Source of the DNA: Nitrososphaerota archaeon
GTDB lineage: Archaea; Thermoproteota; EX4484-205; JAAOZP01
Direction of reading: 5' to 3'
NCBI GenBank assembly: GCA_011605725.1
Contig: JAAOZP010000004.1
Span: 96,001-160,000 of the forward strand
Length of the DNA: 64,000 nt
Made by a program: the position numbers and the translations under genes
The notes under the pieces: generated by a model
Database searches by the model: none
What the model was told of the DNA's origin: nothing
What the model saw: only the letters and a program-made list of their open reading frames with translations
In this document: one piece after another, positions 1 to 64,000 of the stretch
Layout: every line of letters starts with the position of its first letter
Position numbering within the stretch: the stretch's first letter is position 1

Positions 1-1173
1 CAAAGCATCAGTAACCACCCTCATGTTTTTGAAGTCTAACGCATCGTCACACTCTATGAATGCTGAGAGGACGCCGAGTTGAACATCCACGGGAACTATT
101 ACCTGCTTGCTTACTTCCCCCTTTGAATCTGTCTCCAGCCTCTGGCTGAAAACCACGTGCGTCGAGTTTCTCAAGTAGAGCATTGCAGAACCGCTGCGCA
201 CTAGACCGCCAGCCTTAACCAGGATTATCGACTTCCTTTCCCATACTCGCGGCGCATCCCATACGCCAAAATGATACTCGGTGACGCAGCCGCTCCTATT
301 AACCCGTATAGTGTAGGTTCCTGGAGTAGGGTTGGCAAGACTAATCGTGCGGGAGAAGCCTCCAGTAGAGTTGACGGTTAAACGCTCAGTGCTTAAAAGA
401 GAACCGTTGGGGTGGAGTATCGTTAGATCAATCGCGGACGTGAAAAACTGGTCTCCAGTAATCTTTACCTGAACATTGCTGGAAGAAGTGTAGACAGGTT
501 TATCCGTGAGAACCATTGGGGAGAGAAAAATGGAGAACTCGTCGAAAAACGTTTCCACAAACTCTTGAGGAGGGTCGACAACTCCGAGAGATAAGTTCAC
601 TTGTTTAACGAGAAACAGTTTAACACCGGTCGCGATGGAGATTGTTTGACTACCATTATAAAGTATGGTTAAAGCGTCTGAAGAAGCGTCGAGCCATATG
701 GTTAAGTTATACCATTTCCCGGTTGAGAAAGTCGCTCCATCATTCCTCCTGTCCAGCCTATAGGCCACTAGCTTAGGGCGTGCAGCATCGTTAACAAAGC
801 CAAGCTTAACCTCGTATGTTGAAGAATCCGTGAGCGTGAAGATTATTCTTGAGATGTTGAAGCCTGTACCATTGTTTATCTTCAGCATGAAGCTTATTTT
901 AAAAGAACCCTTAGCGTCGAATATGCGCTGTACGTAGGCACGACTCCCAGGGGATATGCTTATGTTTAAGCATTGCCCGCGGAAGCCGTTGGGAGAGAAA
1001 TAGTAGGCTCCTGAGGCGATGAAGAAGCCTGAGGGAGACGTGTTCAGATTATTGCTGAAGGAAGCGTTGTAAGCGAGTGTAAAGCACGAGTCAGCCTTAA
1101 CGCCGACTGGTATTATTAGGATTGCGAAAAGAAGCAGTGTTGCAGACAGTATTACTACACTATCTTTCAGCAT
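1..1173 (-). CDS. Secreted/cell-surface protein, N-terminal part (runs off the window start)
   Basis: Not in the ORF track. ATG at 1173 gives MLKDSVVILSATLLLFAILIIPVGVKADS (signal peptide); spot checks of the frame, including the last codons at position 1, are open. Confidence 0.7.
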   Translation of the reverse strand, partial: MLKDSVVILSATLLLFAILIIPVGVKADSCFTLAYNASFSNNLNTSPSGFFIASGAYYFSPNGFRGQCLNISISPGSRAYVQRIFDAKGSFKISFMLKINNGTGFNISRIIFTLTDSSTYEVKLGFVNDAARPKLVAYRLDRRNDGATFSTGKWYNLTIWLDASSDALTILYNGSQTISIATGVKLFLVKQVNLSLGVVDPPQEFVETFFDEFSIFLSPMVLTDKPVYTSSSNVQVKITGDQFFTSAIDLTILHPNGSLLSTERLTVNSTGGFSRTISLANPTPGTYTIRVNRSGCVTEYHFGVWDAPRVWERKSIILVKAGGLVRSGSAMLYLRNSTHVVFSQRLETDSKGEVSKQVIVPVDVQLGVLSAFIECDDALDFKNMRVVTDAL

Positions 1174-1260
1174 CTGTGTTGCATCCTAATCAAGCGTTTT
1201 AAAGGTTTTGTTTAGGTTTGTATAAAAATAAAATAGTCAGGTTTACGGCGGAGGCTCAAC

Positions 1261-1884
1261 CTAGCGCATCCGCCGCCTTACGAATCCAATAATTTTCACC
1301 ATTATACTCCTGAGCCACCCTGTTTTCTCAACCCTCAGCTCTCCTTTAAAAACCATTTCTAAAACCCTACTGTAGGCCTCTGGGTTTCTTGAAGCAAGCA
1401 TGAGAAGCGTCTCTTCACGCAGCCTAGAGCCTTTAGGAGGAGTGGAACCGTTCTCAATGCTTTTTAAAAACTCTTCCTCGCTTTTCCCCGGGCCAACAAT
1501 ACTTGACACAAGGAGGGCAAGTCCTGCTGCGAAAAAAACCATAGGCAGCAAGTATTTTAACGGGTCTTTTTGAGAAGCCTCCCCCATATCCTCAATAATC
1601 GTTACCCCCGAGAGCTGGCTTGAAAGCCTTGAATCGTATTTAACGAGTAGCATGGAGCCCTGGACTAAGGTTTTAAGCGATTCAGGCCTGAAAACCGTTG
1701 AAGAAACGTTGTTGACTAAGCATAGTTCAACCAGCGTATTGTTATGAAGTAGGGCAGTGACACGTATTGAAGCAAGAGTCCCGTTTCCCTCTAGGGTGCT
1801 AGACGGGTTTGAACACGCGTTGAGACAAGTGTTGGCAAGCAGCGTCAAGAGAAACGTTAAACATGCTTTCACGCGCGCCGTCAA
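1261..1884 (-). CDS. Hypothetical membrane protein
   Basis: Signal-like N-terminus and one TM helix (YLLPMVFFAAGLALLVSSIV); start uncertain. Confidence 0.65.
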   Translation of the reverse strand: MTARVKACLTFLLTLLANTCLNACSNPSSTLEGNGTLASIRVTALLHNNTLVELCLVNNVSSTVFRPESLKTLVQGSMLLVKYDSRLSSQLSGVTIIEDMGEASQKDPLKYLLPMVFFAAGLALLVSSIVGPGKSEEEFLKSIENGSTPPKGSRLREETLLMLASRNPEAYSRVLEMVFKGELRVEKTGWLRSIMVKIIGFVRRRMR

Positions 1885-2034
1885 CCCATTTTAAACCTTG
1901 AAGAGAACCTAATAAGCCCCCATGCGTAACGGCATCAATCCGCCCATCTTATCCTCATCCTTACTCAGATTTTTGAGGCGGTTTTCATCTGCCGGAGAAT
2001 TCTATGCGGAAAAGGTATTTAAGCATTAAGCGTA

Positions 2035-2496
2035 TCACGGCTTTGAACCGGTCAGATTTAAAATCTGCCTTGAAATATTCCTCCAGTGTGAGCCCCTCCA
2101 ATACAGCTTGCCACACACCTTGCACCTCCAGAGTAGATCCACGTTCTTAGGAGCTTCAGGATTCTTCTCAGCTTCTTCAGGGGGAAGGGGTTCAAGCTCG
2201 CCATTGCAAACTGTGCATCTTAAAGAATCCTTTTGGAAAACCAGTTTAAACCTCTCCACCAGGAGTCTTAACACCTCCTCCTCCGTTAAGCCTTTGGTTA
2301 AAACTACTTCAACACCTTTTCTCTCAGCTATTTTCGCAAGCTCGTCGTCAGAAGTAACGAGTATACGGCCGTTTAAAGCGAGTTGAACAATATTTTCATC
2401 ATCAACAGTGTTCAGATAGAGAGTATCATAACCCATTATTCTAAGCCATTTGGCAACATAGCCATGCATGCTGTCAACTAGAAATTTCAGGCTCAA
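2035..2496 (-). CDS. Mut7-C RNase domain protein (PIN fold + Zn ribbon)
   Basis: FLVDSMHG..KWLRIMGYDT, VTSD, RCTVCNG, CKVCGKLYWRGSH. Confidence 0.9.
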   Translation of the reverse strand: MSLKFLVDSMHGYVAKWLRIMGYDTLYLNTVDDENIVQLALNGRILVTSDDELAKIAERKGVEVVLTKGLTEEEVLRLLVERFKLVFQKDSLRCTVCNGELEPLPPEEAEKNPEAPKNVDLLWRCKVCGKLYWRGSHWRNISRQILNLTGSKP

Positions 2497-3379
2497 TCCT
2501 GACAGCCTTTAGAAAATCCATTTCTGTTAAAAAGCCTTCCAGCGAGCCGGATTTAACTACTAGGGCAGACCCATAACTGCTCCTCTTTATTATCTCCCAA
2601 GCCTCAGCAATCCTGGCCTGCGGATCCAGAACAGGCGGATCCTTAACTGTGAAGTCGATAACGCTCATGCGCATAAGCTCGTCTAAAGTCTTTCCAGCAT
2701 GCTTGAAAAACTCCCTGCCGCCGAGAAACCTGATTATTGAGCGGGATGAGAATAGACCTATTGGCTTAGACTTCTCCAAGCATGGTAAACGCCTGTGTCC
2801 AGAGCTGACCATGACTTCAACGCCTTCTCTAAGACTCCTGTCAATCGAGATGCAAACCGGAGACTTAGACATGTAGTCTTCGACAAGCCCGCTTTCCAGC
2901 GAATAGTTACACCTTTCAAGCACATCCCTAACTGTCAACACGGCTTTAAGCCGGTTGCTCTTGTCAACTACTGCAAGACTGTTAACACTCCTCTCCCTCA
3001 TCAACGTTATTGATTCCCGAATGCTTTCAGACTGGAGTATGCTTACCACGTCCCTACTCATGATTCTAGCCACAGGTGTCGACATTATGCTCATAACAGG
3101 TGTTTCAGGAGATTCTCTAGACCTCCAAAGCAGGTGTTTAGCCACCTCCATGGGTGTTACGATCCCCTCTAGAAGACCGCTTGCCGCAGCTACGAAAACC
3201 CTCCTGAAGCCTCTTGCAACCATTGTTTCAAGCAGCCGTGACAAAGGCGTGGTCTTGGTTACTGAGAGCGGCGGGGAAGTAGCGTAGTATAGTACTGTCG
3301 AAGGCGAAGAGTACGACTGGACCCTCTTCCGAGGGCGGTCCTTCATGTATCTTAATCCTTTCTCCCTATTCCTGTTCAA
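2474..3379 (-). CDS. Multi-CBS domain protein
   Basis: Repeated CBS motifs (IMSRDVVSI, YMSKSPVCI, LEGFLTEMDFL). Confidence 0.85.
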   Translation of the reverse strand: MNRNREKGLRYMKDRPRKRVQSYSSPSTVLYYATSPPLSVTKTTPLSRLLETMVARGFRRVFVAAASGLLEGIVTPMEVAKHLLWRSRESPETPVMSIMSTPVARIMSRDVVSILQSESIRESITLMRERSVNSLAVVDKSNRLKAVLTVRDVLERCNYSLESGLVEDYMSKSPVCISIDRSLREGVEVMVSSGHRRLPCLEKSKPIGLFSSRSIIRFLGGREFFKHAGKTLDELMRMSVIDFTVKDPPVLDPQARIAEAWEIIKRSSYGSALVVKSGSLEGFLTEMDFLKAVRIEPEISS

Positions 3380-3381
3380 CC

Positions 3382-3951
3382 CTACTCCTCAGAAGCTATC
3401 TTAAGGTCAGCCATGCAGTCTTCGCATAAAAGCCTTCCTTCGACAATGCTCAGCGAGTCAGACCACATTCCACACTCCTCGCAGAATCCTTCGTAAAACT
3501 CTTTCCTTATTATGCTTCTGGAACGCTCCATTTCCGTTTTTTCAATCAGCTCGTATATCGCGGGTATAGCGTACACTAGGTCTCTCTCTGAGACTATTCC
3601 AACAAGCTTCCCTCCCCTTTCGACGCCGAGCTTCTTAATTTTACTCCTCCGCATCTTGTCGAGAGCTTCCACAATACTGCTGTCGCTACTAATCTTTTTC
3701 AGAGGGTTAGACATAACCTCTTTAACCTTCACGAGCCTTGGATCCTTAGATTTAGCCACAACCTTCTCTATAACATCCCTCTCAGTAATTATTCCAACAT
3801 CCTTACCTTCATCATTCACTACGATGAGCGAGCTTATATCGTGGTGAACCATTTGAAGAACAGCTGTGTGGACAGATTCATCCGGACCTATTGATATCAC
3901 TGGGTAGCTCATGACCTCGTCAACGGTTAACGCCTTCCTGCTCGGCTTCAA
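3382..3951 (-). CDS. CBS-pair protein with C-terminal Zn ribbon
   Basis: VDEVMSYPVI, GIITERDV; CEECG...LLCEDC. Confidence 0.9.
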   Translation of the reverse strand: MKPSRKALTVDEVMSYPVISIGPDESVHTAVLQMVHHDISSLIVVNDEGKDVGIITERDVIEKVVAKSKDPRLVKVKEVMSNPLKKISSDSSIVEALDKMRRSKIKKLGVERGGKLVGIVSERDLVYAIPAIYELIEKTEMERSRSIIRKEFYEGFCEECGMWSDSLSIVEGRLLCEDCMADLKIASEE

Positions 3952-4050
3952 CCTCCTCCCCTTTTTGGCTAACTATTGTCTCCTAGAGTATTTAAACTAA
4001 TAGGGGTTAAATTTATCTATAGGGATTCTGGAGAAACATCGTATTAAAAA

Positions 4051-4359
4051 ATGGGTGGGTCTAAGAAGCTTCGGTTAAGCCAGCTGGAGAAAAGGCAGAA
4101 GGAGGAGAGTAAGAAAGAGAAGGCTGAACGCTTAAAAAGCGAGAAGAAAGTGGGTGAAATACTCCGTGAAGAGGATGATAAGATGCTTGAGAAGCTTAAA
4201 GGGGTTAAGGTTTTAACACCGTACGTCGTCTTCAGCCAGACAGGCCTAAAAATGGGGGAGGCTAAGAGGCTTCTGAAACGATTAGAGGAAAAAGGCATAG
4301 TAAAAAGGGTTTCAGGCAACAGCAGCATTCCTGTTTACACGTTTCCTCAAGCCGCTTAA
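4051..4359 (+). CDS. rps25e: 30S ribosomal protein S25e (eS25)
   Basis: MGGSKK..LSQLEK basic N-terminus, KVLTPY, winged-helix AKRLLKRLEEKG. Confidence 0.85.
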   Translation: MGGSKKLRLSQLEKRQKEESKKEKAERLKSEKKVGEILREEDDKMLEKLKGVKVLTPYVVFSQTGLKMGEAKRLLKRLEEKGIVKRVSGNSSIPVYTFPQAA

Positions 4360-4730
4360 ACACGGGAAACAGAAACAACTTCCCCCTCCTTAAGGCTTTT
4401 CAACGAGTCGAGTGGAGTCAACAATCTTCCGATAAGAATGGTGTTTAGAAACCTGCAGTCAGGCGAGGCTGAGGTGAAGAAAACCAGCCCCTGGAAGCGG
4501 GGAGAATAACCGACGTCTCCCTGAGATGCTTCTGAAAGGGTTTTTTCAACCCCGATTCTAATACCCATGGTCAGGTAAATGTAAGTATCCCCCTTTCCTA
4601 CAACACCTATCTTCGGAAGGGACCCGCTGAGTGCTGAGAAAACCCTTGGCGAGAAACCCCGTTTAACGCTGAACCTGCAGACGTCAACACTACCCGAAAC
4701 TATTTTTAACTCAAGCACATCCATCGACAT
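4356..4730 (-). CDS. Cyclophilin-like fold protein
   Basis: SPR..AL..SLP, IYL, GDVGYSP...LVFF, LIGRL pattern. Confidence 0.55.
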   Translation of the reverse strand: MSMDVLELKIVSGSVDVCRFSVKRGFSPRVFSALSGSLPKIGVVGKGDTYIYLTMGIRIGVEKTLSEASQGDVGYSPRFQGLVFFTSASPDCRFLNTILIGRLLTPLDSLKSLKEGEVVSVSRV

Positions 4731-4960
4731 AAAAGTTTAACAGAAGCCTCCAGCAGGGTATTAATAAGGCTTATGCCAAGTTTGGAGAAACCCTTAGCAA
4801 CCCTTTTTCTCAACCTAAGAGCGTTAGCGCGCGAGCTTCTGAAGCCGAGGCTTTACGCTTTCAACCGCTTCTGCTGGTTCAGGCACGCTAACTATCTAAG
4901 CATGGACGATTCATACATTATTTTTAAAACAAGCGTGCTAGGAAGTGTGTGGGAATCCAG

Positions 4961-5428
4961 ATGGCTAGAGGTGGAGGAGAAATCCGTAGAAGACTCATGG
5001 AACTGGTGGAGAAGTTCAGGGAAAAAGGTGCACTTAGCCCTGAGAAAGCTTTGACCGCCCAAGAGTTGGGGTTGCCACCCTGGTTTGAGCAGGCTATGCA
5101 TCGAAGACTCGGCCAGCTAGGGATATTTGTTGAAGTTAATGGCAAATACTATCTTGATGAGGATAGGCTCAGAAAAATACAAGAGAGATATTTTAAAACC
5201 GAATATGGAGGCAGGACGCATAGCTGGTCTCGTTACCTATGGGTTCTCTTGATGTTGCCCATTGGACTCATAGTTTCACTTGCAATCTTCTACCTCCTGG
5301 TCTTGAGTGGAGCTAGGTTTTTCCCAGGGGAATTCCTGATGATTTTAACTATTGTCATGGTTGTTGTAGCCGTAATAAGAATTCTCTACTGGAGGTCGAG
5401 AAGGAGATATTGGCCTGGACAATGGTGA
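4961..5428 (+). CDS. Hypothetical membrane protein (winged-helix-like N-terminus, two TM helices)
   Basis: FREKGALSPEKALTAQELG..GKYYLDE followed by two hydrophobic helices. Confidence 0.7.
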   Translation: MARGGGEIRRRLMELVEKFREKGALSPEKALTAQELGLPPWFEQAMHRRLGQLGIFVEVNGKYYLDEDRLRKIQERYFKTEYGGRTHSWSRYLWVLLMLPIGLIVSLAIFYLLVLSGARFFPGEFLMILTIVMVVVAVIRILYWRSRRRYWPGQW

Positions 5429-5706
5429 GGAGAACATCAAGAGCAGGAGGAGTATTTAAGTTTAGTTGGCTATAAATGGACAAAAATCCGGTTTAGTGGT
5501 GCTACTGCTTTGGAAACATATTTTAGTGGTGCCTCGGCTTTCCTGAACCCCCCAAAGTATCCAGATAGTAAAAGCGAGTATATTAATGGATATGTTCAAT
5601 TTGAATCTAACTTTATCCCTGATCCATAGGCGTGGCTTAAAAACCAAATTCTAAACTTCTTTTTAACGCACGCTAACCTTCATACCCTCGAGGAGGTTGA
5701 AAAGGC

Positions 5707-5871
5707 TTGAGGATAGGCAGGTGTGCTAGATGCGGAAGAGAGCTTAAGCGGGGGGAGCCTAGGATCAGGGTGATTCTGAAGAACGGCAGGGAGGTCAACA
5801 AGACCTATTGCATGAGATGCTTCGACAGGGTCTCCAGAATCCACAGAGGTAACATTAATAAGGAAAAGTAA
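5707..5871 (+). CDS. Small C4 zinc-finger protein (54 aa)
   Basis: Below the ORF-track cutoff. TTG start after GGAGGT gives MRIGRCARCGRELKRGEPRIRVILKNGREVNKTYCMRCFDRVSRIHRGNINKEK with two CxxC pairs. Confidence 0.7.
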   Translation: MRIGRCARCGRELKRGEPRIRVILKNGREVNKTYCMRCFDRVSRIHRGNINKEK

Positions 5872-5889
5872 ACCATAATAAGGCTTAGG

Positions 5890-6120
5890 GTGGTCGGGTT
5901 GCTCATACTCATAGGGCCTCCAGATTCTGAGGAAAGGTTGAAACACTTGGAGAGAGAGAAGGAAAGACTTGAAAAAGAGTATGAGGATCTTCAGAAAAAA
6001 TTTGAGGAGGGTAAAATAAGTAAGGAGGAGTACGAGAAGAGGAAGCACGATATCGAGAGGGAGTTCGTAGAGGTCATGGACAGGATAGTTCAGTATAAGG
6101 CTTTTTCAAGCGGCTTTTAG
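5890..6120 (+). CDS. SHOCT-like coiled-coil protein
   Basis: LQKKFEEGKISKEEYEKRK. Confidence 0.7.
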   Translation: MVGLLILIGPPDSEERLKHLEREKERLEKEYEDLQKKFEEGKISKEEYEKRKHDIEREFVEVMDRIVQYKAFSSGF

Positions 6121-6291
6121 GGTTTTCAGAGGATTTTCTAATGCATGCTAGCGGTGGGCCCTCTGGAGACAAGAAAAGCAGGCTTTCAACTACCAATAAC
6201 TGGAGAACACTAGCTTAAAGGCCTGCTTTAACCGATTCTGGTTTAGAAAGGCTTAAAAATGGGTTTTTTAAGCTAGAGAGCGGTGAGTAAA

Positions 6292-7914
6292 ATGAGCTCC
6301 TCGCAAGTAAAGGTTATTCCCTCCATAATTCTGAAAGAGGGAAGCAGGAGGAGCTTTGAAAAGGAGGCTCAGCTTTACAATCTTCTGGCTTCAGAAGTGA
6401 TTTTCGAAACAGTTAAGTCAGCCCTAGGTCCCCTGGGCTACAAAAAAATCCTTGTAGATACTTTCGGCGACACTACGATAACGGGCGACGGGGCGACGAT
6501 AATGAGCGAGCTGGAGGTTGAGCATCCTGCTGCAAAGCTGATTGTGGACGCGGCTAAGTCTCAGAGTAAGGAGGTTGGTGACGGGGTTACAAGTCTAGTA
6601 GTGTTGACCCATTTAATGTTTAAGGAAGCCGATTCCTTGATGAAGATTGGAATACATCCCTCGCTAATACTCGACACGTACACGGAGGGAATTAGGAGAG
6701 GGCTGGACGCTTTGAAGAGCGAGCTTGCCATCAGGATCGACCCGGGAAATCCTGATGTTTTAAGGAAAACAGTGTTGTCTACAATACCCTTATCGCTGAA
6801 CACGGGGGTAAGAGAGAAGCTTGCCGGCATATCTGTGGAAGCGGTTAAGAGAATAATTGAGAAAGGAGTTGAGAACACCAGGGTTTTCGACGAATTCTTG
6901 AAAACCGAGAAGAAGAGCGGTGGTTCTATTATGGACACTCAGCTGGTTGAAGGTGTTGCGCTCGACAAGGAGATTGTTCACCCAGACATGCCTAAAAGGG
7001 TTGAGAACGCTAGAATAGCCCTATTAGATATGCCGATTGAAGTTAAGAAGACTGAGACAGATGAGAGGCTGAAATTCAGCGATGCGAGGATGATCAGGGA
7101 ATTCCTCAAGACGGAACAGAAGATGATGAGTGAGATTGTTAACAAGCTGTCGGAGTTGAAAGTTAACGTGGTTTTCGTCCAGAAGGGTATAGATGACTAT
7201 GCTCAATATCTCTTAGCGAAGAAGGGGATCATGAGCCTTAGGAGGGTTAAGAAATCAGACATGGAGAAGCTCGCGCTCGCCACCGGGGCGAAAATCGTTA
7301 GTGTTCTGGAAGACTTGACTGAAGATAAGCTTGGTTTCGCAGGAATCGTGGAGGAGCGGAAAACAGGTGGAGAAAAATGGACGTTTGTAGAGAATGTTCC
7401 GAATAAAGCGGTTCACACAATTCTAGTGAGAGGAGAGAACGATAAGATTGTTGATGAAGCAGAGAGGATTGTTAAGAATTGCATCTCAGTTCAGAGGGCG
7501 CTTGTCGAGGAACCCTACGTGCTGCCGGGTGGAGGAGCAGCCGAAGTATTCCTCTCACGTAAACTCGCTGAAATGGCTAAGGGAGGGAAGGAAGGCATCG
7601 TGCTCGAATCATTAAGCAGGGTGTTCGACTCGTACGTGAAGCAGCTCGTAGCAAATTCAGGAGGAGACCCGGACGAGGTTTTAACCGAGCTTAAGGCAAG
7701 GCATGCTAACGGGAAGAAGACAGCCGGCTTCGACGCTTTGAGTGGAAGAATAGCAGACGTTGCTGAAAAAGGTATTTTCGACTCTTACAAGGTTAAGAGG
7801 ATGGCTTACCTAGCTGCACTTGAAACAGCAGCCATTCTTCTTAGAGTGGATGATGTAATCATGGCTGCCAGAATGAAGCCTCCGAAGAGCAAGGAAGGCG
7901 GGGCGGAGGAGTAG
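6292..7914 (+). CDS. ths: Thermosome (group II chaperonin) subunit, divergent paralog
   Basis: ALGPLG, ITGDGATI, HPAAK, GDGVTS, VQKGIDD, PGGGAAE, LRVDD. Confidence 0.92.
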   Translation: MSSSQVKVIPSIILKEGSRRSFEKEAQLYNLLASEVIFETVKSALGPLGYKKILVDTFGDTTITGDGATIMSELEVEHPAAKLIVDAAKSQSKEVGDGVTSLVVLTHLMFKEADSLMKIGIHPSLILDTYTEGIRRGLDALKSELAIRIDPGNPDVLRKTVLSTIPLSLNTGVREKLAGISVEAVKRIIEKGVENTRVFDEFLKTEKKSGGSIMDTQLVEGVALDKEIVHPDMPKRVENARIALLDMPIEVKKTETDERLKFSDARMIREFLKTEQKMMSEIVNKLSELKVNVVFVQKGIDDYAQYLLAKKGIMSLRRVKKSDMEKLALATGAKIVSVLEDLTEDKLGFAGIVEERKTGGEKWTFVENVPNKAVHTILVRGENDKIVDEAERIVKNCISVQRALVEEPYVLPGGGAAEVFLSRKLAEMAKGGKEGIVLESLSRVFDSYVKQLVANSGGDPDEVLTELKARHANGKKTAGFDALSGRIADVAEKGIFDSYKVKRMAYLAALETAAILLRVDDVIMAARMKPPKSKEGGAEE

Positions 7915-7948
7915 AAATGGCCTTTAACAAGGAAGCTGAAGCTAAACA

Positions 7949-8230
7949 TTGAGCATCTCCTCTTTAAAAAACAGTATCGAGAAGAGAATTGAAGTTTCCA
8001 AAAAAAGATTAACAAAGTTTGAGAAGGCGAGGATAATAGGTTTAAGGGCTCTTGAACTATCTCTAGGCGCGCCCCCTTTGATACCTATTGATCAGGGTAG
8101 TAGGCTGAGTGCTGCCGAAATAGCAACGCAAGAAGTTGAGAGAAAGATTCTACCGCTGATAATCGGTAGAAGGATGCCTGACGGAAGCTATGTTTACGTG
8201 CCGTTAAGCGACTTGGAAATAGAGGATTAA
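7949..8230 (+). CDS. rpoK: RNA polymerase subunit Rpo6 (RpoK)
   Basis: LTKFEKARIIGLRALELSLGAP...IGRRMPDG. Confidence 0.95.
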   Translation: MSISSLKNSIEKRIEVSKKRLTKFEKARIIGLRALELSLGAPPLIPIDQGSRLSAAEIATQEVERKILPLIIGRRMPDGSYVYVPLSDLEIED

Positions 8231-8353
8231 AATCGCGTTTAAGGCTGACGAGCATTAAGCAGGCTTTATTAATGCTTTATACCAGCAGGCAGAAAGATTT
8301 TTATTCAAGCTATTTAACCCTCCCTACGCAAAGAGGAGGTGTAAAAGTAAACC

Positions 8354-8650
8354 ATGTGCGCACAAACTACTGGACCGGCTCCTAACGTGGTGCTCATAGG
8401 CAAGAAGCCAGCACTAGTATACGCGGTTGCTGCATTAATGCAGCTAACGTCTGAACAAAACGAGGTTACTTTGAAGGCTAGAGGGAGAGCAATATCGAAG
8501 GCTGTAGACGTTGTGGAGATACTTAAGAGAAGGTTCCTTGGGAACCAGATGGTTCTGAAAAACATTCAGATAGGTACGGAGACGTTCCAGACACCGGACA
8601 ACAGGCAAAGGTTCATCTCGACGATAGAGATAACTGTTTCAAAAGCTTAA
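8354..8650 (+). CDS. albA: DNA/RNA-binding protein Alba
   Basis: VLIGKKP, KARGRAISKAVDVVE, STIEI. Confidence 0.96.
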   Translation: MCAQTTGPAPNVVLIGKKPALVYAVAALMQLTSEQNEVTLKARGRAISKAVDVVEILKRRFLGNQMVLKNIQIGTETFQTPDNRQRFISTIEITVSKA

Positions 8651-8710
8651 GAAACCTAGCGGACACAACCATCATTTATGTTTTTTAACGTTTCAATTCA
8701 GTTCCAGACT

Positions 8711-9208
8711 TTAACGAAGTTTCTTAACCATAAGCAACCCGGATGTTCCATCAAGATAATAATGAGGAATCTCGCGGACGACATGATAGCCGAGCGACTT
8801 GTAAAGCCTAATCGCCTTCTCATTATTAACTCTTACTTCGAGGAAGCTTTCGTCGATGGAGTTGCGAACCATCTCGTTCAACACGGTGTTCATAAGAGTT
8901 TTTCCTATTCCTCTTCCGTGAAACTGCCTTTTAACGGCTAAGCTTACCACGTGACCCTTTCTCACTATGTTGAAGCCTCCTTCAGAAGGGAAGCCTGTTT
9001 CTATCCTACACATTACATATCCAATAACTTCACCAGTTTTAGTTAGAACCGCCACGAGGAAATAGTTTGGAAACCTTTCGAGCAGATCCATGAAGAAGGA
9101 GGGCGGATAGTTTTCAGGGAGCTCCAGCCGGTTTATCTCAATAACGCTCGGAATATGCTCCGGCTCCGCATACTTAATGACTACCTCGTCTGTCAAGGCG
9201 GCAACCAT
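8711..9208 (-). CDS. N-terminal acetyltransferase (RimI/Ard1 family)
   Basis: LPENY, GHVVSLAV..HGRGIG, LEVRVNN..AIRLY, YYLDG; probable start is the ATG at 9208. Confidence 0.9.
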   Translation of the reverse strand: MVAALTDEVVIKYAEPEHIPSVIEINRLELPENYPPSFFMDLLERFPNYFLVAVLTKTGEVIGYVMCRIETGFPSEGGFNIVRKGHVVSLAVKRQFHGRGIGKTLMNTVLNEMVRNSIDESFLEVRVNNEKAIRLYKSLGYHVVREIPHYYLDGTSGLLMVKKLR

Positions 9209-9248
9209 TTTTCCGTGTTCTCTGAGCACAGCAGCATCTTTAAAACCA

Positions 9249-10271
9249 TTATGCTTCCTCTTTAAGCATGTTTTCAAGGCTTTCATATTGCAAAACAGTG
9301 AAGCAGGCGTGTGTTACAACACCCGTCTTCGAGCCCTTTGGGAGAAACAGGCGGGAAGCCTTGTAGGCGTCGAGAAGAGTATCGTGAGCCCGGCAGTCTA
9401 GGACTGTTCTAAGGAGAGACTCGGGAATCGCTGAAACCACGTGCACAGTCTTCCCGTTTAAAAGCTTCCTGCAGAAGCCGATATACTTGACTATCAGAGG
9501 GGAATCAGCCGTGACTTTTTCAGCAACCATGAGGGGAGATATTCCTAGTCCCTTCGACCCTTCAATAGCAAGTATAATCCTGTCGAACTCTATACCTTGC
9601 AAGCAGTTGGGAATCACGGCCATCGCCCTGCTTAAAGACTCGTCGAAAGGACTTCCACCAGCCGACAGTACCAGAACCTGGATGGGGGTTGAAATCGACG
9701 TTGCGAACTCTGCTTGAACACTTTTTAAAGTCTCGTAAGCTTCAACAGGGCTTTGTGAAAGAACCCTGGGACCGCTGGCCAGTGTAATGAGAATAAGGAT
9801 CTTCAGGTCAATATTGTTGCAAAGCTCTTTTAAAAAAGGTTTTAAATCGATTTTTCCACCCGTCTCAGCTGCTTCAATAAACTCTGATGTGAACTTCCTC
9901 CAAATCTCAGGGTAAAGCGGGAAAAGATTCTCACCCAAACCTCTAAACCCTATTAAGGGATCAGGATGTGGACAGCTCACAAGGCAGGCTGACCTTACGG
10001 AGTCAGGGATCGTTGAAGTAGGGTTTAAAAAATCGAAGCTTAACAACTCCCTGGAGCCCACGGTGATATTCTCCTTAAACACAGGAGGAAGTGTTGGGTC
10101 CAACAGTAGATCAGCCTCATTACTTAAAGAATCTTTCAGAGTGTTCTTTAAGGATGAAACCAGCATGGAGTAATCAGATACGGGTTCCCTTGGCACGACC
10201 CAAGCTAAATCATCAGGGTCAATCCTGATGCTTATGCTTGTCGACCCATATGGCAACCAGATTGCCGGCAA
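9249..10271 (-). CDS. LarA/lactate racemase-like protein, degenerate
   Basis: IWLPYGS N-terminus and SAGGSPFD..L..A match the LarA fold; catalytic motifs look eroded. Confidence 0.55.
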   Translation of the reverse strand: MPAIWLPYGSTSISIRIDPDDLAWVVPREPVSDYSMLVSSLKNTLKDSLSNEADLLLDPTLPPVFKENITVGSRELLSFDFLNPTSTIPDSVRSACLVSCPHPDPLIGFRGLGENLFPLYPEIWRKFTSEFIEAAETGGKIDLKPFLKELCNNIDLKILILITLASGPRVLSQSPVEAYETLKSVQAEFATSISTPIQVLVLSAGGSPFDESLSRAMAVIPNCLQGIEFDRIILAIEGSKGLGISPLMVAEKVTADSPLIVKYIGFCRKLLNGKTVHVVSAIPESLLRTVLDCRAHDTLLDAYKASRLFLPKGSKTGVVTHACFTVLQYESLENMLKEEA

Positions 10272-10415
10272 CCCTGCTCATCCCTAGTCTTAGAATAGTA
10301 GCGCGGCGCTTTTTAATAACTGTTTACGGTGGAAAGCGGCGTAGAGGTATTTTGTCAACCATTTTTGACATTGCTTGGAAAAAGTTAAATAGGATTGCTG
10401 AATAATAAAGAGCGT

Positions 10416-10850
10416 ATGTTCAGTTGGGAGTCGGACTTTGAAGAAGCGGTTAAGACGATAAATATTTACCGTAAAAAACTTCAAACTTTGAAAACAATGA
10501 GGGAAAGCGGAAAAATATCCGACAAAACGGCGGATTTCCTTATGAAAGAGTTTGAAAACTACGTGAAGTCGATAGAGGCTAGGAAACAAACAGTGATGGA
10601 GAAGCTTGCAAACAGGATGAAAGAGGTTCAGCAGCAGATAGATGTTATTGAGAAGCTGATAGCTAACAATGAGATCAGGTACTCAGCACAGGAGATTACG
10701 GATGAAAGGTATAACAAGATAGCCACCGCCCTGAACTACGCCATGGAGGAGAGCAAGAACGAGTATGAAAGCCTTAAGGAAGCCATGGCGATACTAGAGA
10801 AGCTGCCCGACCTTATGAGTCAAGGCGAGAGCGAACCCTTGGAAACCTAG
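10416..10850 (+). CDS. CdvA-like coiled-coil protein
   Basis: MFSW..F, KKLQTL...GKIS..T, EIRY...I..E.Y pattern typical of TACK CdvA-like proteins. Confidence 0.7.
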   Translation: MFSWESDFEEAVKTINIYRKKLQTLKTMRESGKISDKTADFLMKEFENYVKSIEARKQTVMEKLANRMKEVQQQIDVIEKLIANNEIRYSAQEITDERYNKIATALNYAMEESKNEYESLKEAMAILEKLPDLMSQGESEPLET

Positions 10851-11179
10851 GGAGAAACCCCTGTTTCCTTAGATACTTTTTCAAGCCTTATGCCCTTGTC
10901 GAACACCAAGTCATATATCTGGTTAATCTGGGGACTCCCAAGAGCCCTATACTCGCTCTCCGTAAGGTAGACGATCAGCCTGGGGCTCCCCTGTCTGGGA
11001 ACGAGCCCAGCCTGCTGAAGACTGCTTAAAAGACCTCGAACCATCTCCTGAGCATACAGAACATCCTCAGAAGACCTGTCGAAAACACCTGAGGGAGCTA
11101 TCGACGTGAAATCCACTCTCACACCCGGCTCGCCCTCAACCTCAACGCTTCCTATGAAAGTTACTTTAACCCTAACCAT
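10847..11179 (-). CDS. Arcadin-1-like protein
   Basis: 110 aa; PRLIVYLTESEYRALG resembles the PRITLWLTEEE..VFG segment of Pyrobaculum arcadin-1 (from memory). Confidence 0.6.
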   Translation of the reverse strand: MVRVKVTFIGSVEVEGEPGVRVDFTSIAPSGVFDRSSEDVLYAQEMVRGLLSSLQQAGLVPRQGSPRLIVYLTESEYRALGSPQINQIYDLVFDKGIRLEKVSKETGVSP

Positions 11180-11291
11180 CTGCCTGTATGTTCACAAACC
11201 CGCTTAATAAAGTTATTTTGGGGCGTGTTGTAGTCACCGTCCGAATATTGGGAAAACCTTTTTAAGCATACCGCATCGGCTCAGCCTCTGA

Positions 11292-12611
11292 ATGGGAATG
11301 GTTAGTGAGAAAGATTTTGAGAAAAACGAGGAGGATAGGAAGAAGGCTGTTGAAACCCTCCTTCAACTGAGCAGGCAGAAGCATGATCCAGATGCTTGGA
11401 AGAAGCTGAAGGAAATACTATACCCTCCTAGAAGGCTGGATGTCGACGTGATTATAGATGACACTACTTTAAGAGAGGGACTCCAGATGGCTGGATTAAC
11501 GACACCGGTGGCTGAGGACTTGGCTGAGATAGGCAGGCTACTCTACGAGATTGGTGTTGAGAGAATAGAGGTTATGACATATACTCCGACTGATAGGGAT
11601 GCGATAAGAATAATGGTTGACAATGGGCTTGAAGGAGTGCTCGCAGGATGGAGTAGGGCTGATAAGCGTGATGTAGATGAAATCCTCAAGCTGGATTTGA
11701 AGCAGATAGGGATAAGCCATCCCGTATCATACTATCATTTCGCTAAATGGCCTGGAGAGCATGTTTATAGTCTAGTGAACAGAGTGGTTGAAACAGTCGA
11801 GTACGCGGTAGACCATGGTTTAAAGGTTTTCGTACACGGTGAGGACAGTACGAGAGCAGACTGGGATTTTGAAAGAAAGTTTGTGAACGCCATTGCAGAA
11901 GCCGGCGCAGAGGTTTATAGAATATGCGATACTTTAGGCGTTGGGTGCTCTCTTCCAGACCATCCTCTTCCAAACGGGATACCTGAAAAGATCAGGTTTT
12001 TGAGAAAAGAGACTAAAGTGAAGAGCCTAGAGATACATGCTCACGACGACCTAGGGAATGCTGTAGAGAACACTATGGCTGCTGTAAGGGCAGCCTCAGG
12101 ACTTTATGAAAAGTTTTACGTCAGCACAACATTCCTAGGAATAGGTGAAAGATCCGGTAATGCTGAAACTGAGAAAATAATACTCAACCTGTATATTCAC
12201 CATGGTCTTCAAAAGTGGAACCTATCGCTTTTAAGAGAGACGGCGAATTTCATAGCTACAGCGCTAAACTACCATCTTCCAACGAATAAAGCGATAGTCG
12301 GAGACTCGGCTTTCGCCCATGAGTCAGGAATCCACTTGCAGGGTATAAGGATAGCACCCGCGATCTACGAGGTTTTCCCACCGGAGTTAGTGGGGCAGAC
12401 GAGGAAGATCATAATTGGAAGGAGAACAGGTAAGCACGGGATAGTTTTGAAGCTCAGGGAACTCGTAAACCAGGATGTTGATGAGGACGACCCGAGGCTT
12501 AAGAAGCTGGTGGAACTTGTAAGAAGCAGCCTGCTTCAGGTTGACAGAAAATACTATTTGACTGAGGAAGAGTTTAAAAAGCTCGCGAGCGAAGCCGGTT
12601 TCAAATTTTAG
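11292..12611 (+). CDS. DRE-TIM synthase, probable Re-citrate synthase-like (no LeuA regulatory domain)
   Basis: DTTLREGLQ, HGEDSTRAD, RICDTLG..P.LP, HAHDDLG, GERSGNA, FAHESGIH. Confidence 0.8.
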   Translation: MGMVSEKDFEKNEEDRKKAVETLLQLSRQKHDPDAWKKLKEILYPPRRLDVDVIIDDTTLREGLQMAGLTTPVAEDLAEIGRLLYEIGVERIEVMTYTPTDRDAIRIMVDNGLEGVLAGWSRADKRDVDEILKLDLKQIGISHPVSYYHFAKWPGEHVYSLVNRVVETVEYAVDHGLKVFVHGEDSTRADWDFERKFVNAIAEAGAEVYRICDTLGVGCSLPDHPLPNGIPEKIRFLRKETKVKSLEIHAHDDLGNAVENTMAAVRAASGLYEKFYVSTTFLGIGERSGNAETEKIILNLYIHHGLQKWNLSLLRETANFIATALNYHLPTNKAIVGDSAFAHESGIHLQGIRIAPAIYEVFPPELVGQTRKIIIGRRTGKHGIVLKLRELVNQDVDEDDPRLKKLVELVRSSLLQVDRKYYLTEEEFKKLASEAGFKF

Positions 12612-14265
12612 AGTATTTCTCCACAATGGGAGTTAAATCCATCTCGAAGCCGGCCGCAGGATTCTCTAAACCGTTCAGCTCCAGCACTTCAGGATGAACC
12701 TCTCCCAGAACTCCTAGTGGATTATTGTTGAAAACAATTTTTGCAACCCTGCTTGGTGTAAACAATGGGTCTTCATCTTTCTCGAACAGGACTGGCTCAA
12801 TACAAAGATTGTTCAGCAGGCTTGACACGACGGACTTAATCTCTGAGAAGGATGCTGAAGAATGCATGGATACTCCTGCGAGAGAGACTCGCGCAACCAC
12901 AGATCCCTCAGAAACTCTTATGACTGGACCGGTTTCAAAAATCCTCTGGGGATACTTCTCATGCTTGTTGAAAGCAAGATTTCTAATCAAACCTGGGAGA
13001 AGAGAGTCCCTAAGCATCGTGAGCTCAAGGCTGGAGGAGTTTGCCAGAGTAGCCCTCTCGCCGACAGGCCTCCTAACCATGCGGTAATTCTGATCCTCGT
13101 TGGTAATCAGGAAGTTGAAGACCTCAGTGTAGCCTAAACCTATCATGATCAGCCTAGCCTTGTCTTGGACAACTGTTTCAGGATGCTTCAAACCTATCGT
13201 GGAAGCCTCGGGATAAGTTGGAGTCAGCCTCCAAAGACCATATCCTATAGCAACCTCCTCTACAAGGTCTACATTATGCATGATGTCTACCCTGTATGGG
13301 GGAACCCCGACTCTGAACACGTCCCCCTCGTTCACCACTGAGAACCTACATTTCAGAAGACTCCTGTAGATCTCAGCATTACTTAGATTCTCGCCCAGGA
13401 GAGAATTAACGTAACTCGCCTCAACACTCATGATCCTAGGGTTGAAATCCGGAAAAGTCTTCTCAGAACCATCGTCGTAGATTATCTTAACCGCCTCAAT
13501 ACTCGCACCCATGTCTTTAAACACGTATAGAAGTATGTTCAGGGCTCTTGAAGCATAATACTCGTCCAGAGCAGTTACATCTATGAAGAGGTTTCTGGTT
13601 TCAGGGGTTAACCGGGTAAGCTCAGAGTTTATTATAGGCGGGAAGGATAAAACCTCCCCGGTTGAATCAACTATCACAGGATACTTGTCGAAACCCTTGA
13701 TAATATGACCGTATTCCAAGCCCTTGTCAACCTCTTTTAAAACCTCGTTTAAAGTCATCCTTCTATCTATTCCAAGCGGCTTGAACGAAACCGCATCGGG
13801 CTCTGCAGCCACATAGTATACCGGGGGCCTAATCTTGTCCAAGTCATGTATCCCGATGGATACCTTACGCCTATTCCTACCAATACCCTGATGTAGGACC
13901 TCTTGAACATTAATCACCTCCTTTAAATCCTCCTCAGTGAGCTCAACATTCCTCACCACCGCTGAGCATAGAACACCCCTGATCCCTCTAAGCCTATTGT
14001 CGAAGTGGAAAACTATATTCGGACTTGAGAAAACAGCTTCAGGATATCCCAATCCAATCTCGAGAAAACCCGCGTACGCTCTGGCAATGCCAGCGTGGCT
14101 CGAGAAATCCGGCCTGTTCGGATTATACTCTATCTTAACGAATCCTTCACCAACATCCTCGATATCTGTCGCAAGCCACGGTAGGTCTTCGACAAGCTGC
14201 TTCAGCCCCACGTCAATCCCGAGAAACCTGCTCAGCCTCTCAGGGTAAACCTCTATCACCGGCAT
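12601..14265 (-). CDS. pheT: Phenylalanine--tRNA ligase beta subunit
   Basis: PNRPD, IGRNRRKVSIGIHDLD, PPYRVDIMHNVDLVEEVAIGYG, GEVHPEVL. Confidence 0.97.
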   Translation of the reverse strand: MPVIEVYPERLSRFLGIDVGLKQLVEDLPWLATDIEDVGEGFVKIEYNPNRPDFSSHAGIARAYAGFLEIGLGYPEAVFSSPNIVFHFDNRLRGIRGVLCSAVVRNVELTEEDLKEVINVQEVLHQGIGRNRRKVSIGIHDLDKIRPPVYYVAAEPDAVSFKPLGIDRRMTLNEVLKEVDKGLEYGHIIKGFDKYPVIVDSTGEVLSFPPIINSELTRLTPETRNLFIDVTALDEYYASRALNILLYVFKDMGASIEAVKIIYDDGSEKTFPDFNPRIMSVEASYVNSLLGENLSNAEIYRSLLKCRFSVVNEGDVFRVGVPPYRVDIMHNVDLVEEVAIGYGLWRLTPTYPEASTIGLKHPETVVQDKARLIMIGLGYTEVFNFLITNEDQNYRMVRRPVGERATLANSSSLELTMLRDSLLPGLIRNLAFNKHEKYPQRIFETGPVIRVSEGSVVARVSLAGVSMHSSASFSEIKSVVSSLLNNLCIEPVLFEKDEDPLFTPSRVAKIVFNNNPLGVLGEVHPEVLELNGLENPAAGFEMDLTPIVEKYSKI

Positions 14266-14277
14266 AGCTTAACCCTC
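14242..14277. repeat. Direct repeat copy 1 (pheS-end/pheT-start junction), left island boundary
   Basis: agggtaaacctctatcaccggcatagcttaaccctc; 34/36 identical to 21340-21375. Confidence 0.9.
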
Positions 14278-14350
14278 TAAGCAATCTAAACAGCGGATTA
14301 TTAATTTTACTGGAATAGTTCAGGTAACTAAAAAATAAGCGCGTCCCACT

Positions 14351-15145
14351 TCAATCCTCGAGTTTTTTGACGCTCTCCAGCTTCTTACGTAAATCGTTAA
14401 GATAGCGCTTGCTTATCCCAGGTACTCCGAGGCGTTGAGCTTCCCTAACAGCATCCGCTCTTTTCTTAATTTCTTCTAGCAACTTGTCCTCGCTCATGCC
14501 GCTGGAATTGAATGCTGAGTAGAAGAAATCCCAATCCTCGTGTGGCTTCAGATAATGCTTTACTTCAAAGCCATATTTTCCGCTGATTCTTTCAGCAATC
14601 TCCCTGACGTATTTTATGTAGAGCGCTATCATCCGCAACAGGCTTAGGGTCCTGCGTAAACGTTTATCCTCCATATCTATGCATTCTTCGAAATCCTTGC
14701 CCTCAGACAGACCCATTATGATCTCTTCGGTTTTCTCTATCCATTTCTGCACGAGCTCATCATACTTCTTCTTGTCTCCAATTTTTTCGGCTTCCTTTAG
14801 TTCCCTATCGAAAAGCGGTTGTATGGCCAAACTTATATGGAAATTTATATCGACCATGCCTTGTGAATATATCTCTATAGCTCCATTCTCATGGGCTTCG
14901 ATATAAGAAGAAAAGCCTAAGAGAGTCCAAGCGACCAGCATGCCTGAGCTGTCTTTCTTAGCCTCAATCCATGCCTCAAGGATTGCTCGTGGCGGCGAAC
15001 CCACCAGTCCTTCCTTTTCATATTTAACAAAACCCCCCTCTTCAAACTTCTTAAAGTCTTCCAATCTAACCTTTCCCTCAGACAGAAGCTCTACTAACCT
15101 TCTAAGGAATCCGATACTAAACTTTCCCTTAGTCACTTCATTCAT
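14351..15145 (-). CDS. Hypothetical protein, putative immunity protein
   Basis: Start overlaps the upstream nuclease ORF stop (ATGA); charged and cytoplasmic; homologous fragment at 55712-55930. Confidence 0.6.
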   Translation of the reverse strand: MNEVTKGKFSIGFLRRLVELLSEGKVRLEDFKKFEEGGFVKYEKEGLVGSPPRAILEAWIEAKKDSSGMLVAWTLLGFSSYIEAHENGAIEIYSQGMVDINFHISLAIQPLFDRELKEAEKIGDKKKYDELVQKWIEKTEEIIMGLSEGKDFEECIDMEDKRLRRTLSLLRMIALYIKYVREIAERISGKYGFEVKHYLKPHEDWDFFYSAFNSSGMSEDKLLEEIKKRADAVREAQRLGVPGISKRYLNDLRKKLESVKKLED

Positions 15146-16185
15146 CCTCTCCTTGTTATCTCTATGTAAGGATTCTTATAATTACCAACACTTTCAGGCA
15201 TGCTTAAACCTTCCTCTGAAGATGACCATATGTCATAGTCGAGTACGAACAGGACACCATATCTTGCTGTCTCAGACTCCATAAGGAAATCCGTGAGCTT
15301 CTTTCTCCCTTTGTTAACCTGCAGGTCAAAAACTGTAGGATCATGAATCGCAGTGCCCTTAACCTCGACGATGGCAGTAACCTCGCCTTTCTTAAAAGGA
15401 TCCTCATATTTATCGGTTATATCCCATTTCGCTTCTATCTGAAAATCTGGACCCACATTGCCCGCCCAATTATGAAGCCTTCTCGCATCTACAGCATCCC
15501 TGGGAATTCCTGTCTCCTCACAGAATTTATTGAGGAGTAAATCCTTTTTTTTCTCTACCCATAATTCTACGACCTGCCCGATCAACTCAGTATTTTCAGG
15601 ATCGGACTTAAGCATATTAAGACAACCCGCAAGGTCGTTAACTGTATCCGCATACTTCAACACTTCTACGTAAGCTATTTTAGTCGCATCCTCGGGCACT
15701 TTGACCGTCAATCGAGGATTAAAGCAATATGCATACTTATATTCACCATATTTATCGACAAAGCACACTATTAGAACCAACCTCTCTTTGAACTCAACAT
15801 TTTTATCTACCTTCTCAAGCCCCTGAACATAATAGCCGCTTAGAAAGATACGCTCTTTCAAACCTATGTCTTGATGTCCCTCGACGTTGCTAACGTCGTC
15901 AGCTATTTCTAATCTTTGAGGAACAATTATGTCTCTTCCGACAATACATGTAAACACATTTATATCATTTCCCATCCGATACTCAATAATCCATCGTCCC
16001 TTGTATACTTTAATACTACTAATAGGATGCGCTATAGGCTTATGCACGTACACTCTTCCGTCTTCATAAAAGGTGAAGATAATTGGTTCGCCATAAATAT
16101 CCTTAGCTCCTGTTACCACATCAAGAGCAGCCCCCCTCTCAGAGTTTCTAAGGTTCCAAGATTCCACCGGGATTTCGTTTAACAT
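15142..16185 (-). CDS. PD-(D/E)XK nuclease-like domain, probable C-terminal part of a polymorphic toxin
   Basis: GPDFQIEA...AIVEVKG...QV..G..KL..F; frame is open upstream (YNKIKAYDESDR) as far as the (GC)5 tract at 16222-16231. Confidence 0.65.
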   Translation of the reverse strand: MLNEIPVESWNLRNSERGAALDVVTGAKDIYGEPIIFTFYEDGRVYVHKPIAHPISSIKVYKGRWIIEYRMGNDINVFTCIVGRDIIVPQRLEIADDVSNVEGHQDIGLKERIFLSGYYVQGLEKVDKNVEFKERLVLIVCFVDKYGEYKYAYCFNPRLTVKVPEDATKIAYVEVLKYADTVNDLAGCLNMLKSDPENTELIGQVVELWVEKKKDLLLNKFCEETGIPRDAVDARRLHNWAGNVGPDFQIEAKWDITDKYEDPFKKGEVTAIVEVKGTAIHDPTVFDLQVNKGRKKLTDFLMESETARYGVLFVLDYDIWSSSEEGLSMPESVGNYKNPYIEITRRG

Positions 16186-16207
16186 CCTATCAGATTCATC
16201 GTATGCC

Positions 16208-19200
16208 TTAATCTTGTTGTAGCGCGCGCGCTAATATTCCTTCAGCACAATCTTTAGGCATCCAGAATTGACTCGACTTCGTATCCTTTCTAAATGAGAA
16301 TTCTACGACTCCTTTCTTACCCCCATACTCCCAATAGATCTTCGCCTTATATATCCCAGGTCCAACATCATTTCCTTTCCCCAAGCTCAACATAGCTCCA
16401 TCTCCCTTTTCCAACGTAACTTCACGTAACCTTTCCCAAGATACTTTATAATATTCTATACTACTTATCTTAGCTACTAGTTTATCTAGCACATCAGGAT
16501 TCTCGAGAACAGTAGTTAAGAAAATACCAGCAACATTTTCATCATACTTACCTTTAATGTCGAAATAGTTATCAATAATTTTCCCTATTTTAATCCCAAC
16601 TCCTTTCCTTGCATCTCCTTTTATCATTATCAGAATTTCATCTAGGGCTTTTATCTTGTCAGGGTCTTTTGTATTCTTGTTAAGCCAATTGTTCAAAGAT
16701 TCTATTGCATCGTCACCATCCTTAATCCACATCGAAACTATACTCCTTACGATTATCCCACCTTTTCCCTGAAACTCTTCTAGAGAATAATGCTTTATGA
16801 TCGTGCTAATTGCATTTAGTATCCTGCCTGAGCTTTCTACACTCGGAACGTTTTCTAAAGTGTGTTTTGAGATTTCCGAAGCTGTTTCAAGGATATCTTC
16901 AATCTTTGAAGGATTGTTTATTCTCTTTATTAGATCTCCAACGACGTCTCCGAACTTTCTGCTGTACTTATTCCCAAGTAAAAGGTCAACAACCTTGTGG
17001 AACGATGGCTTTAGCCTCAGCACCAATACATCAAATATTGCTGGGGTTATCCAGTTCCAAATCCCCCTGCCTACGATTCTGAGCACGTCCTCAACGCTAA
17101 GCGGCTTGCCTCCTGCTTTCTCAGCCCTTATCCTGTTGACCACCGCGTAGAAGGTAGTGACATATGCTGCGCAACTAACTATCGCTCCGACAACCCTTCC
17201 AGTGGCGTATCCGATTCTATAATCCCTATCTTTCGTCGAAGGAGGTTCCTTCAACCCGAAGGCTATTCTTATCTCATCCCATGAGACGTCTAGAGCCAGG
17301 TCTGAGAGCACGTTGGAGAGGAGGTTATCGTTAATATCCTTGGCTTCTAGCCTGAATATTTGGGAAAGCTCGAACAGCTCGTTAGCATGCTGGGCCATGC
17401 CGATTTCATTGAACTCCTTGCTCCTGCCCTCGCAGACATCTGCAATTTCGTTAAACGAGTCCATTGCAGCCAACGCGTTGTGGACATCTGTCCAGATTTC
17501 AGCTATGTTCATCGCTATACCAGTGGCGAGGATTGCTGGCGATGCTGCTACAGCCCACTTAGGCGGGAGAACGAAGCCGACAACAATCATTATTCCGCAA
17601 GTAACTATTATCCCCCATCCCTTTGAGACGAAGCCGTCCCAGAAGCCCCTCCAGAACATAGGCAGCTCGCCACTTCTAAAGCTCGCTTGAAGAGTTGCAA
17701 CAACCCTACCCCCGTGCTTCAAGTTAATGAAGATCGGATATTCTGCATCTTCCTCAAGTTGGACTAGGTGTAATGGGATCGAGCCGAATGCTGGAACGCT
17801 AATAGCATGCTCCTCCGGAATTCTCGCCGGCCCAGCGAAGACCTCTAGCTCATATTCCGCGTTGCATGCAGCATAGTTTCTTATCAATACCCCTTGTACT
17901 AAATCGCCCCCGCCATATGCAAGAGGATGGTAAATGAGTTCTATCTCTTTTCCATGCGAGCCTCTTGTCGCTGCTTTATCCAAGTCCCACCTAGTCTCTC
18001 CGGTATCCTCGTATTTGTAATCGTGGTCTTCCCACCCATTGTACTTTAGCCATTCATAGAATTCACCATTAACCGTTATGACTTCGCTCTGGTTCAGCAC
18101 CTCTTCCTTTAGCAGCTTAACCTCGTAATTGGAAGGTATCTTGCTTGGCTCAAGCCTATCATCCTCCAGGATACCGAGTAGCTTCTTAACCTCATCCTCA
18201 TGGAGTATTCTCTCATAGAGGAAACCTGGCTTGACATCGATCAACGCATATCTAACGTTCAGCGTCTTAGTCATTTTCGAGATATCGCTGACATTCTCAA
18301 TTGTCGATGTGAAACCATCAGGCGAAATAGGGATCAGCTCTACTCCATTGAAATCTTGGAGATACCCCGGCGCCATATCCGTCGTCATGAAGTATAACTT
18401 AACATGCGTAGCCCCTTGGTACCCTGGTACGAAGACCCTCTTGGTCTCATTGTAGCCCTCAACGTTTACAACATAAGTTCTCCATTCCTCCGGGGCAACG
18501 AAGCTCATGGTTGAGATCGTTGTTAACGCTGTGGATATGTATCTCTTTCCTTCTTCATCACAATAGACTGCTGTGATGTTGAGCTTGGCGATGGGAGAAA
18601 GGAGCTTCGTTAATATATTCTTCGACCATAAGCCAACGATGGCTCCGATTTCCAGCTCCTTTCTATCAACGTCTCCAGTTATGAGCAGCTTGACGTCTCT
18701 CGCCTTCCGTCCTCCCTTATTGAGAAGGGTTATTGTGAGGTTTGCGTACTTCGCTATCACTTGGCTTGAAAGCTTAACCTCAAGCCTCGGAGGCTCAGGT
18801 AGAACCTCTATGGTGTAGGTTACGGTCTTCCCCCCGTTCCAGAACACTAAATCCAAGTTGCCCGGCTGAACAACAGCAAAATAGACCGTAATCTTGTAAA
18901 CCCCAGGTTTCTTGGCTTTCAGGTAAAGCGGAGCGATGCGTGTAGGGCTTGGGAGTGGAGCCCATGTCTCAAACGCGTCACTATCGGAGAACCTAACACC
19001 CAGCAAGATTTCGTAGCTTCCTCGGATCTCCTGAGGATTCCTTATTTGGGCTGTTATCGTTATCGTATCACCGATCCCAACTTTGGTTGATGAGATTGTT
19101 GTATCAACTATTATTGGGTCGTAGGCTGGGAGGAGAACCCTGAACTCGCTTATTTGAGATTGCATGGCTTCGCGTGTTTCCTCAAAGTGACTCGGGACTG

Positions 19201-19879
19201 CGATGAGAAAATTTTCAGCAAAGTAGCCTTGGCTCAGGTTTGAGAATAGCCCTATTTTCATCCTAGCGGTCTTGTTAAGTATTTTACCGGTCTCTAGATC
19301 GATGAGGGTGAAGGTGTATGAATCAGGGTCGATGTGCCTGACTAAGTATGTCCTCTTCTTAGGATACCTATGAAGAATGTGGAAGACATTAGTTCCATTG
19401 CTTTCATATTTTATAGAGCTTACATCTTCCTCACTTCCATCCTTACCAATTGCCTTATAGGAGATTTCTACGGAGACGCTTCCATCGCTGCCTCTACGAA
19501 TATAGATTTTCTCATACTCGGGGATTATCGTGTAATCCTTAAGATCATAGTCTATTCGAGTCGGTAGCTTCAGAGTATTGTTAGCACTTTTTATGGTTCG
19601 ACGTATCTCCTCTTCTAAGCTTCCAATGGAAACCAGTTGAGCTATGAAGAACCAGAGCCTCTGCGCAAGCTCAACGGGAAAGCCCTCAGGCACTATGAAG
19701 CATGCCTCGGTTATCGAGCTGCTCGGCACCTTCCCCTTCCTTAATTCCTCCTCTATGAACTTTAATGCTGTTAGAGCATCCGTTTCCTCCGTGGCGTATG
19801 CCCTAAGGGTTAGAGCAGCGCTGAAGTTGGAGGTTAATATCAGGATTGCCAGGATTGCGGCTGATGCTTTCCTAAGCAT
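16208..19879 (-). CDS. Large secreted multidomain protein, N-terminal part of a probable polymorphic toxin (frameshifted at 16222-16231)
   Basis: Signal peptide; Ig/CARDB-like beta domains (NLTITLLNKGGRKARDV); Gly/Ala-rich hydrophobic helices (FWRGFWDGF, GYATGRVVGAIV). Confidence 0.7.
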   Translation of the reverse strand: MLRKASAAILAILILTSNFSAALTLRAYATEETDALTALKFIEEELRKGKVPSSSITEACFIVPEGFPVELAQRLWFFIAQLVSIGSLEEEIRRTIKSANNTLKLPTRIDYDLKDYTIIPEYEKIYIRRGSDGSVSVEISYKAIGKDGSEEDVSSIKYESNGTNVFHILHRYPKKRTYLVRHIDPDSYTFTLIDLETGKILNKTARMKIGLFSNLSQGYFAENFLIAVPSHFEETREAMQSQISEFRVLLPAYDPIIVDTTISSTKVGIGDTITITAQIRNPQEIRGSYEILLGVRFSDSDAFETWAPLPSPTRIAPLYLKAKKPGVYKITVYFAVVQPGNLDLVFWNGGKTVTYTIEVLPEPPRLEVKLSSQVIAKYANLTITLLNKGGRKARDVKLLITGDVDRKELEIGAIVGLWSKNILTKLLSPIAKLNITAVYCDEEGKRYISTALTTISTMSFVAPEEWRTYVVNVEGYNETKRVFVPGYQGATHVKLYFMTTDMAPGYLQDFNGVELIPISPDGFTSTIENVSDISKMTKTLNVRYALIDVKPGFLYERILHEDEVKKLLGILEDDRLEPSKIPSNYEVKLLKEEVLNQSEVITVNGEFYEWLKYNGWEDHDYKYEDTGETRWDLDKAATRGSHGKEIELIYHPLAYGGGDLVQGVLIRNYAACNAEYELEVFAGPARIPEEHAISVPAFGSIPLHLVQLEEDAEYPIFINLKHGGRVVATLQASFRSGELPMFWRGFWDGFVSKGWGIIVTCGIMIVVGFVLPPKWAVAASPAILATGIAMNIAEIWTDVHNALAAMDSFNEIADVCEGRSKEFNEIGMAQHANELFELSQIFRLEAKDINDNLLSNVLSDLALDVSWDEIRIAFGLKEPPSTKDRDYRIGYATGRVVGAIVSCAAYVTTFYAVVNRIRAEKAGGKPLSVEDVLRIVGRGIWNWITPAIFDVLVLRLKPSFHKVVDLLLGNKYSRKFGDVVGDLIKRINNPSKIEDILETASEISKHTLENVPSVESSGRILNAISTIIKHYSLEEFQGKGGIIVRSIVSMWIKDGDDAIESLNNWLNKNTKDPDKIKALDEILIMIKGDARKGVGIKIGKIIDNYFDIKGKYDENVAGIFLTTVLENPDVLDKLVAKISSIEYYKVSWERLREVTLEKGDGAMLSLGKGNDVGPGIYKAKIYWEYGGKKGVVEFSFRKDTKSSQFWMPKDCAEGILARALQQD

Positions 19880-20912
19880 TCCCTTCGCCTCCCGGCTTAC
19901 CTAGGGTTCTCCATCTCAGGAGTATGATGAGCAATGAGACCGTTGAGACAGCCAACGAAGATGCTAAGAGCCTCATGATGCTTAATTCTTCAGCAAGCCT
20001 TTCATTTTCCCTAGTCTTCTCTGAAACCATCTCCTGGTATTCTTTGAGAGAGACCCTTAGAAGAGCCGTGGTATTCTTCTCTATCTCCAGCTTATCCCTT
20101 GATGCTCTTAGCTCAACCTCGGAACTATTCAACATAATCCGAAGCCGCTCATTCTCCTCCTTCGACTCAAGGTGTTTTGAGAATGGGTTTCGTCGAGCTC
20201 AATAATCAGCGTCGCCGTTAGATTCGGTGCTTTGATGCTTAGCAAGAGCTTAGCCGGCTCCTTAAGCCCAGAGAACCTTGACCACTCAATTCTCGTTTCG
20301 TACAGTCCCTTCTCGCATACAACCTTACAATCCTCGATTAGAGATTCCACTCGGAGCGTTGCCCCCACCTCAACGCTATTGCATGGAGCGATTATTTTGA
20401 AGGAGATTTTTAGAGCATCTTCATCTATGAAGATAGAATTCGGAACTATCTCGATGAAATCAATAACCTCTTCGCCTTCAACCTTTATCATCGCCTGTCC
20501 CTCTTTGAAACTTCTTACCCCCTGTCTATAGCAGTCTATCAAGAAGCAGTTACCCGAAATAGTGTCGTTATCCACGGCTATCCAGAGCTGAGTCCCATTA
20601 AAGTCGAGCATGGGGTAAACGCAGACGTAGAAATCGCCCCTTATGGTTACGTTGGGCGCGCGCGGGGCGGGTAGCGTTTAATGGCCAGTTTACTGGGAGA
20701 AATGGGCGAATAAAGATCACTGCAAACGTTAAGAGGAATGGCGATGCTTCGGCGTAAATTTCGTTTACCAGCGGGTAAACACTATTTACCTTCGAGCAAA
20801 CAACATTTACCTTCAGTGGGCATTTGTCTACGTGCCCAGCGACTCCACGCATCTTTGAAACGGCTTTAATGGCTAAAAGGAAGATGCACAATGCTTTCCA
20901 TGGCCTAGCCAC
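19872..20912 (-). pseudogene. Secreted/membrane-anchored accessory gene broken into three ORFs
   Basis: ORFs 20598-20912, 20129-20611 and 19872-20135 join by two frameshifts: at the GC tract 20656-20664 (PNVTIRGDFYVCVYP reads into MLDF) and near 20190 (NPFSKHLESKEENERLRI reads into MLNS). Signal-like start, then coiled coil and C-terminal TM. Confidence 0.65.
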
Positions 20913-21339
20913 TATGCTAGTGTGCTCTAATAATTATAATTACTGATTCTGAAATCCTTTATCACATTGTTTATCAGATTTTTAGTACTCATAACCACCC
21001 GGGTTCTAAGAATTATAAAAACGTTAATTACTACATGGACCAGTGCGCACGGCAGCCCTGTTTTTAGCACATAGAGTCACCACTTTCCAGCTCGGGGAGT
21101 AACTTTAATCAGCCATATCGCCAGAGAGTTTTTTAGCGTATGCTCTGCAAAATGAGTAGGCTAGTGTTCCAGACAGATATTGATACATTCTGCAAGAGAG
21201 TTCCAAGAAGCATTTTTGGCGAGATACAGATTTCATCCCGGAGAAACTAAAAGAAATCTAATGATAAAAGCCGACATTAAGGTTTGGTTTTAAACTAAAG
21301 CAAAATGTCACATAACAGGAGACATAACGCTTGCTTCTA

Positions 21340-21375
21340 AGGGTAAACCTTTATCACGGGCATAGCTTAACCCTC
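21340..21375. repeat. Direct repeat copy 2 (pheS end + relic pheT start MPVIKVYP), right island boundary
   Basis: agggtaaacctttatcacgggcatagcttaaccctc. Confidence 0.9.
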
Positions 21376-22838
21376 CTCAACCAGCCTAAGTCGTTCTGAT
21401 AGAGGATACGAATATCGTTAACTCCCAGCTTAAGCATCAGCAAGCGCTCCAAGCCCCCTCCCCAAGCGAGAACAGGATAATCTATACCAAGAGGTTTAGT
21501 AACCTCAGGCCTGAAAATCCCCATGCCGCATAATTCAAGCCACCTACCGGCTTGCGGAACGTAGACGACGGAGTTCATACTCGGCTCAGTGTATGGGAAG
21601 TACGAGGGCCAGAATTGAACCTTTTCCAACCCGAGTTTCTTATAGAATTCTGTTAAAACTCCCTTTAGGTCTCTGAGGGTCACACTCTTATCCATTATTA
21701 TGCCCTCTATCTGGTGGAACTCTGCAAGGCTTTTGAAAGAGAGCCTCTCGTTTCTGAAAACCCTGTCGACGCTGAAAACCTTAACTGGAGGATCCCTATG
21801 CTCATACAGGTACCTTACTGATACGCATGTAGTATGTGTTCTTAACACGAGCCTCTTCGCAGCCTCCTCAGACCATTTCCCGCCCCATCCGGTTGAACCC
21901 GTCTCCCAGCCGTTTTCATGCGTTTTCCTCACTCTTTCAACAAGCTGCCTGTCAGCCAGCTCCGTGGAGGATGGGTGTGAAAGATAGAAGGTGTCCTGCA
22001 TCTCCCTAGCTGGATGGTCCTGCGGGGTGAAGAGGGCGTCGAAGTTCCAGAAGCATGATTCGACCAGTGGGCCCTTCGCCTCGGTGAAACCCATCTCTGT
22101 AAAGATTTCCTTAACCTCTTTGATGAATTCTGTTAACGGGTGTAGTTTCCCAGGGTATATAGGCTCAACATCAGTAGTGACATCGTACGGTTTAAGCTCA
22201 ACGTTTCTCCATTCCCCTGTTCTCAGGAGCTCAGGAGTCAACTGTGTTACTGCAACCTTCAGCTCAACAAGTCTACCTGCCTCAGTCAGAGAGACCAGTC
22301 TCTCAACCTTCTCCTCAACTTTAACTATGCCCCTTCCTGACAGGAGTCTAACAGCATCATTATCCAGCAGGCTGATGTCTAGAGGGCCTGACGCCAATGT
22401 CCTGACAACGGTTTCGTCAACCCCTTCAGGAGGCTCTTTCTCAACAACTATGTGAGGAACACCGTTTACAGCCCTGATTGAACCCCATCCCTTTCTACGC
22501 AGCCAGCCGAGCGCTATCGTGAAGAAAGACTCATCAGGATAAGTCTTCCGAGCCTCCTCCAGAGGCATAATGCCCCCGTTTCTCAGCACGAGTTTCAAAA
22601 GCCTTCTCTCAGGAAGCCCGTTTCTAGAATGGTATTCTCCCTCAACGGTTAACCTAGCATACTTGGTTTCCCTGGTTGAGACCCTTACTAAGCCTTTCTG
22701 AGAAAGGGAGGAGACTACGCTTGCTGCTGACGACTCATTCAAACCCGTGATCATGCAGAGTTCGCTGAAGCCCATGGCTCTACCGGTTCTTCTAAGAGCC
22801 TCTACAATGTCTTTCTCAAGCTTAGATTCCAGGCTCAC
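21354..22838 (-). CDS. pheS: Phenylalanine--tRNA ligase alpha subunit
   Basis: FWNFDALFTPQDHPAREMQDTFY, LRTHTT, EFHQIEG, YFPYTEPS, GIFRPEV; probable start is the GTG at 22838 after AGGAGG. Confidence 0.97.
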   Translation of the reverse strand: MSLESKLEKDIVEALRRTGRAMGFSELCMITGLNESSAASVVSSLSQKGLVRVSTRETKYARLTVEGEYHSRNGLPERRLLKLVLRNGGIMPLEEARKTYPDESFFTIALGWLRRKGWGSIRAVNGVPHIVVEKEPPEGVDETVVRTLASGPLDISLLDNDAVRLLSGRGIVKVEEKVERLVSLTEAGRLVELKVAVTQLTPELLRTGEWRNVELKPYDVTTDVEPIYPGKLHPLTEFIKEVKEIFTEMGFTEAKGPLVESCFWNFDALFTPQDHPAREMQDTFYLSHPSSTELADRQLVERVRKTHENGWETGSTGWGGKWSEEAAKRLVLRTHTTCVSVRYLYEHRDPPVKVFSVDRVFRNERLSFKSLAEFHQIEGIIMDKSVTLRDLKGVLTEFYKKLGLEKVQFWPSYFPYTEPSMNSVVYVPQAGRWLELCGMGIFRPEVTKPLGIDYPVLAWGGGLERLLMLKLGVNDIRILYQNDLGWLRRVKLCP

Positions 22839-22913
22839 CCTCCTACACCTATCGTTTAAACGTGCACAAGCAGTTTTTAAATTTGAAACCTTAATAATTC
22901 CTATTGGAGAAAT

Positions 22914-24710
22914 ATGCTGATGAAGCCCGGGGTCAAGCCTCCCGAGATAGTTGAGAAACTGATTTCCGCAGCACTTGGAAGGAGTAAAGCAAGCCTCGTC
23001 GTCGAGAGAGGAGCTTTGGTGAATGTTTTCACCGGAGAGATTGTTGAAAACACTGATATTGCTGTGGTCGACGACAGAATAGTGCTGGTAGGGAATGCTA
23101 AGCATACGATTGGGCCTGAGACAAAGATTATCGATGCTTACGGAAAATACTTGGCACCAGGGTTCTTAGACGGACATGTGCATGTGGAGAGCTCTATGCT
23201 GACAGTAACCCAGTTTGCAAAAGCTGTTCTACCCCACGGGACGACGACTGTTTTCATAGATCCCCACGAGGTTGCGAACGTGCTTGGGATAAACGGGGTT
23301 AGAATGATGCATGACGAGGGATTAGGCTTGCCTTTGAAAGTCTATGTTTCAATCCCCAGCTGTGTGCCGGCGACCGGTTCAGAGTTTGAAACCGCTGGGG
23401 CCGAAATAGGTTTAAAGGAGATTGAGGAAGCATTCTCATGGAGAAACACTATTGCACTGGGTGAAGTCATGAATTACCCTGGAGTATTATCCTTAAACCC
23501 CAAGATTATAGGTGAGGTTAAAGCGGCTTTGAAAAACGGCAGAATCGTGGAAGGACATTTCTTCGGAAACCTTAATGAAGAGCTTAACGCTTACATTGCA
23601 GCAGGAATATCCTCTGACCACGAGTCTGTAACTATGGAAGCTGGGCTTGCTAAACTACGACTAGGGATGCATGTTATGGTTAGGGAAGCATCAGCCTGGA
23701 GAGACCTGAAGGAGGTAATAAGAATGGTTACGGAGAAAAAGGTTGACGCGAGAAGAGTGTGTCTGGTTAGTGACGACAGGGAGCCTAACGACCTTTTGAA
23801 AGACGGACATATCGACCACATCGTTAGAAGAGCGGTGGAAGAAGGCGTTGACCCTGTGACCAGCATTCAAATGGCCACGTTGAACACTGCGGAACACTTT
23901 AAGGTCGACAGTGAGATAGGCGCCCTAGCACCAGGGATGATAGCTGACATACTGATCCTGAAAGACTTGAACAGGGTTCTCGTCGAAACGGTGATAGCTA
24001 ATGGCAGGATTGTCGCGAAGAACGGTAGGCTGGTGGCGGAAATACCTGAATACCAGTATCCTGAAGAAGCTAAGAGGACAATCAGGCTAGGCAGGAAGCT
24101 TGATGAAAACGATTTAAAGATAAGGGTTGGCCAAGACAAGGATGCTTTCAAAGTCAGGGTTATACAGGTTGTTGAAGCTAAGGCTATTACGAGGAGCATG
24201 CTCGCAAGTATTAGGCAGAGAAACGGTTTCCTAGAGGCGGATCCGGCTCAGGATATTGCTAAGGTAGCGGTTTTTGAAAGACACAGGGCCTCAGGCAACA
24301 GGGGAATAGGTTTCGTCAAAGGCTTCGGCTTTAAGAAGGGTGCCGTAGCATCCACAGTAGCACACGACAGTCACAACATGCTTATAGTAGGGGTGAACGA
24401 CGGCGACATGGCTTTAGCGGGAAACACGCTGGCAGAGGCTGGGGGAGGAATGGTAGCCGTGGAAAACAACCGGGTACTGGCTCTTCTAGAGCTCCCCATA
24501 GCTGGCTTAATGTCGGATAAGCCTGTTCAAGAGGTTGCAGCAAGAGTTGAAAAGCTTTCAGAAGCCTGGAGACAGCTTGGCTGCACGATGACCCGTCCAT
24601 TCATGACGATGTCCCTACTGGCTCTTCCAGTCCTTCCTGAGCTCAGGATAACTGATAAAGGGCTTATCGACACGGTTAATTTTAGAAGAGTAGACCTTAT
24701 AGTGGAATAA
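22914..24710 (+). CDS. ade: Adenine deaminase
   Basis: PGFLDGHVHVESS, DPHEVANV, LGEVMNYPG, SDHE, STVAHDSHN. Confidence 0.96.
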   Translation: MLMKPGVKPPEIVEKLISAALGRSKASLVVERGALVNVFTGEIVENTDIAVVDDRIVLVGNAKHTIGPETKIIDAYGKYLAPGFLDGHVHVESSMLTVTQFAKAVLPHGTTTVFIDPHEVANVLGINGVRMMHDEGLGLPLKVYVSIPSCVPATGSEFETAGAEIGLKEIEEAFSWRNTIALGEVMNYPGVLSLNPKIIGEVKAALKNGRIVEGHFFGNLNEELNAYIAAGISSDHESVTMEAGLAKLRLGMHVMVREASAWRDLKEVIRMVTEKKVDARRVCLVSDDREPNDLLKDGHIDHIVRRAVEEGVDPVTSIQMATLNTAEHFKVDSEIGALAPGMIADILILKDLNRVLVETVIANGRIVAKNGRLVAEIPEYQYPEEAKRTIRLGRKLDENDLKIRVGQDKDAFKVRVIQVVEAKAITRSMLASIRQRNGFLEADPAQDIAKVAVFERHRASGNRGIGFVKGFGFKKGAVASTVAHDSHNMLIVGVNDGDMALAGNTLAEAGGGMVAVENNRVLALLELPIAGLMSDKPVQEVAARVEKLSEAWRQLGCTMTRPFMTMSLLALPVLPELRITDKGLIDTVNFRRVDLIVE

Positions 24711-24773
24711 GCCGCGCTGCAAGTCGAGAAGCATATTGAAAACCTCTGTTTTGAAGCATTAAGCGTTCTTATA

Positions 24774-25868
24774 GTGTTCTGGAAAAGCTTTAAACCTTTA
24801 AAGCTTCTCGAAACATCAGTGTTGAGTAAGCTGTCGCTAGCCTGGCTCATACCGGTCTCCCGAAGAATCGATACCTTCGTAAGCAGGGAGATTAGAGATT
24901 TCTACGAGAATGCTTCACGAGAAGGGCTAATAGACAGTAAGGAGGCTTATGCCCAGCTTGAGAAAGCCCTCTCTCATAAGACGGATTTTGTAACAGCCCT
25001 CAAGATAAGCGTGCCAGTCAACTGGAGGAGCAGTGTTTCATACTGGCTTTGGAAGAAGGGGGGCGGTGCATCCGGCTTTTCAACAATGCTTAAAACCCTG
25101 AGGGACAGGAGAATGTACGAGTTAGCGACGACTTTCGCAATAGCCTTAAAGTCTGGGGACATTAGGGATGAGGCTTTCGACGAGAAAGGCTTCGTGAAAC
25201 CTGAGGAGTACGAGTTTAAAATAAGGATAGCCGACAACCTTGAGAACCTGGTTAACCAGAGGGTTAGAAGAATACATAGGGATGGGTTTGCCGACAGATA
25301 CTTCAAGGGAAGGGAGGAGGTTTTCAGATATGAGCTTAAAGACCTAGAGTACTCTGAGCTTTTCAGGAAAAGAGAATACGATAAAATAATCTCCCTCTAC
25401 GATGACTTGAAGGAAACATGGCACGGCAAGACTGCTGGAATAGGAGAGAAAGTTGTTTCATTAACCCTTTTCGAGGCAGGTATACTGGATGAGGAGCCTG
25501 ATGCTTGTGAAGCAATAGTGAAGTACCAGTGGGCAATCACCAACATTTGGATGTGGAGCGACGAGATGAAAGACCTTTTCAGCAATCTTAGAGAGGGGAG
25601 TATAAACATGCTTATCGTCGAATGTTTAAAGAATGGCCTCAGCAGGGTTGACGAGGAGTCGGTTAAGGACTTCATAGCAAGCAACCCGTGCATCCTGGAT
25701 GAGCCGGCTAAACAGTATTTTCAGCTGGCTAGAAGCATTGAAGACAAAATGAGGAAGTATCCTTGGATAAACATGAAGGACTACTTGGAGGGAGCTAAAC
25801 TGGTCTTTCAAAAGTTTTACGAAAGAAGAAACAGATTGTTGAGAGAAATCAGCGTTAGAAAAGCATAG
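24774..25868 (+). CDS. Hypothetical protein, possible class I isoprenoid-synthase-like fold
   Basis: Helical; WSDEMKDLFSNLREGSIN resembles a degenerate DDxxD..DL.EG motif. Confidence 0.45.
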   Translation: MFWKSFKPLKLLETSVLSKLSLAWLIPVSRRIDTFVSREIRDFYENASREGLIDSKEAYAQLEKALSHKTDFVTALKISVPVNWRSSVSYWLWKKGGGASGFSTMLKTLRDRRMYELATTFAIALKSGDIRDEAFDEKGFVKPEEYEFKIRIADNLENLVNQRVRRIHRDGFADRYFKGREEVFRYELKDLEYSELFRKREYDKIISLYDDLKETWHGKTAGIGEKVVSLTLFEAGILDEEPDACEAIVKYQWAITNIWMWSDEMKDLFSNLREGSINMLIVECLKNGLSRVDEESVKDFIASNPCILDEPAKQYFQLARSIEDKMRKYPWINMKDYLEGAKLVFQKFYERRNRLLREISVRKA

Positions 25869-26064
25869 TTCTCAGCAACCCTCATTTTCACCTAGCGTTC
25901 TGTTCCTCATTAAAAATTAAGCGAAAAGCCTGAAGAACTCTTGGAAAGGGTTCCTGAACAAGAATAATTAGCGCATATTAAAGGCGGTTATTTTTAGATA
26001 AAGAGAAACTATTATAAATACAGGCTGATCCATCTGCGAATGTTAGAAGCTTAGAAGTGGGAAC

Positions 26065-27252
26065 ATGATGAGAAGAAGCATCGCCAGGATTGTTCTCCTA
26101 GCCCTGATTGTACTGAGCGTTTTAAACTACAGCGTTGAAGCCCCTGAAAACCCGAACATATACTACTATAGGCTTAGGATTAGCCTTGTAAACAAAGGTT
26201 CAAGCAGCTATACTCCCACTCTTGAAGACAGGCTATTCCTAATATTTCCAAACACTTCAACCCAGAAAACGTATATTTATGAAACCGACCCGGGTGTGAA
26301 GCGGTTTTTAACAGATGAAGACGGCAACCTGTTTGCTGAACTGGATTTTCCAGAAGCAATTGAACAGGGTGGAAACATTACTGCAACCATCATAATCATG
26401 GTTAACATATCTTCCAGATGCTTGCCGGAAATCTCAGTCGACTCCTCAGGAAGCCTCTCCGACATACCTGTTTGGCTTGCAAACTATACTGTTTCAAGTG
26501 GAGCATGGAGATACAGGGATGAAGGCTTTAAACATATAGCTGACCTTGCTGCCCAGATCAAGGGTAACGATACGAACATTCTTAGAATCATTTCTAAAAT
26601 GGTTGAGTTCATAGGAGATAGAGTCAAGTATCCGGAGGGTGAGGAGTTGAGACCCCCGCAGTATCCGAATCAGACATTGCCAAGCACGGGAGAAACAGGA
26701 CGGGGAGACTGCGACGACCAGTCTGCACTCCTTGTAACCATGCTTAGATCAGTTGGAATACCTTCTTATCTTCAAACTGGTGGAGTAATCTCATCTCTCT
26801 ACAGTGTTAACGGTGAAACATGGGATGGACACTTAACACTGGTTTCAAGAGGAATAGGGTGGCACGGGTGGGTTGAAGCATATGTTCCACCATGGGGCTG
26901 GCTCCCTGTAGACATAACTTATGGATACTATTCTAACCGACGGGACCCGTTGTCTTCTATAAAGTATTCAGCCTCAGCCCGTGAACTTATGCTTGAATCC
27001 GAAAAATACTCGTCCATAGATTTTGTGGAAGAGTATTTAAAAACGGAGAAAAGAATTATGGACAGCAGCATTTTCATACGTATGGAGGAAGAGATTTCTG
27101 AGACACTGATTTATAATGATGGTTCTAAAATGGTGGAGCAACACGGGGAAAGCATGATGCTGTTAACACTTCCCTTCATTCTAGCAGTAAGCGTAGCTAT
27201 CCTCATCATCCTGATAAGGAAGAAGAGCGTGACGCTAGTTTTTAGGAAGTGA
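26065..27252 (+). CDS. Surface transglutaminase-like (Cys-His-Asp) protein
   Basis: Signal peptide, GDCDDQS, HGWVEAY..WLPVD, C-terminal TM. Confidence 0.9.
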   Translation: MMRRSIARIVLLALIVLSVLNYSVEAPENPNIYYYRLRISLVNKGSSSYTPTLEDRLFLIFPNTSTQKTYIYETDPGVKRFLTDEDGNLFAELDFPEAIEQGGNITATIIIMVNISSRCLPEISVDSSGSLSDIPVWLANYTVSSGAWRYRDEGFKHIADLAAQIKGNDTNILRIISKMVEFIGDRVKYPEGEELRPPQYPNQTLPSTGETGRGDCDDQSALLVTMLRSVGIPSYLQTGGVISSLYSVNGETWDGHLTLVSRGIGWHGWVEAYVPPWGWLPVDITYGYYSNRRDPLSSIKYSASARELMLESEKYSSIDFVEEYLKTEKRIMDSSIFIRMEEEISETLIYNDGSKMVEQHGESMMLLTLPFILAVSVAILIILIRKKSVTLVFRK

Positions 27253-27328
27253 AGCAAAAACCCTTGACTAACATGGTTAACGGGCTAGAGAAATAGGTTT
27301 AAATCATCCCTTCAAAGCATTATTCTCA

Positions 27329-27571
27329 TTGCCTGGGGAGAAATCAGAATGGATAAGCATGATCTTGATCGCAGTAGCCCTATTCGCAGGAATGATGTTT
27401 TTCAAGGAAACACTTTATGTTCTAACGGTAACGATGCTCCTGCTAATGATCATGGTTGTATACGTTTTATTCAACTCTAGAAGGAGAAACCATTCTTTTA
27501 AGAAGCCTGGCGAAAAACCCAAGCAGGAGAATAAGACCAGCCCAAGCGAGAACGTCGAGGAAAAGGAATAA
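27329..27571 (+). CDS. Small two-TM membrane protein
   Basis: Two hydrophobic helices; TATA-like tttaaa upstream. Confidence 0.55.
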   Translation: MPGEKSEWISMILIAVALFAGMMFFKETLYVLTVTMLLLMIMVVYVLFNSRRRNHSFKKPGEKPKQENKTSPSENVEEKE

Positions 27572-27736
27572 CGGGTCAAGCCTAACATCAACATATTTTG
27601 CAGCCTTAACGTCTATAATCTGCGTTAGAAAAGGGAGGGGAAGACCGTTTTTAACATAGTGGTACGGCTCGGAAGGACTGTAGAGCCCGATTAACCCTGA
27701 CGCCAAGGTTAAAGCAAGCGCCTTAACAAGCAGCAT
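27467..27736 (-). CDS. Small membrane protein (89 aa)
   Basis: ATG at 27736: MLLVKALALTLASGLIGLY...GLPLPF...FLDVLAWAGLILLLGFF. Confidence 0.5.
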   Translation of the reverse strand: MLLVKALALTLASGLIGLYSPSEPYHYVKNGLPLPFLTQIIDVKAAKYVDVRLDPLFLFLDVLAWAGLILLLGFFARLLKRMVSPSRVE

Positions 27737-27836
27737 GCCTGCTTCTCGAAGCCTTACTCCACCCTCTTTCAAAGCATTAAGCTTGAAAAACGCCAAGAAT
27801 ATTAATCTTGCGAAACACGTAAGGAGGCTGGGAATA

Positions 27837-28673
27837 GTGTTTAGGGACATGCTTGAGAAGATCAGCAGCATGGGTAGGGATGAGACCGTTAGGCTCTGTG
27901 AAGAGACTTTTGAAAAACTGAGCATGGAGCCCCCGGTCTTAAAGCTTAACTGTGAAAAACTCCTGGTCATCGGGGACCTGCATGGAGACCTTGAGTCGTG
28001 TGTAAATGCTCTACGCCTCGCGAAGCTTGGCGAAGCCAAGGCTGTTTTTCTTGGGGACTATGTTGACAGGGGGCCGCACCAAGACAGTGTTATAAACCTT
28101 CTCTTACAGATGAAAAACGATAATCCTGACGAAATATTCCTTTTAAGGGGTAATCATGAAACACCCTCGATGAATTTTTCATACGGTTTTCTAAATCTTC
28201 TCGTCAGAAAGTTTGGAAAAGACTATGGGAAGGTTTACGAAGCATATTTGAGAGTTTTCTCGGAAATGCCTCTCGCGGGGATAGTCAACGAAAGGGTGAT
28301 GCTGGTTCACGGAGGACTTGCCAAGGGACTTGAAAGGATCGAGGAGCTTGAGAAAGCGGGTAAAGGAGGGTTTGAACCCGAGGACAAGAAGGTTTTTGAA
28401 ACGCTCTGGAACGATCCTTCTGAAGACGTTGAAGATTTCTCTCCTAATCCTAGAGGACCAGGAATCCACTGTTTCGGCGGAAAAGCTCTTGAAAGATTTC
28501 TGAAGAACAATAATCTTAGAATGATGGTGAGAAGCCATGAACCTGTCCTTCAGGGTTATCGCATTCTTTTCAACGGACTCTTAATAACAATCTTTTCCTG
28601 CAGGTTCTACGGCGTTAAACCCACCGCGTTAGAATTGAATAAGGAAAAATACCTTTTTAAAAGCTTGGAATAG
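27837..28673 (+). CDS. PPP-family Ser/Thr protein phosphatase
   Basis: GDLHG, GDYVDRG, RGNHE, VHGG, LWNDP, RSHE; probable start is the GTG at 27837. Confidence 0.93.
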   Translation: MFRDMLEKISSMGRDETVRLCEETFEKLSMEPPVLKLNCEKLLVIGDLHGDLESCVNALRLAKLGEAKAVFLGDYVDRGPHQDSVINLLLQMKNDNPDEIFLLRGNHETPSMNFSYGFLNLLVRKFGKDYGKVYEAYLRVFSEMPLAGIVNERVMLVHGGLAKGLERIEELEKAGKGGFEPEDKKVFETLWNDPSEDVEDFSPNPRGPGIHCFGGKALERFLKNNNLRMMVRSHEPVLQGYRILFNGLLITIFSCRFYGVKPTALELNKEKYLFKSLE

Positions 28674-28781
28674 AAGGCTGGACAACCCTAAGTAGAGACT
28701 TTGAGAAGGTTTCAGGCATATGGTGCTAGGTGGAATACTGGAAGTTAAGCTTATAAATAAGGGTTGAGGCGACACTTCGAG

Positions 28782-29117
28782 ATGAGCTCTGAAATAACCA
28801 TAGATGATTTCAAAAAGGTTAAGATGGTTGTTGGAACAATAGTCTCAGCCGAGAAGGTTAAGGGTTCTGAAAAGCTTCTGAAGCTTCAGGTAAGCTTAGG
28901 AGGGAACATTGTGAAACAGTCGGTAGCAGGCCTGGGAACATTTTACACTCCGGAGCAGCTGGTGGGAAAACAATACGTTTTTGTGACTAATCTTAAGCCG
29001 GCAGTTATAATGGGCCAGGTTTCGGAAGTAATGGTTCTCGCTGCAGTCGAGAGCAAGAATAGGGTAGCACTGATATGCCCTGACAGCAAGATTTCAGACG
29101 GATCCCAAGTGACGTAG
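28782..29117 (+). CDS. tRNA-binding OB-fold protein (Trbp111/MetRS C-terminal-like)
   Basis: ITIDDFKKV, KLLKLQV, NLKP..MG..SE.M.LA. Confidence 0.9.
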   Translation: MSSEITIDDFKKVKMVVGTIVSAEKVKGSEKLLKLQVSLGGNIVKQSVAGLGTFYTPEQLVGKQYVFVTNLKPAVIMGQVSEVMVLAAVESKNRVALICPDSKISDGSQVT

Positions 29118-29118
29118 A

Positions 29119-30174
29119 CTAGGCTTTCAACACGCGGTAGCCAGCTGCTTTCCTAAGCCTGTTCTGTATAGCCATGCCTATGCCTTCTTCAGGAAAGCCT
29201 TCAGCAATTATAATGTCCGGGTTCATCCTGTCAAGGCTCCTCAGCGCCGAGTAGATTCTTCTCGCCACAAGGTCAAGCCTATTCCTTGGGGCCAGCACTT
29301 CCACTATGATTCCCCTAGGCAATCGTCTGGCAGTCTCCTCTGAAACCATGCATCCCACTTTTAAACCTGATTTAAGGTATTCCTCGACGGTTTCAATTAT
29401 TTTTTCAATCTTCCTCTCATAATCGTCTCCTTCCACAACAATCATATCCGCTCTTGGAGCATAATGCCTATACTTCATGCCGGGAGAAGCAGGAACTCCT
29501 TCGAGGACACCGGACAATATGGAAGGATGCACTTCAACATCGCCAAGGTATTTTCTTAGGATATCGAGAGGAATCGGGCCAGGCCTGAGTATGACACACC
29601 TGTCCTCAGACACTTGGATGACAGTCGATTCAACCCCTATGAATGTTTCGCCAGCGTCAATTATCATGTCTATCGAGCCGTTTAAATCCTCATACACGTC
29701 TCTAGCGTTAGTCGGACTAGGCCTGCCTGAAAGATTAGCGCTGGGAGCAGCTATTGGAGAACCCAAGTGTTCGATCAACCCTAACGCAACATTGTGAGCA
29801 GGCATTCTTACAGCAACCGTTTCAAGACCAGCTGACACGGCTGAGGGAACCTTCTGAGATTTAGGAACAACTATTGTCAACGGGCCTGGCCAGAGTTCCC
29901 TGATAAGTTTCTCAGCTTTCTTTGGGACGCTGGTTGAAACCTCGTTAAGCATCTCCATGCTCGAGATATGCACTATAACAGGGTTGTCTGGAGGCCTTTT
30001 CTTGGCGGCAAATATCTTTAGAACAGCATTCTGGTTGAAAGCGTCAGCCCCAAGCCCGTAGACTGTTTCCGTTGGGAAGGCTACGAGCCCGCCTGACTTA
30101 AGAACTGCAGCTGCCTCCTGAAGCACCTTTTTGGAGGGACGATGCTTATCCGTCTTAAGAATCCTTGTCAACAA
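29119..30174 (-). CDS. sua5: Threonylcarbamoyl-AMP synthase Sua5
   Basis: AFPTETVYGLGA, KKRP.DNP, APSAN.SGRPSPT, PGMKYRHYAP. Confidence 0.97.
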   Translation of the reverse strand: MLTRILKTDKHRPSKKVLQEAAAVLKSGGLVAFPTETVYGLGADAFNQNAVLKIFAAKKRPPDNPVIVHISSMEMLNEVSTSVPKKAEKLIRELWPGPLTIVVPKSQKVPSAVSAGLETVAVRMPAHNVALGLIEHLGSPIAAPSANLSGRPSPTNARDVYEDLNGSIDMIIDAGETFIGVESTVIQVSEDRCVILRPGPIPLDILRKYLGDVEVHPSILSGVLEGVPASPGMKYRHYAPRADMIVVEGDDYERKIEKIIETVEEYLKSGLKVGCMVSEETARRLPRGIIVEVLAPRNRLDLVARRIYSALRSLDRMNPDIIIAEGFPEEGIGMAIQNRLRKAAGYRVLKA

Positions 30175-30292
30175 CCAGCACTATACGTATAGGTAAGCCG
30201 GTTAATAACGTTTTTCACTAAACTTTTCCTGAAAGCTCTTGAAGACGAGAACAGGAAGGAATAATAAGTGGTAAACAGGTATTTAGCTGTAA

Positions 30293-30838
30293 ATGCGTGT
30301 CGAGATTGTTAGCCTTACGGATGAAAACTTAGCTGAAGCCCCGGAACGGGGGGAGCATCCTTTCAGCTGCAAGTATTGTCTATACTGGGAGCTTGAAGAG
30401 TTTTCCGACTCTTCTAGGGAAAGCAGGGGAGACATGCTGGCTAGGAAGCTCAACTGGCTGAGAAGAGTTGGAAAAACGTTTGGCGAATGCGGAAAGATAG
30501 TTTATGTAGATGGAAAACCAGTGGGCTACGCGCAGTATGCTCCTCCCAGCATGCTTCCTCTCTCAGCCAAGTACCCATCTGGACCGCCCAGTGGGGACGC
30601 GGTGTTGATCTCATGCCTTTTCATCGCTCAGAAGGAATACAGGAGGCGTGGGCTCGGAAAACAGCTTTTGCAAACCATAATTGAAGATTTGAGAAAGAAG
30701 GGAGTCAAGGCTGTTGAAACCTTTGCTGGAAAGAATAATCCTAGCAACCCGTCTGGACCGGTGGAGTTTTACCTTAAAAACGGGTTTAAGATTCACAGGG
30801 ATGACTCGGAGTACCCATTGATGAGGCTCGAACTATAG
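30293..30838 (+). CDS. GNAT acetyltransferase
   Basis: VGYAQYAP, ISCLFI...RRRGLG, FYLKNGF. Confidence 0.85.
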   Translation: MRVEIVSLTDENLAEAPERGEHPFSCKYCLYWELEEFSDSSRESRGDMLARKLNWLRRVGKTFGECGKIVYVDGKPVGYAQYAPPSMLPLSAKYPSGPPSGDAVLISCLFIAQKEYRRRGLGKQLLQTIIEDLRKKGVKAVETFAGKNNPSNPSGPVEFYLKNGFKIHRDDSEYPLMRLEL

Positions 30839-30992
30839 TGTGAAAGGCGTTTCCCACGAGGATAATTAACCATTTTCAACTCCAGCATGTTGAGACTTTT
30901 CAGGGCAGGCAGGGTTTTTAGAGCGCGCGCGCTTTAAAAGGCTTATGTTTAAATTCAGCTTTAAAGCCAACAACGTAGCCGGCGTAAACCGA

Positions 30993-31199
30993 ATGAGGGT
31001 AAAAGTATTCGTACAGAGGCTTCGCGAAACAAGGGTTATAGACTTAAAGGAGGACAGTAGGATTGAAGACCTTCTTAAAATGCTGAGGATAAGTGCTTCT
31101 GAAGTGGTTCCGGTTAGGAACGGGGTTATAGTTACTGAGAAGGAGCTTCTGAAAGACGGAGACGAGGTTAGGCTTCTAAGTGTTGTATCAGGCGGTTGA
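30993..31199 (+). CDS. ttuB: Ubiquitin-like sulfur carrier (TtuB/SAMP, ThiS/MoaD family)
   Basis: RNG..V...LKDGDEV, C-terminal SGG; directly upstream of ttuA. Confidence 0.85.
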   Translation: MRVKVFVQRLRETRVIDLKEDSRIEDLLKMLRISASEVVPVRNGVIVTEKELLKDGDEVRLLSVVSGG

Positions 31200-31202
31200 A
31201 GT

Positions 31203-32138
31203 ATGGTTTGTGAAGACTGTGAGAAAAAGGCTGTCTACATTTCTTTAAGCGGGAGAGGACTCTGCAGCAAACATTTTAAAAAGTATTTTGAGACGAAAGT
31301 AATACGGACAATTAAGAAGCATGGCTTAATCGAATACGGGGAAAGAGTCCTCGTAGCCTGCTCAGGAGGTAAGGATAGTACAGCCCTGCTAAGCCTCCTC
31401 TGGAGGCTTATGAGGAATAAGCGTGAAAACATCGCTGCGATAGCTATCGACGAGGGTATAAGCGGCTACAGGGATGTGAAGCTTAAAGGGCTGGTTGAAT
31501 TCTGCAGGGAGAACAATATACCTTTACATACTTACTCGTTTAAGGAGCAGTATGGCTTCACACTAGACGAGGCTGTTAAAATATCCAGGGAGAACAGGCT
31601 TAAAATAAAGCCTTGCTATATTTGCGGAGTCCTAAGAAGGAGCCTGATAAACACTTATGCGAGGAGGCTCGGCTTCTCTAAGGTTGCGACTGGCCACAAT
31701 CTGGACGATGAGGCTCAGACAATCCTCATGAACTATCTCAGGGGAAACCCGTCGCTCCTAGCTAGGCTCGGCCCAAAGACGGGTATTGTTGAAGACGAGG
31801 GCTTCGTCCAGAGGGTTAAACCATTCTACTTCTGCACGGAGAAAGAGGACACTATTTACGCGCTCCTAACCGGTATTGAAGTAGACTTTGTAGAATGCCC
31901 CTACCATGTTGAAAACTACAGGCTTGAGATAAGGGATTTTCTGAACAGGCTTGACTCAACCGTTCCCGGGGTTAAGCATGGCCTCGTAAACAATTTCCTC
32001 AAGATGCTTCCACTTTTAAAGAGGGAATACTCGTCCCGCAGCCTGGGGCACTGCAGAGTCTGCGGAAACCCTGCGGCGCGAGAAGTCTGTAGAGCATGCA
32101 TGATAGTGGAGAAAATAAAGCCATTTCTAAGGGGTTAG
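31203..32138 (+). CDS. ttuA: tRNA 2-thiolation enzyme TtuA/NcsA
   Basis: N- and C-terminal Zn fingers, SGGKDS PP-loop, CYICG, TGHNLDD, CPY. Confidence 0.92.
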   Translation: MVCEDCEKKAVYISLSGRGLCSKHFKKYFETKVIRTIKKHGLIEYGERVLVACSGGKDSTALLSLLWRLMRNKRENIAAIAIDEGISGYRDVKLKGLVEFCRENNIPLHTYSFKEQYGFTLDEAVKISRENRLKIKPCYICGVLRRSLINTYARRLGFSKVATGHNLDDEAQTILMNYLRGNPSLLARLGPKTGIVEDEGFVQRVKPFYFCTEKEDTIYALLTGIEVDFVECPYHVENYRLEIRDFLNRLDSTVPGVKHGLVNNFLKMLPLLKREYSSRSLGHCRVCGNPAAREVCRACMIVEKIKPFLRG

Positions 32139-32142
32139 AACC

Positions 32143-32421
32143 ATGAATCATAGTGTAAACAGGTCGCCGTTCATCTTCCCGGAGACCAGGCTTAGGCTCG
32201 CCTCCCTACTAAGAATAAACGGTTTCCACGTGAGAATGCATGGGTACGAGTACCTAGTTTCCTACGGCAACGCGTTCCTATGCCTAATACTTCTCCAACC
32301 CTTTGAGGCCACTGTTTTAATCAGGGTTTTCAAATGGATAGAAGAGTCCAGTATGCTGGTTGAGAAAATAGTCGGACTTGTTAAGACCCTGGACAAGACG
32401 TCTAGAGTAATCACCTATTAG
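32143..32421 (+). CDS. Hypothetical protein
   Basis: Operonic ORF immediately after ttuA. Confidence 0.6.
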   Translation: MNHSVNRSPFIFPETRLRLASLLRINGFHVRMHGYEYLVSYGNAFLCLILLQPFEATVLIRVFKWIEESSMLVEKIVGLVKTLDKTSRVITY

Positions 32422-32462
32422 ACTGGCAAGCTTTTTAAAACCCTTCAGACTCTAGGCCCCGT

Positions 32463-33896
32463 ATGCAGCGCTTAGAGAAGCCGATGCTTCTAGACACCAC
32501 GTTGAGAGAGGGTCTCCAGACTCCCGGAGTATACTTCACGCTTGAGGAGAGAGTCACGATAATGAGGGAGCTCGACAAGTCTGGTATAGATCTTATTGAA
32601 ATAGGGTCCCCCTATACTGGCGAGGGTGAGAGAAGAATCGTGTCTGAGCTGAGCCGGATTGAGACGAGAGCCCTTAAAGCAGCTCATTGTAGAGCTTTAG
32701 AATCGGATGTTGATACTGTTCCAGACGGTGTTGACTGGGTTGCTCTCTACCTATCCCCTGCCGACAGGCATCTGGAAGCGAAGTTTGAAAAAATAGTCGA
32801 CAAGAGAGGGTTCGTTCTTACACAGGTTCCGAAAGCCATCAAGTATGCGAAGAGCAAGGGTTACAGAGTAAGGTATACGGCTGAGGATGCTTTCAGAGCA
32901 GACCCAGTATTCCTCAAACAGGTTGTTGAGAAAGCTATTGAGGCGGGTGCTGACTCCATTAGTCTACCTGATACTTCAGGAGGAGCCTCGCCTACCGATG
33001 TTAGAAGGGTTTACGGAGAGATAAACAGGCTTATAAAGAATAGAAACAACCATAGCCTAATAGAGGCTCATTTTCACAACGACATGGGTATGGCTCTTGC
33101 GAACACCATAGAAGCCTGGATGAGCGGGGCGACGATACTCCACGGATCCATGAACTGGCTTGGAGAACGAGCAGGGATACCGGACACGCTCATCCTAGCT
33201 ACATGGATGAAAATCAGATACGGATATGAGTATGACTTGGCCAGCCTGATGAGACTTGCAGAATACGTGGAGAAAGTTTCGGGGATCAACATACCTCCGA
33301 ACAATCCTGTTTCTGGGAAAAACGTCTTCACGCATACTGCAGGCACCCATCAGAAAGCCGCTTTCAGAGACCCATTAACATACCAGCCTTTTGACGCGAG
33401 CATTGTGGGCAGGGAGAGCAGCTTCGCCCTTGGACCCATGGTTGGAAGCGAGGGTGTTAAGGCAGCCTTGAAGAAGAGGGGTGTTGAAATCGAGAAGCTT
33501 GAGGAGAGCGTGTTCGAAGAGATAAGGGATAGAGTTAAGTCAGCATATCTTCTGCACGGTAGAGGAGCCTCAGCCATGGAGAACATAATTATAGCTGAAG
33601 TGTTGAACAGAACTGGAGTAGCTAGAATAACTCTTCCGGAGAGCATTTCAGCGCAAATACTCATAGATGTTGAGAGCATGGGGGACAAGGATTTCGAGGA
33701 TTTCTGCAGGAAGCTGCTTGCGAGAGACAAAGGGGTTAGAGAGATAGTTGAAATATGGGGCTCATCCTTCGATTACATGGCCATGGTTGACAGGGTTTCA
33801 AGTCTGAAGGAGCTTGACAATATTGTTAACAGTTTTAGAAAGGCTAAGGGAGTTTTGAAAACAGAAACCCTGATAACAGGCAAGAAGATAGAATAA
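32463..33896 (+). CDS. Homocitrate synthase-like enzyme with C-terminal RAM (Lrp ligand-binding) domain
   Basis: DTTLREGLQTPG, TAEDAFR, HFHNDMG, LGERAG, HTAGTH; C-terminal EIWGSSFDY...GVLKTETL. Confidence 0.82.
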   Translation: MQRLEKPMLLDTTLREGLQTPGVYFTLEERVTIMRELDKSGIDLIEIGSPYTGEGERRIVSELSRIETRALKAAHCRALESDVDTVPDGVDWVALYLSPADRHLEAKFEKIVDKRGFVLTQVPKAIKYAKSKGYRVRYTAEDAFRADPVFLKQVVEKAIEAGADSISLPDTSGGASPTDVRRVYGEINRLIKNRNNHSLIEAHFHNDMGMALANTIEAWMSGATILHGSMNWLGERAGIPDTLILATWMKIRYGYEYDLASLMRLAEYVEKVSGINIPPNNPVSGKNVFTHTAGTHQKAAFRDPLTYQPFDASIVGRESSFALGPMVGSEGVKAALKKRGVEIEKLEESVFEEIRDRVKSAYLLHGRGASAMENIIIAEVLNRTGVARITLPESISAQILIDVESMGDKDFEDFCRKLLARDKGVREIVEIWGSSFDYMAMVDRVSSLKELDNIVNSFRKAKGVLKTETLITGKKIE

Positions 33897-34015
33897 TGCT
33901 TAAAACCAGAATCATCGATATTACTGCAAAGGTTTTAAGTAAGTATCTCCATAAGGTCTAGCGCGCTAGTTTTTTATGAAAAAGGTTAAATCAAGCATCC
34001 GTCTGGTTTTCCCTT

Positions 34016-34516
34016 ATGCTGATAGGTTTGATAAGCGATACGCATGATCACTTGACGATGATCGAGAGAGCAGTGGCTTTCTTCAACGATAAGAAGGTGA
34101 GCATCGTGCTTCACGCGGGGGATGTTATAAGCCCGTTCACCGCTAGGAAGTTTAAGGACTGCAGGTCGAGGCTCATACTTGTATATGGGAATAACGATGG
34201 CGATAGAGGTAATCTTCAAAGAGCTTTTTCTGAAATAGGTGCTCAGTTCTACTGGCCGGCCGCGATGCTAGAGTTGGATGGAAAGAAGATTCTTGTTCTC
34301 CATGGCGAAGACACGAGACTTATCGAGGATATAGCTAGTCGAGGAATGTTTGACCTCATCGTCTCCGGTCACACGCATGAGCCGCATGTGAGAAGCATTG
34401 GAAATACGCTCTGGGTTAATCCAGGTGAAGCATGCGGCTACTTAACGAACAGGCCGACAGTAGGGCTATACGATTCCATGAAGCATAGAGCAGAAATAAT
34501 AGAGTTAAAGGGTTAA
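34016..34516 (+). CDS. YfcE/MJ0936-family metallophosphoesterase
   Basis: SDTHD, HAGD, GNND, GHTH, NPGE. Confidence 0.92.
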   Translation: MLIGLISDTHDHLTMIERAVAFFNDKKVSIVLHAGDVISPFTARKFKDCRSRLILVYGNNDGDRGNLQRAFSEIGAQFYWPAAMLELDGKKILVLHGEDTRLIEDIASRGMFDLIVSGHTHEPHVRSIGNTLWVNPGEACGYLTNRPTVGLYDSMKHRAEIIELKG

Positions 34517-34700
34517 AAATAAAATGCCGTTACAGCGTTTATAAAAATGTTCCACCATTAAGATTAGGGATGGAAGTGGCAGTCAATATTACAAACAGCC
34601 AGAATTCAGCTGCGCGCGCTATTCGTCACGAATACACGGTGGAATCAGGAAACCGTTAGGTTAAATTTTATATATGGAGCACTTATGGAAAGGCTGAGAA

Positions 34701-35963
34701 TTGGGTGAAACACTGATTCAGAAACTATTCAGAAACAAGCTTGGGAAAACGGTAAAGCCTGGGGAAATAGTAGTTGTAGACATCGATCTTGCTTATGCTC
34801 ATGACGGTACCGGCCCGCTCGCCATAGACGCTTTCCGTGAATTAGGCTCCAGCAAGGTGCTGGACCACTCCAGAATAAGGTTCGTCATAGACCATGCTTC
34901 ACCAAGTCCCAATGAGGGTGCTTCAAACCTACAACTTAAGCTCAGAGGCTTCGCAAGGGAGAATAGCATCAAAGTTTATGATGTTGGAGAAGGAATATGC
35001 CACCAAGTAATACCTGAGAACGAGGCTCTGAAACCGGGAATGATGATAGTGGGAGCGGATTCTCATACCGTCACGCTGGGAGCTTTCAGTCTTTTCGCGA
35101 CAGGAATAGGTTCGACAGACTTCGCTGAAGTAATGAGCTCGGGGAAACTGTGGTTCAAGATCCCGGAGGCCATGAAAGTCTCTTTAACCGGGAGATTGAG
35201 CCCGGGCGTTATGTCTAAAGACCTTATCCTGAGGATAATAGGAGACATGGGTGCTGACGGAGCCACCTACATGAGCGTTGAATTCCAAGGGGACGGGGTG
35301 AAAACGCTTTCAATGGCGAGCAGAATGACTGTTTGCAACATGGTTGTTGAAATGGGGGCTAAGAACGGCATCTTCCCGTTAGACGAGGTTACTGCAAGGC
35401 ATGTGGATACGAGCGGTTTAAGAGACAAGAGTATCTTCAAGCCTGATGAAAATGCTGAATACGCCATAAGCCTCAACTACAAGCTTGACGAGCTTGAGCC
35501 AGTAGTGGCGGCACCCCATAACGTTGACAATGTTAAACCAGTTAAGGAGCTTGAAGGACTAGAGGTCAACCAAGTCTTCATTGGCTCATGCACGAATGGT
35601 AGAGAAGAAGATTTTGAAATAGCTGCTAAAATACTTTCGAAGAAGGGTGTAAAGAAAGGAGTTAGATGCATAGCGATACCGGCCTCTAGGAAAGTGTTTC
35701 TAAACCTTCTCAAGAAAAGCATTATAGACAAGCTTGTTTCAGCAGGGTGCACAGTGACTCACAGCACGTGTGGACCATGCTTAGGAGTGCATTTCGGAAT
35801 ACTTGGCTCAGGGGAAGTTGCTGTCTCAACATCCAACAGGAATTTCAGGGGTAGAATGGGCAACCCTGAGTCAAGCATATACTTGGCGAGCCCAGCTACT
35901 GCAGCGGCTTCAGCCGTAGAAGGAGTCATAACAGACCCTAGAAAGCTTTTGGGAGGAGGGTGA
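34701..35963 (+). CDS. Isopropylmalate dehydratase/homoaconitase large subunit (LeuC/HacA)
   Basis: DH..P, GICHQ, GADSHT, GSCTNGR, CGPCLG, SNRNF.GRMG. Confidence 0.93.
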   Translation: MGETLIQKLFRNKLGKTVKPGEIVVVDIDLAYAHDGTGPLAIDAFRELGSSKVLDHSRIRFVIDHASPSPNEGASNLQLKLRGFARENSIKVYDVGEGICHQVIPENEALKPGMMIVGADSHTVTLGAFSLFATGIGSTDFAEVMSSGKLWFKIPEAMKVSLTGRLSPGVMSKDLILRIIGDMGADGATYMSVEFQGDGVKTLSMASRMTVCNMVVEMGAKNGIFPLDEVTARHVDTSGLRDKSIFKPDENAEYAISLNYKLDELEPVVAAPHNVDNVKPVKELEGLEVNQVFIGSCTNGREEDFEIAAKILSKKGVKKGVRCIAIPASRKVFLNLLKKSIIDKLVSAGCTVTHSTCGPCLGVHFGILGSGEVAVSTSNRNFRGRMGNPESSIYLASPATAAASAVEGVITDPRKLLGGG

Positions 35964-35967
35964 GAGA

Positions 35968-36462
35968 ATGATCTTGAAAGGGAGGGTCTGGGTCCTCGGA
36001 GACCATATCAATACTGATGTGATAATACCTGCGAAATACAAGTTTAGGACCGGAGACTTCAAGGAGCTTGCGAAACATGTTTTCGAAGACCTTGACCCCA
36101 CGCTGGCTTCAAAAATATCTAAGGGGGACATCATTATAGCCGGCAGAAATTTTGGAATGGGTTCCAGTAGAGAGCATGCCCCGAGAGTAATTAAGGAGGC
36201 AGGGATATCAGCCATAGTAGCATGCTCCTTCGCCAGAATATTCTTCAGAAACGCGATAAATGTTGGGCTCCCCGTCGTAGAAGTTAAAGACATTAATAAA
36301 AATTTTAAACAGGGGGATATAGCCCTCATAGACTTCGAGAAAGGAGTTGTTAGGAACGAAACTACGGGCGTTGAGCTGAAATTCTCACCATACCCGGAAT
36401 TCATAATGAACATGATGAAGGCAGGAGGGCTTGCTGCATACAGGAAAAGCCTTAAAGCCTAA
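35968..36462 (+). CDS. Isopropylmalate dehydratase/homoaconitase small subunit (LeuD/HacB)
   Basis: NTDVIIP, NFG.GSSREHA, SFARIFFRN. Confidence 0.93.
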   Translation: MILKGRVWVLGDHINTDVIIPAKYKFRTGDFKELAKHVFEDLDPTLASKISKGDIIIAGRNFGMGSSREHAPRVIKEAGISAIVACSFARIFFRNAINVGLPVVEVKDINKNFKQGDIALIDFEKGVVRNETTGVELKFSPYPEFIMNMMKAGGLAAYRKSLKA

Positions 36463-36795
36463 ATATGCCTTAAAAACCTGCTTGAAAATCAGAGTCAATG
36501 CTCCTTGACCACTAGTCGAGGAAGCAAGAAATAAATACGATATTCCTAAGCTAAGTAATCATGGCAAATACGAATTCAAACGAGGTTTTAGCGCGCGCGC
36601 CATGTGGATCGTTTACTACTTATACTGGACAATAGTTCGCAGAAAAGCCTTCTTAAGGTATGGAGCAAGAAACGGGGGAGAAAAACGGGTTTAGGACGGA
36701 AAAATTTAGTATATATTTTTAGCTGAAATCTTATTTTAATTCACAATAACTAACCAATAGATTTACAAGCCCGAGTCGCATAGAAAGTTAGTGTC

Positions 36796-37836
36796 CTATT
36801 TCCTAAGTTTTTCCACAGACTTTCTGGCTATTTCCTCAGCCATCTGCTGCGTTGTGGCTGAGCCTCCGAGGTCGTATGTTACAATCCTGTTTTCAGCTAT
36901 GACCTCCTCGGTTGCTTCGAAAACCGCTTTGGAAAGGTCTTTCTCTCCAAGGTAGTCGAGCATCCATGCTCCTGCAAGGATCATTGCAGTTGGGTTAACC
37001 TTGTTCAACCCCTTGTACTTTGGCGCGCTCCCGTGCGCTGGCTCAAACATCGCGTAATCGTCTCCGAAGTTGGCTGAGTATACTAGCCCTATGTTCCCGA
37101 TTAGTGCTGAAGCCTCTTCGGTTAGAATATCCATGAAAAGGTTTGTGCCCAAGATAACGTTCTGGTTGAACCTCTGTGGGTTCTTAATCAATTGCTGGGC
37201 AAAATTGTCTACGAAATAGTTTTCAACTTCTATTCCAGGGTATTCTCCACCAATCCTCATTACTGCAGGAATGAAGATACCTCCGTCGGTAAGCTTCAGT
37301 ATGTTAGCCTTATTAATGACTATGACTTTCCTCCATCCCCTCGCCTTAGCCTGTTCGAAAGCGAATCTAGCAACCTTCTCTGAGGCAGTTCTAGATATTT
37401 TTCTTAAAGCTATCCCTATGTCGTCTGAAACCATGAACTCAATGCCCGCGTAGAGCCCTTCAGTGCCTTCCCTGACGAAAAGCATGTCTACTGGGCCGAG
37501 TGGCCCCTCTCGCCCCCTGAAGGTTTTAATCGGCCTCACGTTAGCGTAAAGGTTGAAGGCCTGCCTTATGGTGACTGCAACACTCTTAGGAGTATGCGGG
37601 TCCGGCAGTGTTGTAACCGGCGCCTTGTAGCAAGCATCGCTCTCCCTGAGGGCTTCCCATGTTTCCTCCGGGAAATAGGTTGGTCCACCGTGCTGCTGCC
37701 ACCATTCTGACCCAGCGTCCCTAACGAGGAACTCTAAGCGTTCCGTCGCCCCGATTGCGTTCATAACTTTCATAGCTGCCTCAGTCAGCTCTGGACCAGT
37801 GCCGTCGCCCCTGATCACGACAACCTTCTTAACCAA
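36796..37836 (-). CDS. Isocitrate/isopropylmalate/homoisocitrate dehydrogenase family
   Basis: [41 protein letters not shown]. Confidence 0.93.
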
Positions 37837-37898
37837 GCGAGGATCCCATAGGTTTGAAAAACACCAGTATAAAAACTTATTATGTCTCCAGCCTAACT

Positions 37899-38417
37899 CT
37901 AGTATACTCCAGGCCTCTCAGACACGCTTATGTTTTCGAACATGAATCTCCCCCTGTAGAGCTGCGAAGAATCCTCCAGGCTTAACAGTATGAGTTGAGC
38001 AACCCTCGCCTCTTCCGCAATCCTAATGCCCTGTCTGTTGAACACAACCATCAGCCCCATACCTCTACCCCTGTAACCCGGATCCCAGACAGCAGTATAA
38101 ATGGTTGCACCATTCCTGAGAAGACTTGACCTTGGAAGGAGAAGACCCAAGTATCCTGCCGGAATATTTACGATCTCGTGATAAGTCACCCTATAGCTTC
38201 CCTGCGGCAGCTCGTAGAAACCACTGTTCGGAAGTATGTTAAGACCCTTTGGGAACCTTGGTTCAGCACTTATCTCGCCTGTTTCAACGAGAACCTCTAT
38301 TTTCTCCAGCGTAAGGTCAACGCCGGCTGGCTGAACCTGCTCCTCAACGCTTCTTAAACCCTCTACAACACCCATCTCAACCATTCTTCTACCGGATAAG
38401 GCTGGCATTAGGATCAT
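37899..38417 (-). CDS. Archaeal trimeric dUTPase/dCTP deaminase family
   Basis: QPAGVDL, PRSSL.RNG, AVWDPGYRG, AQL, Y.G; start uncertain. Confidence 0.88.
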   Translation of the reverse strand: MILMPALSGRRMVEMGVVEGLRSVEEQVQPAGVDLTLEKIEVLVETGEISAEPRFPKGLNILPNSGFYELPQGSYRVTYHEIVNIPAGYLGLLLPRSSLLRNGATIYTAVWDPGYRGRGMGLMVVFNRQGIRIAEEARVAQLILLSLEDSSQLYRGRFMFENISVSERPGVY

Positions 38418-39246
38418 CCTCCGTTGAAACCCTGTAGCCTGCTCCTACGGCTACAGCATACTCAGGCAGCTTAGGCACTATGGGTTGGACTCCGAAGCTT
38501 GAAAGAGCCTTCTGAATACTTTTCAGGACGGGCGGCAGTTTCGCAACCCTCCCGACTAGGATAACTTTATCCTCGAGCTGAAGCTTAGAGGCAGCTAGAA
38601 ACGTGACTGAAGCCACTACTTCCCCAACCAGGTTAGCTATTCCAGCAGCCAGGTCCTCAGGGCTGGAAGTGTCTCCAACCCTTCCCAGGTTGGAGGCAGT
38701 CATCTCAGGAGAGAGTATACCTATCCCGTTGCCAACTATGTCTCCTACAGTCAGGTCGACTTTTCTAGAGTCTCCCTTCTCAGCCATCTCCACTAGAATG
38801 CTTACGCTCGAGATCCCCAGCATCTTCCTCGCCAGCCCAAGCAGAGTACCCCCGCCGACGCCGGTTCCGCCGACATGTCTTATCCTTTTCCCGTTTTCCC
38901 TAACCTCTATCAGGGCCGTGCCAGTACCCATGCTTACAACCAGGGCTTCATTCAACCCGGTTAAGACTATCCCACCCGTGCCCGCGGCGATGATCTCGTT
39001 AACCTTAACCACCTTCAGTCCGAGAATGCTGTCTGGAAGCTGACTGCTCCTGCCGCCAGCTATCGCTAACACTCCAACATCCTTCAGGGAGCAGCCCATC
39101 ATAACTATAAGCTTCCCGAGGAGCCCTATGGAGGTGGCGAGTGGATCTGAAGACGGCATTTCGCTAACGCCGAGAACCTCCTTGCCTTTCAAGGCAACGG
39201 CCTTCGTCGTCGAACCTCCGATATCTATTCCAACAGCGATCCTCAA
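38389..39246 (-). CDS. Type II pantothenate kinase-like (Fumble/CoaW family)
   Basis: GIDIGGSTTK, VNEI.A, VSMGTGT, GGTGVGGGT, KGD..VDL.VGDI, TASN.G. Confidence 0.82.
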   Translation of the reverse strand: MRIAVGIDIGGSTTKAVALKGKEVLGVSEMPSSDPLATSIGLLGKLIVMMGCSLKDVGVLAIAGGRSSQLPDSILGLKVVKVNEIIAAGTGGIVLTGLNEALVVSMGTGTALIEVRENGKRIRHVGGTGVGGGTLLGLARKMLGISSVSILVEMAEKGDSRKVDLTVGDIVGNGIGILSPEMTASNLGRVGDTSSPEDLAAGIANLVGEVVASVTFLAASKLQLEDKVILVGRVAKLPPVLKSIQKALSSFGVQPIVPKLPEYAVAVGAGYRVSTEDDPNASLIR

Positions 39247-39298
39247 CCTTATACTAACAGTGTGAAGACAGTTTTAACCTTTTACAGCAACCTGTTTA

Positions 39299-40090
39299 TC
39301 ATCTAGCAGGCTTAAGAAAAGGGTAGGCCTTGTACATCAAGTCTAGTACTGGAGGCACTACCAGTATGAATGGGATTTCTGTTCCGAAAACCCATAGGAA
39401 GAAATAGAAAGCTAGGGCAAGGTCCGCCCTGACTCCTGAAAGCGGGAGCCCGAAAAGCTGGCTGTAAAACCATATGCCTAAGCCTATCCAAGCAGCGCCC
39501 GTGAGGAGACCCAGTGTCCCGCCCACATAGTAATTCAGATAATCCTTTCTAATCCTGCTTGCGGCAAGACCCAGTGTGAGCACGATAATCCCGAGGATCA
39601 GAAGAAAAATTGAAACCCATCCCGTACCGTTTTCAACCATCTCCATCGAAACCATGTATTCAAAGTATAGAAGAGGACCGAAGGCCGCTATTGCAAGAAA
39701 CATTAAAGGTATAATTGTCTTTAAGCCGTTCCAGTTCGCTCTAGACCTGCCTATCCTACCTATAATGTAGAACCCGAGAAAGTTGGAGGGTACTCCAGCG
39801 ATAAGGCTTAGAAGGGGATTCGTCTGTCCAGTAGTGTAGAACACATACAGGTCGCTCAGAAAGATCCCTATTGCTGCACCCATTCCTCCTGTTAAAGGGC
39901 CGAAAAGCATTGAAAAGACTGCTGGCACGAATACCGATGGCCAGAACCTCACCACGCCTACAACAGGCGTAAAGACCCCTAGGAAGGTTGCGATTCCTAC
40001 CACCGTGTAGAGCGCGGCGCAAAGACCTGTCGCCACGACTCTTCTCGCCAAGGATGTTTGAACACCGTTTCGCGAGACCATTGTTTCCAC
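39299..40090 (-). CDS. ECF transporter S-component-like membrane protein
   Basis: AALY..., VRFWP, LFGP..G..GAAIG.F.SD; several TM helices. Confidence 0.75.
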   Translation of the reverse strand: METMVSRNGVQTSLARRVVATGLCAALYTVVGIATFLGVFTPVVGVVRFWPSVFVPAVFSMLFGPLTGGMGAAIGIFLSDLYVFYTTGQTNPLLSLIAGVPSNFLGFYIIGRIGRSRANWNGLKTIIPLMFLAIAAFGPLLYFEYMVSMEMVENGTGWVSIFLLILGIIVLTLGLAASRIRKDYLNYYVGGTLGLLTGAAWIGLGIWFYSQLFGLPLSGVRADLALAFYFFLWVFGTEIPFILVVPPVLDLMYKAYPFLKPAR

Positions 40091-40190
40091 GGTTTCATTA
40101 AGCCTTGTATAAATCTACCGTATTGATTTTATATATCATGCATAAAAATTCAAAAAGTATATATTTTCTCTTTTCAGTAAATACTTAACG

Positions 40191-41174
40191 TTGGTCTGGA
40201 AAAGAAGAGTCTTAAGAGCGGGGTCAGGCTCATTCCTCGTGACTCTTCCAAAAACCTGGGTTAGGCAGAGCAAGATAGATACTGGAACAATTATAACCAT
40301 GGTCAGTAACAAGGATGGTTCTCTCACGATAATACCTGAAGGAGGCGGTAGGCTTTTGGAGGAGGTTGTTAAAATAGACCTTTCCCGTCAGGGTTTGAAG
40401 CCGCAGCACGTCCTGCTCGGATGCTATCTACTCGGCTACAACACGATAATCATCAGGAGCGGGGAAGAGTTTTCAACAGCTGAAATATCAGAAGTACGTA
40501 AGATAGTTAGGAGACTCCCTGGAGCAGAAATATCGGAGGAGACTTCAAGCCAGATAGAGGTTAGAGTCCTACTCGATCCGGAGATGATTACTCCTGAGAA
40601 ACTCTTGAGGAGGCAGAGTGCTCTTGCTGCAAGCATGATGTCTGACTGTGTTAAAGCGCTGGTGAAGATGGATAGGGAACTTGCGGAAAGGGTTATTGAA
40701 AGAGATGAGGAGGTTGACAGGCAATACTTTATATTCGTCAGGGTGATCAGGTCTGCCCTCAGGAATCCTGAGCTTCCGGCTAAGATGGGGATGGACTTTC
40801 TGAATCTGATGGATCTCAGGATGCTTGTGAAATACGTTGAGGACTCTGCAGACCAATGTGTCCAAATATCCAGGGAGGTTGTGAAGATGCATGGCAAGGT
40901 TAAAAAAATAAGCTTAACCGGGTTGAGCAGCATAGGCGAAACACTGAGCGATATGCATACTAAAGCGATAGGGCTCTTCAACACGTTTAACGCCGGCGTT
41001 ATGAGCGAAATAATGGAGAAGCATGCGGAAGTCGAAGAGATGCTTTTAAGCCTTGAGGAGAAGCAGGATTACCGGCCATACGCCACCAGCCTAGTTAAAG
41101 TCTTCAACAGCCTTGTGAAAATACTTGAAAACATTAAGGATATTGTGGAGCTCGTGTCGATAAAAGCTTTTTAA
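40191..41174 (+). CDS. phoU: Phosphate uptake regulator (AbrB + PhoU domains)
   Basis: GSGSFLVTLPKTWV, YLLGY, RDEEVDR. Confidence 0.88.
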   Translation: MVWKRRVLRAGSGSFLVTLPKTWVRQSKIDTGTIITMVSNKDGSLTIIPEGGGRLLEEVVKIDLSRQGLKPQHVLLGCYLLGYNTIIIRSGEEFSTAEISEVRKIVRRLPGAEISEETSSQIEVRVLLDPEMITPEKLLRRQSALAASMMSDCVKALVKMDRELAERVIERDEEVDRQYFIFVRVIRSALRNPELPAKMGMDFLNLMDLRMLVKYVEDSADQCVQISREVVKMHGKVKKISLTGLSSIGETLSDMHTKAIGLFNTFNAGVMSEIMEKHAEVEEMLLSLEEKQDYRPYATSLVKVFNSLVKILENIKDIVELVSIKAF

Positions 41175-43933
41175 ACATTAAGCTTTTCCAAAAGCCTTCT
41201 GTCCTGAACCTCATTGTTCAAGTGCAGCAGTAACTCTTCTTTCGAGTTAACCCCTACCAGCGATTTCACAGCAGCGTCTAAAAGGCTTGAAACAGGCTCG
41301 ACAACAATGCCTTTAGACTCTAAGAGCTCAATTATCTTAAGGTTCTTCATCGACTCGTAGTTGAACACGGGGACGAGAAGCTTCTTCGCAAACCTGTCCG
41401 CTAAAGCCGCATCTATCTTACCCATACCCCTGTGATCCAGTCCTCCGACAGGCCAAACCTCACCCTTAGCCGTTATTGCACCCGTCATTATGACTGTTGG
41501 ATCAACCTCAATACCTGTGAAGGCAGATATCATCGCTACACCTATAGCTAACCCGGCTGAGGGGCCGGAAACAGGAGGATAAGAGAGGCCGGGGCGGAGC
41601 TGAAGCTTCTCCATGCCCTTCGCTGGCGTGACTAGCTCCACGAAAACATCGTGATTCTTAAACCTCCATTCAGAGATGCTGTTTACATATATGAAGGCAT
41701 CCTCAGCACTAGCCTGAATGCTTTCACCATACTCACTTCCAACAACCTTCACAACCCCCTTCCCCTTCGGGTTAGTGACAACCTCTACGACGCTCACGAA
41801 CCCGCTCTGTTCGCCAGCAGCACCTATGGCGACAAGACCATAGGTTTTACCAATCTCAGGGCTTTCAACCCTTACGCTCTTATCAATCATTGTGCGAGCC
41901 TCGCTAACCGACTCCTCCTCTGAAAGGGTTTCCAGCGCTTCTTGAAAGTGAATAGGCCGGAGTGGGTAGTTTGAAGGTGAAACCAGCCTGAGGCTGTCTA
42001 TGAAGCTCCCGGAGGCCTGGTCTACCCCAAGTATCCTGGAAAGCCTCTCCAGATCCTTAGCGTATATTTTCCTTATTTCTTCAACTGGACGACCCTCGTC
42101 AACCGTTTTCACAAGCTGCCTCGCAGCATCCAGCTCCTTAACCCTAAGCCTGTTAGCCTCGTTAATCACGTCAGCAATCCTCCTCGGGCTTAAAGCCTTC
42201 TTCCTAAGTATCTCCAGCACATTGTCCACCGTAGCCTCAGGGCTAAGGACATCCAGATACTTTTTCAAATGGATTCTTATAATCTCCCTCCTCTCCTCAT
42301 CGTTTCTAGGATAGTTGAATTCGAATACGCGTGTAAACCTTTCCAGTAAAGCCCTGTCTAGAACGTCGAGCCTATTCGTGCTGGCTATAACCACAACGCC
42401 TGAAAGAGGTATGAAGCCATCCAGCTCCGTTAAAAGCTGGCTCGTAACCCTGTCTAAGACCGGGTCATGCGTTCCACGTCCAGGTGCAACAGAATCTATC
42501 TCGTCGAAGAAGACTATGGCTGGAGCATTCCTCCTCGCGTCCTCGAAAATATCCCTTATCGTTTTCTCAGGATCACCATACATCCCTTGGATTATTGAGG
42601 GCCCGTTGACAAGATAGAACCAGACATTGTTCTCCCCGGCTATGGCTCTTGCTAGAAGAGTTTTCCCGGTTCCCGGCGGACCGTGGAAAAGAAAGCCTTT
42701 CGGAGGAATATACCTGGCCTTGCTCGCTAACTCAGGGTTTAACGATAAAGAAATCTCTTTGATAATTTCCTCCCTAACGCCTTTAAGCCCTCCAACATCT
42801 TCATACCGCTCTTTCGGCCTAAGCTTAACCACGGATTTCTTAGCGGCTTCAGTCCTAGTGCTTACCGAGTAAGCCTTAACCTTTGAAGCAGCCTCCCTGA
42901 AATCGTTAAGCGTAACAAGCTCACCAGGGTTAATCTGGCTCCCCGGCTCACCCCCATGGAGAAGCCTATTGATAAGCTTCTTCTGAAACGGGGCAGCCCT
43001 GTTGCTAATAACCAGTTGGAAAGCGTTAACTATGTCTGCAGGGGTTATAGCCTGTGTTTCGAAAGACCTTAAACTATCCTCTATCACCGTGAGAATGTCT
43101 TGCGGCGGAAGCCTTACGCCGTGAACCTTACATTGTTTCTCAACTATTTTAAGAAGCATCTGTCTAGACATGTTTTCATCGAGATCTATTGTTCCAGCAA
43201 CCCCCCTTCTGCGAAGAGTATCCACCAGCGACTCATACTCGGTTGTTGAAACCATCACCACAGTACGGTAATCCTTTCTCTGAAGCTCGTCAAACTTTTC
43301 AAGGAGAACTGTTTGAACCCTCGTCTCCTCCATCCCCACCTCCGTTGTGGAGCTGAACTTTTTCGCGAAAGCTTGGAACTCATCTATCAAAACTATACTC
43401 GGATTGTAAAACACGTTGTTGAAGAACTCGCTGAGCCTCTGCGCACTCTGACCATACCACATGGAGTAAACCTGTTCAGGCTTAAGCTTTGCAAGGTTCA
43501 CGAGCAAACCATACTCCAAACCTTTTTCAAAACCCTCCCTTTGAACAACCTCCGCGAAGAAGGTTTTACCAGAGCCGCTTGAACCCTTTACAATGAACAG
43601 TTTAGGCGGCGGTGCTGCTTTGAAAGTCCTCCTTATCTCAGGGTCTCTTAAAACATGGTAGTGGATACTGACTAAGACTTTGAACAGCTCCTCATCCCTA
43701 CCCACCATATCCTCCTTGGAAACCCTTGGAAACATAGGGTTTTTCCTAATCTTTCTAGCTTTTTTCTCGACTATTTTCCTCCTCTTCTCCGGAGGGAGGC
43801 GGAGAAACCTCCACATCCTGTACCTCCAGGAGAAAAGGTTAAGAAGCGGGGAGAATAATAGTCTTAGAAGCGGCTTCTTATACCACCATTCTTCCTCGAA
43901 CTCCCTGTCTTCTTCGAACTCGCTTGAAAACAT
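41171..43933 (-). CDS. Tandem AAA+ ATPase fused to a Lon (S16) protease domain
   Basis: GSSGSGKT/LIDEFQ; GPPGTGKT/FFDEID/NRLDVLDRALL; SGPSAG and TGAI...G.V.PVGG...K. Confidence 0.88.
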   Translation of the reverse strand: MFSSEFEEDREFEEEWWYKKPLLRLLFSPLLNLFSWRYRMWRFLRLPPEKRRKIVEKKARKIRKNPMFPRVSKEDMVGRDEELFKVLVSIHYHVLRDPEIRRTFKAAPPPKLFIVKGSSGSGKTFFAEVVQREGFEKGLEYGLLVNLAKLKPEQVYSMWYGQSAQRLSEFFNNVFYNPSIVLIDEFQAFAKKFSSTTEVGMEETRVQTVLLEKFDELQRKDYRTVVMVSTTEYESLVDTLRRRGVAGTIDLDENMSRQMLLKIVEKQCKVHGVRLPPQDILTVIEDSLRSFETQAITPADIVNAFQLVISNRAAPFQKKLINRLLHGGEPGSQINPGELVTLNDFREAASKVKAYSVSTRTEAAKKSVVKLRPKERYEDVGGLKGVREEIIKEISLSLNPELASKARYIPPKGFLFHGPPGTGKTLLARAIAGENNVWFYLVNGPSIIQGMYGDPEKTIRDIFEDARRNAPAIVFFDEIDSVAPGRGTHDPVLDRVTSQLLTELDGFIPLSGVVVIASTNRLDVLDRALLERFTRVFEFNYPRNDEERREIIRIHLKKYLDVLSPEATVDNVLEILRKKALSPRRIADVINEANRLRVKELDAARQLVKTVDEGRPVEEIRKIYAKDLERLSRILGVDQASGSFIDSLRLVSPSNYPLRPIHFQEALETLSEEESVSEARTMIDKSVRVESPEIGKTYGLVAIGAAGEQSGFVSVVEVVTNPKGKGVVKVVGSEYGESIQASAEDAFIYVNSISEWRFKNHDVFVELVTPAKGMEKLQLRPGLSYPPVSGPSAGLAIGVAMISAFTGIEVDPTVIMTGAITAKGEVWPVGGLDHRGMGKIDAALADRFAKKLLVPVFNYESMKNLKIIELLESKGIVVEPVSSLLDAAVKSLVGVNSKEELLLHLNNEVQDRRLLEKLNV

Positions 43934-44011
43934 TCCTCTGGAGAAACATTACGGCACATAGGTATAAAGCTTTATACATGGTTATTAAACTCCCATACAT
44001 GGAGAGAATAA

Positions 44012-44755
44012 ATGCAGCGTTTCCACACCACGAGAGGGTTAAGGAAGACTCCACTAACACTGCTAGTCTGGATACTACTCGCACACATATTAGTCTCAGT
44101 CCCGGGGAAAGGTGAAACAGCGGAATACGATTTCCCCAGGGTTAATATTCTTGAAGGAGACATATTCATAGTAACGTTTAGCCCTCCGGCGGAGAATATT
44201 CAAGTATACGTTAAAGGATCGGAGACGAAAGACTTTTCCCTCCTAGTGTTGACGAACAGTAGTCTCAACATACCTATTTTAACAGGACGCGCCTCGATTG
44301 TGCAGCTCATACCTCAGTCTCCAGTTACAAACCTCACGGTAACATTCAACTCAAACACTAGTCTGAAAATAATCTACGGCATCTTAACAGGAAACTACAC
44401 TTACTATAGGCAGGTTTCTTCAGAATACTATACTTTCTCAAACGGCATTCTCGTGATTCTCCAGCCGCAGATAACTATTCCTCGAGGCCCTTCGAAAATA
44501 ACTTTTATTCTAAACAGGTTTGGCGTCAAGAGTTCAAGCGGGTTTCCGATAGAACTGCCCCCATTGGCTACATTGATTCCTTTCATTGCGGTAGTAGCAA
44601 TACTTGCCTACTTGAATGCTTACGTCCTCGTAGACTCTTATTACTTATCTAAAAGAGAAGAGTTGGGCAGACTTAGGAAAATAGGCATAGTTCTTCTCAT
44701 AGTTTTGAGCGCGCTTATAATATACTGGTTGTTGAACAACTTCGTTAAATACTGA
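44012..44755 (+). CDS. Hypothetical membrane protein
   Basis: Signal-like N-terminus and two C-terminal TM helices. Confidence 0.7.
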   Translation: MQRFHTTRGLRKTPLTLLVWILLAHILVSVPGKGETAEYDFPRVNILEGDIFIVTFSPPAENIQVYVKGSETKDFSLLVLTNSSLNIPILTGRASIVQLIPQSPVTNLTVTFNSNTSLKIIYGILTGNYTYYRQVSSEYYTFSNGILVILQPQITIPRGPSKITFILNRFGVKSSSGFPIELPPLATLIPFIAVVAILAYLNAYVLVDSYYLSKREELGRLRKIGIVLLIVLSALIIYWLLNNFVKY

Positions 44756-45488
44756 GGTAGACCTCCTCAGGGTAAATCTGACACTTCTCACAGTAATACT
44801 TGGACTCCTCAGGCCTCCAAACGAGTTTAGAGCCGCAGTTCGGACAGAGAGGCGGGGTTCCTAAAGGCGGGATCCTTCCCCTCCCGGTTTCTCCAGCTCC
44901 CGTCTCAACACGCTTAGCAGGAGCAGGGGGAGTCTTAAGAGAGAGAACCAAGTGGGTTAAAACCCCGGACAACACAGCTACTGCAATAATGTTGATTACT
45001 GTTCCGGCAATTATCACGAGTGAGAGGGTTGCTACAGCATCATCCACCGCGACGGATTTTAAAGACAGATCGTACAAGACTGGTTTTAAATCCATATGTA
45101 GAAAGTAGACGCCTAGGGCGGACACCACGGTGACGGAGAAAACTGATGCTTTAACAGCATCGGACACTGAGCGAGACAGAATACTGGCAACGATACTTAT
45201 GGTTACGATAATAGTTAAACAGACTGCAAGCCAAACGCTGGAGTTGAAAAACTGCGTGAAAACATTCACAAGACTCTTGCCTTGAGTCGCAATAGCCTCA
45301 ACGCCGAAGCCCGGGACAGACATTCCTAAAGCGTAAACCCAGGGACTATTGGCAAGACCAGACAGGCTTATGTTTTCACCACTATATTCAATACTGTTTG
45401 AAGGAAGCATGGTTAATATTGAGTCGATCAGCAGTATCGGCGAGAGCGCGAGTAGCGTTAACACTATTACCACCAGAGTTAACCTCAA
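44745..45488 (-). CDS. Membrane protein with C-terminal Zn ribbon
   Basis: Several TM helices; CPNCG...YYCEKC. Confidence 0.75.
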   Translation of the reverse strand: MRLTLVVIVLTLLALSPILLIDSILTMLPSNSIEYSGENISLSGLANSPWVYALGMSVPGFGVEAIATQGKSLVNVFTQFFNSSVWLAVCLTIIVTISIVASILSRSVSDAVKASVFSVTVVSALGVYFLHMDLKPVLYDLSLKSVAVDDAVATLSLVIIAGTVINIIAVAVLSGVLTHLVLSLKTPPAPAKRVETGAGETGRGRIPPLGTPPLCPNCGSKLVWRPEESKYYCEKCQIYPEEVYLSI

Positions 45489-45517
45489 TCCTCTTTAACA
45501 CTGTTTTAAACCGCTAT

Positions 45518-45721
45518 TTAGACTTTTTCTCTTCGCCTGATGAAAGCAAGGATGAGGGAGAGTGCAGCATCAAGCACGAGAAACATGAAGGTTAGCCACA
45601 TAAGATCCCTTACTAAGCTGGTTTCAGCAACAGGTGAAAGATACAGGAGCATAATCACAGCGAAAAACGTTGAGAAAACCGCTAGAAACAAATAGGAAAG
45701 ATCAGGCCACATCAGCATCAA
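45518..45721 (-). CDS. Small membrane protein
   Basis: Two TM helices; start overlaps the upstream stop. Confidence 0.6.
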   Translation of the reverse strand: MMLMWPDLSYLFLAVFSTFFAVIMLLYLSPVAETSLVRDLMWLTFMFLVLDAALSLILAFIRRREKV

Positions 45722-46044
45722 CCAGTCAAGTAGCCTCCTTTACGAAGCTCTATGCAGAGGCTGCAAATATCGTCCTCAAGCTCATTCAGCGACAAGCCTT
45801 TTTCAAACAGCTTCCTAGCGATGATGCTCGCATACTCGTTAACCACAGTGTTGCTAAGATAACGCCTAATCTTAGCGCTGCCCTTTCTCCTACCCATGTA
45901 GTTGCTTACAGAGGGTTGAGTAACATTAAGCATTCTAGCAACCTGAACCTGATTCAAATTATACTTTTCCAAAAGCTGCCTTGATACAAGCATCCGGAGC
46001 GCGGGAACCACGTGTCTAACCATACACTCGCAATGTATCGTCAT
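45718..46044 (-). CDS. HTH transcriptional regulator
   Basis: CE...VVPALR, QVQVARMLNVTQPSVSNY..RK, C.LC. Confidence 0.85.
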   Translation of the reverse strand: MTIHCECMVRHVVPALRMLVSRQLLEKYNLNQVQVARMLNVTQPSVSNYMGRRKGSAKIRRYLSNTVVNEYASIIARKLFEKGLSLNELEDDICSLCIELRKGGYLTG

Positions 46045-46237
46045 AGCATGGTAGTATTGTCTATAACCCGTTTTTAAACATTACCGGAAACTTTTAGATA
46101 AACCGCCCATCTTTACTTCCATTAGTGAAGAGCGTTAGATGTTTTCCGAGCAAACTTGAAGACTTTCCCAACGTGACGAACAGTTTAAAAGCGACGGGAA
46201 AACTTTATTTAACTTAGCGAAGCATTAAAACCTGCGG

Positions 46238-46347
46238 GCCGGGGTGGTCGAATCCGGTTCACAACAGGAAGGCTGAAAGGCGGTGGGCTGCAGAAGAGCT
46301 CTGTCGAAACCCACAGTATGCGGGTTCAAATCCCGCCCCCGGCTCCA
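46238..46347 (+). tRNA. trnC: tRNA-Cys(GCA) with two introns and encoded CCA
   Basis: Acceptor GCCGGGG/CCCCGGC, discriminator T, CCA; T-arm GCGGG-TTCAAAT-CCCGC; anticodon stem GTGGG/CCCAC with CT-GCA-G; 15-nt intron at 37/38 (46294-46308) and a ~15-18 nt insert in the D-loop. Confidence 0.88.
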
Positions 46348-46437
46348 GCATTCCTACTACTGGTTTATAAGCACCGTGAATACTCATGCCTCAGAATATT
46401 TTTCAACCAGGATTAAAAAGAAGAAAGAGTATATAGG

Positions 46438-47763
46438 TTAAACAAGTATTTGCGAAGGCTCGTAGTCGACAAGCTTACCTTCAAGATACTCAGCATACCC
46501 TTGAAGATCCAGGAGTCCGTGGCCACTCATGTTGAAAAGTATAGTTCTGCTCTCACCCTTCCTCTTGCATTCCAAGGCAATTTCAATAGCTGCTTTAATC
46601 GCGTGATTCGTCTCAGGAGCAGGTACAAGCCCCTCGTTTTCAGCGAAAACCCGGCCGGCTTCGAAGACCTCTCTCTGATAATAGGCTACTGGCCTCACAT
46701 ACCCTTCGTGAACCAGTAGGCTTAGTATTGGAGCCTTCCCATGATACCTGAGGCCTCCGGCGTGTATCGGTGGTGTGAAAAACTTGTGTCCAACGGTGTA
46801 CATTTTAAGCATCGGGGTCATTTCAGCAGTGTCTCCAAAGTCATACATGTATTTTCCCTTAGTCGTCGATGGAACAGCCTTCGGCTCAACAGCAATAAAC
46901 TCGGCGTCAAGCTTTCCTCTTAGCCTTTCACGCATAAATGGGAAGGCTAGACCAGCGTAATTGGAGCCTCCACCTATGCAGCCTATGACGTAGTCCGGTT
47001 TCTCGTCTAGCATTTGAAGCTGCTTAATAGCCTCCTCGCCTACAATAGTCTGGTGTAGCAGCACATGGTTTAAAACGCTCCCCAAAGAGTATTTCATGCC
47101 TGTTTTCACAGCGGTTTCTATCGCCTCGCTTATTGCTATCCCGAGGGAACCCGGGTGGTTCGGATCCTGTTCAAGCATCTTCCTGCCGAAATCCGTCTGG
47201 TCGCTTGGGGAGGGATAGACCTCGGCTCCGAAAAGCTGCATAAGTATCTTCCTGTACGGCTTTGTAAGATAGCTGCTTCTAGTCATGAAGACTTTACACT
47301 TCATTTTGAAGAAGGCGCATCCGAGTGCTAGGGCTGAGCCCCATTGACCTGCACCTGTTTCAGTTGTCAAACCTTTCGTTCCCTCAACCATGTTGTAATA
47401 CGCTTGAGCTATAGCAGTGTTAGGCTTATGGCTTCCAACTACGTTCACATACTCACACTTATAATATATTTTTGCAGGAGTGTTAAGATATTTCTCTAGA
47501 CGCGTTGCTCTTCTAAGTGGCGTCGGCCTCCCGATCGCATAGTAGGCTTGGGCAACCTCCTCAGGTATCGGAATGCGTCTCTGATCTGAAAACTCCTGCC
47601 TGACAAGCTCCTTCGCAAACAACACTTCTAAAGCCTGGGGTGGCAGAGGCTCCTTGGTAGCGGGGTTTATCGGAGGGTCGAGAGGACGCGGAAGATCTGG
47701 AAGAATATTGTACCATTCTCGAGGCATTTCCTCAGGGTTCAGGTTTACAACCGGTGGCTTCAT
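46438..47763 (-). CDS. trpB2: Tryptophan synthase beta chain 2
   Basis: [40 protein letters not shown]. Confidence 0.95.
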
Positions 47764-47918
47764 TTTCGAATCGCCTAAGGCGCTTTAAGGCGGTAGTATA
47801 TATACTATTTTGAGCAGATGTATGCTTGAGCGCATTTATGCATTTTTTTTCGGAAACAGGAAGCGTGAGAAGCATGCGTTACAATTTTTAAATACATGCT
47901 TCGTGCAAGAAGGACAGA

Positions 47919-48422
47919 ATGTGGAGCAAAGTGTATGAGAAGGTTAAGCGTCATCCCGCAAAAGTAAAGGTTGCTAGACTACTTGTTGAGAACGGGCTTA
48001 GGATAGCTGACGACGGCAGGATATACTGCGGGCCGATAAACATTCCGGATGCGAAGATAGCTAAAGCAGCTAACGCTGACAGGAGGATAGTCAGAAACAC
48101 TGTTGAGCTAATTATGAAGGACGAGAAGCTTAACAATATTTTCAGAGCACTCAAGCCAGCCGGCCCCAATCTGGTGGATGCTGCACCACACTTGGGTTTT
48201 GACGTTATCGAGATCTATGCTGACCCCAATAAGCCGGGGATAGTTGCAGGCGTGAGCACGATAATAGCTGAGCTTGGAATAAGCATTAGACAAGTGATCG
48301 CCGATGATCCTGAGCTTGTTCCAGAGCCTAAGCTCCAGATCGTTGTTAACGGCAGGATCCCTGGAGAAGTTATTGAAAAAATGAGAAGAATACGTGGAGT
48401 GAGAAGCGTCACGCTGAAATGA
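47919..48422 (+). CDS. ACT-domain regulator of amino acid metabolism
   Basis: YCGPI.I, DRR.V, PGIVAGV, ISIRQ. Confidence 0.88.
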   Translation: MWSKVYEKVKRHPAKVKVARLLVENGLRIADDGRIYCGPINIPDAKIAKAANADRRIVRNTVELIMKDEKLNNIFRALKPAGPNLVDAAPHLGFDVIEIYADPNKPGIVAGVSTIIAELGISIRQVIADDPELVPEPKLQIVVNGRIPGEVIEKMRRIRGVRSVTLK

Positions 48423-48428
48423 TACTTG

Positions 48429-49067
48429 CTATTTCCTCAGGAACTCTTCAACTTTCTCGACGAGTGTTCTAACGGTTTGCGAAACAATCGTCTCACCGGC
48501 TTCAAGACTGGCCTTCGAAGCATCCCCTTCCACGCCCATCGATGGGCCCGCGTACTTAATCCGATCCTCCTTAACCAGGCTTCTGTCTATGTAGAGGAGT
48601 TGAGAAGTGAGGTAGGCTCCGCCTGAGCCGGCTTTAGGCTCGCCCTCCAACGCTTGAACATCAGGATAATGCTCCCAGAGGTTAAGCTGAAGCAGCTCCA
48701 CGTTTTTAACAGGATGCTTGTTTAAAAGCTCCTTCAGAAGGGAATCGTTTGAAGCATCAGCGTTAAGCAGGACGATCTTCTTAAGACCCAGTTTTGAAAG
48801 CTCCTCCATAAGGTTCACTAAAAACATGGTTAAAACCTCGGGCTTCAAAGATATTAGGCCGCCTCCAACCCCGTATGGGGTTGCGTCTATTTGAAAAACA
48901 TAGGGATGGAGTGAACCTGCTATTTTCTCGCAGTAATAGTTTACGAGTATCGATGATGAACCTGCTGGAAGATGCGGACCCTGGTTTTTCACCGAGCCTA
49001 AAGGTATTAGACCCACCCTGGACTGTCCAAGCCTATACTTGGTTTCGTAATACGTTGACTCGAACAT
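48429..49067 (-). CDS. Creatininase-family protein lacking the canonical metal ligands
   Basis: IPLGSVKNQGPHLP, PYG, LLNA..SN, LTS, G.EGDASKAS.E.G. Confidence 0.7.
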   Translation of the reverse strand: MFESTYYETKYRLGQSRVGLIPLGSVKNQGPHLPAGSSSILVNYYCEKIAGSLHPYVFQIDATPYGVGGGLISLKPEVLTMFLVNLMEELSKLGLKKIVLLNADASNDSLLKELLNKHPVKNVELLQLNLWEHYPDVQALEGEPKAGSGGAYLTSQLLYIDRSLVKEDRIKYAGPSMGVEGDASKASLEAGETIVSQTVRTLVEKVEEFLRK

Positions 49068-49162
49068 GTTTCATCAAGCAGAATGACATTATTTAAATGT
49101 TGTTAATTATCACAGTCGCCCAATATCTAAACGGATACGCTTAAAAACATTGTTCGAAAACA

Positions 49163-49813
49163 CTAATAGTTTAAAACATGCTTTAGAAAGTCAACCAGCT
49201 GTTTCTCAGACCTCATGCCAACCATTTCGTGAGAATCGTTTACAACAAGCTTTGGAACACCTGTAACATTATACTTTTCAGCAAGATGTGGAAACTCAGC
49301 CGCCTCAATCATCTCCCCGGTTACCAGGTCGTTTTCGAAAGCCAGCTGATGAGCGTAGAAAACCATTGCTGGACAGTAGGGGCATGTAGGTGTTACGAAA
49401 ACTTTAATGTTAAGCGGCGCGGAAACCCCTCTGATAAACTCTCTCGTAGAATCCTTAAGCATTGTCCTCTTATTGCTAACCATCAGAATATCCTTAACAT
49501 ATGTTTCAAACTCGTATCCCGATGGTATTCCGAAAAACCTTATCCCGTAATCCTTCTCAGGAGACCTTATGATAGTGGCTGGGAAAAGCTTAATACTGTA
49601 TCTCTCAATCTCCGTCAAACTGTTTTCAGAATAGTAATGTTTCACAACAATATCCGGGTTAATGCTTGAAACCTCCTGAGCTATCTGAAGAGTTTCCCTG
49701 CAATATTTACAGTCACCCTTATCCGTGAAAACCATTATGTCCACAGGGTCCTTAAACTCCCTGCTGAATATTCCGCGAAGCGTCTCCCTGCTCTTCTCGT
49801 CTAGAATAGTCAT
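49163..49813 (-). CDS. Protein disulfide oxidoreductase (PDO, two thioredoxin folds)
   Basis: CKYC, GIPSGYEF, VTPTCPYCP, GVP. Confidence 0.93.
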   Translation of the reverse strand: MTILDEKSRETLRGIFSREFKDPVDIMVFTDKGDCKYCRETLQIAQEVSSINPDIVVKHYYSENSLTEIERYSIKLFPATIIRSPEKDYGIRFFGIPSGYEFETYVKDILMVSNKRTMLKDSTREFIRGVSAPLNIKVFVTPTCPYCPAMVFYAHQLAFENDLVTGEMIEAAEFPHLAEKYNVTGVPKLVVNDSHEMVGMRSEKQLVDFLKHVLNY

Positions 49814-49849
49814 TTTAAAAAGGACTACACATTCTGCCTATATATCTTT

Positions 49850-50995
49850 TTATCGAACATTCTCGTCGAATCTGGCTGCAGTGTCCAGCTTCTCAGCCAG
49901 AGTCTTAAGGTTCCTCACCGCGTAAAGCTTATCCTTCTCACCCATCTTAGCCTTCAACAGAGCGTCCTCAAGCATTTCTATCACACGATCCATTCTTCTC
50001 CGGTTAACCGGGTAGGGGATACCGTCCTTACCTCCGAAGGAGAACGAGAACTTAACAGGGTCCCTCCAGCTCGGAGGCGCGTCGAAGACTATTTGCGCAA
50101 CCAGTGAAAGCGCTCTCAGAGTCCCGGGTCCAATCCCCCTGATGCTTAGAAGCTCCTCGTAGCTGCCTGGTTTAAGCTCGTAGGCTTCGCTGAGCGCTTT
50201 CCAGTTGACATTCCTCTCAAGCACAACCCTGTAGGCGGGAGGCTCAGAGACACCCGGGATCCATTTCAGAATCGTTTCTGAAGAAGCCTCCCCCACTGTT
50301 CTCAAGCATCTTCTAAGCCTTTGAGGAGGCTCTTTAACAATGTCGAGGGAGGCCTGCCTGTTCTCTCTGCTCTCCCTAGCAGTCAGGTTGAGAACGTGCT
50401 CATGCTTGGAGACACCTATTATTCCTGAGTGCGGCTCCTCTATGAGGCTTGTTAAACCCTGGCTAAGCCAATGATACCTCCTAGCCCATTTTAGCCTAGT
50501 GTTCATACCCTGCTGGACGACAGCCCAGTTACCCTCTTTGTCAAACATGAAGACGTGATGGTAAAGCTGGTACCCAGCCTGTATCATTGAATTGTCAACC
50601 TTAGCGCAAATTCTTGAAAGATAGGTAAGCCTATCAGGGTCAGCATCCACCTTTCTACTTTCAACTATGTTCCCTATCTCGCTAGGCGTCCTACGGGAAA
50701 CAGCCCCCTTACCCCCGCAGGCATAAACCCCTAGATCCCTGCTGGACAGGACGGTCTTCAGAACCCCGGCGGTGACGGTTGTGGAACCAGAACTGTCCCA
50801 ATCGTACCCAAGAATATTGGAGAAGCCTTGGAACCAGAGGGGGTCTGAAACACGTCTCAAAAGTTCAAGCGTGCCGAACTCCATCACGATAGCTTCAACA
50901 ACAGCGCCTCCTAGACGAATCATTCTTGAAACCAGCCACTGGGGAGCCCTGCCGCCGTGAAGGCGAAGATCGAAGAAGCCTCTCCTAGAGGACAC
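49850..50995 (-). CDS. DUF763 family protein
   Basis: LHGGRAPQWL, DP.WFQ, DWDSSGSTT, AKVDN, VVQQGMN, GGKDG.PYPV. Confidence 0.9.
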   Translation of the reverse strand: MSSRRGFFDLRLHGGRAPQWLVSRMIRLGGAVVEAIVMEFGTLELLRRVSDPLWFQGFSNILGYDWDSSGSTTVTAGVLKTVLSSRDLGVYACGGKGAVSRRTPSEIGNIVESRKVDADPDRLTYLSRICAKVDNSMIQAGYQLYHHVFMFDKEGNWAVVQQGMNTRLKWARRYHWLSQGLTSLIEEPHSGIIGVSKHEHVLNLTARESRENRQASLDIVKEPPQRLRRCLRTVGEASSETILKWIPGVSEPPAYRVVLERNVNWKALSEAYELKPGSYEELLSIRGIGPGTLRALSLVAQIVFDAPPSWRDPVKFSFSFGGKDGIPYPVNRRRMDRVIEMLEDALLKAKMGEKDKLYAVRNLKTLAEKLDTAARFDENVR

Positions 50996-51062
50996 TCCTA
51001 AAACAGTATTCTCCCCCTGCCTAAAAACTTTTTACCCACCTTAAAGGCTTTTTAAACAAGCC

Positions 51063-51554
51063 ATGTCAAGCATGAGGCTTGAACACGTTGAGATAAGACC
51101 CCCGGAGGGAGTGCAGCTAATAATAGGCCAGTCCCACTTTATCAAGAGTGTTGAAGACCTTTACGAGGCGATTGCCTCAAGCATGCCCAGAGTCGAGTTT
51201 GGAGTCGCATTCTGCGAGTCAAGCGGACCTGCTCTCGTAAGGTACGAGGGAAACAGCGAGGAGTTGGAGAAGCTGGCTGTCGACTATGCTCTCAAGATTT
51301 CAGCGGGCCATGTTTTCATAGTTGTTTTGAGAAACGCATACCCAGTTAACGTTTTAAACAGGATTAAAAACGTTGAGGAGGTTGCTACTGTTTTCTGCGC
51401 CACGGGAAACCCGGTTGACGTCGTCATAGCTGAAACACCGCTTGGAAGAGGCGTGCTCGGGGTGGTTGACGGTATTAAGACGAAGGGTGTTGAGAAAGAG
51501 GAGGATAAGAAGCATAGGCGAGAGTTCCTTAGGAGAATAGGCTATAAGAAGTGA
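51063..51554 (+). CDS. Adenosine-specific kinase/AMP-binding family (DUF355)
   Basis: GQSHFIKSVEDL, AFCESSG, AGH, CATGNP, GRGVLGVVDG. Confidence 0.9.
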   Translation: MSSMRLEHVEIRPPEGVQLIIGQSHFIKSVEDLYEAIASSMPRVEFGVAFCESSGPALVRYEGNSEELEKLAVDYALKISAGHVFIVVLRNAYPVNVLNRIKNVEEVATVFCATGNPVDVVIAETPLGRGVLGVVDGIKTKGVEKEEDKKHRREFLRRIGYKK

Positions 51555-51560
51555 GGAATA

Positions 51561-52541
51561 ATGAAGTATGTTATAGGTATTGATGGTGGAGGAACTAAGA
51601 CTCAGGCGGCGCTTCTGAAGCTTAACGGGGAAATAGCTTCCCACGATGAAACAGGGCCCTCTAACTATCATAATGTTGGAGTGGAGCAGGCTAGAAGAAC
51701 ACTTGAAGAAGCCTGTGTGAAAGTGATTAGGAAAGCAGGTGTGGACGTGGGAAGCGTCGGGATCATCGTAGCATCACTCGCAGGGCTTGACTGCAGCCTA
51801 GATTTTAAAGCTATGCAGAACGCTTTAGAAGGGTTTCCCATAGGTAGCATAACACTCGTGCACGATTCTATGGCTGCGCTTTACGCTACCAACGCAGGCA
51901 GGGAGAGCGCAATAATAATAGCTGGAACAGGCTCTGCTACAGCCGGCATAAACAGCCGGGGAGAGTATGCTAGAGCTGGCGGATGGGGGTATATTCTTGG
52001 AGACGAGGGAAGCGGCTTCTACCTGGCTAAAAGGGGAATCGTAGCAGCACTCCTAGAATACGAGGAGAGAGGACCGAAGACCATGATAACAAGCCTCCTG
52101 CTGAAAAGGTTCAACGCTAAGACTCCTGACGAAATAATATGGCACGTGTACACGGGTGGGATGAACATTACGGAGTTCGCCAGACTGGCTCCACTCGTGA
52201 CCGAGGCCGCTATGAAAGGGGATGATGTTGCCATAAGCATTCTGCGGGATGCTGGGAGAGAGCTTGCGAACACTGTCAACGGGGTGATCAGGAGGCTTAA
52301 AATGGAGGGTGACGAGTTTCCAATAGGATTGATCGGCGGGGTCTTTAAAGCCGGCAGGCTTGTAACCGGGCCCCTGGAGGAGGCTGTGCACAAGGTTGCT
52401 CCGAAAGCCTACTTAACATATCCCAGGTTCCCGCCGGTAATAGGCTCATCCCTGATAGCGCTGGAGAAAGCAGGCGTGAAAATAAGCGACGAGATCCTTG
52501 CCAATACGCAGAGGACGTTGAGAGAGCAAGGCTTACAATAG
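51561..52541 (+). CDS. BadF-type N-acetylglucosamine/amino-sugar kinase
   Basis: GIDGGGTKT, IAGTGS, RAGGWGYILGDEGSG, GGVF. Confidence 0.88.
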   Translation: MKYVIGIDGGGTKTQAALLKLNGEIASHDETGPSNYHNVGVEQARRTLEEACVKVIRKAGVDVGSVGIIVASLAGLDCSLDFKAMQNALEGFPIGSITLVHDSMAALYATNAGRESAIIIAGTGSATAGINSRGEYARAGGWGYILGDEGSGFYLAKRGIVAALLEYEERGPKTMITSLLLKRFNAKTPDEIIWHVYTGGMNITEFARLAPLVTEAAMKGDDVAISILRDAGRELANTVNGVIRRLKMEGDEFPIGLIGGVFKAGRLVTGPLEEAVHKVAPKAYLTYPRFPPVIGSSLIALEKAGVKISDEILANTQRTLREQGLQ

Positions 52542-52589
52542 CGCGCTAATAAGCTGCTGTTTCGAATTCCTGATACTAGAGTGCAGCTG

Positions 52590-53471
52590 TCACACTTCTT
52601 TAAGCTTAATCTTAGCCAGGCTGGTCAGAATGTCGAACAGCGCATCGCTTATCTCGCTTACCGTCTGACACTCGAGAATATACACGTCATAGGTCTTATA
52701 GTAGTCGAAGAGAGTCCTCGCCCTGTCTGAAAGGCTTGGAACAACGAGCAGCAGCTTCTTATCAGCCTTAACATCCATAGCTTTAAGAACTATTGAGAGG
52801 GCAGACTCGTCAACAGGCTTACTGCTCACAATAATGTCTATCACCGCGTCAACAGTCTCCGACTCCTCCCTGTAGGAGACCGCTAAAGTAAAAACGTGTT
52901 CAACGCCAGACTTGCCGATTATTCTAGCAGGATAGTCAACCCTCCAGCCTTTTGCCCTAAGAGCCTCAACGAGAGGCTTAAGATCCATAACCCATTTCTC
53001 AAGCAGGCTCCTCTTGTTCTCGTTAAGCCTGTAGGAATATATTTTCTTCGGCACCCCTTCACCCTCATGGAAAGCATGCTTCTCAGCAACACAGATAAGC
53101 CTCCTGCCCAGCAGACTGCTCACGAGGCTTTCAATCACCTTAGACCTTGCCTCGGCTGAAGCTGGCTGTCCACCAGAGATCTCTATGAGGAACCTTGTGT
53201 CGCCACACTCGGGGCAGGCCAACACAGTCATAGACTCCTCTCTAACCAGTATTTCCTCCTCAGCCAGGGATTCAAGAGTCTCTACAATATTCTTAGTGGA
53301 GGAACCCATTATTTTTTCAGCATCAGGGTATGTGAACTCCCCAGCCTGGTTCAGCTCAGGCTTAAGATCGGCGAGGGCACCATCAATAAAAGCCTTAAGC
53401 AACACTTGAACATCGCTCCTATTGAGGAGTGGTGAGAACCGTCCCTCCTCGCTGGACTTTTCTTCACTCAT
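52590..53471 (-). CDS. TackOD1-like domain + restriction-endonuclease-like C-terminal domain
   Basis: L.P.....GF.YP, LESL...IL.R, CPECG, YSY.LN; then GKSGVEH.F. Confidence 0.6.
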   Translation of the reverse strand: MSEEKSSEEGRFSPLLNRSDVQVLLKAFIDGALADLKPELNQAGEFTYPDAEKIMGSSTKNIVETLESLAEEEILVREESMTVLACPECGDTRFLIEISGGQPASAEARSKVIESLVSSLLGRRLICVAEKHAFHEGEGVPKKIYSYRLNENKRSLLEKWVMDLKPLVEALRAKGWRVDYPARIIGKSGVEHVFTLAVSYREESETVDAVIDIIVSSKPVDESALSIVLKAMDVKADKKLLLVVPSLSDRARTLFDYYKTYDVYILECQTVSEISDALFDILTSLAKIKLKEV

Positions 53472-53635
53472 GCCACGGTCTTCCTCTTCTTAAATACCTT
53501 TTTAAACAGGATAATTAAATTTTGCTATGAAGAAACATTTGGAAAAAGCCTTTTTAAGCTTGTTTTCGAGTTTAGCTCGGATTCGGCCGGAATTTGACTA
53601 AAAAGATATATTCTTAACATGCGGATGAAGCACGT

Positions 53636-54214
53636 ATGAGAGTAAAGGCTTCTAAGAAAGCCATAAGAGCATTAGGAGTGGCTGAAAGCTTCCGAAAGGA
53701 CTCGGCTAAGGCTCTACTAGCCGGAGTAGTCATGCGCAGCGACTTTATAATAGACGGTTTCGCCCTAAGCCGTACAACGATATCGGGTGATGACGCTACC
53801 GACTCAGTCATAGCTCTCTACAGTTCGCTGAACAGGAAGGACATTAACCTGATAATGATCGGGGGGACAGTCATAAGCATGTACAACATTGTTGACGTCA
53901 ACAGGGTTTTTGAGGAAACTGGGAGACCGGTTATAGCAGTAACCTACAGACCATCAGAGGGAATTGAAGACGCTATTAAGAAGCATTTCCCAAACAACTG
54001 GGAGAGAAAGCTTGAAGCCTACAGGAAGCTTGGCCCCAGGAGGGAGGTGACTTTGAAAAACGGCTTTAAAGTCTTCGTTAGAAACATTGGTATAGACGAT
54101 TATGATTCAAAACATGTTTTAAACAGGTTCACGTTCTTCGGGAGAATTCCTGAGCCGATTCGTGTTGCAAGGCTTCTGGCGAGAAGCCTTTTACCCTTGG
54201 AGACAAGACCTTAG
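53636..54214 (+). CDS. DUF99 / EndoV-like nuclease family
   Basis: LGVAESF, G.DATD, YNIVD, PEPIRVA. Confidence 0.85.
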   Translation: MRVKASKKAIRALGVAESFRKDSAKALLAGVVMRSDFIIDGFALSRTTISGDDATDSVIALYSSLNRKDINLIMIGGTVISMYNIVDVNRVFEETGRPVIAVTYRPSEGIEDAIKKHFPNNWERKLEAYRKLGPRREVTLKNGFKVFVRNIGIDDYDSKHVLNRFTFFGRIPEPIRVARLLARSLLPLETRP

Positions 54215-54285
54215 CATTCGCGTTGAAAAAGCTTTAAACACAGGTTTTCCAAGTCTCATAGCAGGGAGCAAAAAATATAAAACAG

Positions 54286-54633
54286 GTGTTTCTCAAAGCA
54301 ACCCTGATGATTGAAGCAGGGGCTCTCCGCGGAATAGTTGAGGGACCCAGGCTTGGAATGAAGAGCGTGAAGAAACACCAGTATCTAGCAAGGTTTGATG
54401 GGGTCACTGACAGGCGGGAGGCGGCTAGGCTCCTCTTAGGAAGAAAAGTAGTGTGTCAAGCTGGAAAAAGCAGGGTCTTCGGCAGGATTACTGGTCTACA
54501 CGGCAGAAGAGGGACGGTTAGAGTAAGGTTTAGAAAAGGGCTTCCTGAGCCTTCGAACGGTCTGCCCCTTATCCTAGTGGAGCCTAAACGCCGGCGTGAA
54601 ACCCAAGGATCCGGAGAGCCTGAAAAAAAGTAG
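54286..54633 (+). CDS. rpl35ae: 50S ribosomal protein L35Ae (eL33)
   Basis: GRITGLHGRRGTVRVRFRKGLP. Confidence 0.85.
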   Translation: MFLKATLMIEAGALRGIVEGPRLGMKSVKKHQYLARFDGVTDRREAARLLLGRKVVCQAGKSRVFGRITGLHGRRGTVRVRFRKGLPEPSNGLPLILVEPKRRRETQGSGEPEKK

Positions 54634-54682
54634 GGCTTCAAACGGGGCTGAATATTTTTCCAAGCATGCGGGAAACTTAGGC

Positions 54683-55351
54683 TTATGAAACTCTTCTTAA
54701 CGGGACTGTTAGGCTTAGCAAGCCGTTTACCGCGGAAACGTAGAACTCTGGGTCAACCTCTGAGACAAGGTCTCCTGCAACATCAATAACGTAAACCGTG
54801 TGAAGCCTGGAGTTCTTTATCTCCTCAAGACTGACTGGCGGATTCTTATAGTAAAGGTCGCAAAGGCTCTTTACCTCATGGATTTCCCCGCTCCCCCTAA
54901 ACCTCGGAGGCTTTGCGAGACACAGGGGTATTTGAAGAACGTAGTAGGGAGGGACCCCTAGGCCAAACTTGTCGACTAGAACACTGTACCTGGTTATTTT
55001 GCTGGCAACCCTAGCCCTGCAGTAGAGCTCAGGGTCTAAAGCGTTTTCAGGAGGCACGTATCCTGTTTCAACCTCAACAGCCAGAGTCCCGTCGCCCCTG
55101 GCAGCGTAAACATCGCAGACAAGCCCTCCTCCAAGGTCGTGTTCAACATCCACATCGTAGCCTTTCAGCATAAGGTGTTTAGCGCAGACAAGCTCCATCA
55201 CGGAATGGTTTATCTTGACAAGCCCCTTCCTGCTGAGCTCGACAAGCTTGTTCTTCAGGCTTTCAAGCCCATACTTAACATCCTGGTTTACGTTCCTCCC
55301 AATCCTGCTGATAAGGGTTTCAACGTCTTCTTCAAACTTGTTTCCAGGCAA
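54683..55351 (-). CDS. Conserved hypothetical protein, PD-(D/E)XK-like
   Basis: KINHSVMEL, CDVYA, VEVETG.VPP, ASKI.RYS. Confidence 0.7.
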   Translation of the reverse strand: MPGNKFEEDVETLISRIGRNVNQDVKYGLESLKNKLVELSRKGLVKINHSVMELVCAKHLMLKGYDVDVEHDLGGGLVCDVYAARGDGTLAVEVETGYVPPENALDPELYCRARVASKITRYSVLVDKFGLGVPPYYVLQIPLCLAKPPRFRGSGEIHEVKSLCDLYYKNPPVSLEEIKNSRLHTVYVIDVAGDLVSEVDPEFYVSAVNGLLSLTVPLRRVS

Positions 55352-55441
55352 CTTCTTTTAAACCTGTTTTCAACGGCTTTTAAAAATATTCAGCGCGAAA
55401 ATCAAGATTTTTAGAGCAGTAACTACAGAAGAACTTGCGAA

Positions 55442-55452
55442 ACCCTTTTCAA
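55442..55452 (+). promoter_or_regulatory. BRE/TATA-like promoter for the hairpin RNA
   Basis: gaaacccttttcaa about 25-30 nt upstream of the hairpin 5' end. Confidence 0.45.
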
Positions 55453-55474
55453 TTTTCGAGAAACCATATGTTTT

Positions 55475-55645
55475 AAGCCCGGCGCGGGAAGTAGGCTTGG
55501 GCGGGAAACGGCTGCAAAAGCCGGTTCCAGCAGCAGCCCCACCGGTTGCTGGGAGACAACATCAAACAGCAGCTTGGTGGAAGACTGCAGCTGGGAAAGG
55601 TGGAGCAGCCGTAGCTCGTTCAGGCTTAGACCCGGAGCCGGGCTT
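55475..55645 (+). ncRNA. Unassigned rod-shaped structured RNA (~170 nt)
   Basis: Nested helices: 55475-83/55637-45, 55485-88/55631-34, 55492-505/55615-28, 55508-15/55605-12, 55525-31/55590-96, 55533-36/55585-88, 55539-51/55567-80; many G-U pairs on the + strand. Confidence 0.75.
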
Positions 55646-55652
55646 CTTTTTT
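55644..55652 (+). terminator. Oligo-T terminator
   Basis: ttctttttt immediately after the closing stem. Confidence 0.55.
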
Positions 55653-55665
55653 ATGCGGGAACGTT

Positions 55666-55706
55666 TTAAAAAGGCGATATTCCCTTAGGCAGACTAATCA
55701 TCTCGT
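55666..55706 (-). pseudogene. Relic duplicate of the flxA 3' end
   Basis: Encodes EMISLPKGISPF*, versus EMLELPRGISPF* at 56007-56045. Confidence 0.75.
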
Positions 55707-55711
55707 CGCGC

Positions 55712-55930
55712 GCTAGGAGGGTTAGCGAAAAACATAGCTTAGAAGTCGAGTTCAGAATAGATACTGAATCGGGTTTCTTCATAACCTTCGACTCAACCGG
55801 GATGGGCGACGAGCAGTTAATCAACAAGGTCATGAAAAGAATTGATGCAATCGCTGAGGCAAGAAGGATGTTTCTAAGCGAGTGGATGATGAACAGGTTC
55901 CTAAAGGGTAAAGGAATAGAGGTTAAGTAA
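55712..55930 (+). pseudogene. 5'-truncated homolog of the putative immunity gene at 14351-15145
   Basis: ARRVSEKHSLEVEFRIDTESGFFITFDSTGMGDEQLINKVMKRIDAIAEARR aligns with AERISGKYGFEVKHYLKPHEDWDFFYSAFNSSGMSEDKLLEEIKKRADAVREAQR; no start codon for the homologous part. Confidence 0.75.
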
Positions 55931-56006
55931 GAAGCGCGAAGCTCCGCTAAAAAACAAATCCTAGCCACAGGTTTCCGTCGGGAATACTGAGAGACCATGC
56001 GCTTTA

Positions 56007-56828
56007 TCAGAATGGAGAGATGCCTCTGGGCAGTTCCAACATTTCGCTATATTTGAAAACCGGACCGTCTAGACAGATGTGCTTCCTTCCGAAGTGGCAG
56101 TGTCCACATTTACCCACTCCACACTTCATTTTGCTCTCTAGAGAGGCGTAAATATTCTCCTTAGAGTATCCTAGTTCAACGAGTTTTTTCAAGACGAACC
56201 GTATCATCACCGGCGGACCGCATGTGCAGACTACCGTATCAGCCCTATTAAGCTTAGGCTTATCTAGGATTGTTGTCACAACGCCGACGTTACCTTTCCA
56301 GTCTCCCTCGCCCACGTCGACGGTTAGATGGAGGTCAACCCCACGCCTAATCCATTCTTCAAACTCGTCTCTATACATGAGGAGCGATGGAGACCTAGCT
56401 CCGTAGCAAACAGCGATCTCCCCATAATTATTCTTGTTTTCAAGAAGGTGGAGGATTAACGACCTAAGAGGCGCGAGCCCTATGCCTCCTCCTACCAATA
56501 GGATGCTCCTCCCCTCCATCTCTTTAACCGGCCAACCTCTCCCGTAGGGGCCCCTTACACCAATTTCCTCACCCTCCGAAGCCTCGTGTATAGCGCTTGT
56601 AACACTGCCCATCCTCCTGATGCTGAACTGTAAACGATCCTTGTCGAAAGGAGACGAGCATATGGAGAACGGGGCTTCGCCAACCCCGTAGACGGTGAGC
56701 ATTGCGAACTGGCCTGGCGCAAAGCTTTCGAAAAGGTTTGGGCTCAGCGTAAACGTTTTAGTATCGGGAGTCTCATCTTTAATCCTGATTATCCTAACAG
56801 GCTTAGGAGCATACGGGTTTAACCCCAT
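56007..56828 (-). CDS. flxA: FAD/NAD-binding oxidoreductase (FlxA/AsrB/HydG family)
   Basis: PGQF, GEAPFS, RGPYGRG, GGGIGLAP, CGPP.M, MKCGVGKCGHC, CLDGPVF. Confidence 0.88.
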   Translation of the reverse strand: MGLNPYAPKPVRIIRIKDETPDTKTFTLSPNLFESFAPGQFAMLTVYGVGEAPFSICSSPFDKDRLQFSIRRMGSVTSAIHEASEGEEIGVRGPYGRGWPVKEMEGRSILLVGGGIGLAPLRSLILHLLENKNNYGEIAVCYGARSPSLLMYRDEFEEWIRRGVDLHLTVDVGEGDWKGNVGVVTTILDKPKLNRADTVVCTCGPPVMIRFVLKKLVELGYSKENIYASLESKMKCGVGKCGHCHFGRKHICLDGPVFKYSEMLELPRGISPF

Positions 56829-57826
56829 CGTTTTAAAACCTCCCTTATGTCTACGCCGGCTGGGCAGAGAGAGACGCATCTACCGCACCCGACGCAGCCG
56901 TAAGCGTTGAAAGCCATCGGAATCCTGCTGAGCTTATGGCAGAACCTGTGGCAAAACCTGTCGACCTTACTCGGCCTAGGGTCTAGGCCGCTCGCCATTC
57001 TTGTGAAAACTGGTGAGGCGCAAGTGTCCCACCCTTTCGCCCTCACGTAAACATTCTTCTCCAGATGATCCTCAGTGTCGAAACAGTAGCAGACTGGGCA
57101 GGCGAAAGAGCAGAGGCTGCACTCCACGCATTTCTGAGCCTCATTCTGGAAAAACTTTTCGTCAAGCGTTTCCTCAAGCCTAACCAAGCGTTCCCTCGCT
57201 ATTTCAATCCTGCTGCTCATCTCCTTCGTCAACCTGCGAGACAGTTCCTCATACTTCTCCAAATGTTGAGCACCAGCTTCTTCAAAGAGGCTTGCGAAAC
57301 CGTCTATGAGAATTTGACCCCTCCCGCTTCTAACCTCCACCAGAAGCCCCCCTGTTATCCGCGTAAGAGTAATGTCTTCACCCGAGCCTCTTACGGGACC
57401 TGTTTCGAAAACATTGCAGAAACATTCCTCCCTAGGCTTGGCGCATGAGAGGCTTATAACGGTAATGCTTCTCCTCCTGGACTCGTAAAGAGGATCCGGG
57501 TTCGGAGGCTTTAGCAGAATATTATCCAATACGCTTAGGGCTGACGCGTCGCAAGGCCTAACACCCAAGAGAACAGCTTCTGAGCCCAATGCAGGCTCGT
57601 GCAGAACCCCTGTCTTAGGATCATGCTTGAAAACTATCTCACGCTGAGGGAGGAAGAAACGTTTTGGAGGAAGCCTAGTGTTAGAATAGTCTAGAAAGGC
57701 TTCTCCAGCATGCTTAATAGTTTTAAAGTCGAAGTAGCCGTTCGCCTCAACGGGTGCAATAACGTTTCTGCTTGAAACAAGCCCGTTCAAGAGACGTTTG
57801 AAGCCGTCTTCACTTAGAAACAGCAT
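56819..57826 (-). CDS. flxB: Fe-S protein (FlxB/AsrA/HydB family)
   Basis: GVRPCD, ECFC, CVECSLC..CPVCYCF, CVGCGRC..CP. Confidence 0.85.
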   Translation of the reverse strand: MLFLSEDGFKRLLNGLVSSRNVIAPVEANGYFDFKTIKHAGEAFLDYSNTRLPPKRFFLPQREIVFKHDPKTGVLHEPALGSEAVLLGVRPCDASALSVLDNILLKPPNPDPLYESRRRSITVISLSCAKPREECFCNVFETGPVRGSGEDITLTRITGGLLVEVRSGRGQILIDGFASLFEEAGAQHLEKYEELSRRLTKEMSSRIEIARERLVRLEETLDEKFFQNEAQKCVECSLCSFACPVCYCFDTEDHLEKNVYVRAKGWDTCASPVFTRMASGLDPRPSKVDRFCHRFCHKLSRIPMAFNAYGCVGCGRCVSLCPAGVDIREVLKRWG

Positions 57827-57831
57827 GCGGC

Positions 57832-58656
57832 TCAGTCTTCCACACCCTCCTTAAAGACGAGCGGCGGAGGAGCCTCTTTAACGCTCACACCTGGAACATA
57901 ACCATAGTTCTCCCTGAACCATTCGTTAAGCTCGTGGTAGAGCCTGGTTAACGGGATTTCAACTGGGCAGGCTGATTCGCAAGCACCGCATTCGACGCAA
58001 CGACCAGCCATGTGGAGAGCCCGGGTAAGATGGAAAGTGAAAAGCTCCTGTGGAACCCTAAGCCTGTGAACCAGATCCGGTTTAAACCCTTCTATGGAGC
58101 ACTCCGTACAGTAGCAAAGGGGACATGCTTTAATGCACGACATGCATTTCAAGCATTTTCTGAAAAGGCTCAGCCAGTCTAAAGCATCCTTCCCGTTAAC
58201 CGGGTTTTCAACAAGGTGAGCCTGCCCGTCTTGCTTCACAATATAGTCTGCAACCGGTGAAACCCGTGAAACGCATCTTCTACAGTAGTCCGCCAGCCTC
58301 CTATCGGCGCTGTTCGAGCCATACTTGTAAGGTTTTAAAACACCGGTGCACTCCACAGCTATCACTACGATACTTCCCTTATCAACCTGGTTCTCCTTAA
58401 TCAGCTCCACGATGGATCTTCCATCGCAACCCTTAGCAACAATCCCAATCCTCAACCCTCTGAGGCCCCTTAAGTATCTCGCAAGGTTAAACCAGCATTC
58501 AGCGTTCCACACGAGCTTCCCAGCCTCCTCCGGTTTTGAAACAAAGCATGGCCTAACGCTCCCCCCGTGATATTCGTAGCCTACTATAAGCTCAACCTCC
58601 TTCCTATCCAAAAGTCTCCTAGCTATGCTTCTCAGCTCCTCCTCAGCCCTGCTCAA
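57832..58656 (-). CDS. Fe-S protein (FlxC/FlxD C-terminal, FrhB-like)
   Basis: AKGCD.RS, CLKCMSC..CPLCYC..C, HMAGRCVECGAC..CP. Confidence 0.82.
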   Translation of the reverse strand: MSRAEEELRSIARRLLDRKEVELIVGYEYHGGSVRPCFVSKPEEAGKLVWNAECWFNLARYLRGLRGLRIGIVAKGCDGRSIVELIKENQVDKGSIVVIAVECTGVLKPYKYGSNSADRRLADYCRRCVSRVSPVADYIVKQDGQAHLVENPVNGKDALDWLSLFRKCLKCMSCIKACPLCYCTECSIEGFKPDLVHRLRVPQELFTFHLTRALHMAGRCVECGACESACPVEIPLTRLYHELNEWFRENYGYVPGVSVKEAPPPLVFKEGVED

Positions 58657-59065
58657 CCATTCTCCCCCCTATGTTTAATGGTCCGAGCCTCTCAACTTCC
58701 CCGAGTATTCTTGAAACCTCTGCGGAGAACAAGCCTCCCTCGTTAGACGAGATCCAGAGTATTCTCAGCCTATCTTCCTCAACCCCGACTGTTTTCAAAA
58801 GCCTACGGAGAAGACTTACCCTAGCCTCAGTAACCCTGCTTGGTGAAACTCTTCTAAGCTCACTAGGCTTGCATGCCGTGACCAAGACAGCGTCAGCACC
58901 CTTTTCGAAAGCCTTAACGATCAGGCTTAGGTTTATGATTGCGGAGCAAGGAACCCTGACTGTTAACACGTTATGAGGATACGTGAAGCCTTCGAAACCG
59001 GCTTGGTCGACACCGGAGCTGGAACACCAGCATGTAAACACTATTACTCTAGGCTTCCACGTCAA
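58643..59065 (-). CDS. mvhD: MvhD/FlpD-like subunit
   Basis: W.P.V..F.C, Y....VRVPCS, GAD.V...C, R...W.S..EG. Confidence 0.8.
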   Translation of the reverse strand: MTWKPRVIVFTCWCSSSGVDQAGFEGFTYPHNVLTVRVPCSAIINLSLIVKAFEKGADAVLVTACKPSELRRVSPSRVTEARVSLLRRLLKTVGVEEDRLRILWISSNEGGLFSAEVSRILGEVERLGPLNIGGRMVEQG

Positions 59066-59069
59066 CCCC

Positions 59070-60962
59070 CTAGTCCTCCAGCATTGCGGAAACCATTGGG
59101 GCAAGCTGCTTCAGACCCCAGTTGCCGAGGATAATCGCTTCCTGAGGACACGCCGCCAAGCATGCTCCACACCCGTTGCAAACACTCTCGAGAACCCTGA
59201 CTTTATCTCCCTCTCTAACTATGGCACCGTACTCGCACGACGTTAAGCATCTTCCGCAGCCGGTACACTTCTCCAAGACCCTGGCGTAATCCGGAAGCCT
59301 AAGGCTGCCCCTCCTGAAGAGACCTGTAACAAGCGCAGCTGCACCACTCCCCTCCACAGCGCTTTCAACAATATCCTTTGGACCGTGACACGTGCCTGCG
59401 ACAAATATTCCCCTAACCCTTGTTTCAAGCGGCTTCATCTTAGCATGAGACTCCTCGATGAAACCGTTCTTGTCAACAGTGACGCCCAGTCTCTCAGCGA
59501 GTTCAAGCATTCTCCTGGAAGGCTTAAAGCCGAGTGCTAGGACAACCATGTCCACCTCCAGCTCACCCCTAACACCTGTTAAAGTATCCTCGTAGACTAT
59601 CAGAAGATTCCCGTTTCCAGCCCTCCTTATCTCAGACGGCCTCGACCTTATGAAGACAACACCATCCTCCAGACACCTCCTGTAGAGAAGATCCTCCCAG
59701 CCTTTCCCGAATGCTCTAAGCTCGTTGTAGAATATGAAGACCTTGGCCTCCTTGTCGTGCTCAAGGATCAGCCTAGCCTCCTTCATGCTTGCAGCGCAAC
59801 AGTAGTATGAGCATTCCTCTATCCCGGCTCCGGACTCCCTAGACCCGACGCACTGTATGAAAGCCACCTTTTTAACAGGCTTCCCATCCCTCTTAAGGAG
59901 GATTCCCCCGGTTGGGCCTGAGGCACATATTATTCTCTCAAACTCCATGTTCGTTATAACGTTCTCATACTCCCCGTAGTGATACTCGGGTTTAAGACGA
60001 GGGTTGAAAAGGTCTGAGCCGACTGCGACAACTATGGCTCCAACGTTCAGCTCAACACTCTTAGGCTTATCCTCAAGGTTTATCGCAGCCCTTGTGCAAG
60101 CCTTCATGCATAGCCCGCATTCAACACAGTAGTCCCTGTTTATCACGTATTTCAAGGGTACGGCTTGCGCGAACGGACAGTATATCGCTTTAACAGGCTT
60201 AAGGTCAGCGTCATACTTGTTAGGCTGGTAGACGGGACACACGTTAACACACTCCCCGCAGCCGTTACACTTATCCGGGTCAACATACGTAGGGTTAACC
60301 CTGACCCTAACCTTGAAGTCGCCAACCTTACCCTTTACCTCAACAACCTCAGCGTTAGGAATAATAGTGATATTCTTATTCCTGCCCGCTTCCGAGAGAA
60401 GCGGCCCCTCCACGCAGATCGAACAATCTAAAGTTGGAAACGTCTTATCCAGCTGAGCCATCACGCCACCTATGCTGGGCTCCTTCTCAACAATGTATAC
60501 ACGGTAGCCGGCGTCAGCAATGTCTAGAGCACACCTGACCCCTGCTATTCCTCCCCCTATGACGAGCGCCTCCTTAACAATCTTCAAACCCTCCGTGCTA
60601 ATAGGCTCAACGTGCAGAGCCTTCTGAACAGCCCCCTTCACAAGGCGGATTGCTTTCCAAGTTGCTTCCTCCCTGCTTCCACAAGCCCAGGCGCAATGCT
60701 CCCTTATGTTTACGAACTCCACGAGGCCCATGGAGCCTTTGAAAACAGCTTCAAGAAGCCTGTTTGAGCATGCTGCGACGACAATCCTACCGTCAGCCTC
60801 CAGGCTAAGACTTTCATAAACATTCTTCTCGCAGAGAGCATCTGAAACCAGAACCCTGCGCACCAGAGGATTATCTGAAAAAACGTTTCTAAGCTTTTCG
60901 AAATCCATTTTCTCCAGCAGGGTCGAGTAGCAGGTGCATAGCACGAGTGTCACACGTCTCAA
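59070..60962 (-). CDS. hdrA: Heterodisulfide reductase subunit A
   Basis: NIREHCAW, VIGGGIAG, LDKTFPTLDC, QCVGSR, CS..CC, GPKDI. Confidence 0.95.
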   Translation of the reverse strand: MRRVTLVLCTCYSTLLEKMDFEKLRNVFSDNPLVRRVLVSDALCEKNVYESLSLEADGRIVVAACSNRLLEAVFKGSMGLVEFVNIREHCAWACGSREEATWKAIRLVKGAVQKALHVEPISTEGLKIVKEALVIGGGIAGVRCALDIADAGYRVYIVEKEPSIGGVMAQLDKTFPTLDCSICVEGPLLSEAGRNKNITIIPNAEVVEVKGKVGDFKVRVRVNPTYVDPDKCNGCGECVNVCPVYQPNKYDADLKPVKAIYCPFAQAVPLKYVINRDYCVECGLCMKACTRAAINLEDKPKSVELNVGAIVVAVGSDLFNPRLKPEYHYGEYENVITNMEFERIICASGPTGGILLKRDGKPVKKVAFIQCVGSRESGAGIEECSYYCCAASMKEARLILEHDKEAKVFIFYNELRAFGKGWEDLLYRRCLEDGVVFIRSRPSEIRRAGNGNLLIVYEDTLTGVRGELEVDMVVLALGFKPSRRMLELAERLGVTVDKNGFIEESHAKMKPLETRVRGIFVAGTCHGPKDIVESAVEGSGAAALVTGLFRRGSLRLPDYARVLEKCTGCGRCLTSCEYGAIVREGDKVRVLESVCNGCGACLAACPQEAIILGNWGLKQLAPMVSAMLED

Positions 60963-61708
60963 CGCTTAACCATCCTCCTACGCAGCGTTTCCGGGAACCC
61001 TATCTGAACAGGGTCTGAACCCAGCGAGAACGCTGAAAGCTGGGCGAGATGGAGAACAGGAATCCGGCTTACCGGGTTCAGTCGAAGCATGCAGTGCGAA
61101 CATGTTGCGACGATGCAGTCTGCCCCAGCCTCCTCCGCCGAACCCGCCTTCAACCTAGCCATTTCCCCACTAATCTTCTCGTCTGAAACAAACCCGCCGC
61201 AACAGTCGAGCTCACGCTCGTAAGACACGGGAAGAAACCCAAGCATTTCAAGAACACTCTTAACAATCTTAGGATCCTCAGGATTATCCAAGCTTCTTCC
61301 AGAGGATCTTAGAAAACGACAACTGTGCTGAACCGCACACCTTAAACCTGTGAAGCCAAGCCGCGGCTTCACCTCTCTAAGCCTCTCCAGCAGCAGTGCT
61401 TGAAAGGGCTTCACCTCAGGAGGCTTAACACTCTTTCTCTCAGCGAGAATCGTGAAAGCGTCGCTAAGACTTGCGAAACAATCGTCGCAAGCCGTTACAA
61501 CAGTACTGTTTAAAAGCCTCATGTTCCTCTCGTTAAGCCTGAGCCAAGCCTCCCTGCTCAGGGAGAAGAACCAGCATGGGGCGCAGCATGACGCCTCAGG
61601 CTGCTCGACGAATGAGACACCTATCCTGCTAAGAGTCTCCTTAACAGCCTTCTCAACCTCAGGGTGGACAGTCCTTATGACGCAGCCCAAGTACAGGGTT
61701 AGACTCAT
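60959..61708 (-). CDS. hdrB: Heterodisulfide reductase subunit B-like (two CCG domains)
   Basis: Y.GC, SCC, AC..C; HSC, CCGG, TC..C. Confidence 0.85.
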   Translation of the reverse strand: MSLTLYLGCVIRTVHPEVEKAVKETLSRIGVSFVEQPEASCCAPCWFFSLSREAWLRLNERNMRLLNSTVVTACDDCFASLSDAFTILAERKSVKPPEVKPFQALLLERLREVKPRLGFTGLRCAVQHSCRFLRSSGRSLDNPEDPKIVKSVLEMLGFLPVSYERELDCCGGFVSDEKISGEMARLKAGSAEEAGADCIVATCSHCMLRLNPVSRIPVLHLAQLSAFSLGSDPVQIGFPETLRRRMVKR

Positions 61709-62151
61709 TTGAAACCAGCCTCCGACAGGATTCTACGGATCTCTCTTAAACCCTCGCTGCTCACACCAGCCTCAGGCAGTCCCAAGAGCCTCCTCTTCTC
61801 AACAGACCCTGGTGTAAACGGGAAGGCTAAGCCCGTCTCCTTCACCTGCTCAACCATCTTAAGGATGCTTGCAGGAGCCTCACCATTATTCTCATACAGG
61901 ACTTCTCTAAGAGCCATAATTATGCTGAAAGGGTTAACACCCTGGGGGCATCTTTCAGAACACAGGGAGCAGGTTGAGCAGAGCCACGGATCCTGGTCTG
62001 GAATCCTGTTGAACCTGGCTATTGATCCAACAATCCTGCGAGGATTGAAACCGTCACGGATAAGGTTAACTGGACAGGTGGAGGTGCATGAGCCGCACTG
62101 AATACATTTAAGAGGATTCCCTGCTCCCTTACTTCTTAACGTTTCAATCAA
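61705..62151 (-). CDS. hdrC: Heterodisulfide reductase subunit C
   Basis: CIQCGSCTSTCP, WLCSTCSLCSERCPQGV. Confidence 0.9.
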   Translation of the reverse strand: MIETLRSKGAGNPLKCIQCGSCTSTCPVNLIRDGFNPRRIVGSIARFNRIPDQDPWLCSTCSLCSERCPQGVNPFSIIMALREVLYENNGEAPASILKMVEQVKETGLAFPFTPGSVEKRRLLGLPEAGVSSEGLREIRRILSEAGFK

Positions 62152-62342
62152 TTCCTTTTTACCGTTTTCCTAGCGGGCTCAAACCTGTTTAAATATTTTG
62201 AGAAGCACCGCCGTTTCTAAACGGCAAATGCTTCAAGAGCATGCTCAGCCCCGAAAAACGGTTTAATACAGGACTTATATGGTTCGACATATGCCTGGGC
62301 CGCTGTCGCAATCAACAGCATCACCCGTAGCGCGCGAGAAAG

Positions 62343-63521
62343 CTAGTACTCCGCGACCAGCCATATTGTAGAACCCTTGCCCACGCTTATCCTAAGAGTG
62401 CCAAGAGGGTTGTCCAGGGTTCTCCAGCCATGCTTAACCACTCTGAAAGCCTCTTCCACGAAATTCCCCTCTAAATGCTCCTTAATGCTCACAGCCTGCT
62501 GAACTCTGACCGTCAGAGTTCTTCCAGACGGGCAGGACACTCCGAGGAACACTCTCCTCGCGCCCAGGAGATCGTATAAGGGAGGATTATTAACAGTCTT
62601 CTCGTCGAACACCAGCTTGTCGCACATCCTCCCGTAGGTTCTAGCGTCGAAAATATTGAAACCCGGTTCCCAGACCCAGATCTCATGCCTCCACTGCCTG
62701 CTGTAGTCTACAATTGGAAACGGAGGCGTGTGGGACATGAAGAGGCTGAGGAGAACCTTAGGCTTGCCGTCAGGGCCAGTCGTGAAGGAAGGGTGGCCGA
62801 AGTTGCTGTGGCCGTCGTTGAAAGACACAGGCAGGCTAGCGCTCAACCCCCTTACGTTTGGAGCAAGATAGTTCCCGGACATGGCTATCCGCGACCTCCA
62901 GTTCTGCTTGTCTGAGAAATACTCCACGAGAACACCGAACCTGTTGTTAACCCTGAAAGCATCTATAACGTCGTTAGAACCCTCCCAGCCGGAGAAAACC
63001 ATTTCTTCACAAAGCTCCAGAGCGTTCAAGTCGTCAAAATGCTTCACAAGCCGCCAGAGAACCCTGTCCCCCTTTGGGTAGAATATTGCCGCATTCGGGT
63101 TCTGCTCACTATAGTTTCCCATCAAGGTTAGTAGGCCTGCTCCAGAATCCTGCATTCCTTCCAGCAGCTTTCTCGAGCCGAGCTCCCTTAAACCCCTGTC
63201 GAAAAACCTGATTTGCAATGGCCCGCCTTCAGTCGTGAGAACGGTGAAACCGTCTCTCCAAGGATCGTAAATCGCGTTGACAGCATCCCTCGTAGGCGGT
63301 GACGAAAGTATCCTTCTGACTCTGTTAACAGTCATATCTTTCTCAACCTCAGCGAAAAAGACTTCTCTAGAGTTAGCGTTCCTCCAACCCGTGAAGAAGA
63401 GGACCCAGCTTCCCGTCTCAGGATCGTAAACCATCCTCGGTGTTCCAACCCCGCCAGCAATATCCGGAATGCTATCCCTGTACCTGGACGGAACTATCAA
63501 CGGGTAGACTCTTCCAGTCAT
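62343..63521 (-). CDS. Hypothetical beta-propeller protein, possibly glycoside hydrolase-like
   Basis: Propeller-blade-like motifs (PRMVYDP..WVLFFT, GHPSF). Confidence 0.5.
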   Translation of the reverse strand: MTGRVYPLIVPSRYRDSIPDIAGGVGTPRMVYDPETGSWVLFFTGWRNANSREVFFAEVEKDMTVNRVRRILSSPPTRDAVNAIYDPWRDGFTVLTTEGGPLQIRFFDRGLRELGSRKLLEGMQDSGAGLLTLMGNYSEQNPNAAIFYPKGDRVLWRLVKHFDDLNALELCEEMVFSGWEGSNDVIDAFRVNNRFGVLVEYFSDKQNWRSRIAMSGNYLAPNVRGLSASLPVSFNDGHSNFGHPSFTTGPDGKPKVLLSLFMSHTPPFPIVDYSRQWRHEIWVWEPGFNIFDARTYGRMCDKLVFDEKTVNNPPLYDLLGARRVFLGVSCPSGRTLTVRVQQAVSIKEHLEGNFVEEAFRVVKHGWRTLDNPLGTLRISVGKGSTIWLVAEY

Positions 63522-63628
63522 GCAAACACATTGAGAAAAACGTTTGAGAACTTATAAACATAGCTTTTGCAAGATTTAAACAGCCACATCCTGAAAGGTT
63601 AATATATAGAGAGAGGTTTCCACACGTC

Positions 63629-64000
63629 ATGGAACCCGGCCCGCTGGCTAGGAGGCTTGTCGACAAGATTTTTTCAGAGGAGAGAACTGTAGCCGGGCTC
63701 ATGTCTGGGACGAGTGCTGACGGTGTTGACGTGGTTGCCGTAAGATTGAAGGGTCATGGTAAAGAAGTCAGACATAGGGTTCTCCATAAGGATACTGTAC
63801 CATATCCCGGTGAGCTTAGGAAGTACATACTGGATTCTGTTGAAAAGGGCTCTGTCCACGATGCATGCCTCCTAAACTATCTTGTGGCTGAAGCATTTTC
63901 AAACGCTTTGAAGGATTCTATAGAGTGCTCGAGTATCCGTCTCAGCGAGATTGACCTAATAGGGTCGCACGGGCAGACGGTGCACCATTTTCCGGAGTAC
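63629..64000 (+). CDS. anmK: Anhydro-N-acetylmuramic acid kinase, 5' part (runs off the window end)
   Basis: Not in the ORF track; translates to ...AGLMSGTSADGVD...IDLIGSHGQTVHH, the AnmK signatures. Confidence 0.9.
   Translation, partial: MEPGPLARRLVDKIFSEERTVAGLMSGTSADGVDVVAVRLKGHGKEVRHRVLHKDTVPYPGELRKYILDSVEKGSVHDACLLNYLVAEAFSNALKDSIECSSIRLSEIDLIGSHGQTVHHFPEY

Follow-up and report, generated by a model that had tools for sequence, protein, structure and literature searches.

Palindromic G/C tracts as apparent filler at DNA joints in a Ca. Brockarchaeota genome and their association with a primase-fold protein family and its gene-linked RNA

The window, meaning the whole stretch of 64,000 nt analysed here, is part of the genome G000, an archaeal MAG of Ca. 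Brockarchaeota with a size of 2.23 Mb (93% complete) and a hot spring as source habitat. Alternating G/C runs of at least 6 nt occur 14 times in the window. The runs starting at 1872 (7 nt), 4827 (7 nt), 16222 (10 nt), 20656 (9 nt), 30923 (10 nt), 34612 (8 nt), 36591 (10 nt), 55707 (7 nt) and 62330 (7 nt) as well as the motif TAGCGCGCTA at 33959 and 52539 were all found on recount where the initial annotation had placed them, and three 6-nt runs at 8067, 37023 and 44709 are to be added to its list. The sequence GCGCGCGC is present at five loci (eight overlapping matches), compared to a mean of 0.34 expected from 100 dinucleotide-preserving shuffles of the window, none of which gave eight matches. 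Sites were compared with same-genus genomes (G002, G007, G008, G010, and G016) or near-identical strains, the relatives being 80–97% identical, and with Logan contigs X1 to X4 from four hot-spring metagenomes of four studies. The features of the window are the following (strand given where one applies).

1872–1878: 7-nt run produced by point substitutions in a conserved gene, as seen in the alignment; not a scar
4774–5875: 1.1-kb insertion with a 12-bp direct repeat, TAATAAGGCTTA, at its bounds
8067–8072: coding 6-mer produced by a single substitution; not a scar
15142–19879, minus strand: pseudogene broken by the scar at 16222; hypothetical protein of a multicopy family, without Pfam match
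16221–16232: scar AGCGCGCGCGCT, replacing 125 nt and splitting the gene into ORFs of 1223 aa and 347 aa
20656–20664: scar (G)CGCGCGCG, with about 555 nt replaced (567 nt in G002 versus 20 nt in G000)
21026–21120, minus strand: degraded 3' end of a primase gene plus RNA element, with an internal deletion; the relic is also present in G002
30921–30933: intergenic scar (GC)5, standing for GCGTTGG of G002 and G016 in the alignment
33959–33968: scar TAGCGCGCTA in a shortened intergenic region that spans 198–576 nt in relatives
34519–34655: insert of about 135 nt present only in G000, made of two fragments with a (GC)4 joint at 34612–34619
36590–36600: scar A(GC)5, replacing 131 nt that are present in G002
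37023–37028: coding 6-mer produced by a single substitution; not a scar
44709–44714: coding 6-mer, identical in G010, G008, G016 and G002 and one substitution off in G007; not a scar
52539–52548: scar TAGCGCGCTA, the TAG of which is the stop codon of the ORF 51561–52541 in the alignment
55705–56039: insert of 335 nt present only in G000, with the tract 55707–55713 at its start and a multicopy-family fragment at 55714–56039
62319–62338: junction with TAGCGCGCGAG in place of 275 nt in G007 and of about 1.3 kb in G002 and G016

Ten of the eleven initially listed sites are junction scars, at which relatives hold other or longer sequence, with the tract at neither edge. The original claim that nearly all tracts lie at breakpoints or in gene debris stands for these ten and fails for 1872, where only point substitutions in a conserved gene are seen. 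Ortholog alignment, proposed as a check at the outset, shows the tract standing in for deleted sequence at 16222, 20656, 36591 and 62330, with 125, 567, 131 and 275 nt, respectively, present in relatives. As these relatives have no G/C tract at either edge, the tract represents new filler and not a pre-existing microhomology. The idea of universal microhomologies is thus excluded at these four sites, and the other early suggestion, addition in the course of DNA-end joining, is supported by the alignments; a primase was among the agents then guessed.

Individual sites illustrate how variable these joints are. At 16222, G002 holds the 125 nt and an ORF intact at 1617 aa, and the 125-nt allele is also found in four independent metagenome assemblies with flanks of about 99.7% identity. 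Contigs from X3 and, on one side, X2 run into the undeleted allele at 20656, and X4 bears a separate 100-nt deletion (20805–20904) sealed by GCGCGCGCGCG, a (GC)5G tract. The tract at 30923 is the same in the X3 contig and 4 nt shorter in X1 and X2, the scar at 33959–33968 (run at 33961) recurs in the X1, X2 and X3 contigs, with G002 having TAGCGCACTAGT at a right edge matching that of this scar, and the insert at 34519–34655 likewise recurs in X1, X2 and X3. Four relatives are contiguous across the latter site, and the insert fragments have no second copy in G000. Within the intergenic region at 36.5 kb, G016 and G008 possess their own, different TA(GC)4TA scars, and the intergenic sequence downstream of the scar at 52539–52548 is unlike that of every relative. 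At the tract 4827–4833, the 1.1-kb insertion of G000 ceases to match its counterpart in G002. At 55705–56039, G008 and G007 are contiguous and the fragment 55714–56039 shows 75–83% identity to five other places in G000; the run at 55707, first read as the joint between flxA and an immunity gene, is actually the left joint of this inserted fragment. The gene labels toxin, flxA and immunity are unfounded because the genome is archaeal; the broken genes encode hypothetical proteins without Pfam match. Taken from these alignments, the G/C runs are new sequence written where DNA had been lost or pasted and then rejoined. Seen between strains, the scarring is both recent and recurrent, 16222 and 20656 being the freshest of the sites.

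The whole G000 genome contains 309 runs of at least 7 nt with the consensus TA(GC)nTA. Counts by run length (223 of 6 nt, 108 of 7 nt, 131 of 8 nt, 35 of 9 nt, 31 of 10 nt, 2 of 12 nt, and 1 of 16 nt) form a non-geometric histogram, whereas AT, AC and GT runs show a normal decay. Among (GC)4–5 runs, the preceding base is A in 85% and the following base T in 84%. Runs of at least 7 nt avoid long ORFs: the frame spanning them has a median length of 82 codons, versus 365 at random positions. When the tract plus k bases was removed genome-wide, a spanning frame was regained at only about 25 of the 309 sites, and the signal was 3-periodic; this test is weakly informative because most tracts are intergenic.

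The scars go together with a gene family encoding a compact primase-fold (AEP) protein of about 260–295 aa, a search for co-occurring polymerase, primase or ligase families having been proposed at the outset. The full-length G000 gene, encoding 292 aa, lies at C7:378918-379793 adjoining radA. Its product matches PF01896 at 31.5 bits (cut-off 26.8), covering only positions 3–64 of 163, and the gene scored 29.1 bits in a PF01896 scan of the whole genome. Across 30 family members, D112, D114, S162, G166, F167, H168, D220 and P221 are invariant, giving the AEP motif set of two Asp followed by S-G-x-x-G-F-H and D-P, and the motif columns are likewise invariant in A2 and A3. An AlphaFold2 model (pLDDT 82, pTM 0.81) has PriS of P. 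abyssi and P. furiosus as its best PDB matches in Foldseek (E 2e-9 to 7e-9); eukaryotic Pri1 and the polymerase domain of LigD come next, and NHEJ polymerases are also among the matches. By motif conservation and predicted fold, the 292-aa protein is a member of the AEP superfamily. A separate, higher-scoring PriS is encoded on C11 (377-aa frame, 65 bits); since the 292-aa gene is absent from most genomes of the genus, it is to be considered an accessory paralogue and not the cell's own PriS. Replicative PriS was consequently rejected as its identity, as the gene is not the single housekeeping copy and a better-scoring PriS exists elsewhere in G000. Two further candidates were also discarded, the PrimPol family (PF09250), for which G000 gave no match, and a telomerase-type TERT subunit, the fold being that of a primase and the listed Foldseek matches being primases and LigD/NHEJ polymerase domains. 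No gene neighbour is conserved across lineages, neighbours including radA and UDG-like, RNase_H_2-like and radical SAM genes. A search of viral contigs for the family yielded one weak, partial match only; the family is not typically viral. Ku (PF02735) was not found in the 93% complete G000 genome.

The 3' end of the primase gene encodes a conserved pseudoknotted RNA of about 110 nt with a single-stranded, template-like stretch. Its order begins with an ORF-end segment, paired as a pseudoknot with a loop further downstream, and continues with a small hairpin, the GAUGA/GUGAA box, the template-like stretch, which terminates in an A-run, and a stem-loop. In Brockarchaeota, the stretch reads ..GCGCUAAAAA. 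The outer stem was found in 13 distinct, fully complementary 8-bp versions, the pseudoknot covaries (GUUACCC/GGGUAAC in 13 distinct sequences and CUCACCC/GGGUGAG in 7), and each of three RNA classes has three to four compensatory pairs. This structure derives from class-wise alignments; pooling all classes (MAFFT plus RNAalifold) misaligned them and gave no structure. On the coding strand, the stems include G-U pairs, which is what an RNA or single-strand fold should show. Judged by this covariation, the RNA element is real and conserved. Covariance model R1 scores its relic at 21026–21120 in the window at 39.5 bits (E 3.8e-6) and the orthologous relic of L065 at 36.2 bits. The only intact RNA of G000 is located at C12:18826-18936 and attached to a gene fragment. 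G000 as well as G002 combine a full-length gene having a degenerate RNA region (R1 15.9–18.3 bits) with an intact RNA beside a truncated gene copy, so that in G000, where intact gene and intact RNA are unlinked, action in trans must be assumed.

Within the genus, A(GC)4T is found 118, 88 and 70 times in genomes with a full-length gene, 33, 32, 18 and 6 times with a broken or partial gene, and 0–3 times where the gene was not found, the latter including G010, a genome just as close to G000 as either G007 or G008; nominal statistics of such gene or RNA correlations with tracts overstate, as genomes are related and sites neighbouring. G009 has 16 motifs though no gene was found in this 89% complete genome. 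Across several lineages, the tract varies with the RNA stretch in both repeat unit and flanking base: GCGCUA goes with A(GC)nT, CGCAUA with T(GC)nA, AGCUAGCUA with (AGCT)n, and GCAUGCA with (GCAT)n. The Bathyarchaeia MAG G041, encoding a 43%-identical homologue, has 51 (GC)4 versus 1.7 expected in 383 kb. Its RNA bears CGCAUA, and T(GC)4A prevails over A(GC)4T at 21 versus 5, compared to A(GC)4T:T(GC)4A ratios of 70:0, 118:2 and 88:1 in Brockarchaeota with GCGCUA. Among surveyed metagenome loci (550 kb), 11–13 (AGCT)n tracts occur in about 21 kb of loci with the AGCUAGCUA template versus 2 in about 528 kb elsewhere, a locus with the GCAUGCA template contains TTTGCATGCATGCAAA, and the pooled A:T ratio of the base beside (GC)n is 55:19 where the template is GCU|A but 6:30 where it is CAU|A. 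Not every genome conforms. G042 has gene and RNA on a 3.4-kb contig without A(GC)4T enrichment (7 versus 10 in the control), for which mis-binning is possible, and G023 encodes a 30% homologue with neither recognisable RNA nor enrichment. The predicted TATGCGCATA gave no match in G041, where enriched forms have at least three GC units, and flanks of read-through beyond the GC part (ATGA/TCAT) amount to about 7 of 618 in G000, which is not clearly enriched.

From the joints and their correspondence with the RNA, the tracts are probably de novo filler at joined ends, arising from RNA-templated tailing by a primase-like enzyme and annealing of the tails. After a DNA break, two ends would be joined, DNA being lost or a stray fragment captured in the process, and the filler would be written de novo, the likely writer being the AEP enzyme of about 260–295 aa together with the roughly 110-nt RNA that its own gene encodes at the 3' end. 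The template stretch would be copied onto each free 3' end, giving 5'-(T)TAGCGC-3' from the Brockarchaeota RNA, and the GC part would then be extended by reiterative copying, which is assumed because the template holds GCGC only and does not suffice for (GC)4–5. Since the product is self-complementary, tails on both ends could anneal, and fill-in plus ligation would leave the palindrome TA(GC)nTA. On balance, we also favour the broader reading that AEP and cis-encoded template RNA form an RNP writing self-complementary repeats on broken ends, so that any two may be joined, and that such systems are distributed among Brockarchaeota, Bathyarchaeia and further uncultured archaea. Counting against this proposal are the degenerate RNA region of the full-length gene in G000 and G002, the non-conforming genomes, and the observation that a characterised MGE PrimPol barely used RNA templates with Mg2+ (PMC11724360).

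Break-repair filler might also be made without RNA template, by a polymerase or primase capable of terminal transfer or slippage that produces self-complementary repeats through hairpin fold-back, with the RNA serving regulation or assembly. AEPs are known for terminal transfer and microhomology-mediated joining (PMC11724360), tract length ranges from 3 to 8 units, and the G000 template contains just GCGC; this explanation is nevertheless unlikely, as it does not account for the switch of unit, i.e., (GC)n, (AGCT)n or (GCAT)n, and flank with the RNA stretch across lineages. Somewhat less probable still is an RNA acting as guide that recognises tracts for cutting or regulation, or copying of the locus DNA instead of its RNA. 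Due to the palindromic nature of the tracts, template and guide are not separable by sequence alone, but ancestral alleles are tract-free at the deletion edges, which argues for tracts being products and not pre-existing targets, the coding-strand G-U pairs in the stems fit an RNA or single-strand fold, and a guide would still require an additional writer. Functional or selfish iterated palindromes (HIP1-like, REP/REPIN, terminators or binding sites), spread by insertion or gene conversion independently of breaks, would equally be mostly intergenic, palindromic, lineage-specific and present in hundreds per genome. This is very improbable, however, as the tracts are located at indel joints, are missing from orthologous positions in relatives of 80–97% identity, replace deleted sequence, link unrelated fragments, break ORFs, and are polymorphic in length and position among near-identical strains. 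Finally, although none of the four metagenome runs contains the allele of G000 at either 16222 or 20656 and contigs often stop at tracts, an assembly or amplification artefact, against which a check had been proposed, is scarcely credible, as like tracts exist in many MAGs and in metagenome contigs that different groups produced with different assemblers, independent assemblies again contain the window tracts 30923, 33961 and 34612, a fresh one is present in X4, and an artefact would not track a gene-linked RNA.

Telomerase, composed of TERT and telomerase RNA, can also add repeats de novo at breaks within chromosomes. It resembles the candidate system in uniting a protein and its dedicated RNA, in which a short single-stranded template lies beside a pseudoknot, in the short repeats of variable number that appear on DNA ends, and in that the repeat sequence follows the RNA across lineages. 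Telomerase has a reverse-transcriptase fold, whereas the candidate has an AEP fold, a self-complementary product apparently serving as chromosome-internal joint and not as cap, and an RNA that is cis-encoded, overlaps the gene of the protein at its 3' end and is known here from sequence. According to a preprint, DRT10 is a prokaryotic enzyme whose ncRNA dictates tandem-repeat DNA synthesis, but it is a protein-primed reverse transcriptase of bacterial phage defence, in contrast to an archaeal AEP with products at genomic joints (bioRxiv 10.1101/2025.10.16.682844). NHEJ AEPs, such as the LigD polymerase domain and the Methanocella polymerase (PDB 2r9l and 5dmu), share the fold (Foldseek with the 292-aa model, E about 5e-6 to 2e-5, TM about 0.45–0.56) and processing of broken ends. 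They act with Ku and ligase, however, and have neither RNA partner nor fixed filler, whereas Ku was not detected in G000 and the nearest fold matches of the 292-aa protein are replicative PriS. Microhomology end joining by PrimPol/PriSL and templated insertion by polymerase theta likewise create or use microhomology by 3'-end extension and leave deletions plus short insertions (PMC11724360), but these insertions stem from nearby DNA or are untemplated and vary per joint, in contrast to one RNA-matching palindrome genome-wide. HIP1 of cyanobacteria and REP/REPIN are short, lineage-specific palindromes with hundreds of copies mostly outside genes as well, but constitute conserved or mobilised units and not filler of indel joints, and lack a linked template RNA.

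A literature search found no published description of this scar, primase and RNA system, matching the initial remark that no such signature was known. The comparison of loci points to RNA-templated end joining, telomerase-like but with an AEP in place of the reverse transcriptase, which would be undescribed. If true, reverse transcriptases and viral replicases would be joined by a third kind of enzyme that makes DNA from a dedicated cellular RNA, with a bearing on the repeated origin of telomerase-like chemistry. Since few RNA letters seem to set the filler, it might also allow programmable writing of a chosen sequence at a break. For annotation, the tracts flag pseudogenes and recent rearrangements, and the scars would be a readable time-stamp of past breaks. 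For the archaea themselves, the proposed system would represent a new route of double-strand-break repair without Ku and would account for the deletion, shuffling and capture of gene fragments in these genomes.

The window covers G000:C4:96001-160000 and is archaeal, as shown by genes for a thermosome, PheRS subunits of archaeal type, a Lon-type AAA protease and an HdrA-like protein. The labels toxin, accessory gene, flxA and immunity gene given in the initial annotation had to be dropped, as no Pfam match was obtained for the genes so named, whereas its tract coordinates were all reproduced when G/C runs in the window were recounted. Altogether, 14 alternating G/C runs of at least 6 nt are present, and GCGCGCGC occurs at 5 loci versus an average of 0.34 after dinucleotide-preserving shuffling. 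Throughout the assembly of the source genome (G000, a Ca. Brockarchaeota MAG of 2.23 Mb in 20 contigs), G/C run lengths are far from geometric, with 108, 131, 35 and 31 runs of 7, 8, 9 and 10 nt, respectively; AT, AC and GT runs show normal decay with length. The 309 G/C runs of at least 7 nt have only their immediate flanks in common, resulting in the palindrome TA(GC)nTA, and avoid long open frames (median spanning frame of 82 codons versus 365 at random positions). No description of the putative filler-writing system treated below was found in the literature searched.

Tracts and related features in the window, with their state in same-genus genomes (G-handles).
16222: gene split into two ORFs in G000 by the 12-nt filler A(GC)5T; 125 nt at this place in G002, within an uninterrupted ORF of 1617 aa
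20656: about 555 nt replaced by the tract in the same-genus comparison
36591: A(GC)5 in place of 131 nt in the same-genus comparison
62330: tract in place of 275 nt (G007) or about 1.3 kb (G002, G016)
33961 and 52541: TAGCGCGCTA in shortened intergenic regions
30923: (GC)5 in place of seven bases
34612: (GC)4 joining two fragments of an insert of about 135 nt found in G000 only
55707: left junction of an inserted 335-nt piece of a multicopy family
4827: within a 1.1-kb insertion, at the divergence point of the G000 and G002 versions
1872, 8067, 37023 and 44709: ordinary coding sequence, not scars
21026-21120, minus strand: degraded relic of an RNA element (see below)

Accordingly, the initial claim that tracts mark breakpoints and debris holds for the other sites listed there but not for 1872, and 55707 is the left end of a multicopy-family insert instead of a joint between a flxA relic and an immunity gene. 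Tracts acting as microhomologies for deletions, one of the two origins proposed initially, can be dismissed, since at all compared sites the segment missing from G000 is free of tracts at its edges in the relatives. This absence of tracts where G000 has lost or gained DNA bears out the other proposal, that the tract is new filler added at joining. Near 36.5 kb, G016 and G008 have intergenic scars of their own.

Several other variable features were encountered. The 1.1-kb insertion (4774-5875) lies between 12-bp direct repeats (TAATAAGGCTTA), is not present in six relatives, is partly common to G002 and, with its small ORFs, looks like an integrated element. Region 15142-19879, together with many loci in G002, G006 and G016, represents a family of large proteins (about 1600 aa) without any Pfam match and with many diverged copies per genome. 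At 60410/60411, inside the HdrA-like ORF (59070-60962), G002, G016 and G010 are about 1.6 kb longer than G000, G007 and G008, which may be due to an insertion, an intein-like element or an additional domain.

Logan contigs from four hot-spring metagenomes (X1 to X4, four studies) were compared over 16150-36149. At 16222, all four contain the 125-nt unscarred allele with flanks about 99.7% identical, and at 20656, X3 as well as X2 on one side continue into the undeleted allele. The tracts at 33961 and 34612 are also present in long contigs of X1 and X3, and that at 30923 in X3, with a form shortened by 4 nt in X1 and X2; X4 shows a separate event in which 100 nt (20805-20904) are replaced by GCGCGCGCGCG. 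Hence, the tracts are real, recent, polymorphic and recurrent. The block 16150-21375 is a strain-variable island; in X3 it is rearranged, with 21375 joined to 16150 by 1872 other letters, and many contigs end at 21333-21375, adjoining the RNA relic.

A candidate for writing the filler is a 292-aa PF01896-positive ORF located in G000 directly after radA, in addition to PriS. The encoded protein retains the AEP catalytic residues, and its predicted structure best matches archaeal PriS, with LigD-type NHEJ polymerases matching as well; Ku was not found in G000. At this locus (L032, G000:C7:377418-381293), the intact gene overlaps the radA end, and two small ORFs come after it. A GC tract is located 2.1 kb downstream, and at 2.8 kb downstream there is a copy of the multicopy-family fragment that was inserted at 55714. 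Within the genus, A(GC)4T is present at 118, 88, 70, 33, 32, 18, 16, 6, 3 and 3 copies per genome and at 0 in seven genomes, compared to 0-3 for the reversed control. Homologues of the ORF were detected exclusively in genomes with at least 6 copies. The gene has its full length in G000, G002 and G016 and nearly so in G006; G007, G008 and G012 have broken or partial versions. No homologue was detected in G009 (16 motifs) or in any genome with 0-3 motifs, among them G010 (only 3 motifs), the relationship of which to G000 is as close as that of G007 and G008.

The 3' end of these primase-like genes bears a conserved predicted RNA element, the architecture of which is kept across 550 kb of metagenome loci with differing sequences. 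An ORF-end segment is followed by a hairpin, a GAUGA/GUGAA box, a single-stranded stretch with terminal A-run (the putative template) and an 8-9-bp stem around a small helix and a loop predicted to pair with the ORF-end segment. Thirteen distinct fully complementary outer stems were observed. Covariation is seen in the pseudoknot, where GUUACCC is matched by GGGUAAC and CUCACCC by GGGUGAG, and each of three RNA classes shows 3-4 compensatory pairs. In G000, the one intact RNA copy (C12:18826-18936) is attached to a gene fragment, unlinked to the full-length gene, which carries a degenerate version. G010 has a well-folded copy (L057, C37:2920-3030) with a mutated template stretch (GUGCUAAC). 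Two conserved GA-rich boxes, for example in L178:10050-10123, lie upstream of the template stretch (GUGAAA or GAUGA) and in the internal loop (CGAUGAC). Their likeness to k-turn or C/D-box motifs suggests an L7Ae-type partner. In the family member at locus L217, whose template stretch is GGUGCAUAAAAC, a (TGCA)4 tract lies inside its own RNA loop (1961-1977), as though its own product had left a scar in the element.

The Brockarchaeota stretch reads ..GCGCUAAAAA and the tracts A(GC)nT, with A(GC)4T versus T(GC)4A at 88:1, 70:0 and 118:2. G041, a MAG from Bathyarchaeia whose homologue is 43% identical, has the stretch ..CGCAUAAAA and is enriched in (GC)n with reversed flanks (T..A, 21:5); a tract motif predicted beforehand for this genome failed. 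G042, which has gene and RNA, shows no motif enrichment. Tracts of (AGCT)n number 11-13 in about 21 kb of AGCUAGCUA loci, the remaining loci having 2 over about 528 kb. Those of (GCAT)n are nearly restricted to loci with GCAU in the stretch, and TTTGCATGCATGCAAA is present at the GCAUGCA locus. Pooled over loci, the base flanking (GC)n is A or T at 55:19 for GCU|A stretches versus 6:30 for CAU|A stretches, these gene, RNA and tract comparisons spanning related genomes that are not phylogenetically independent. As tract type and flanking base both follow the RNA stretch, this correspondence is the strongest argument for a filler that would be specified by the RNA, with the repeats assumed to be lengthened by reiterative copying of the template stretch.

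Follow-up and report, generated by a model that had tools for sequence, protein, structure and literature searches.

Given that an island of about 7 kb occupies the pheT-pheS interval in the 64,000-nucleotide window (the whole stretch of archaeal DNA analysed here), we questioned what its genes encode and whether they still work. The original prediction described three coupled minus-strand units; these were borne out at 14351-20912, and none of the three genes matched a family in Pfam, NCBIfam or PADLOC. Using blastn cross-matches and pairwise alignment, we found an imperfect direct repeat of about 43 bp at the island borders, with one copy on the pheT side (14235-14277) and the second on the pheS side (21333-21377); the repeat is a duplication of the pheS-stop/pheT-start junction. 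In 13 of the 17 genomes of the genus pheS adjoins pheT directly, and in another species the same hot spot has taken up a PIN/RHH pair. At the syntenic site of the sister species G002, the order is pheS, accessory gene (409 aa), large gene (1617 aa), partner gene (264 aa) and pheT. On sequence comparison, the island is a decaying copy, a pseudogenised locus, of a gene trio that has intact relatives elsewhere.

The accessory gene had been predicted to be broken, and comparison with the sister-species ortholog confirmed this. The remnant (19872-20656, minus strand) corresponds by tblastn to residues 149-409 of the 409-aa protein and retains the ecto part, the coiled coil and the C-terminal transmembrane (TM) anchor; a frameshift near 20184 splits it into two ORFs (20129-20611 and 19872-20135). 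At the deletion junction (20656-20677), about 548 nt have been lost relative to G002, taking with them the upstream region, the start codon and codons 1-148, including the signal or anchor segment. The intact gene contains no equivalent of a 104-aa GTG ORF that bridges this junction at 20598-20912. The large gene had been thought to be split by one frameshift; instead, a 12-nt deletion scar containing (GC)5 (16221-16232), within TAGCGCGCGCGCTA, stands in place of about 125 nt (42 codons in intact orthologs), a net loss of 113 nt that shifts the frame. The N-terminal 1223 aa of the broken frame lie at 16208-19879 (minus strand), and the C-terminal frame is open from 16230, with its first ATG at 16185. 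The joined product, previously estimated at ~1580 aa, should be replaced by the 1617 aa of intact orthologs (1560-1630 aa across intact homologs). Contigs from all four other, independent hot-spring metagenome runs carry the intact form, with 125 letters at the scar site; as none of these four runs showed the scar allele, the broken state of this copy could partly reflect this one assembly.

We described the large protein from its ORF call, domain and TM predictions and an AF2 model of only moderate confidence (pLDDT 64). The anticipated signal peptide, Ig-like domains and Gly/Ala-rich helices were all recovered: a signal peptide-like N-terminus (aa 1-29) precedes an ectodomain with predicted glycosylation (aa 30-745), in which an alpha/beta domain is accompanied by three or more Ig-like beta-sandwiches, supported by the model (VIA Z 9-11) and Foldseek. 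Three Gly/Ala-rich hydrophobic helices follow on the minus strand, TM1 (aa 754-772, 17564-17620), TM2 (aa 777-795, 17495-17551) and TM3 (aa 896-914, 17138-17194), with an acidic helical hairpin between TM2 and TM3. Beyond TM3 lie an all-alpha, sequon-free 'mid' domain (about 16460-17092, minus strand) and, ahead of the nuclease, two small beta-rich domains (15643-16230, minus strand) that match residues 1260-1450 of the intact 1617-aa orthologs.

The PDF...EVK motif, originally taken as the mark of a PD-(D/E)XK-like domain, is present in the C-terminal domain, which spans residues 197-362 of the 362-aa C-terminal frame (15145-15642, minus strand). Its putative catalytic residues in this frame are E222 (15565-15567), D262 (15445-15447), E289 (15364-15366) and K291 (15358-15360), the last three being invariant or near-invariant in an alignment of 17 relatives. 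A separate AF2 model of the domain (pLDDT 92) adopted a restriction-endonuclease-like fold, matching lambda-exonuclease-like proteins, HsdR, Hjc, SwaI, Cas4 and CdiA-CT with VIA Z of 6.5-4 and, in Foldseek, SwaI (prob 0.94). By this model and its invariant D and ExK residues, the C-terminus of the large protein is a predicted PD-(D/E)XK nuclease. The 264-aa gene reported to overlap the stop codon, ORF3 (14351-15145, minus strand), is intact and 94% identical to its G002 ortholog; the ATGA overlap between ORF2 and ORF3 was located at 15142-15145, and the partner is translationally coupled to the nuclease. This putative immunity protein carries neither a signal peptide nor a TM segment, and W59, G88, F212, E225 and R229 are invariant in the partner family alignment.

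In intact relatives from Brockarchaeota/Thermoproteota MAGs, the accessory protein has 409 aa, the large protein ~1,600 aa and the partner ~230 aa, and the tight three-gene order is common to 23 full loci. Of 16 genomes from the genus, 11-12 contain the family, at up to 17 matches each, and among 400 genomes of the phylum it is otherwise almost absent; because these genomes are related MAGs, the counts are not independent. Identity between relatives differs sharply segment by segment along the large protein, forming a three-block mosaic of accessory and ectodomain, membrane core and helical domain, and beta domains, nuclease and partner. Pairwise identities correlated between accessory and ectodomain (Spearman rho 0.88), between core and mid (0.73) and between beta domains/nuclease and partner (0.76-0.83), compared to 0.23 between ectodomain and nuclease. 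Among homologs, C-termini and downstream genes both vary and co-vary, and two nuclease types are tracked by two partner families. The predicted exchangeable C-terminal toxin stood insofar as tails vary with the partner, but each tail seen so far, including the alternative tails that also carry D...ExK, is PD-(D/E)XK-like rather than of an unrelated fold.

Sliding identity and the GC profile delimited a recently exchanged 3' cassette (14300-16900) of mid domain, beta domains, nuclease and ORF3, whose DNA is 95-98% identical to that of G002 versus 83-87% in the flanks. For P0001, identity was 99% over the mid and C-terminal parts versus 88-90% over the ectodomain and core. The AT-richness noted in the 3' part of the large gene was reproduced, with GC of 0.36 at 16250-16999 versus 0.50 at 17000-17999. 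Additionally, we found a nuclease of 167 aa that stands alone with its 219-aa partner, and remnants, at unrelated sites, one of which lies among other toxin-antitoxin-like genes in an island. Genome G016 carries a displaced fragment of the nuclease together with a second gene for a partner, and partner proteins fused in tandem also occur. The present genome holds ~12 partner-like genes or fragments versus only 3-4 nuclease domains. Collectively, these comparisons demonstrate, at the level of sequence, that nuclease-partner cassettes move between loci and species and that recombination reshuffles the three blocks.

Counts of N-x-S/T sequons, observed versus expected by region, bear on the location of the nuclease. 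Sequons are enriched 2.6-2.8-fold in the ectodomain and 3.1-fold in the accessory protein, and the mid and C-terminal regions contained 5 versus 61-89 expected. Across 17 representatives of <45% identity, the ~700-residue tail contained 1 sequon versus 40.7 expected (P about 1e-16). The tail ratio was 0.02-0.06, while the controls were neutral, at 0.89 both for the partner protein and for genome-wide cytoplasmic proteins, as was the reversed motif. This near absence of sequons after the last membrane helix argues for export and suggests that the nuclease-bearing tail leaves the cytoplasm; the ~300-aa helical domain before the nuclease is also sequon-free, and would therefore have been selected together with it. 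Hydropathy and the positive-inside rule, however, predict three TM helices that place the tail in the producer's cytoplasm at rest, so that export would require either a fourth pass missed by the prediction or translocation under regulation.

On balance, we lean towards reading the island as the decayed form of an archaeal module, specific to its lineage, that functions in the manner of a polymorphic toxin-immunity system. The gene trio would constitute a new, previously undescribed, fast-recombining archaeal polymorphic-toxin-like family with putative toxicity and delivery, and it resembles a weapon paired with its antidote for use in conflicts among neighbouring cells. In intact copies, the glycosylated membrane-anchored accessory and the hypervariable Ig-rich ectodomain would form a surface part that may serve recognition or adhesion, and the conserved three-helix membrane core would anchor the ~1,600-aa protein. 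The tail of helical domain, small beta domains and PD-(D/E)XK nuclease would leave the cell or be displayed on its outside and attack neighbours as a DNase, and the coupled cytoplasmic partner (ORF3 here) would bind and neutralise its cognate nuclease. In this genome, deletions appear to have inactivated the accessory and toxin genes, leaving intact the gene for the partner and the 3' cassette that encodes the nuclease; decay of a toxin-immunity locus usually leaves the antidote and loses the weapon. Barnase-barstar and the colicin E DNases with their Im proteins likewise pair an exported nuclease with a co-expressed cytoplasmic neutraliser, a likeness in which the module's side is putative, and in colicins one nuclease fold diversifies along with its cognate immunity protein. 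Their folds and sequences are unrelated to those of the module, whose nuclease tips a 1,600-aa membrane protein.

Bacterial polymorphic toxins (CdiA/CdiI, Rhs, WapA/WapI, LXG; PMC3482391) resemble the module in that a nuclease ends a large protein that is exported or at the surface, the tightly linked gene downstream changes with the tip, and recombination replaces tip-partner cassettes; orphan cassettes, displaced tip fragments, surplus partner genes and multiple paralogs in one genome are shared too, and the module's E, D, ExK active site follows the pattern of the Tox-REase families (PMC3482391). The predicted polymorphic toxin-immunity operon is partly upheld, by its co-varying tail and partner, orphan cassettes, nuclease fold and the sequon depletion of the tail, but not by a known trafficking domain, and this copy is pseudogenised. 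Unlike the bacterial systems, the module lacks RHS/YD, FilH, HINT, PT-TG, MafB-N, LXG and other known trafficking or pre-toxin domains; its proteins matched neither a known secretion, repeat or protease domain nor any Tox-REase or Imm family in Pfam. The conserved trafficking N-terminus pictured earlier gave way to a hypervariable N-terminal part that recombines with the upstream accessory gene, the conserved element being the three-helix membrane core. [quoted passage not shown] 2012 were argued to be bacterial in origin (PMC3482391). VARTIG of Thermococcales (Makarova et al. 2021, PMC8416519), likened by its authors to polymorphic toxin systems in organisation, is at that level similar too: it is a hypervariable, lineage-specific archaeal module built around a large protein that has a signal peptide and several Ig-like domains, its downstream genes vary, and it recombines between genomes. 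In VARTIG the C-terminal Ig domain is hypervariable and no toxin or nuclease is known, whereas our module, from another host lineage, ends in a PD-(D/E)XK nuclease with a co-varying partner and has a membrane core of several passes and, upstream, a gene for a membrane-anchored accessory protein.

The predicted cytoplasmic placement of the nuclease beside a cytoplasmic partner would also fit a membrane-anchored antiviral sensor, an unlikely reading in which ectodomain and accessory sense or decoy a virus at the surface, and a signal through the membrane core frees the nuclease from its inhibitor ORF3 to cut incoming viral DNA or, in abortive infection, that of the host itself. The membrane-tethered antiphage nuclease SNIPE (PMC13190303) could serve as a model should the tail remain in the cytoplasm, but it is a bacterial, single-protein defence with no Ig ectodomain, partner gene or cassette polymorphism. 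The hypervariability of the surface domains is consistent with an arms race against viral receptor-binding proteins, and location in a hot spot that accepts a PIN/RHH pair also favours the antiviral reading; however, a permanently cytoplasmic tail should be sequon-neutral like the 0.89 controls rather than at 0.02-0.06, and 5-10 divergent paralogs per genome, orphan partners and displaced nuclease fragments are atypical of defence sensors. PADLOC gave no match, and viral contigs yielded no relative in a scan that detects close relatives only. The glycosylated Ig-rich ectodomain, the sequon-free, presumably exported tail and the cytoplasmic partner would also suit a variable adhesin or envelope protein whose secreted nuclease exploits DNA outside the cell, for nutrition or biofilm remodelling, ORF3 being an intracellular pre-export inhibitor in barstar-barnase style with no role in competition. 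We consider this decidedly unlikely, as a housekeeping exonuclease is not expected to show three-block mosaicism, nuclease-partner co-diversification, interspecies cassette exchange, many paralogs or surplus orphan partner genes.

The stand-alone pair and remnants at unrelated sites, together with the tight ATGA coupling, are what a selfish toxin-antitoxin (addiction) cassette would leave if it inserted in numerous places, among them the 3' ends of genes from a functionally unrelated surface-protein family. This is highly unlikely, as almost all of the ~60 large proteins observed carry the nuclease fused in frame at one common position and the helical domain is equally sequon-free, and the partner (200-260 aa, ~230 in intact relatives) is larger than the nuclease domain and yielded no DNA-binding antitoxin family. 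Finally, the (GC)5 tract falls exactly in the frame overlap, and one extra GC unit would arithmetically restore the frame, as in a slipped-strand phase-variation switch turning the toxin gene on and off. Such a switch is extremely improbable: the intact allele has 125 unrelated nucleotides at the site rather than a longer GC run, the read-through product would lack 42 conserved-position residues, and a GC-length variant occurred at the site in none of four populations. (GC)4-5 motifs are common genome-wide, where they are mostly intergenic.

The island between pheT (12601-14265, minus strand) and pheS (21354-23105, minus strand), both assigned by Pfam, spans ~7 kb, and every gene within it is encoded on the minus strand. 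Reading from pheS, we found three ORF fragments (20598-20912, 20129-20611 and 19872-20135), a 1223-aa ORF that forms the front piece of a broken large gene (ORF1, 16208-19879), a 347-aa ORF (15142-16185; frame open from 16230), and a 264-aa partner gene (ORF3, 14351-15145) encoding the putative immunity protein. The overlap of ORF3 with the preceding stop codon as ATGA was correctly foreseen by the original prediction, as was the more AT-rich 3' part of the large gene (GC 0.36 at 16250-16999 versus 0.50 at 17000-17999). Searches of all six island ORFs against Pfam, NCBIfam and PADLOC returned zero matches at E <= 0.1.

The syntenic locus of the sister species (G002) has the order pheS, 409-aa gene, 1617-aa gene, 264-aa gene, pheT, and comparison with it located three lesions in the window copy. 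The first lies in the large gene, where 12 nt at 16221-16232, inside TAGCGCGCGCGCTA, stand for ~125 nt, and the resulting net loss of 113 nt shifts the reading frame. Against the closest intact large protein (P0001, 1617 aa), residues 1-1217 align to ORF1 (90%) and residues 1260-1617 to the next ORF (99%), leaving 42 residues unmatched between the two. The large gene had been described as interrupted by one frameshift and as ~1580 aa long if joined; it is indeed broken, but by this replacement rather than by a simple frameshift, and while complete homologs do measure 1560-1630 aa, both the closest homolog and the G002 ortholog have 1617. The accessory gene, also called broken at the outset, has lost its upstream region and codons 1-148 to a ~548-nt deletion at 20656/20677 and carries a frameshift near 20184 relative to the 409-aa gene of G002. 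ORF3 is undamaged and 94% identical to its G002 ortholog. The window copy is a decaying module with accessory and putative toxin genes inactivated and the partner retained, and it illustrates how such loci decay, losing the weapon but keeping the antidote.

Four hot-spring metagenome runs, each from a different study, supplied Logan contigs for alignment to positions 15600-16900 of the window, and all four carried 125 letters in place of the window's 12 (identity >=99% in three, 95-99% in the fourth). Judged by these four runs, the intact allele is the common form, and the scar allele is confined to this assembly or belongs to a minor variant. Phase variation by strand slippage, with the (GC)5 tract as an on/off switch, was considered and rejected, since the intact allele has 125 unrelated nucleotides there.

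Within the genus, pheS abuts pheT directly in 13 of 17 genomes, and the remaining four carry an insert at this position: the module in the window's genome and in G002, an RHH+PIN (VapBC-like) pair in a third genome (G016), and three sugar-acid metabolism genes (enolase-superfamily, PfkB kinase and RraA-like aldolase) in a fourth (G009). In this genus the junction of pheS and pheT is a hot spot for insertions (window; retrieved stretches L051, 3162-4567, and L061, 9800-13089). At each edge of the island lies a copy of the junction, the two forming a direct repeat of ~43 bp that is imperfect (14235-14277 and 21333-21377), and no integrase was seen there. Several genomes with an empty site are at least as close to the window's genome as G002 is (PheT identity 91-92% versus 89%).

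Database searches with the 1223-aa ORF returned 43 homologs, from Brockarchaeota/Thermoproteota MAGs plus one partial Infirmifilum protein. All genomes that we compared are MAGs from related organisms; in the same genus the family is present in 11-12 of 16, with at most 17 matching stretches per 2-Mb genome, and outside it in a single genome from a neighbouring family and in one of ~380 further genomes sampled from the phylum. Additional paralogs, one or more of them full length, occur in the window's genome. A scan of viral contigs with the membrane core, which detects close relatives only, found no relative, and neither Pfam nor NCBIfam had a match for six divergent homologs at E <= 0.01. 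The family looks native to this lineage and is strongly expanded, with an unrecognised scaffold, nuclease subfamily and partner family, and is without sequence match to the described polymorphic-toxin, defence and structural families in Pfam, NCBIfam, PADLOC and PDB.

The C-terminal part of the large protein had been proposed to contain a PD-(D/E)XK-like domain, and both motif and model bear this out. When the C-terminal frame (362 aa) was aligned with 16 relatives from same-genus genomes (22-47% identity except for the ortholog), no substitution appeared at D262 (PDF) or E289, and E222 and K291 (EVK) were kept in at least 90% of the 17 sequences; together these residues form the E...(P)D...(D/E)xK catalytic signature of the superfamily. 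An AlphaFold2 model built from this alignment (pLDDT 92) comprises small beta-rich domains at residues 1-190, followed at 197-362 by a domain with the core alpha-beta-beta-beta-alpha-beta fold, for which the top VIA rows were nearly all REase-fold proteins at moderate Z values: 3syy (lambda-exonuclease-like) 6.5, HsdR 3h1t 6.4, Hjc 1gef 5.9, SwaI 5.5, the CdiA-CT toxin 4g6u 4.9 and Cas4 4.3. SwaI was also the best local Foldseek match (prob 0.94). A PDB sequence search with the C-terminal piece gave nothing meaningful, and Pfam Tox-REase/Imm profiles had no match at E <= 0.1. Moderate Z values and motif combined make placement of the modelled domain in the PD-(D/E)XK superfamily sound.

The C-termini and downstream genes had been expected to vary among homologs, and both do. 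Measured by segment against P0001, the homologs sort into three groups, of which group A retains 72-88% identity in the ectodomain and 69-81% in the membrane core, with 45-55% in the all-alpha mid domain that follows it and 20-31% at the C-terminus; group B has 62-66%, 28-31%, 11-26% and 12-32% in the same segments, and group C 25%, 41-44%, 48-57% and 34-43%. Homologs that are 66-88% identical upstream thus have C-termini of only 20-31% identity, and others with 25% upstream have C-termini of 34-45%, the pattern of a recombining C-terminal toxin domain that differs among similar upstream parts. Every tail type inspected (~60 proteins) has the D...ExK pattern, including homolog tails missed by the HMM of the nuclease tip, so that we did not find many unrelated toxin folds; the HMM-missed tails precede a second, unrelated partner family. 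Across 23 complete loci, accessory, large gene and partner follow one another in this order, neighbours overlapping or standing a few bases apart, and a coupled downstream partner gene is present in 22. Spearman correlations of pairwise-identity matrices from these loci, which describe pattern and are no tests because the pairs are non-independent, delimit three linkage blocks: accessory with ectodomain (rho 0.88), core with mid domain (0.73), and beta domains, nuclease and partner mutually (0.76-0.83). Between blocks they are low (ectodomain-nuclease 0.23, accessory-partner -0.14), and partner divergence follows the tip rather than the ectodomain. Between the window and G002, DNA identity reaches 95-98% at 14300-16900, from the mid domain to ORF3, over a background of 83-87%, which points to a recently exchanged 3' cassette and agrees with its lower GC.

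Partner genes also occur apart from intact large genes. In G016 a 3' fragment of a nuclease comes after a partner gene and precedes a second one, the displaced fragment and second gene lying at 11476-11730 and 11922-12338 of stretch L040 (contig C1). Contig C20 of the window's genome carries a stand-alone 167-aa nuclease with an overlapping 219-aa partner among metabolic genes, and six-frame profile searches of this genome gave ~12 partner-like genes or fragments versus only 3-4 nuclease domains, with lone partner genes on C12 and C11 and partner remnants with a nuclease stub on C7, C10 and C19. Orphan tip/immunity cassettes and surplus immunity genes are therefore both represented. The window itself holds an 86-aa partner fragment at 55670-55930 (plus strand) with the motif FDSTGMGDEQL...KRIDAIAEA and no nuclease gene beside it. 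The partner profile had only 125 matches in 1.84 billion representative proteins, mostly of 200-250 aa or fragments; a few are fused tandem copies, and P0045-P0047 (437-445 aa), which consist of two fused partner-family units each, are reminiscent of polyimmunity proteins. A single-sequence search with ORF3 recovered its own cluster alone, ESM Atlas gave no usable match for ORF3, and the family profile found nothing among PDB sequences.

Several further arrangements were observed around partner genes. Stretch L041 has two tandem partner genes behind an intact large gene (10754-11224 and 11434-11937). Near the 86-aa fragment of the window, a 224-aa ORF (54683-55357, minus strand) shows a CDVYA...AVEVETG pattern and might be nuclease-like. 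On C20, a 2448-aa frame (18044-25387, minus strand) contains a region like the pre-nuclease beta domains (E 8e-22) and is followed by a partner-like gene (17466-18047, minus strand), which may represent a second scaffold type with the same cassette. At C7:379800-382800, an orphan partner gene, accompanied by a nuclease stub of 77 aa, lies beside small genes that resemble, by eye, nucleotidyltransferase/HEPN-type and AbrB/PIN-type toxin-antitoxin pairs.

Upstream of the nuclease, the large protein has a putative signal peptide and Ig-like domains, as attributed to it beforehand. Its N-terminus, MLRKASAAILAILILTSNFSAALTLRAYA, combines a hydrophobic core (KD 1.99) with an AxA-like end, and with the sequon-rich region after it provides the N-terminal secretion determinant characteristic of polymorphic toxins. 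An AF2 model of residues 24-1223, of moderate confidence overall (pLDDT 64) with reasonably delimited domains, shows an ectodomain with an alpha/beta domain followed by at least three Ig-like sandwiches (VIA Z 9-11, rmsd 2.2-2.9 over ~90 residues), all in the N-terminal half. Homology to alpha-2-macroglobulin/complement/TEP proteins was rejected, as Foldseek and VIA matches reflected tandem Ig-like sandwiches only (TM-scores about 0.07-0.1). Hydropathy places TM1 at 754-772, TM2 at 777-795 and TM3 at 896-914. A long helical hairpin of acidic character (net charge -10) links TM2 to TM3, and NRIRAEKAGGK stands right after TM3, followed by a well-predicted all-alpha domain of ~200 aa. The positive-inside rule predicts an outside location for the N-terminal part and hairpin and an inside one for the tail. 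Family-wide invariant columns concentrate in the juxtamembrane/membrane region, including GxxxGxxxG in TM3. From N- to C-terminus, the intact accessory protein comprises a hydrophobic segment, an ecto part, a coiled coil and a TM anchor, and neither it nor the mid domain has a family in Pfam, NCBIfam or PADLOC. ESM Atlas matches of core plus mid domain, including a PT-TG cluster, scored 0.77-0.79, below noise, and were not used as evidence.

Archaeal N-glycosylation targets N-x-S/T at the outer membrane face, and we compared observed sequon counts with those expected from composition. Across the 23 loci, the ectodomain has 239 sequons versus 85 expected and the accessory proteins 101 versus 33, whereas the mid domain has 3 versus 26 and the C-terminal region 2 versus 35. 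An alignment of 37 rows (ORF1 plus 36 database homologs) gave 329 versus 125, 2 versus 41 and 3 versus 48 for ectodomain, mid domain and C-terminal region, respectively. The 2.6-2.8-fold enrichment in the ectodomain is as expected of an extracellular archaeal protein. For the whole tail of ~700 residues after TM3, 17 representatives below 45% identity have 1 sequon versus 40.7 expected (Poisson P about 1e-16), the expectation already incorporating the observed/expected baseline of 0.89 found in the partner protein and in 312 cytoplasmic-like proteins of the window's genome; the reversed motif [ST]-x-N is at expectation in all regions. Because a permanently cytoplasmic domain would have no reason for sequon avoidance, we infer from these counts that the tail is exposed outside at some stage and must remain unglycosylated. 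Such exposure contradicts the three-helix topology, and a fourth pass or a regulated translocation step would be required; the invariant WNWITPxIxD segment, which is short and lies in a low-confidence part of the model, is a candidate for the fourth pass. Sequons of the TM2-TM3 hairpin vary by lineage, enriched in one group and depleted in others, and weakly back its outside location. The contrast between a sequon-free tail and a sequon-rich head makes the export question directly testable.

We consider that a polymorphic toxin-immunity system fits these data best and lean towards it with modest confidence, its function being putative throughout. This reading is favoured because a nuclease tip is joined to a co-diversifying, translationally coupled partner, because cassettes are exchanged among loci and species, because displaced fragments and surplus partner genes occur, and because many paralogs per genome go together with an apparently exported tail. 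The module differs from described polymorphic toxins (Zhang et al. 2012) in its variable head, conserved membrane core and single tip fold, and no trafficking, repeat, pre-toxin or releasing-protease domain (RHS, FilH, HINT, PT-TG, LXG) was found in the window proteins by Pfam/NCBIfam at E <= 0.1. The main rival, a membrane-anchored antiviral sensor-nuclease like SNIPE (PMC13190303), is disfavoured, as both the sequon result and the orphan partner genes speak against it; PADLOC-DB 2.0 gave no defence match for the six ORFs at E <= 0.1, although this 2023 library may omit recent systems such as SNIPE. A secreted nuclease without a role in combat, accompanied by its inhibitor, and a hitch-hiking toxin-antitoxin cassette are possible alternatives. 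The nearest archaeal precedent, VARTIG (PMC8416519; arCOG07710, Thermococcales), shares an Ig-rich hypervariable protein and a polymorphic-toxin-like layout, but has a hypervariable C-terminal Ig domain and no nuclease tip, whereas the present module carries Ig-like domains in the N-terminal half and a C-terminal nuclease, so that domain layout sets the two apart.

A more far-reaching version of the toxin-immunity reading, which we regard as speculative and rather unlikely, is a self-contained archaeal machine for contact-dependent delivery, combining surface recognition, a membrane conduit, a tail threaded into the neighbour and cognate protection. Here the hypervariable glycosylated ectodomain and co-varying accessory protein would recognise neighbours (kin discrimination), the conserved GxxxG-rich core would serve as conduit, and the sequon-free tail, comprising a helical translocation domain and the nuclease, would be kept in or at the producer until contact, when it would be threaded out and into a neighbour, the cognate partner being the sole protection there. 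Such a machine, if real, would match bacterial CDI in organisms that lack an outer membrane, as a Sec-started system of autotransporter-like design.

Very little is known of archaeal fighting and mutual recognition. If confirmed, the family would serve as a model for contact-dependent antagonism or for kin discrimination among the Thermoproteota/Brockarchaeota of hot springs, supply thermostable pairs of nuclease and inhibitor, and offer, in sequon avoidance, a general marker for proteins that cross the archaeal envelope unglycosylated.

The (GC)5 motif, whose window copy lies at 16221-16232, occurs ~35-40 times in the 2.2-Mb genome (for example at C4:34292, C4:164530, C14:20940 and C20:38256) against a chance expectation of about one. 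It is mainly non-coding and typically reads A(GC)5TA(A), and may mark rearrangement junctions. The orphan nuclease and partner pair on C20 has a copy 46 nt downstream. In one metagenome run (X3), an abundant contig matches window 15600-15796 and then goes on with GCGCGCGCGCTAAGC.

Follow-up and report, generated by a model that had tools for sequence, protein, structure and literature searches.

What is encoded by the GC-rich intergenic stretch at 55475-55652, and does its product work with a partner encoded nearby? The stretch lies in the window (the whole 64,000-nucleotide segment of DNA that we analysed, part of contig C4 of a 2.23-Mb source genome in 20 contigs), and a sequence-only reading had taken it for a novel stand-alone RNA of 6S-like shape, possibly an RNA-polymerase decoy. 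Comparative sequence analysis indicates that the locus is a genuine gene, carried by Brockarchaeota of hot springs, whose product is a tightly folded non-coding RNA without a catalogued family. The first part of the earlier proposal holds: covarying structure, strand asymmetry, BRE/TATA and oligo-T signals of its own, a single copy and the lack of an Rfam family all point to a new stand-alone RNA. The strongest contextual signal is one that the earlier reading missed, the conserved head-to-head gene for a protein of PD-(D/E)xK fold, here called hyp222.

Fold, boundaries and identity of the RNA

The + strand of 55475-55652 folds with a minimum free energy (MFE) of -107.6 kcal/mol, compared with -68.0 +/- 4.5 for 200 dinucleotide shuffles (z -8.8), none of which folds as stably; the minus strand reaches -81.4 with a z of -5.0 only. 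The end-to-end hairpin that had been claimed for these positions is therefore present, as is its 14-bp helix 55492-55505/55615-55628 with five G-U pairs, and the 15-nt apical loop is seen in the centroid structure. The purine-rich bubble placed in the middle of the rod (55516-55524/55597-55604) fared less well. A loop region does exist there, but it is not open: it contains a 3-bp helix (GCC/GGU) that is kept in relatives as GCC/GGC or CC/GG, and the bubble sequence varies within the genus. The GC content is 0.62 at the RNA and the spacers on either side are AT-rich. The covariance model (CM) R1 scores 166 bits on the + strand of the window RNA and 62 bits on the minus strand, and the source genome holds one copy.

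The TATA-like box and U-tract that had been noted before and after the hairpin are both there (55446-55453, and TTCTTTTTT at 55644-55652). About 26 nt separate the centre of the box from the start of the closing helix, and a BRE and TATA box at such a distance are the canonical geometry of an archaeal promoter. Every one of the 18 Brockarchaeota variants has the BRE plus TATA block (GCGAAACCCTTTTCTATTTTC type) at the same distance, and homologues that have diverged in other lineages have textbook BRE/TATA boxes (e.g., GAAAAGTTTTATAAG) equally far away. At the other end, a terminator scan marks 55634-55646 plus the T tail. From these sequence signals, the RNA is made from the + strand, with an inferred transcription start about 26 nt after the BRE/TATA, and ends at the oligo-T (Table 1).

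Table 1 Positions of the RNA, its signals and motifs, and the neighbouring gene (window coordinates, except for the G167 copies)
Feature	Position	Strand	Basis
Structured RNA, about 172 nt, single irregular rod	55475-55647	+	MFE, CM R1, pair conservation, single copy
Predicted archaeal promoter: BRE-like GCGAAAC (55437-55443) and T-rich TATA-like box TTTTCAAT (55446-55453)	55437-55457	+	Conserved spacing
Predicted terminator, an oligo-T run (TTCTTTTTT) that abuts the closing helix	55644-55652	+	T-runs in most lineages
Basal helices P1 (GCCCGG) and P2 (GGG), 5' halves; partner 55631-55643	55477-55488	+	Covariation
Invariant core, 5' half: loop strand AAGUA, then GGCUU	55489-55498	+	24-sequence alignment
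Apical motif GGGAGACAACAUCAAACAG, 15-nt loop and closing pairs	55551-55569	+	Near-invariant in genus
Invariant core, 3' half: CAGGCUUAGAC	55621-55631	+	Pairs with 55493-55498
hyp222, 222 aa, unnamed family, PD-(D/E)xK nuclease-like fold, likely candidate for RNA partner	54683-55351	-	Fold, neighbourhood
G167 copies of the RNA (loci L124, L151, L152)	C1:275498-275738, 729953-730068, 740165-740280, 1993911-1994029		

No known family accounts for this RNA. Searched against Rfam 15 at gathering scores, the whole window gave no match at the RNA and only tRNA elsewhere; at E<=10 the RNA region returned noise only, the single full-length match being a plant miRNA model, which scored 20.8 bits where its cut-off is 140. 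ARAGORN found no tRNA or tmRNA gene in the whole window, hence none at the RNA, and together with the Rfam models this agrees with the earlier observation that tRNA, SRP and RNase P signatures are absent. Archaeal RNase P RNA (RF00373, RF02357) and SRP RNA (RF01857) resemble the window RNA in being small, GC-rich, promoter-driven structured RNAs of Thermoproteota, and both act with proteins. Neither matches it: the RNase P models, type T included, give no match in the region at E<=10 and the canonical RNase P RNA of the genome lies at G000:C18:1149-1441 (195.6 bits), while Archaea_SRP gives no match in the region and the SRP RNA of the genome lies at C20:53614-53929 (141.9 bits). Neither this RNA nor the hyp222 protein turned up in searches of the literature. 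Elsewhere in the window, 46238-46344 (+) has an Rfam tRNA match of 42.3 bits over 107 nt, presumably an intron-containing archaeal tRNA, although ARAGORN reported none there.

Two other identities were considered and rejected. A coding reading (the 63-codon ORF 55497-55688) is broken by 1- and 2-nt indels among members of the genus. A MITE or other dispersed repeat is contradicted by the single copy in the 2.23-Mb genome, by one copy per genus genome and by the lack of target-site duplications, dispersed copies with such duplications having been looked for and not found. A distant genome, G167, is an exception in copy number, with three to four copies of the RNA.

Conservation of the RNA and its basal core

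BLASTN found the RNA in 13 of the 17 genomes of the GTDB genus, the source genome included, at 72-88% identity; a fourteenth (G001) has a 19-nt fragment at a contig end, and the RNA is absent from all 44 other relatives searched. Searching with CM R1 returned the same 13 genus genomes with one copy each, and no match in nine other genomes of the order. The assemblies of the three genus members that miss the RNA (G006, G009 and G015) either lack the hydG neighbourhood or hold only a 42% paralogue, so that absence is uninformative there. In an exact-motif scan of GTDB representatives the carriers were Candidatus Brockarchaeota, Thermoproteota or 'Nitrososphaerota' MAGs from hot springs, and a metagenome scan added five further variants and one contig identical to the window.

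Across the 18 distinct sequences from Brockarchaeota, standard pairs make up 97.0% of pair cells, a share that falls to 22-50% when partners are slid by 1-3 columns; six pairs change on both sides, and the covariation score is reached by 0 of 500 shuffles, although related genomes are not independent and such counts overstate the support. Most of the variation in these 18 variants passes through G-U intermediates. Because 201 G-U cells stand against 5 A-C cells, the + strand RNA appears to be the selected molecule; the complementary strand would pair only 77%. CM R1 likewise gives 145-195 bits on the + strand and 36-70 bits on the minus strand across carriers. The claim that selection acts on RNA rather than on DNA is thus borne out by two measures that agree, the G-U/A-C asymmetry and the CM strand difference.

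Homologue searches recovered conserved, covarying helices in Brockarchaeota and beyond. With filters off, R1 detected the RNA at 42-62 bits in all three loci reached via homologues of the hyp222 protein, each in other Thermoproteota (one named Candidatus Bathyarchaeaceae). In each locus RNA and gene lie on opposite strands; the RNA is upstream of the gene by about 110 nt in two loci and by about 300 nt in the third. Among further protein-first loci, the RNA is divergent and adjacent in 10 of 16 with R1 and in 11 of 16 counting the broader model R2. On these sequence matches the RNA family occurs in Brockarchaeota and other Thermoproteota, Bathyarchaeia included, with homologous RNAs spanning 112-239 nt.

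An alignment of 24 sequences from Brockarchaeota and other Thermoproteota identifies the constant parts as the P1 closing helix, a short P2, an internal loop and a GCUU/AGGC helix, with the family core consensus 5' RAGYWN-GCUU opposite 3' RGGC-UUAGAY. On the 5' side of this alignment A16, G17, G21 and C22 are invariant and T23 and T24 nearly so; on the 3' side GGCTT and A156 are invariant. The core duplex reads AGGCUU on both strands in the window, with G-U wobbles; 23 of 24 sequences retain a U-G wobble, flanked by G-C and C-G pairs that all 24 have. The helices around this fixed core covary: in the broad alignment A7 all 11 P1/P2 pairs change on both sides (one pair is A-U in 11 sequences, G-C in 10 and C-G in 2), as do 18 of 22 basal pairs (107 cells) in the broad alignment, where 92% of cells pair compared with 74% when shuffled and 20-61% when slid, and where 0 of 500 shuffles reach any of five measures. 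Compared by eye with consensus rules, K-turn, bulged-G (sarcin-ricin) and bulge-helix-bulge motifs did not fit the basal loop, each of them breaking invariant Watson-Crick pairs.

The second conserved part is the apex, with the genus consensus GGGAGAYAAYAUCAAACAG; GAUnnCAUCAAAC recurs at loci L068-L070, and a loop motif of AAACRGC type recurs in other subfamilies. The distal part is otherwise modular: Brockarchaeota have a single long stem there, G395 a tandem of two hairpins. The 235-nt member of that genome (L155:1501-1735; G395:C6:243569-243803) encloses the two hairpins in its basal clamp, and each hairpin carries a GCGAC(A/G)AAGAC bulge on its 3' side and an AAAACRG loop. Matches of the loop complement (CAUCAAACAGC) to its own genome are at chance level, with one 11-mer (itself) and six other 10-mers. 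AUCAAAC (AUCAACC in L070) matches the 5' end of archaeal 16S (CCGGUUGAUCC) in part, and imperfectly in Brockarchaeota, and this reading was rejected; the best RNA duplex with the 16S region is unremarkable at -14.4 kcal/mol, and we propose no target.

The divergent neighbour hyp222 and its link to the RNA

The hyp222 sequence has no match in Pfam, NCBIfam, PADLOC or PDB. Its family is nevertheless sizeable, with about 2,765 relatives in a 90%-identity database of 5.8 billion clusters and 242 clusters at 50% identity; the relatives are named from Brockarchaeota, Thermoproteota and Bathyarchaeota MAGs only, and the protein is present in 178 of 401 sampled Thermoproteota genomes. An AlphaFold2 model (pLDDT 96 with a 63-sequence alignment) matches 3dnx over residues 46-201 (Z 9.8, rmsd 2.3, 104 aligned), with further fold matches to XisH (2okf, Z 9.3), AF1548 (1y88, Z 9.0), NucS (2vld, Z 7.5), 2ph7 and Can2, and all Foldseek matches belong to the PD-(D/E)xK superfamily. 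E70, D80, E93 and K118 are invariant in the 63 sequences, H49, E95, R114, Y122 and F129 are nearly so, and a weak profile match to Cas4 (E 0.037) covers the catalytic strands. As modelled, hyp222 is a member of the PD-(D/E)xK superfamily by its alpha-beta-beta-beta-alpha-beta core and by its acidic residues and lysine at catalytic positions, and an active nuclease-type site is likely.

Prediction of a hyp222 homodimer gave an ipSAE of 0.72, with the best control at 0.00, a mark that 20 of 30 proteins with solved structures of two identical chains attain, compared with 1 of 23 that were solved as single chains. The runs share at least 92% of contacts, with a partner pLDDT of at least 88, and the predicted interface is two-fold symmetric (137-137, 138-138, 211-211) and uses the conserved GFVPP..ALDP and PPYY motifs. 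The dimer model supports self-binding of hyp222. Some homologues have unusual reading frames: one in G379 (L154:3820-4355) aligns in two pieces, suggesting a frameshift, and fusion or extension may explain the open frames around the matches in G388:C36 (453 aa) and G371:C1 (446 aa, interrupted by an in-frame TGA).

Gene order at the RNA is constant in Brockarchaeota, which form one lineage: divergent hyp222, the RNA, and the 3' end of convergent hydG. In the window hyp222 starts 123 nt from the RNA, head-to-head. An RNA-first R2 census of 151 Thermoproteota genomes (at least 90% complete; strict filters, so that weak members are missed) returned 12 carriers outside Brockarchaeota, in six families. 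All 12 encode hyp222, and in 10 of them its gene is divergent and about 80-340 nt from the RNA 5' end while other neighbours differ; the genomes counted are related, which makes these numbers look stronger than they are. Adjacency within 350 nt would arise by chance in well below 1 in 1000 per genome of 1.5-2 Mb, and it persists at a protein identity of about 50-60% while all other neighbours change.

There are departures from this layout. The G395 RNA lies 680 kb from the protein gene, RNA and gene are on different contigs in G161 and G291, and in G345 (L114) they are tail-to-tail. None of the copies in G167, a complete genome of 2.15 Mb, is near the nuclease-like gene. Three of these copies are co-directional with and upstream of genes for a cold-shock protein (csp, 64 nt), a dodecin-like protein (43 nt) and a PfpI/DJ-1-like protein (215 nt), and two are inverted, 10 kb apart. 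The G167 copies precede genes as a 5'-UTR leader would, but the downstream gene in Brockarchaeota is convergent and a leader was rejected as a general explanation. We also considered a gene for an HD-domain phosphohydrolase (262 aa, 71-82% identity among five loci; e.g., L068:3734-4522 and L070:5010-5777) as a possible further member of the unit. Only L068, L070, L090, L091 and L096 have it after hyp222, all from family f35 (G293, G323 and G167 among the genomes). The gene is absent at the window locus, and this role was rejected.

Several families have the protein with no RNA detected by R1 or R2 (f5 0/22, f18 0/8, f21 0/7 and f16 0/5); in these, the RNA may be too diverged for the model to recognise, or else the protein may need no RNA. 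Family f5 consists of AT-rich genomes of about 1.6 Mb, which are probably ammonia oxidisers. Two hyp222 homologues have folds of another kind beside them, which R1 and R2 do not detect: in G041 a 213-nt multi-branched GC-rich fold (L107:2176-2388, minus strand, -119 kcal/mol) lies tail-to-tail with the gene, and in G352 a 221-nt multi-branched GC-rich fold (L108:2215-2435, + strand, -119 kcal/mol) lies downstream on the same strand. Both are closed by 8-10-bp helices and have an AAACAGC-type loop motif in common with the window RNA. They may be a second RNA type tied to the hyp222 family, and their homology with the rod type is plausible.

Our preferred reading, held at about even confidence and based on gene neighbourhood and co-occurrence, is that the stand-alone RNA functions with hyp222 as one unit, in which the RNA would be a scaffold, a specificity element or a regulator of the nuclease, or may instead be its substrate or inhibitor. 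A fixed U-G wobble in an invariant helix beside a conserved asymmetric loop is a classical signature of a protein or tertiary contact, as in tRNA-Ala G3-U70. The basal module of the window RNA, an asymmetric purine-rich loop together with the AGGCUU/AGGCUU duplex and its fixed wobble, could accordingly serve as a platform for protein recognition. Co-inherited, predicted to be dimeric and of nuclease fold, hyp222 is the most economical candidate reader, most likely as a two-fold symmetric homodimer, which the near two-fold symmetry of the duplex would, speculatively, suit. The lineage-specific distal stem and its conserved loop would then carry a second contact. A bolder version, which we put forward tentatively and regard as rather improbable, is a vertically inherited RNA-dependent nuclease of TACK archaea that would have a restriction-enzyme fold and no relation to CRISPR, OMEGA or RNase P, and in which the basal module docks the protein and the distal loop picks a nucleic-acid target.

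Competing explanations, known systems and flanking DNA

The unlinked copies in G167, G395, G161 and G291, the wide occurrence of hyp222 where no rod-type RNA is detectable, and the position of the G167 copies upstream of csp, dodecin and PfpI-like genes would all suit an independent trans-acting or housekeeping RNA with some other partner, its adjacency to hyp222 being inherited synteny or a shared bidirectional promoter region. We consider this possible, though doubtful, given that the adjacency survives deep divergence far beyond chance and that every one of the 12 carriers outside Brockarchaeota has the protein.

The same head-to-head layout, with two promoters within the 123-nt spacer, could instead mark a regulatory companion, either an antitoxin-like decoy RNA that titrates or inhibits the nuclease or a transcription unit that controls the hyp222 promoter, and the intact predicted active site may need restraint by the cell. 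We think this unlikely. The RNA is tail-to-tail (L114) or distant in some lineages, and the family looks vertically inherited and single-copy, unlike addiction modules, with no PADLOC match. Type III toxin-antitoxin systems (ToxIN-like) pair tandem repeats with a co-directional endoribonuclease toxin, and the window locus has neither the repeats nor that orientation.

The RNA-polymerase decoy suggested by the sequence-only reading, which would imitate an open promoter and in this way sequester the RNA polymerase or TBP/TFB of archaea, fails on the parts of the RNA that selection has kept, and we regard it as very improbable. Bacterial 6S RNA (RF00013 and related) is likewise a stand-alone gene product of about 170-185 nt whose 5' and 3' ends pair into a rod, and the general outline, a rod near 170 nt in length interrupted by internal loops, is the sole feature in favour. 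No 6S model matches at E<=10. A large conserved bubble at the centre is missing: the loops in mid-rod are small, partly paired through the conserved 3-bp helix and variable in sequence, and selection falls on the base and the apex; the homologues range from 112 to 239 nt, some with two inner hairpins replacing the rod centre. The conserved nuclease-fold neighbour has no parallel in 6S biology, and the host here is archaeal; 6S RNA recognises sigma-70, a factor that archaea are not known to have.

A DNA-level element, whether a cruciform or inverted-repeat site for the neighbouring nuclease, a MITE or a bidirectional hydG terminator, is suggested by the restriction-endonuclease-like fold of the neighbour and by hairpins that end about 20-30 nt from the hydG stop codon in relatives, but is highly implausible against the 201 to 5 excess of G-U over A-C cells, a 100-bit CM advantage of the + strand, a dedicated promoter at fixed distance, a single copy without target-site duplications and a size and conservation beyond what archaeal terminators require.

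Among the closest parallels are HEARO/IscB omega-RNA, TnpB omega-RNA and TIGR-Tas, in which a structured RNA is likewise kept beside a nuclease-type gene in distant lineages, an arrangement that points to a unit of RNA and protein. Those guide RNAs are co-directional with or overlap RuvC/HNH-type genes, belong to multi-copy mobile elements and carry a variable guide. The window RNA differs in its divergent gene, its PD-(D/E)xK neighbour and its single, syntenic copy (13 genomes); no variable unpaired guide segment was found in it, its variable segments being base-paired, and the HEARO and omega-RNA models of Rfam have no match at the window RNA. Compared by description only, Tan1 (Thalassoarchaea ncRNA 1), a 229-nt abundant orphan structured ncRNA of Marine Group II (Hou et al. 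2016, PMC5069720), is likewise a structured ncRNA of uncultivated archaea without assigned function, and belongs to another phylum.

Apart from rRNA, tRNA, RNase P, SRP and guide sRNAs, we know of very few structured RNAs that archaeal classes share in conserved form. In this one, sequence, structure, promoter and gene neighbourhood are all kept in Brockarchaeota and in several further families of Thermoproteota. Should RNA and hyp222 act together, they would be a new RNA-protein enzyme or control circuit in archaea without cultured representatives; even without that partnership, this is a well-supported new RNA family that merits an Rfam entry, and its model lets annotators avoid spurious ORFs such as 55497-55688.

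The DNA around the RNA has features of its own. About 350 bp between the RNA and hydG (55653-56006) are lacking in relatives. On the minus strand the segment terminates with ...ISLPKGISPF*, a diverged form of ...LELPRGISPF*, the C-terminus of hydG (10/23 identical, E 6e-05), and because of this copy we take the ancestral RNA-hydG junction to have been kept and the hydG tail to have been duplicated or displaced. A purine-rich + strand frame is open at 55670-55930. Further out, the flanks at 53636-54633 and 56007-57826 encode an endonuclease dU (Endo_dU, E 8.5e-59), a ribosomal protein L35Ae-like gene product and the gamma and beta subunits of a sulfhydrogenase or anaerobic sulfite-reductase-like complex, in an order that is conserved across the genus.
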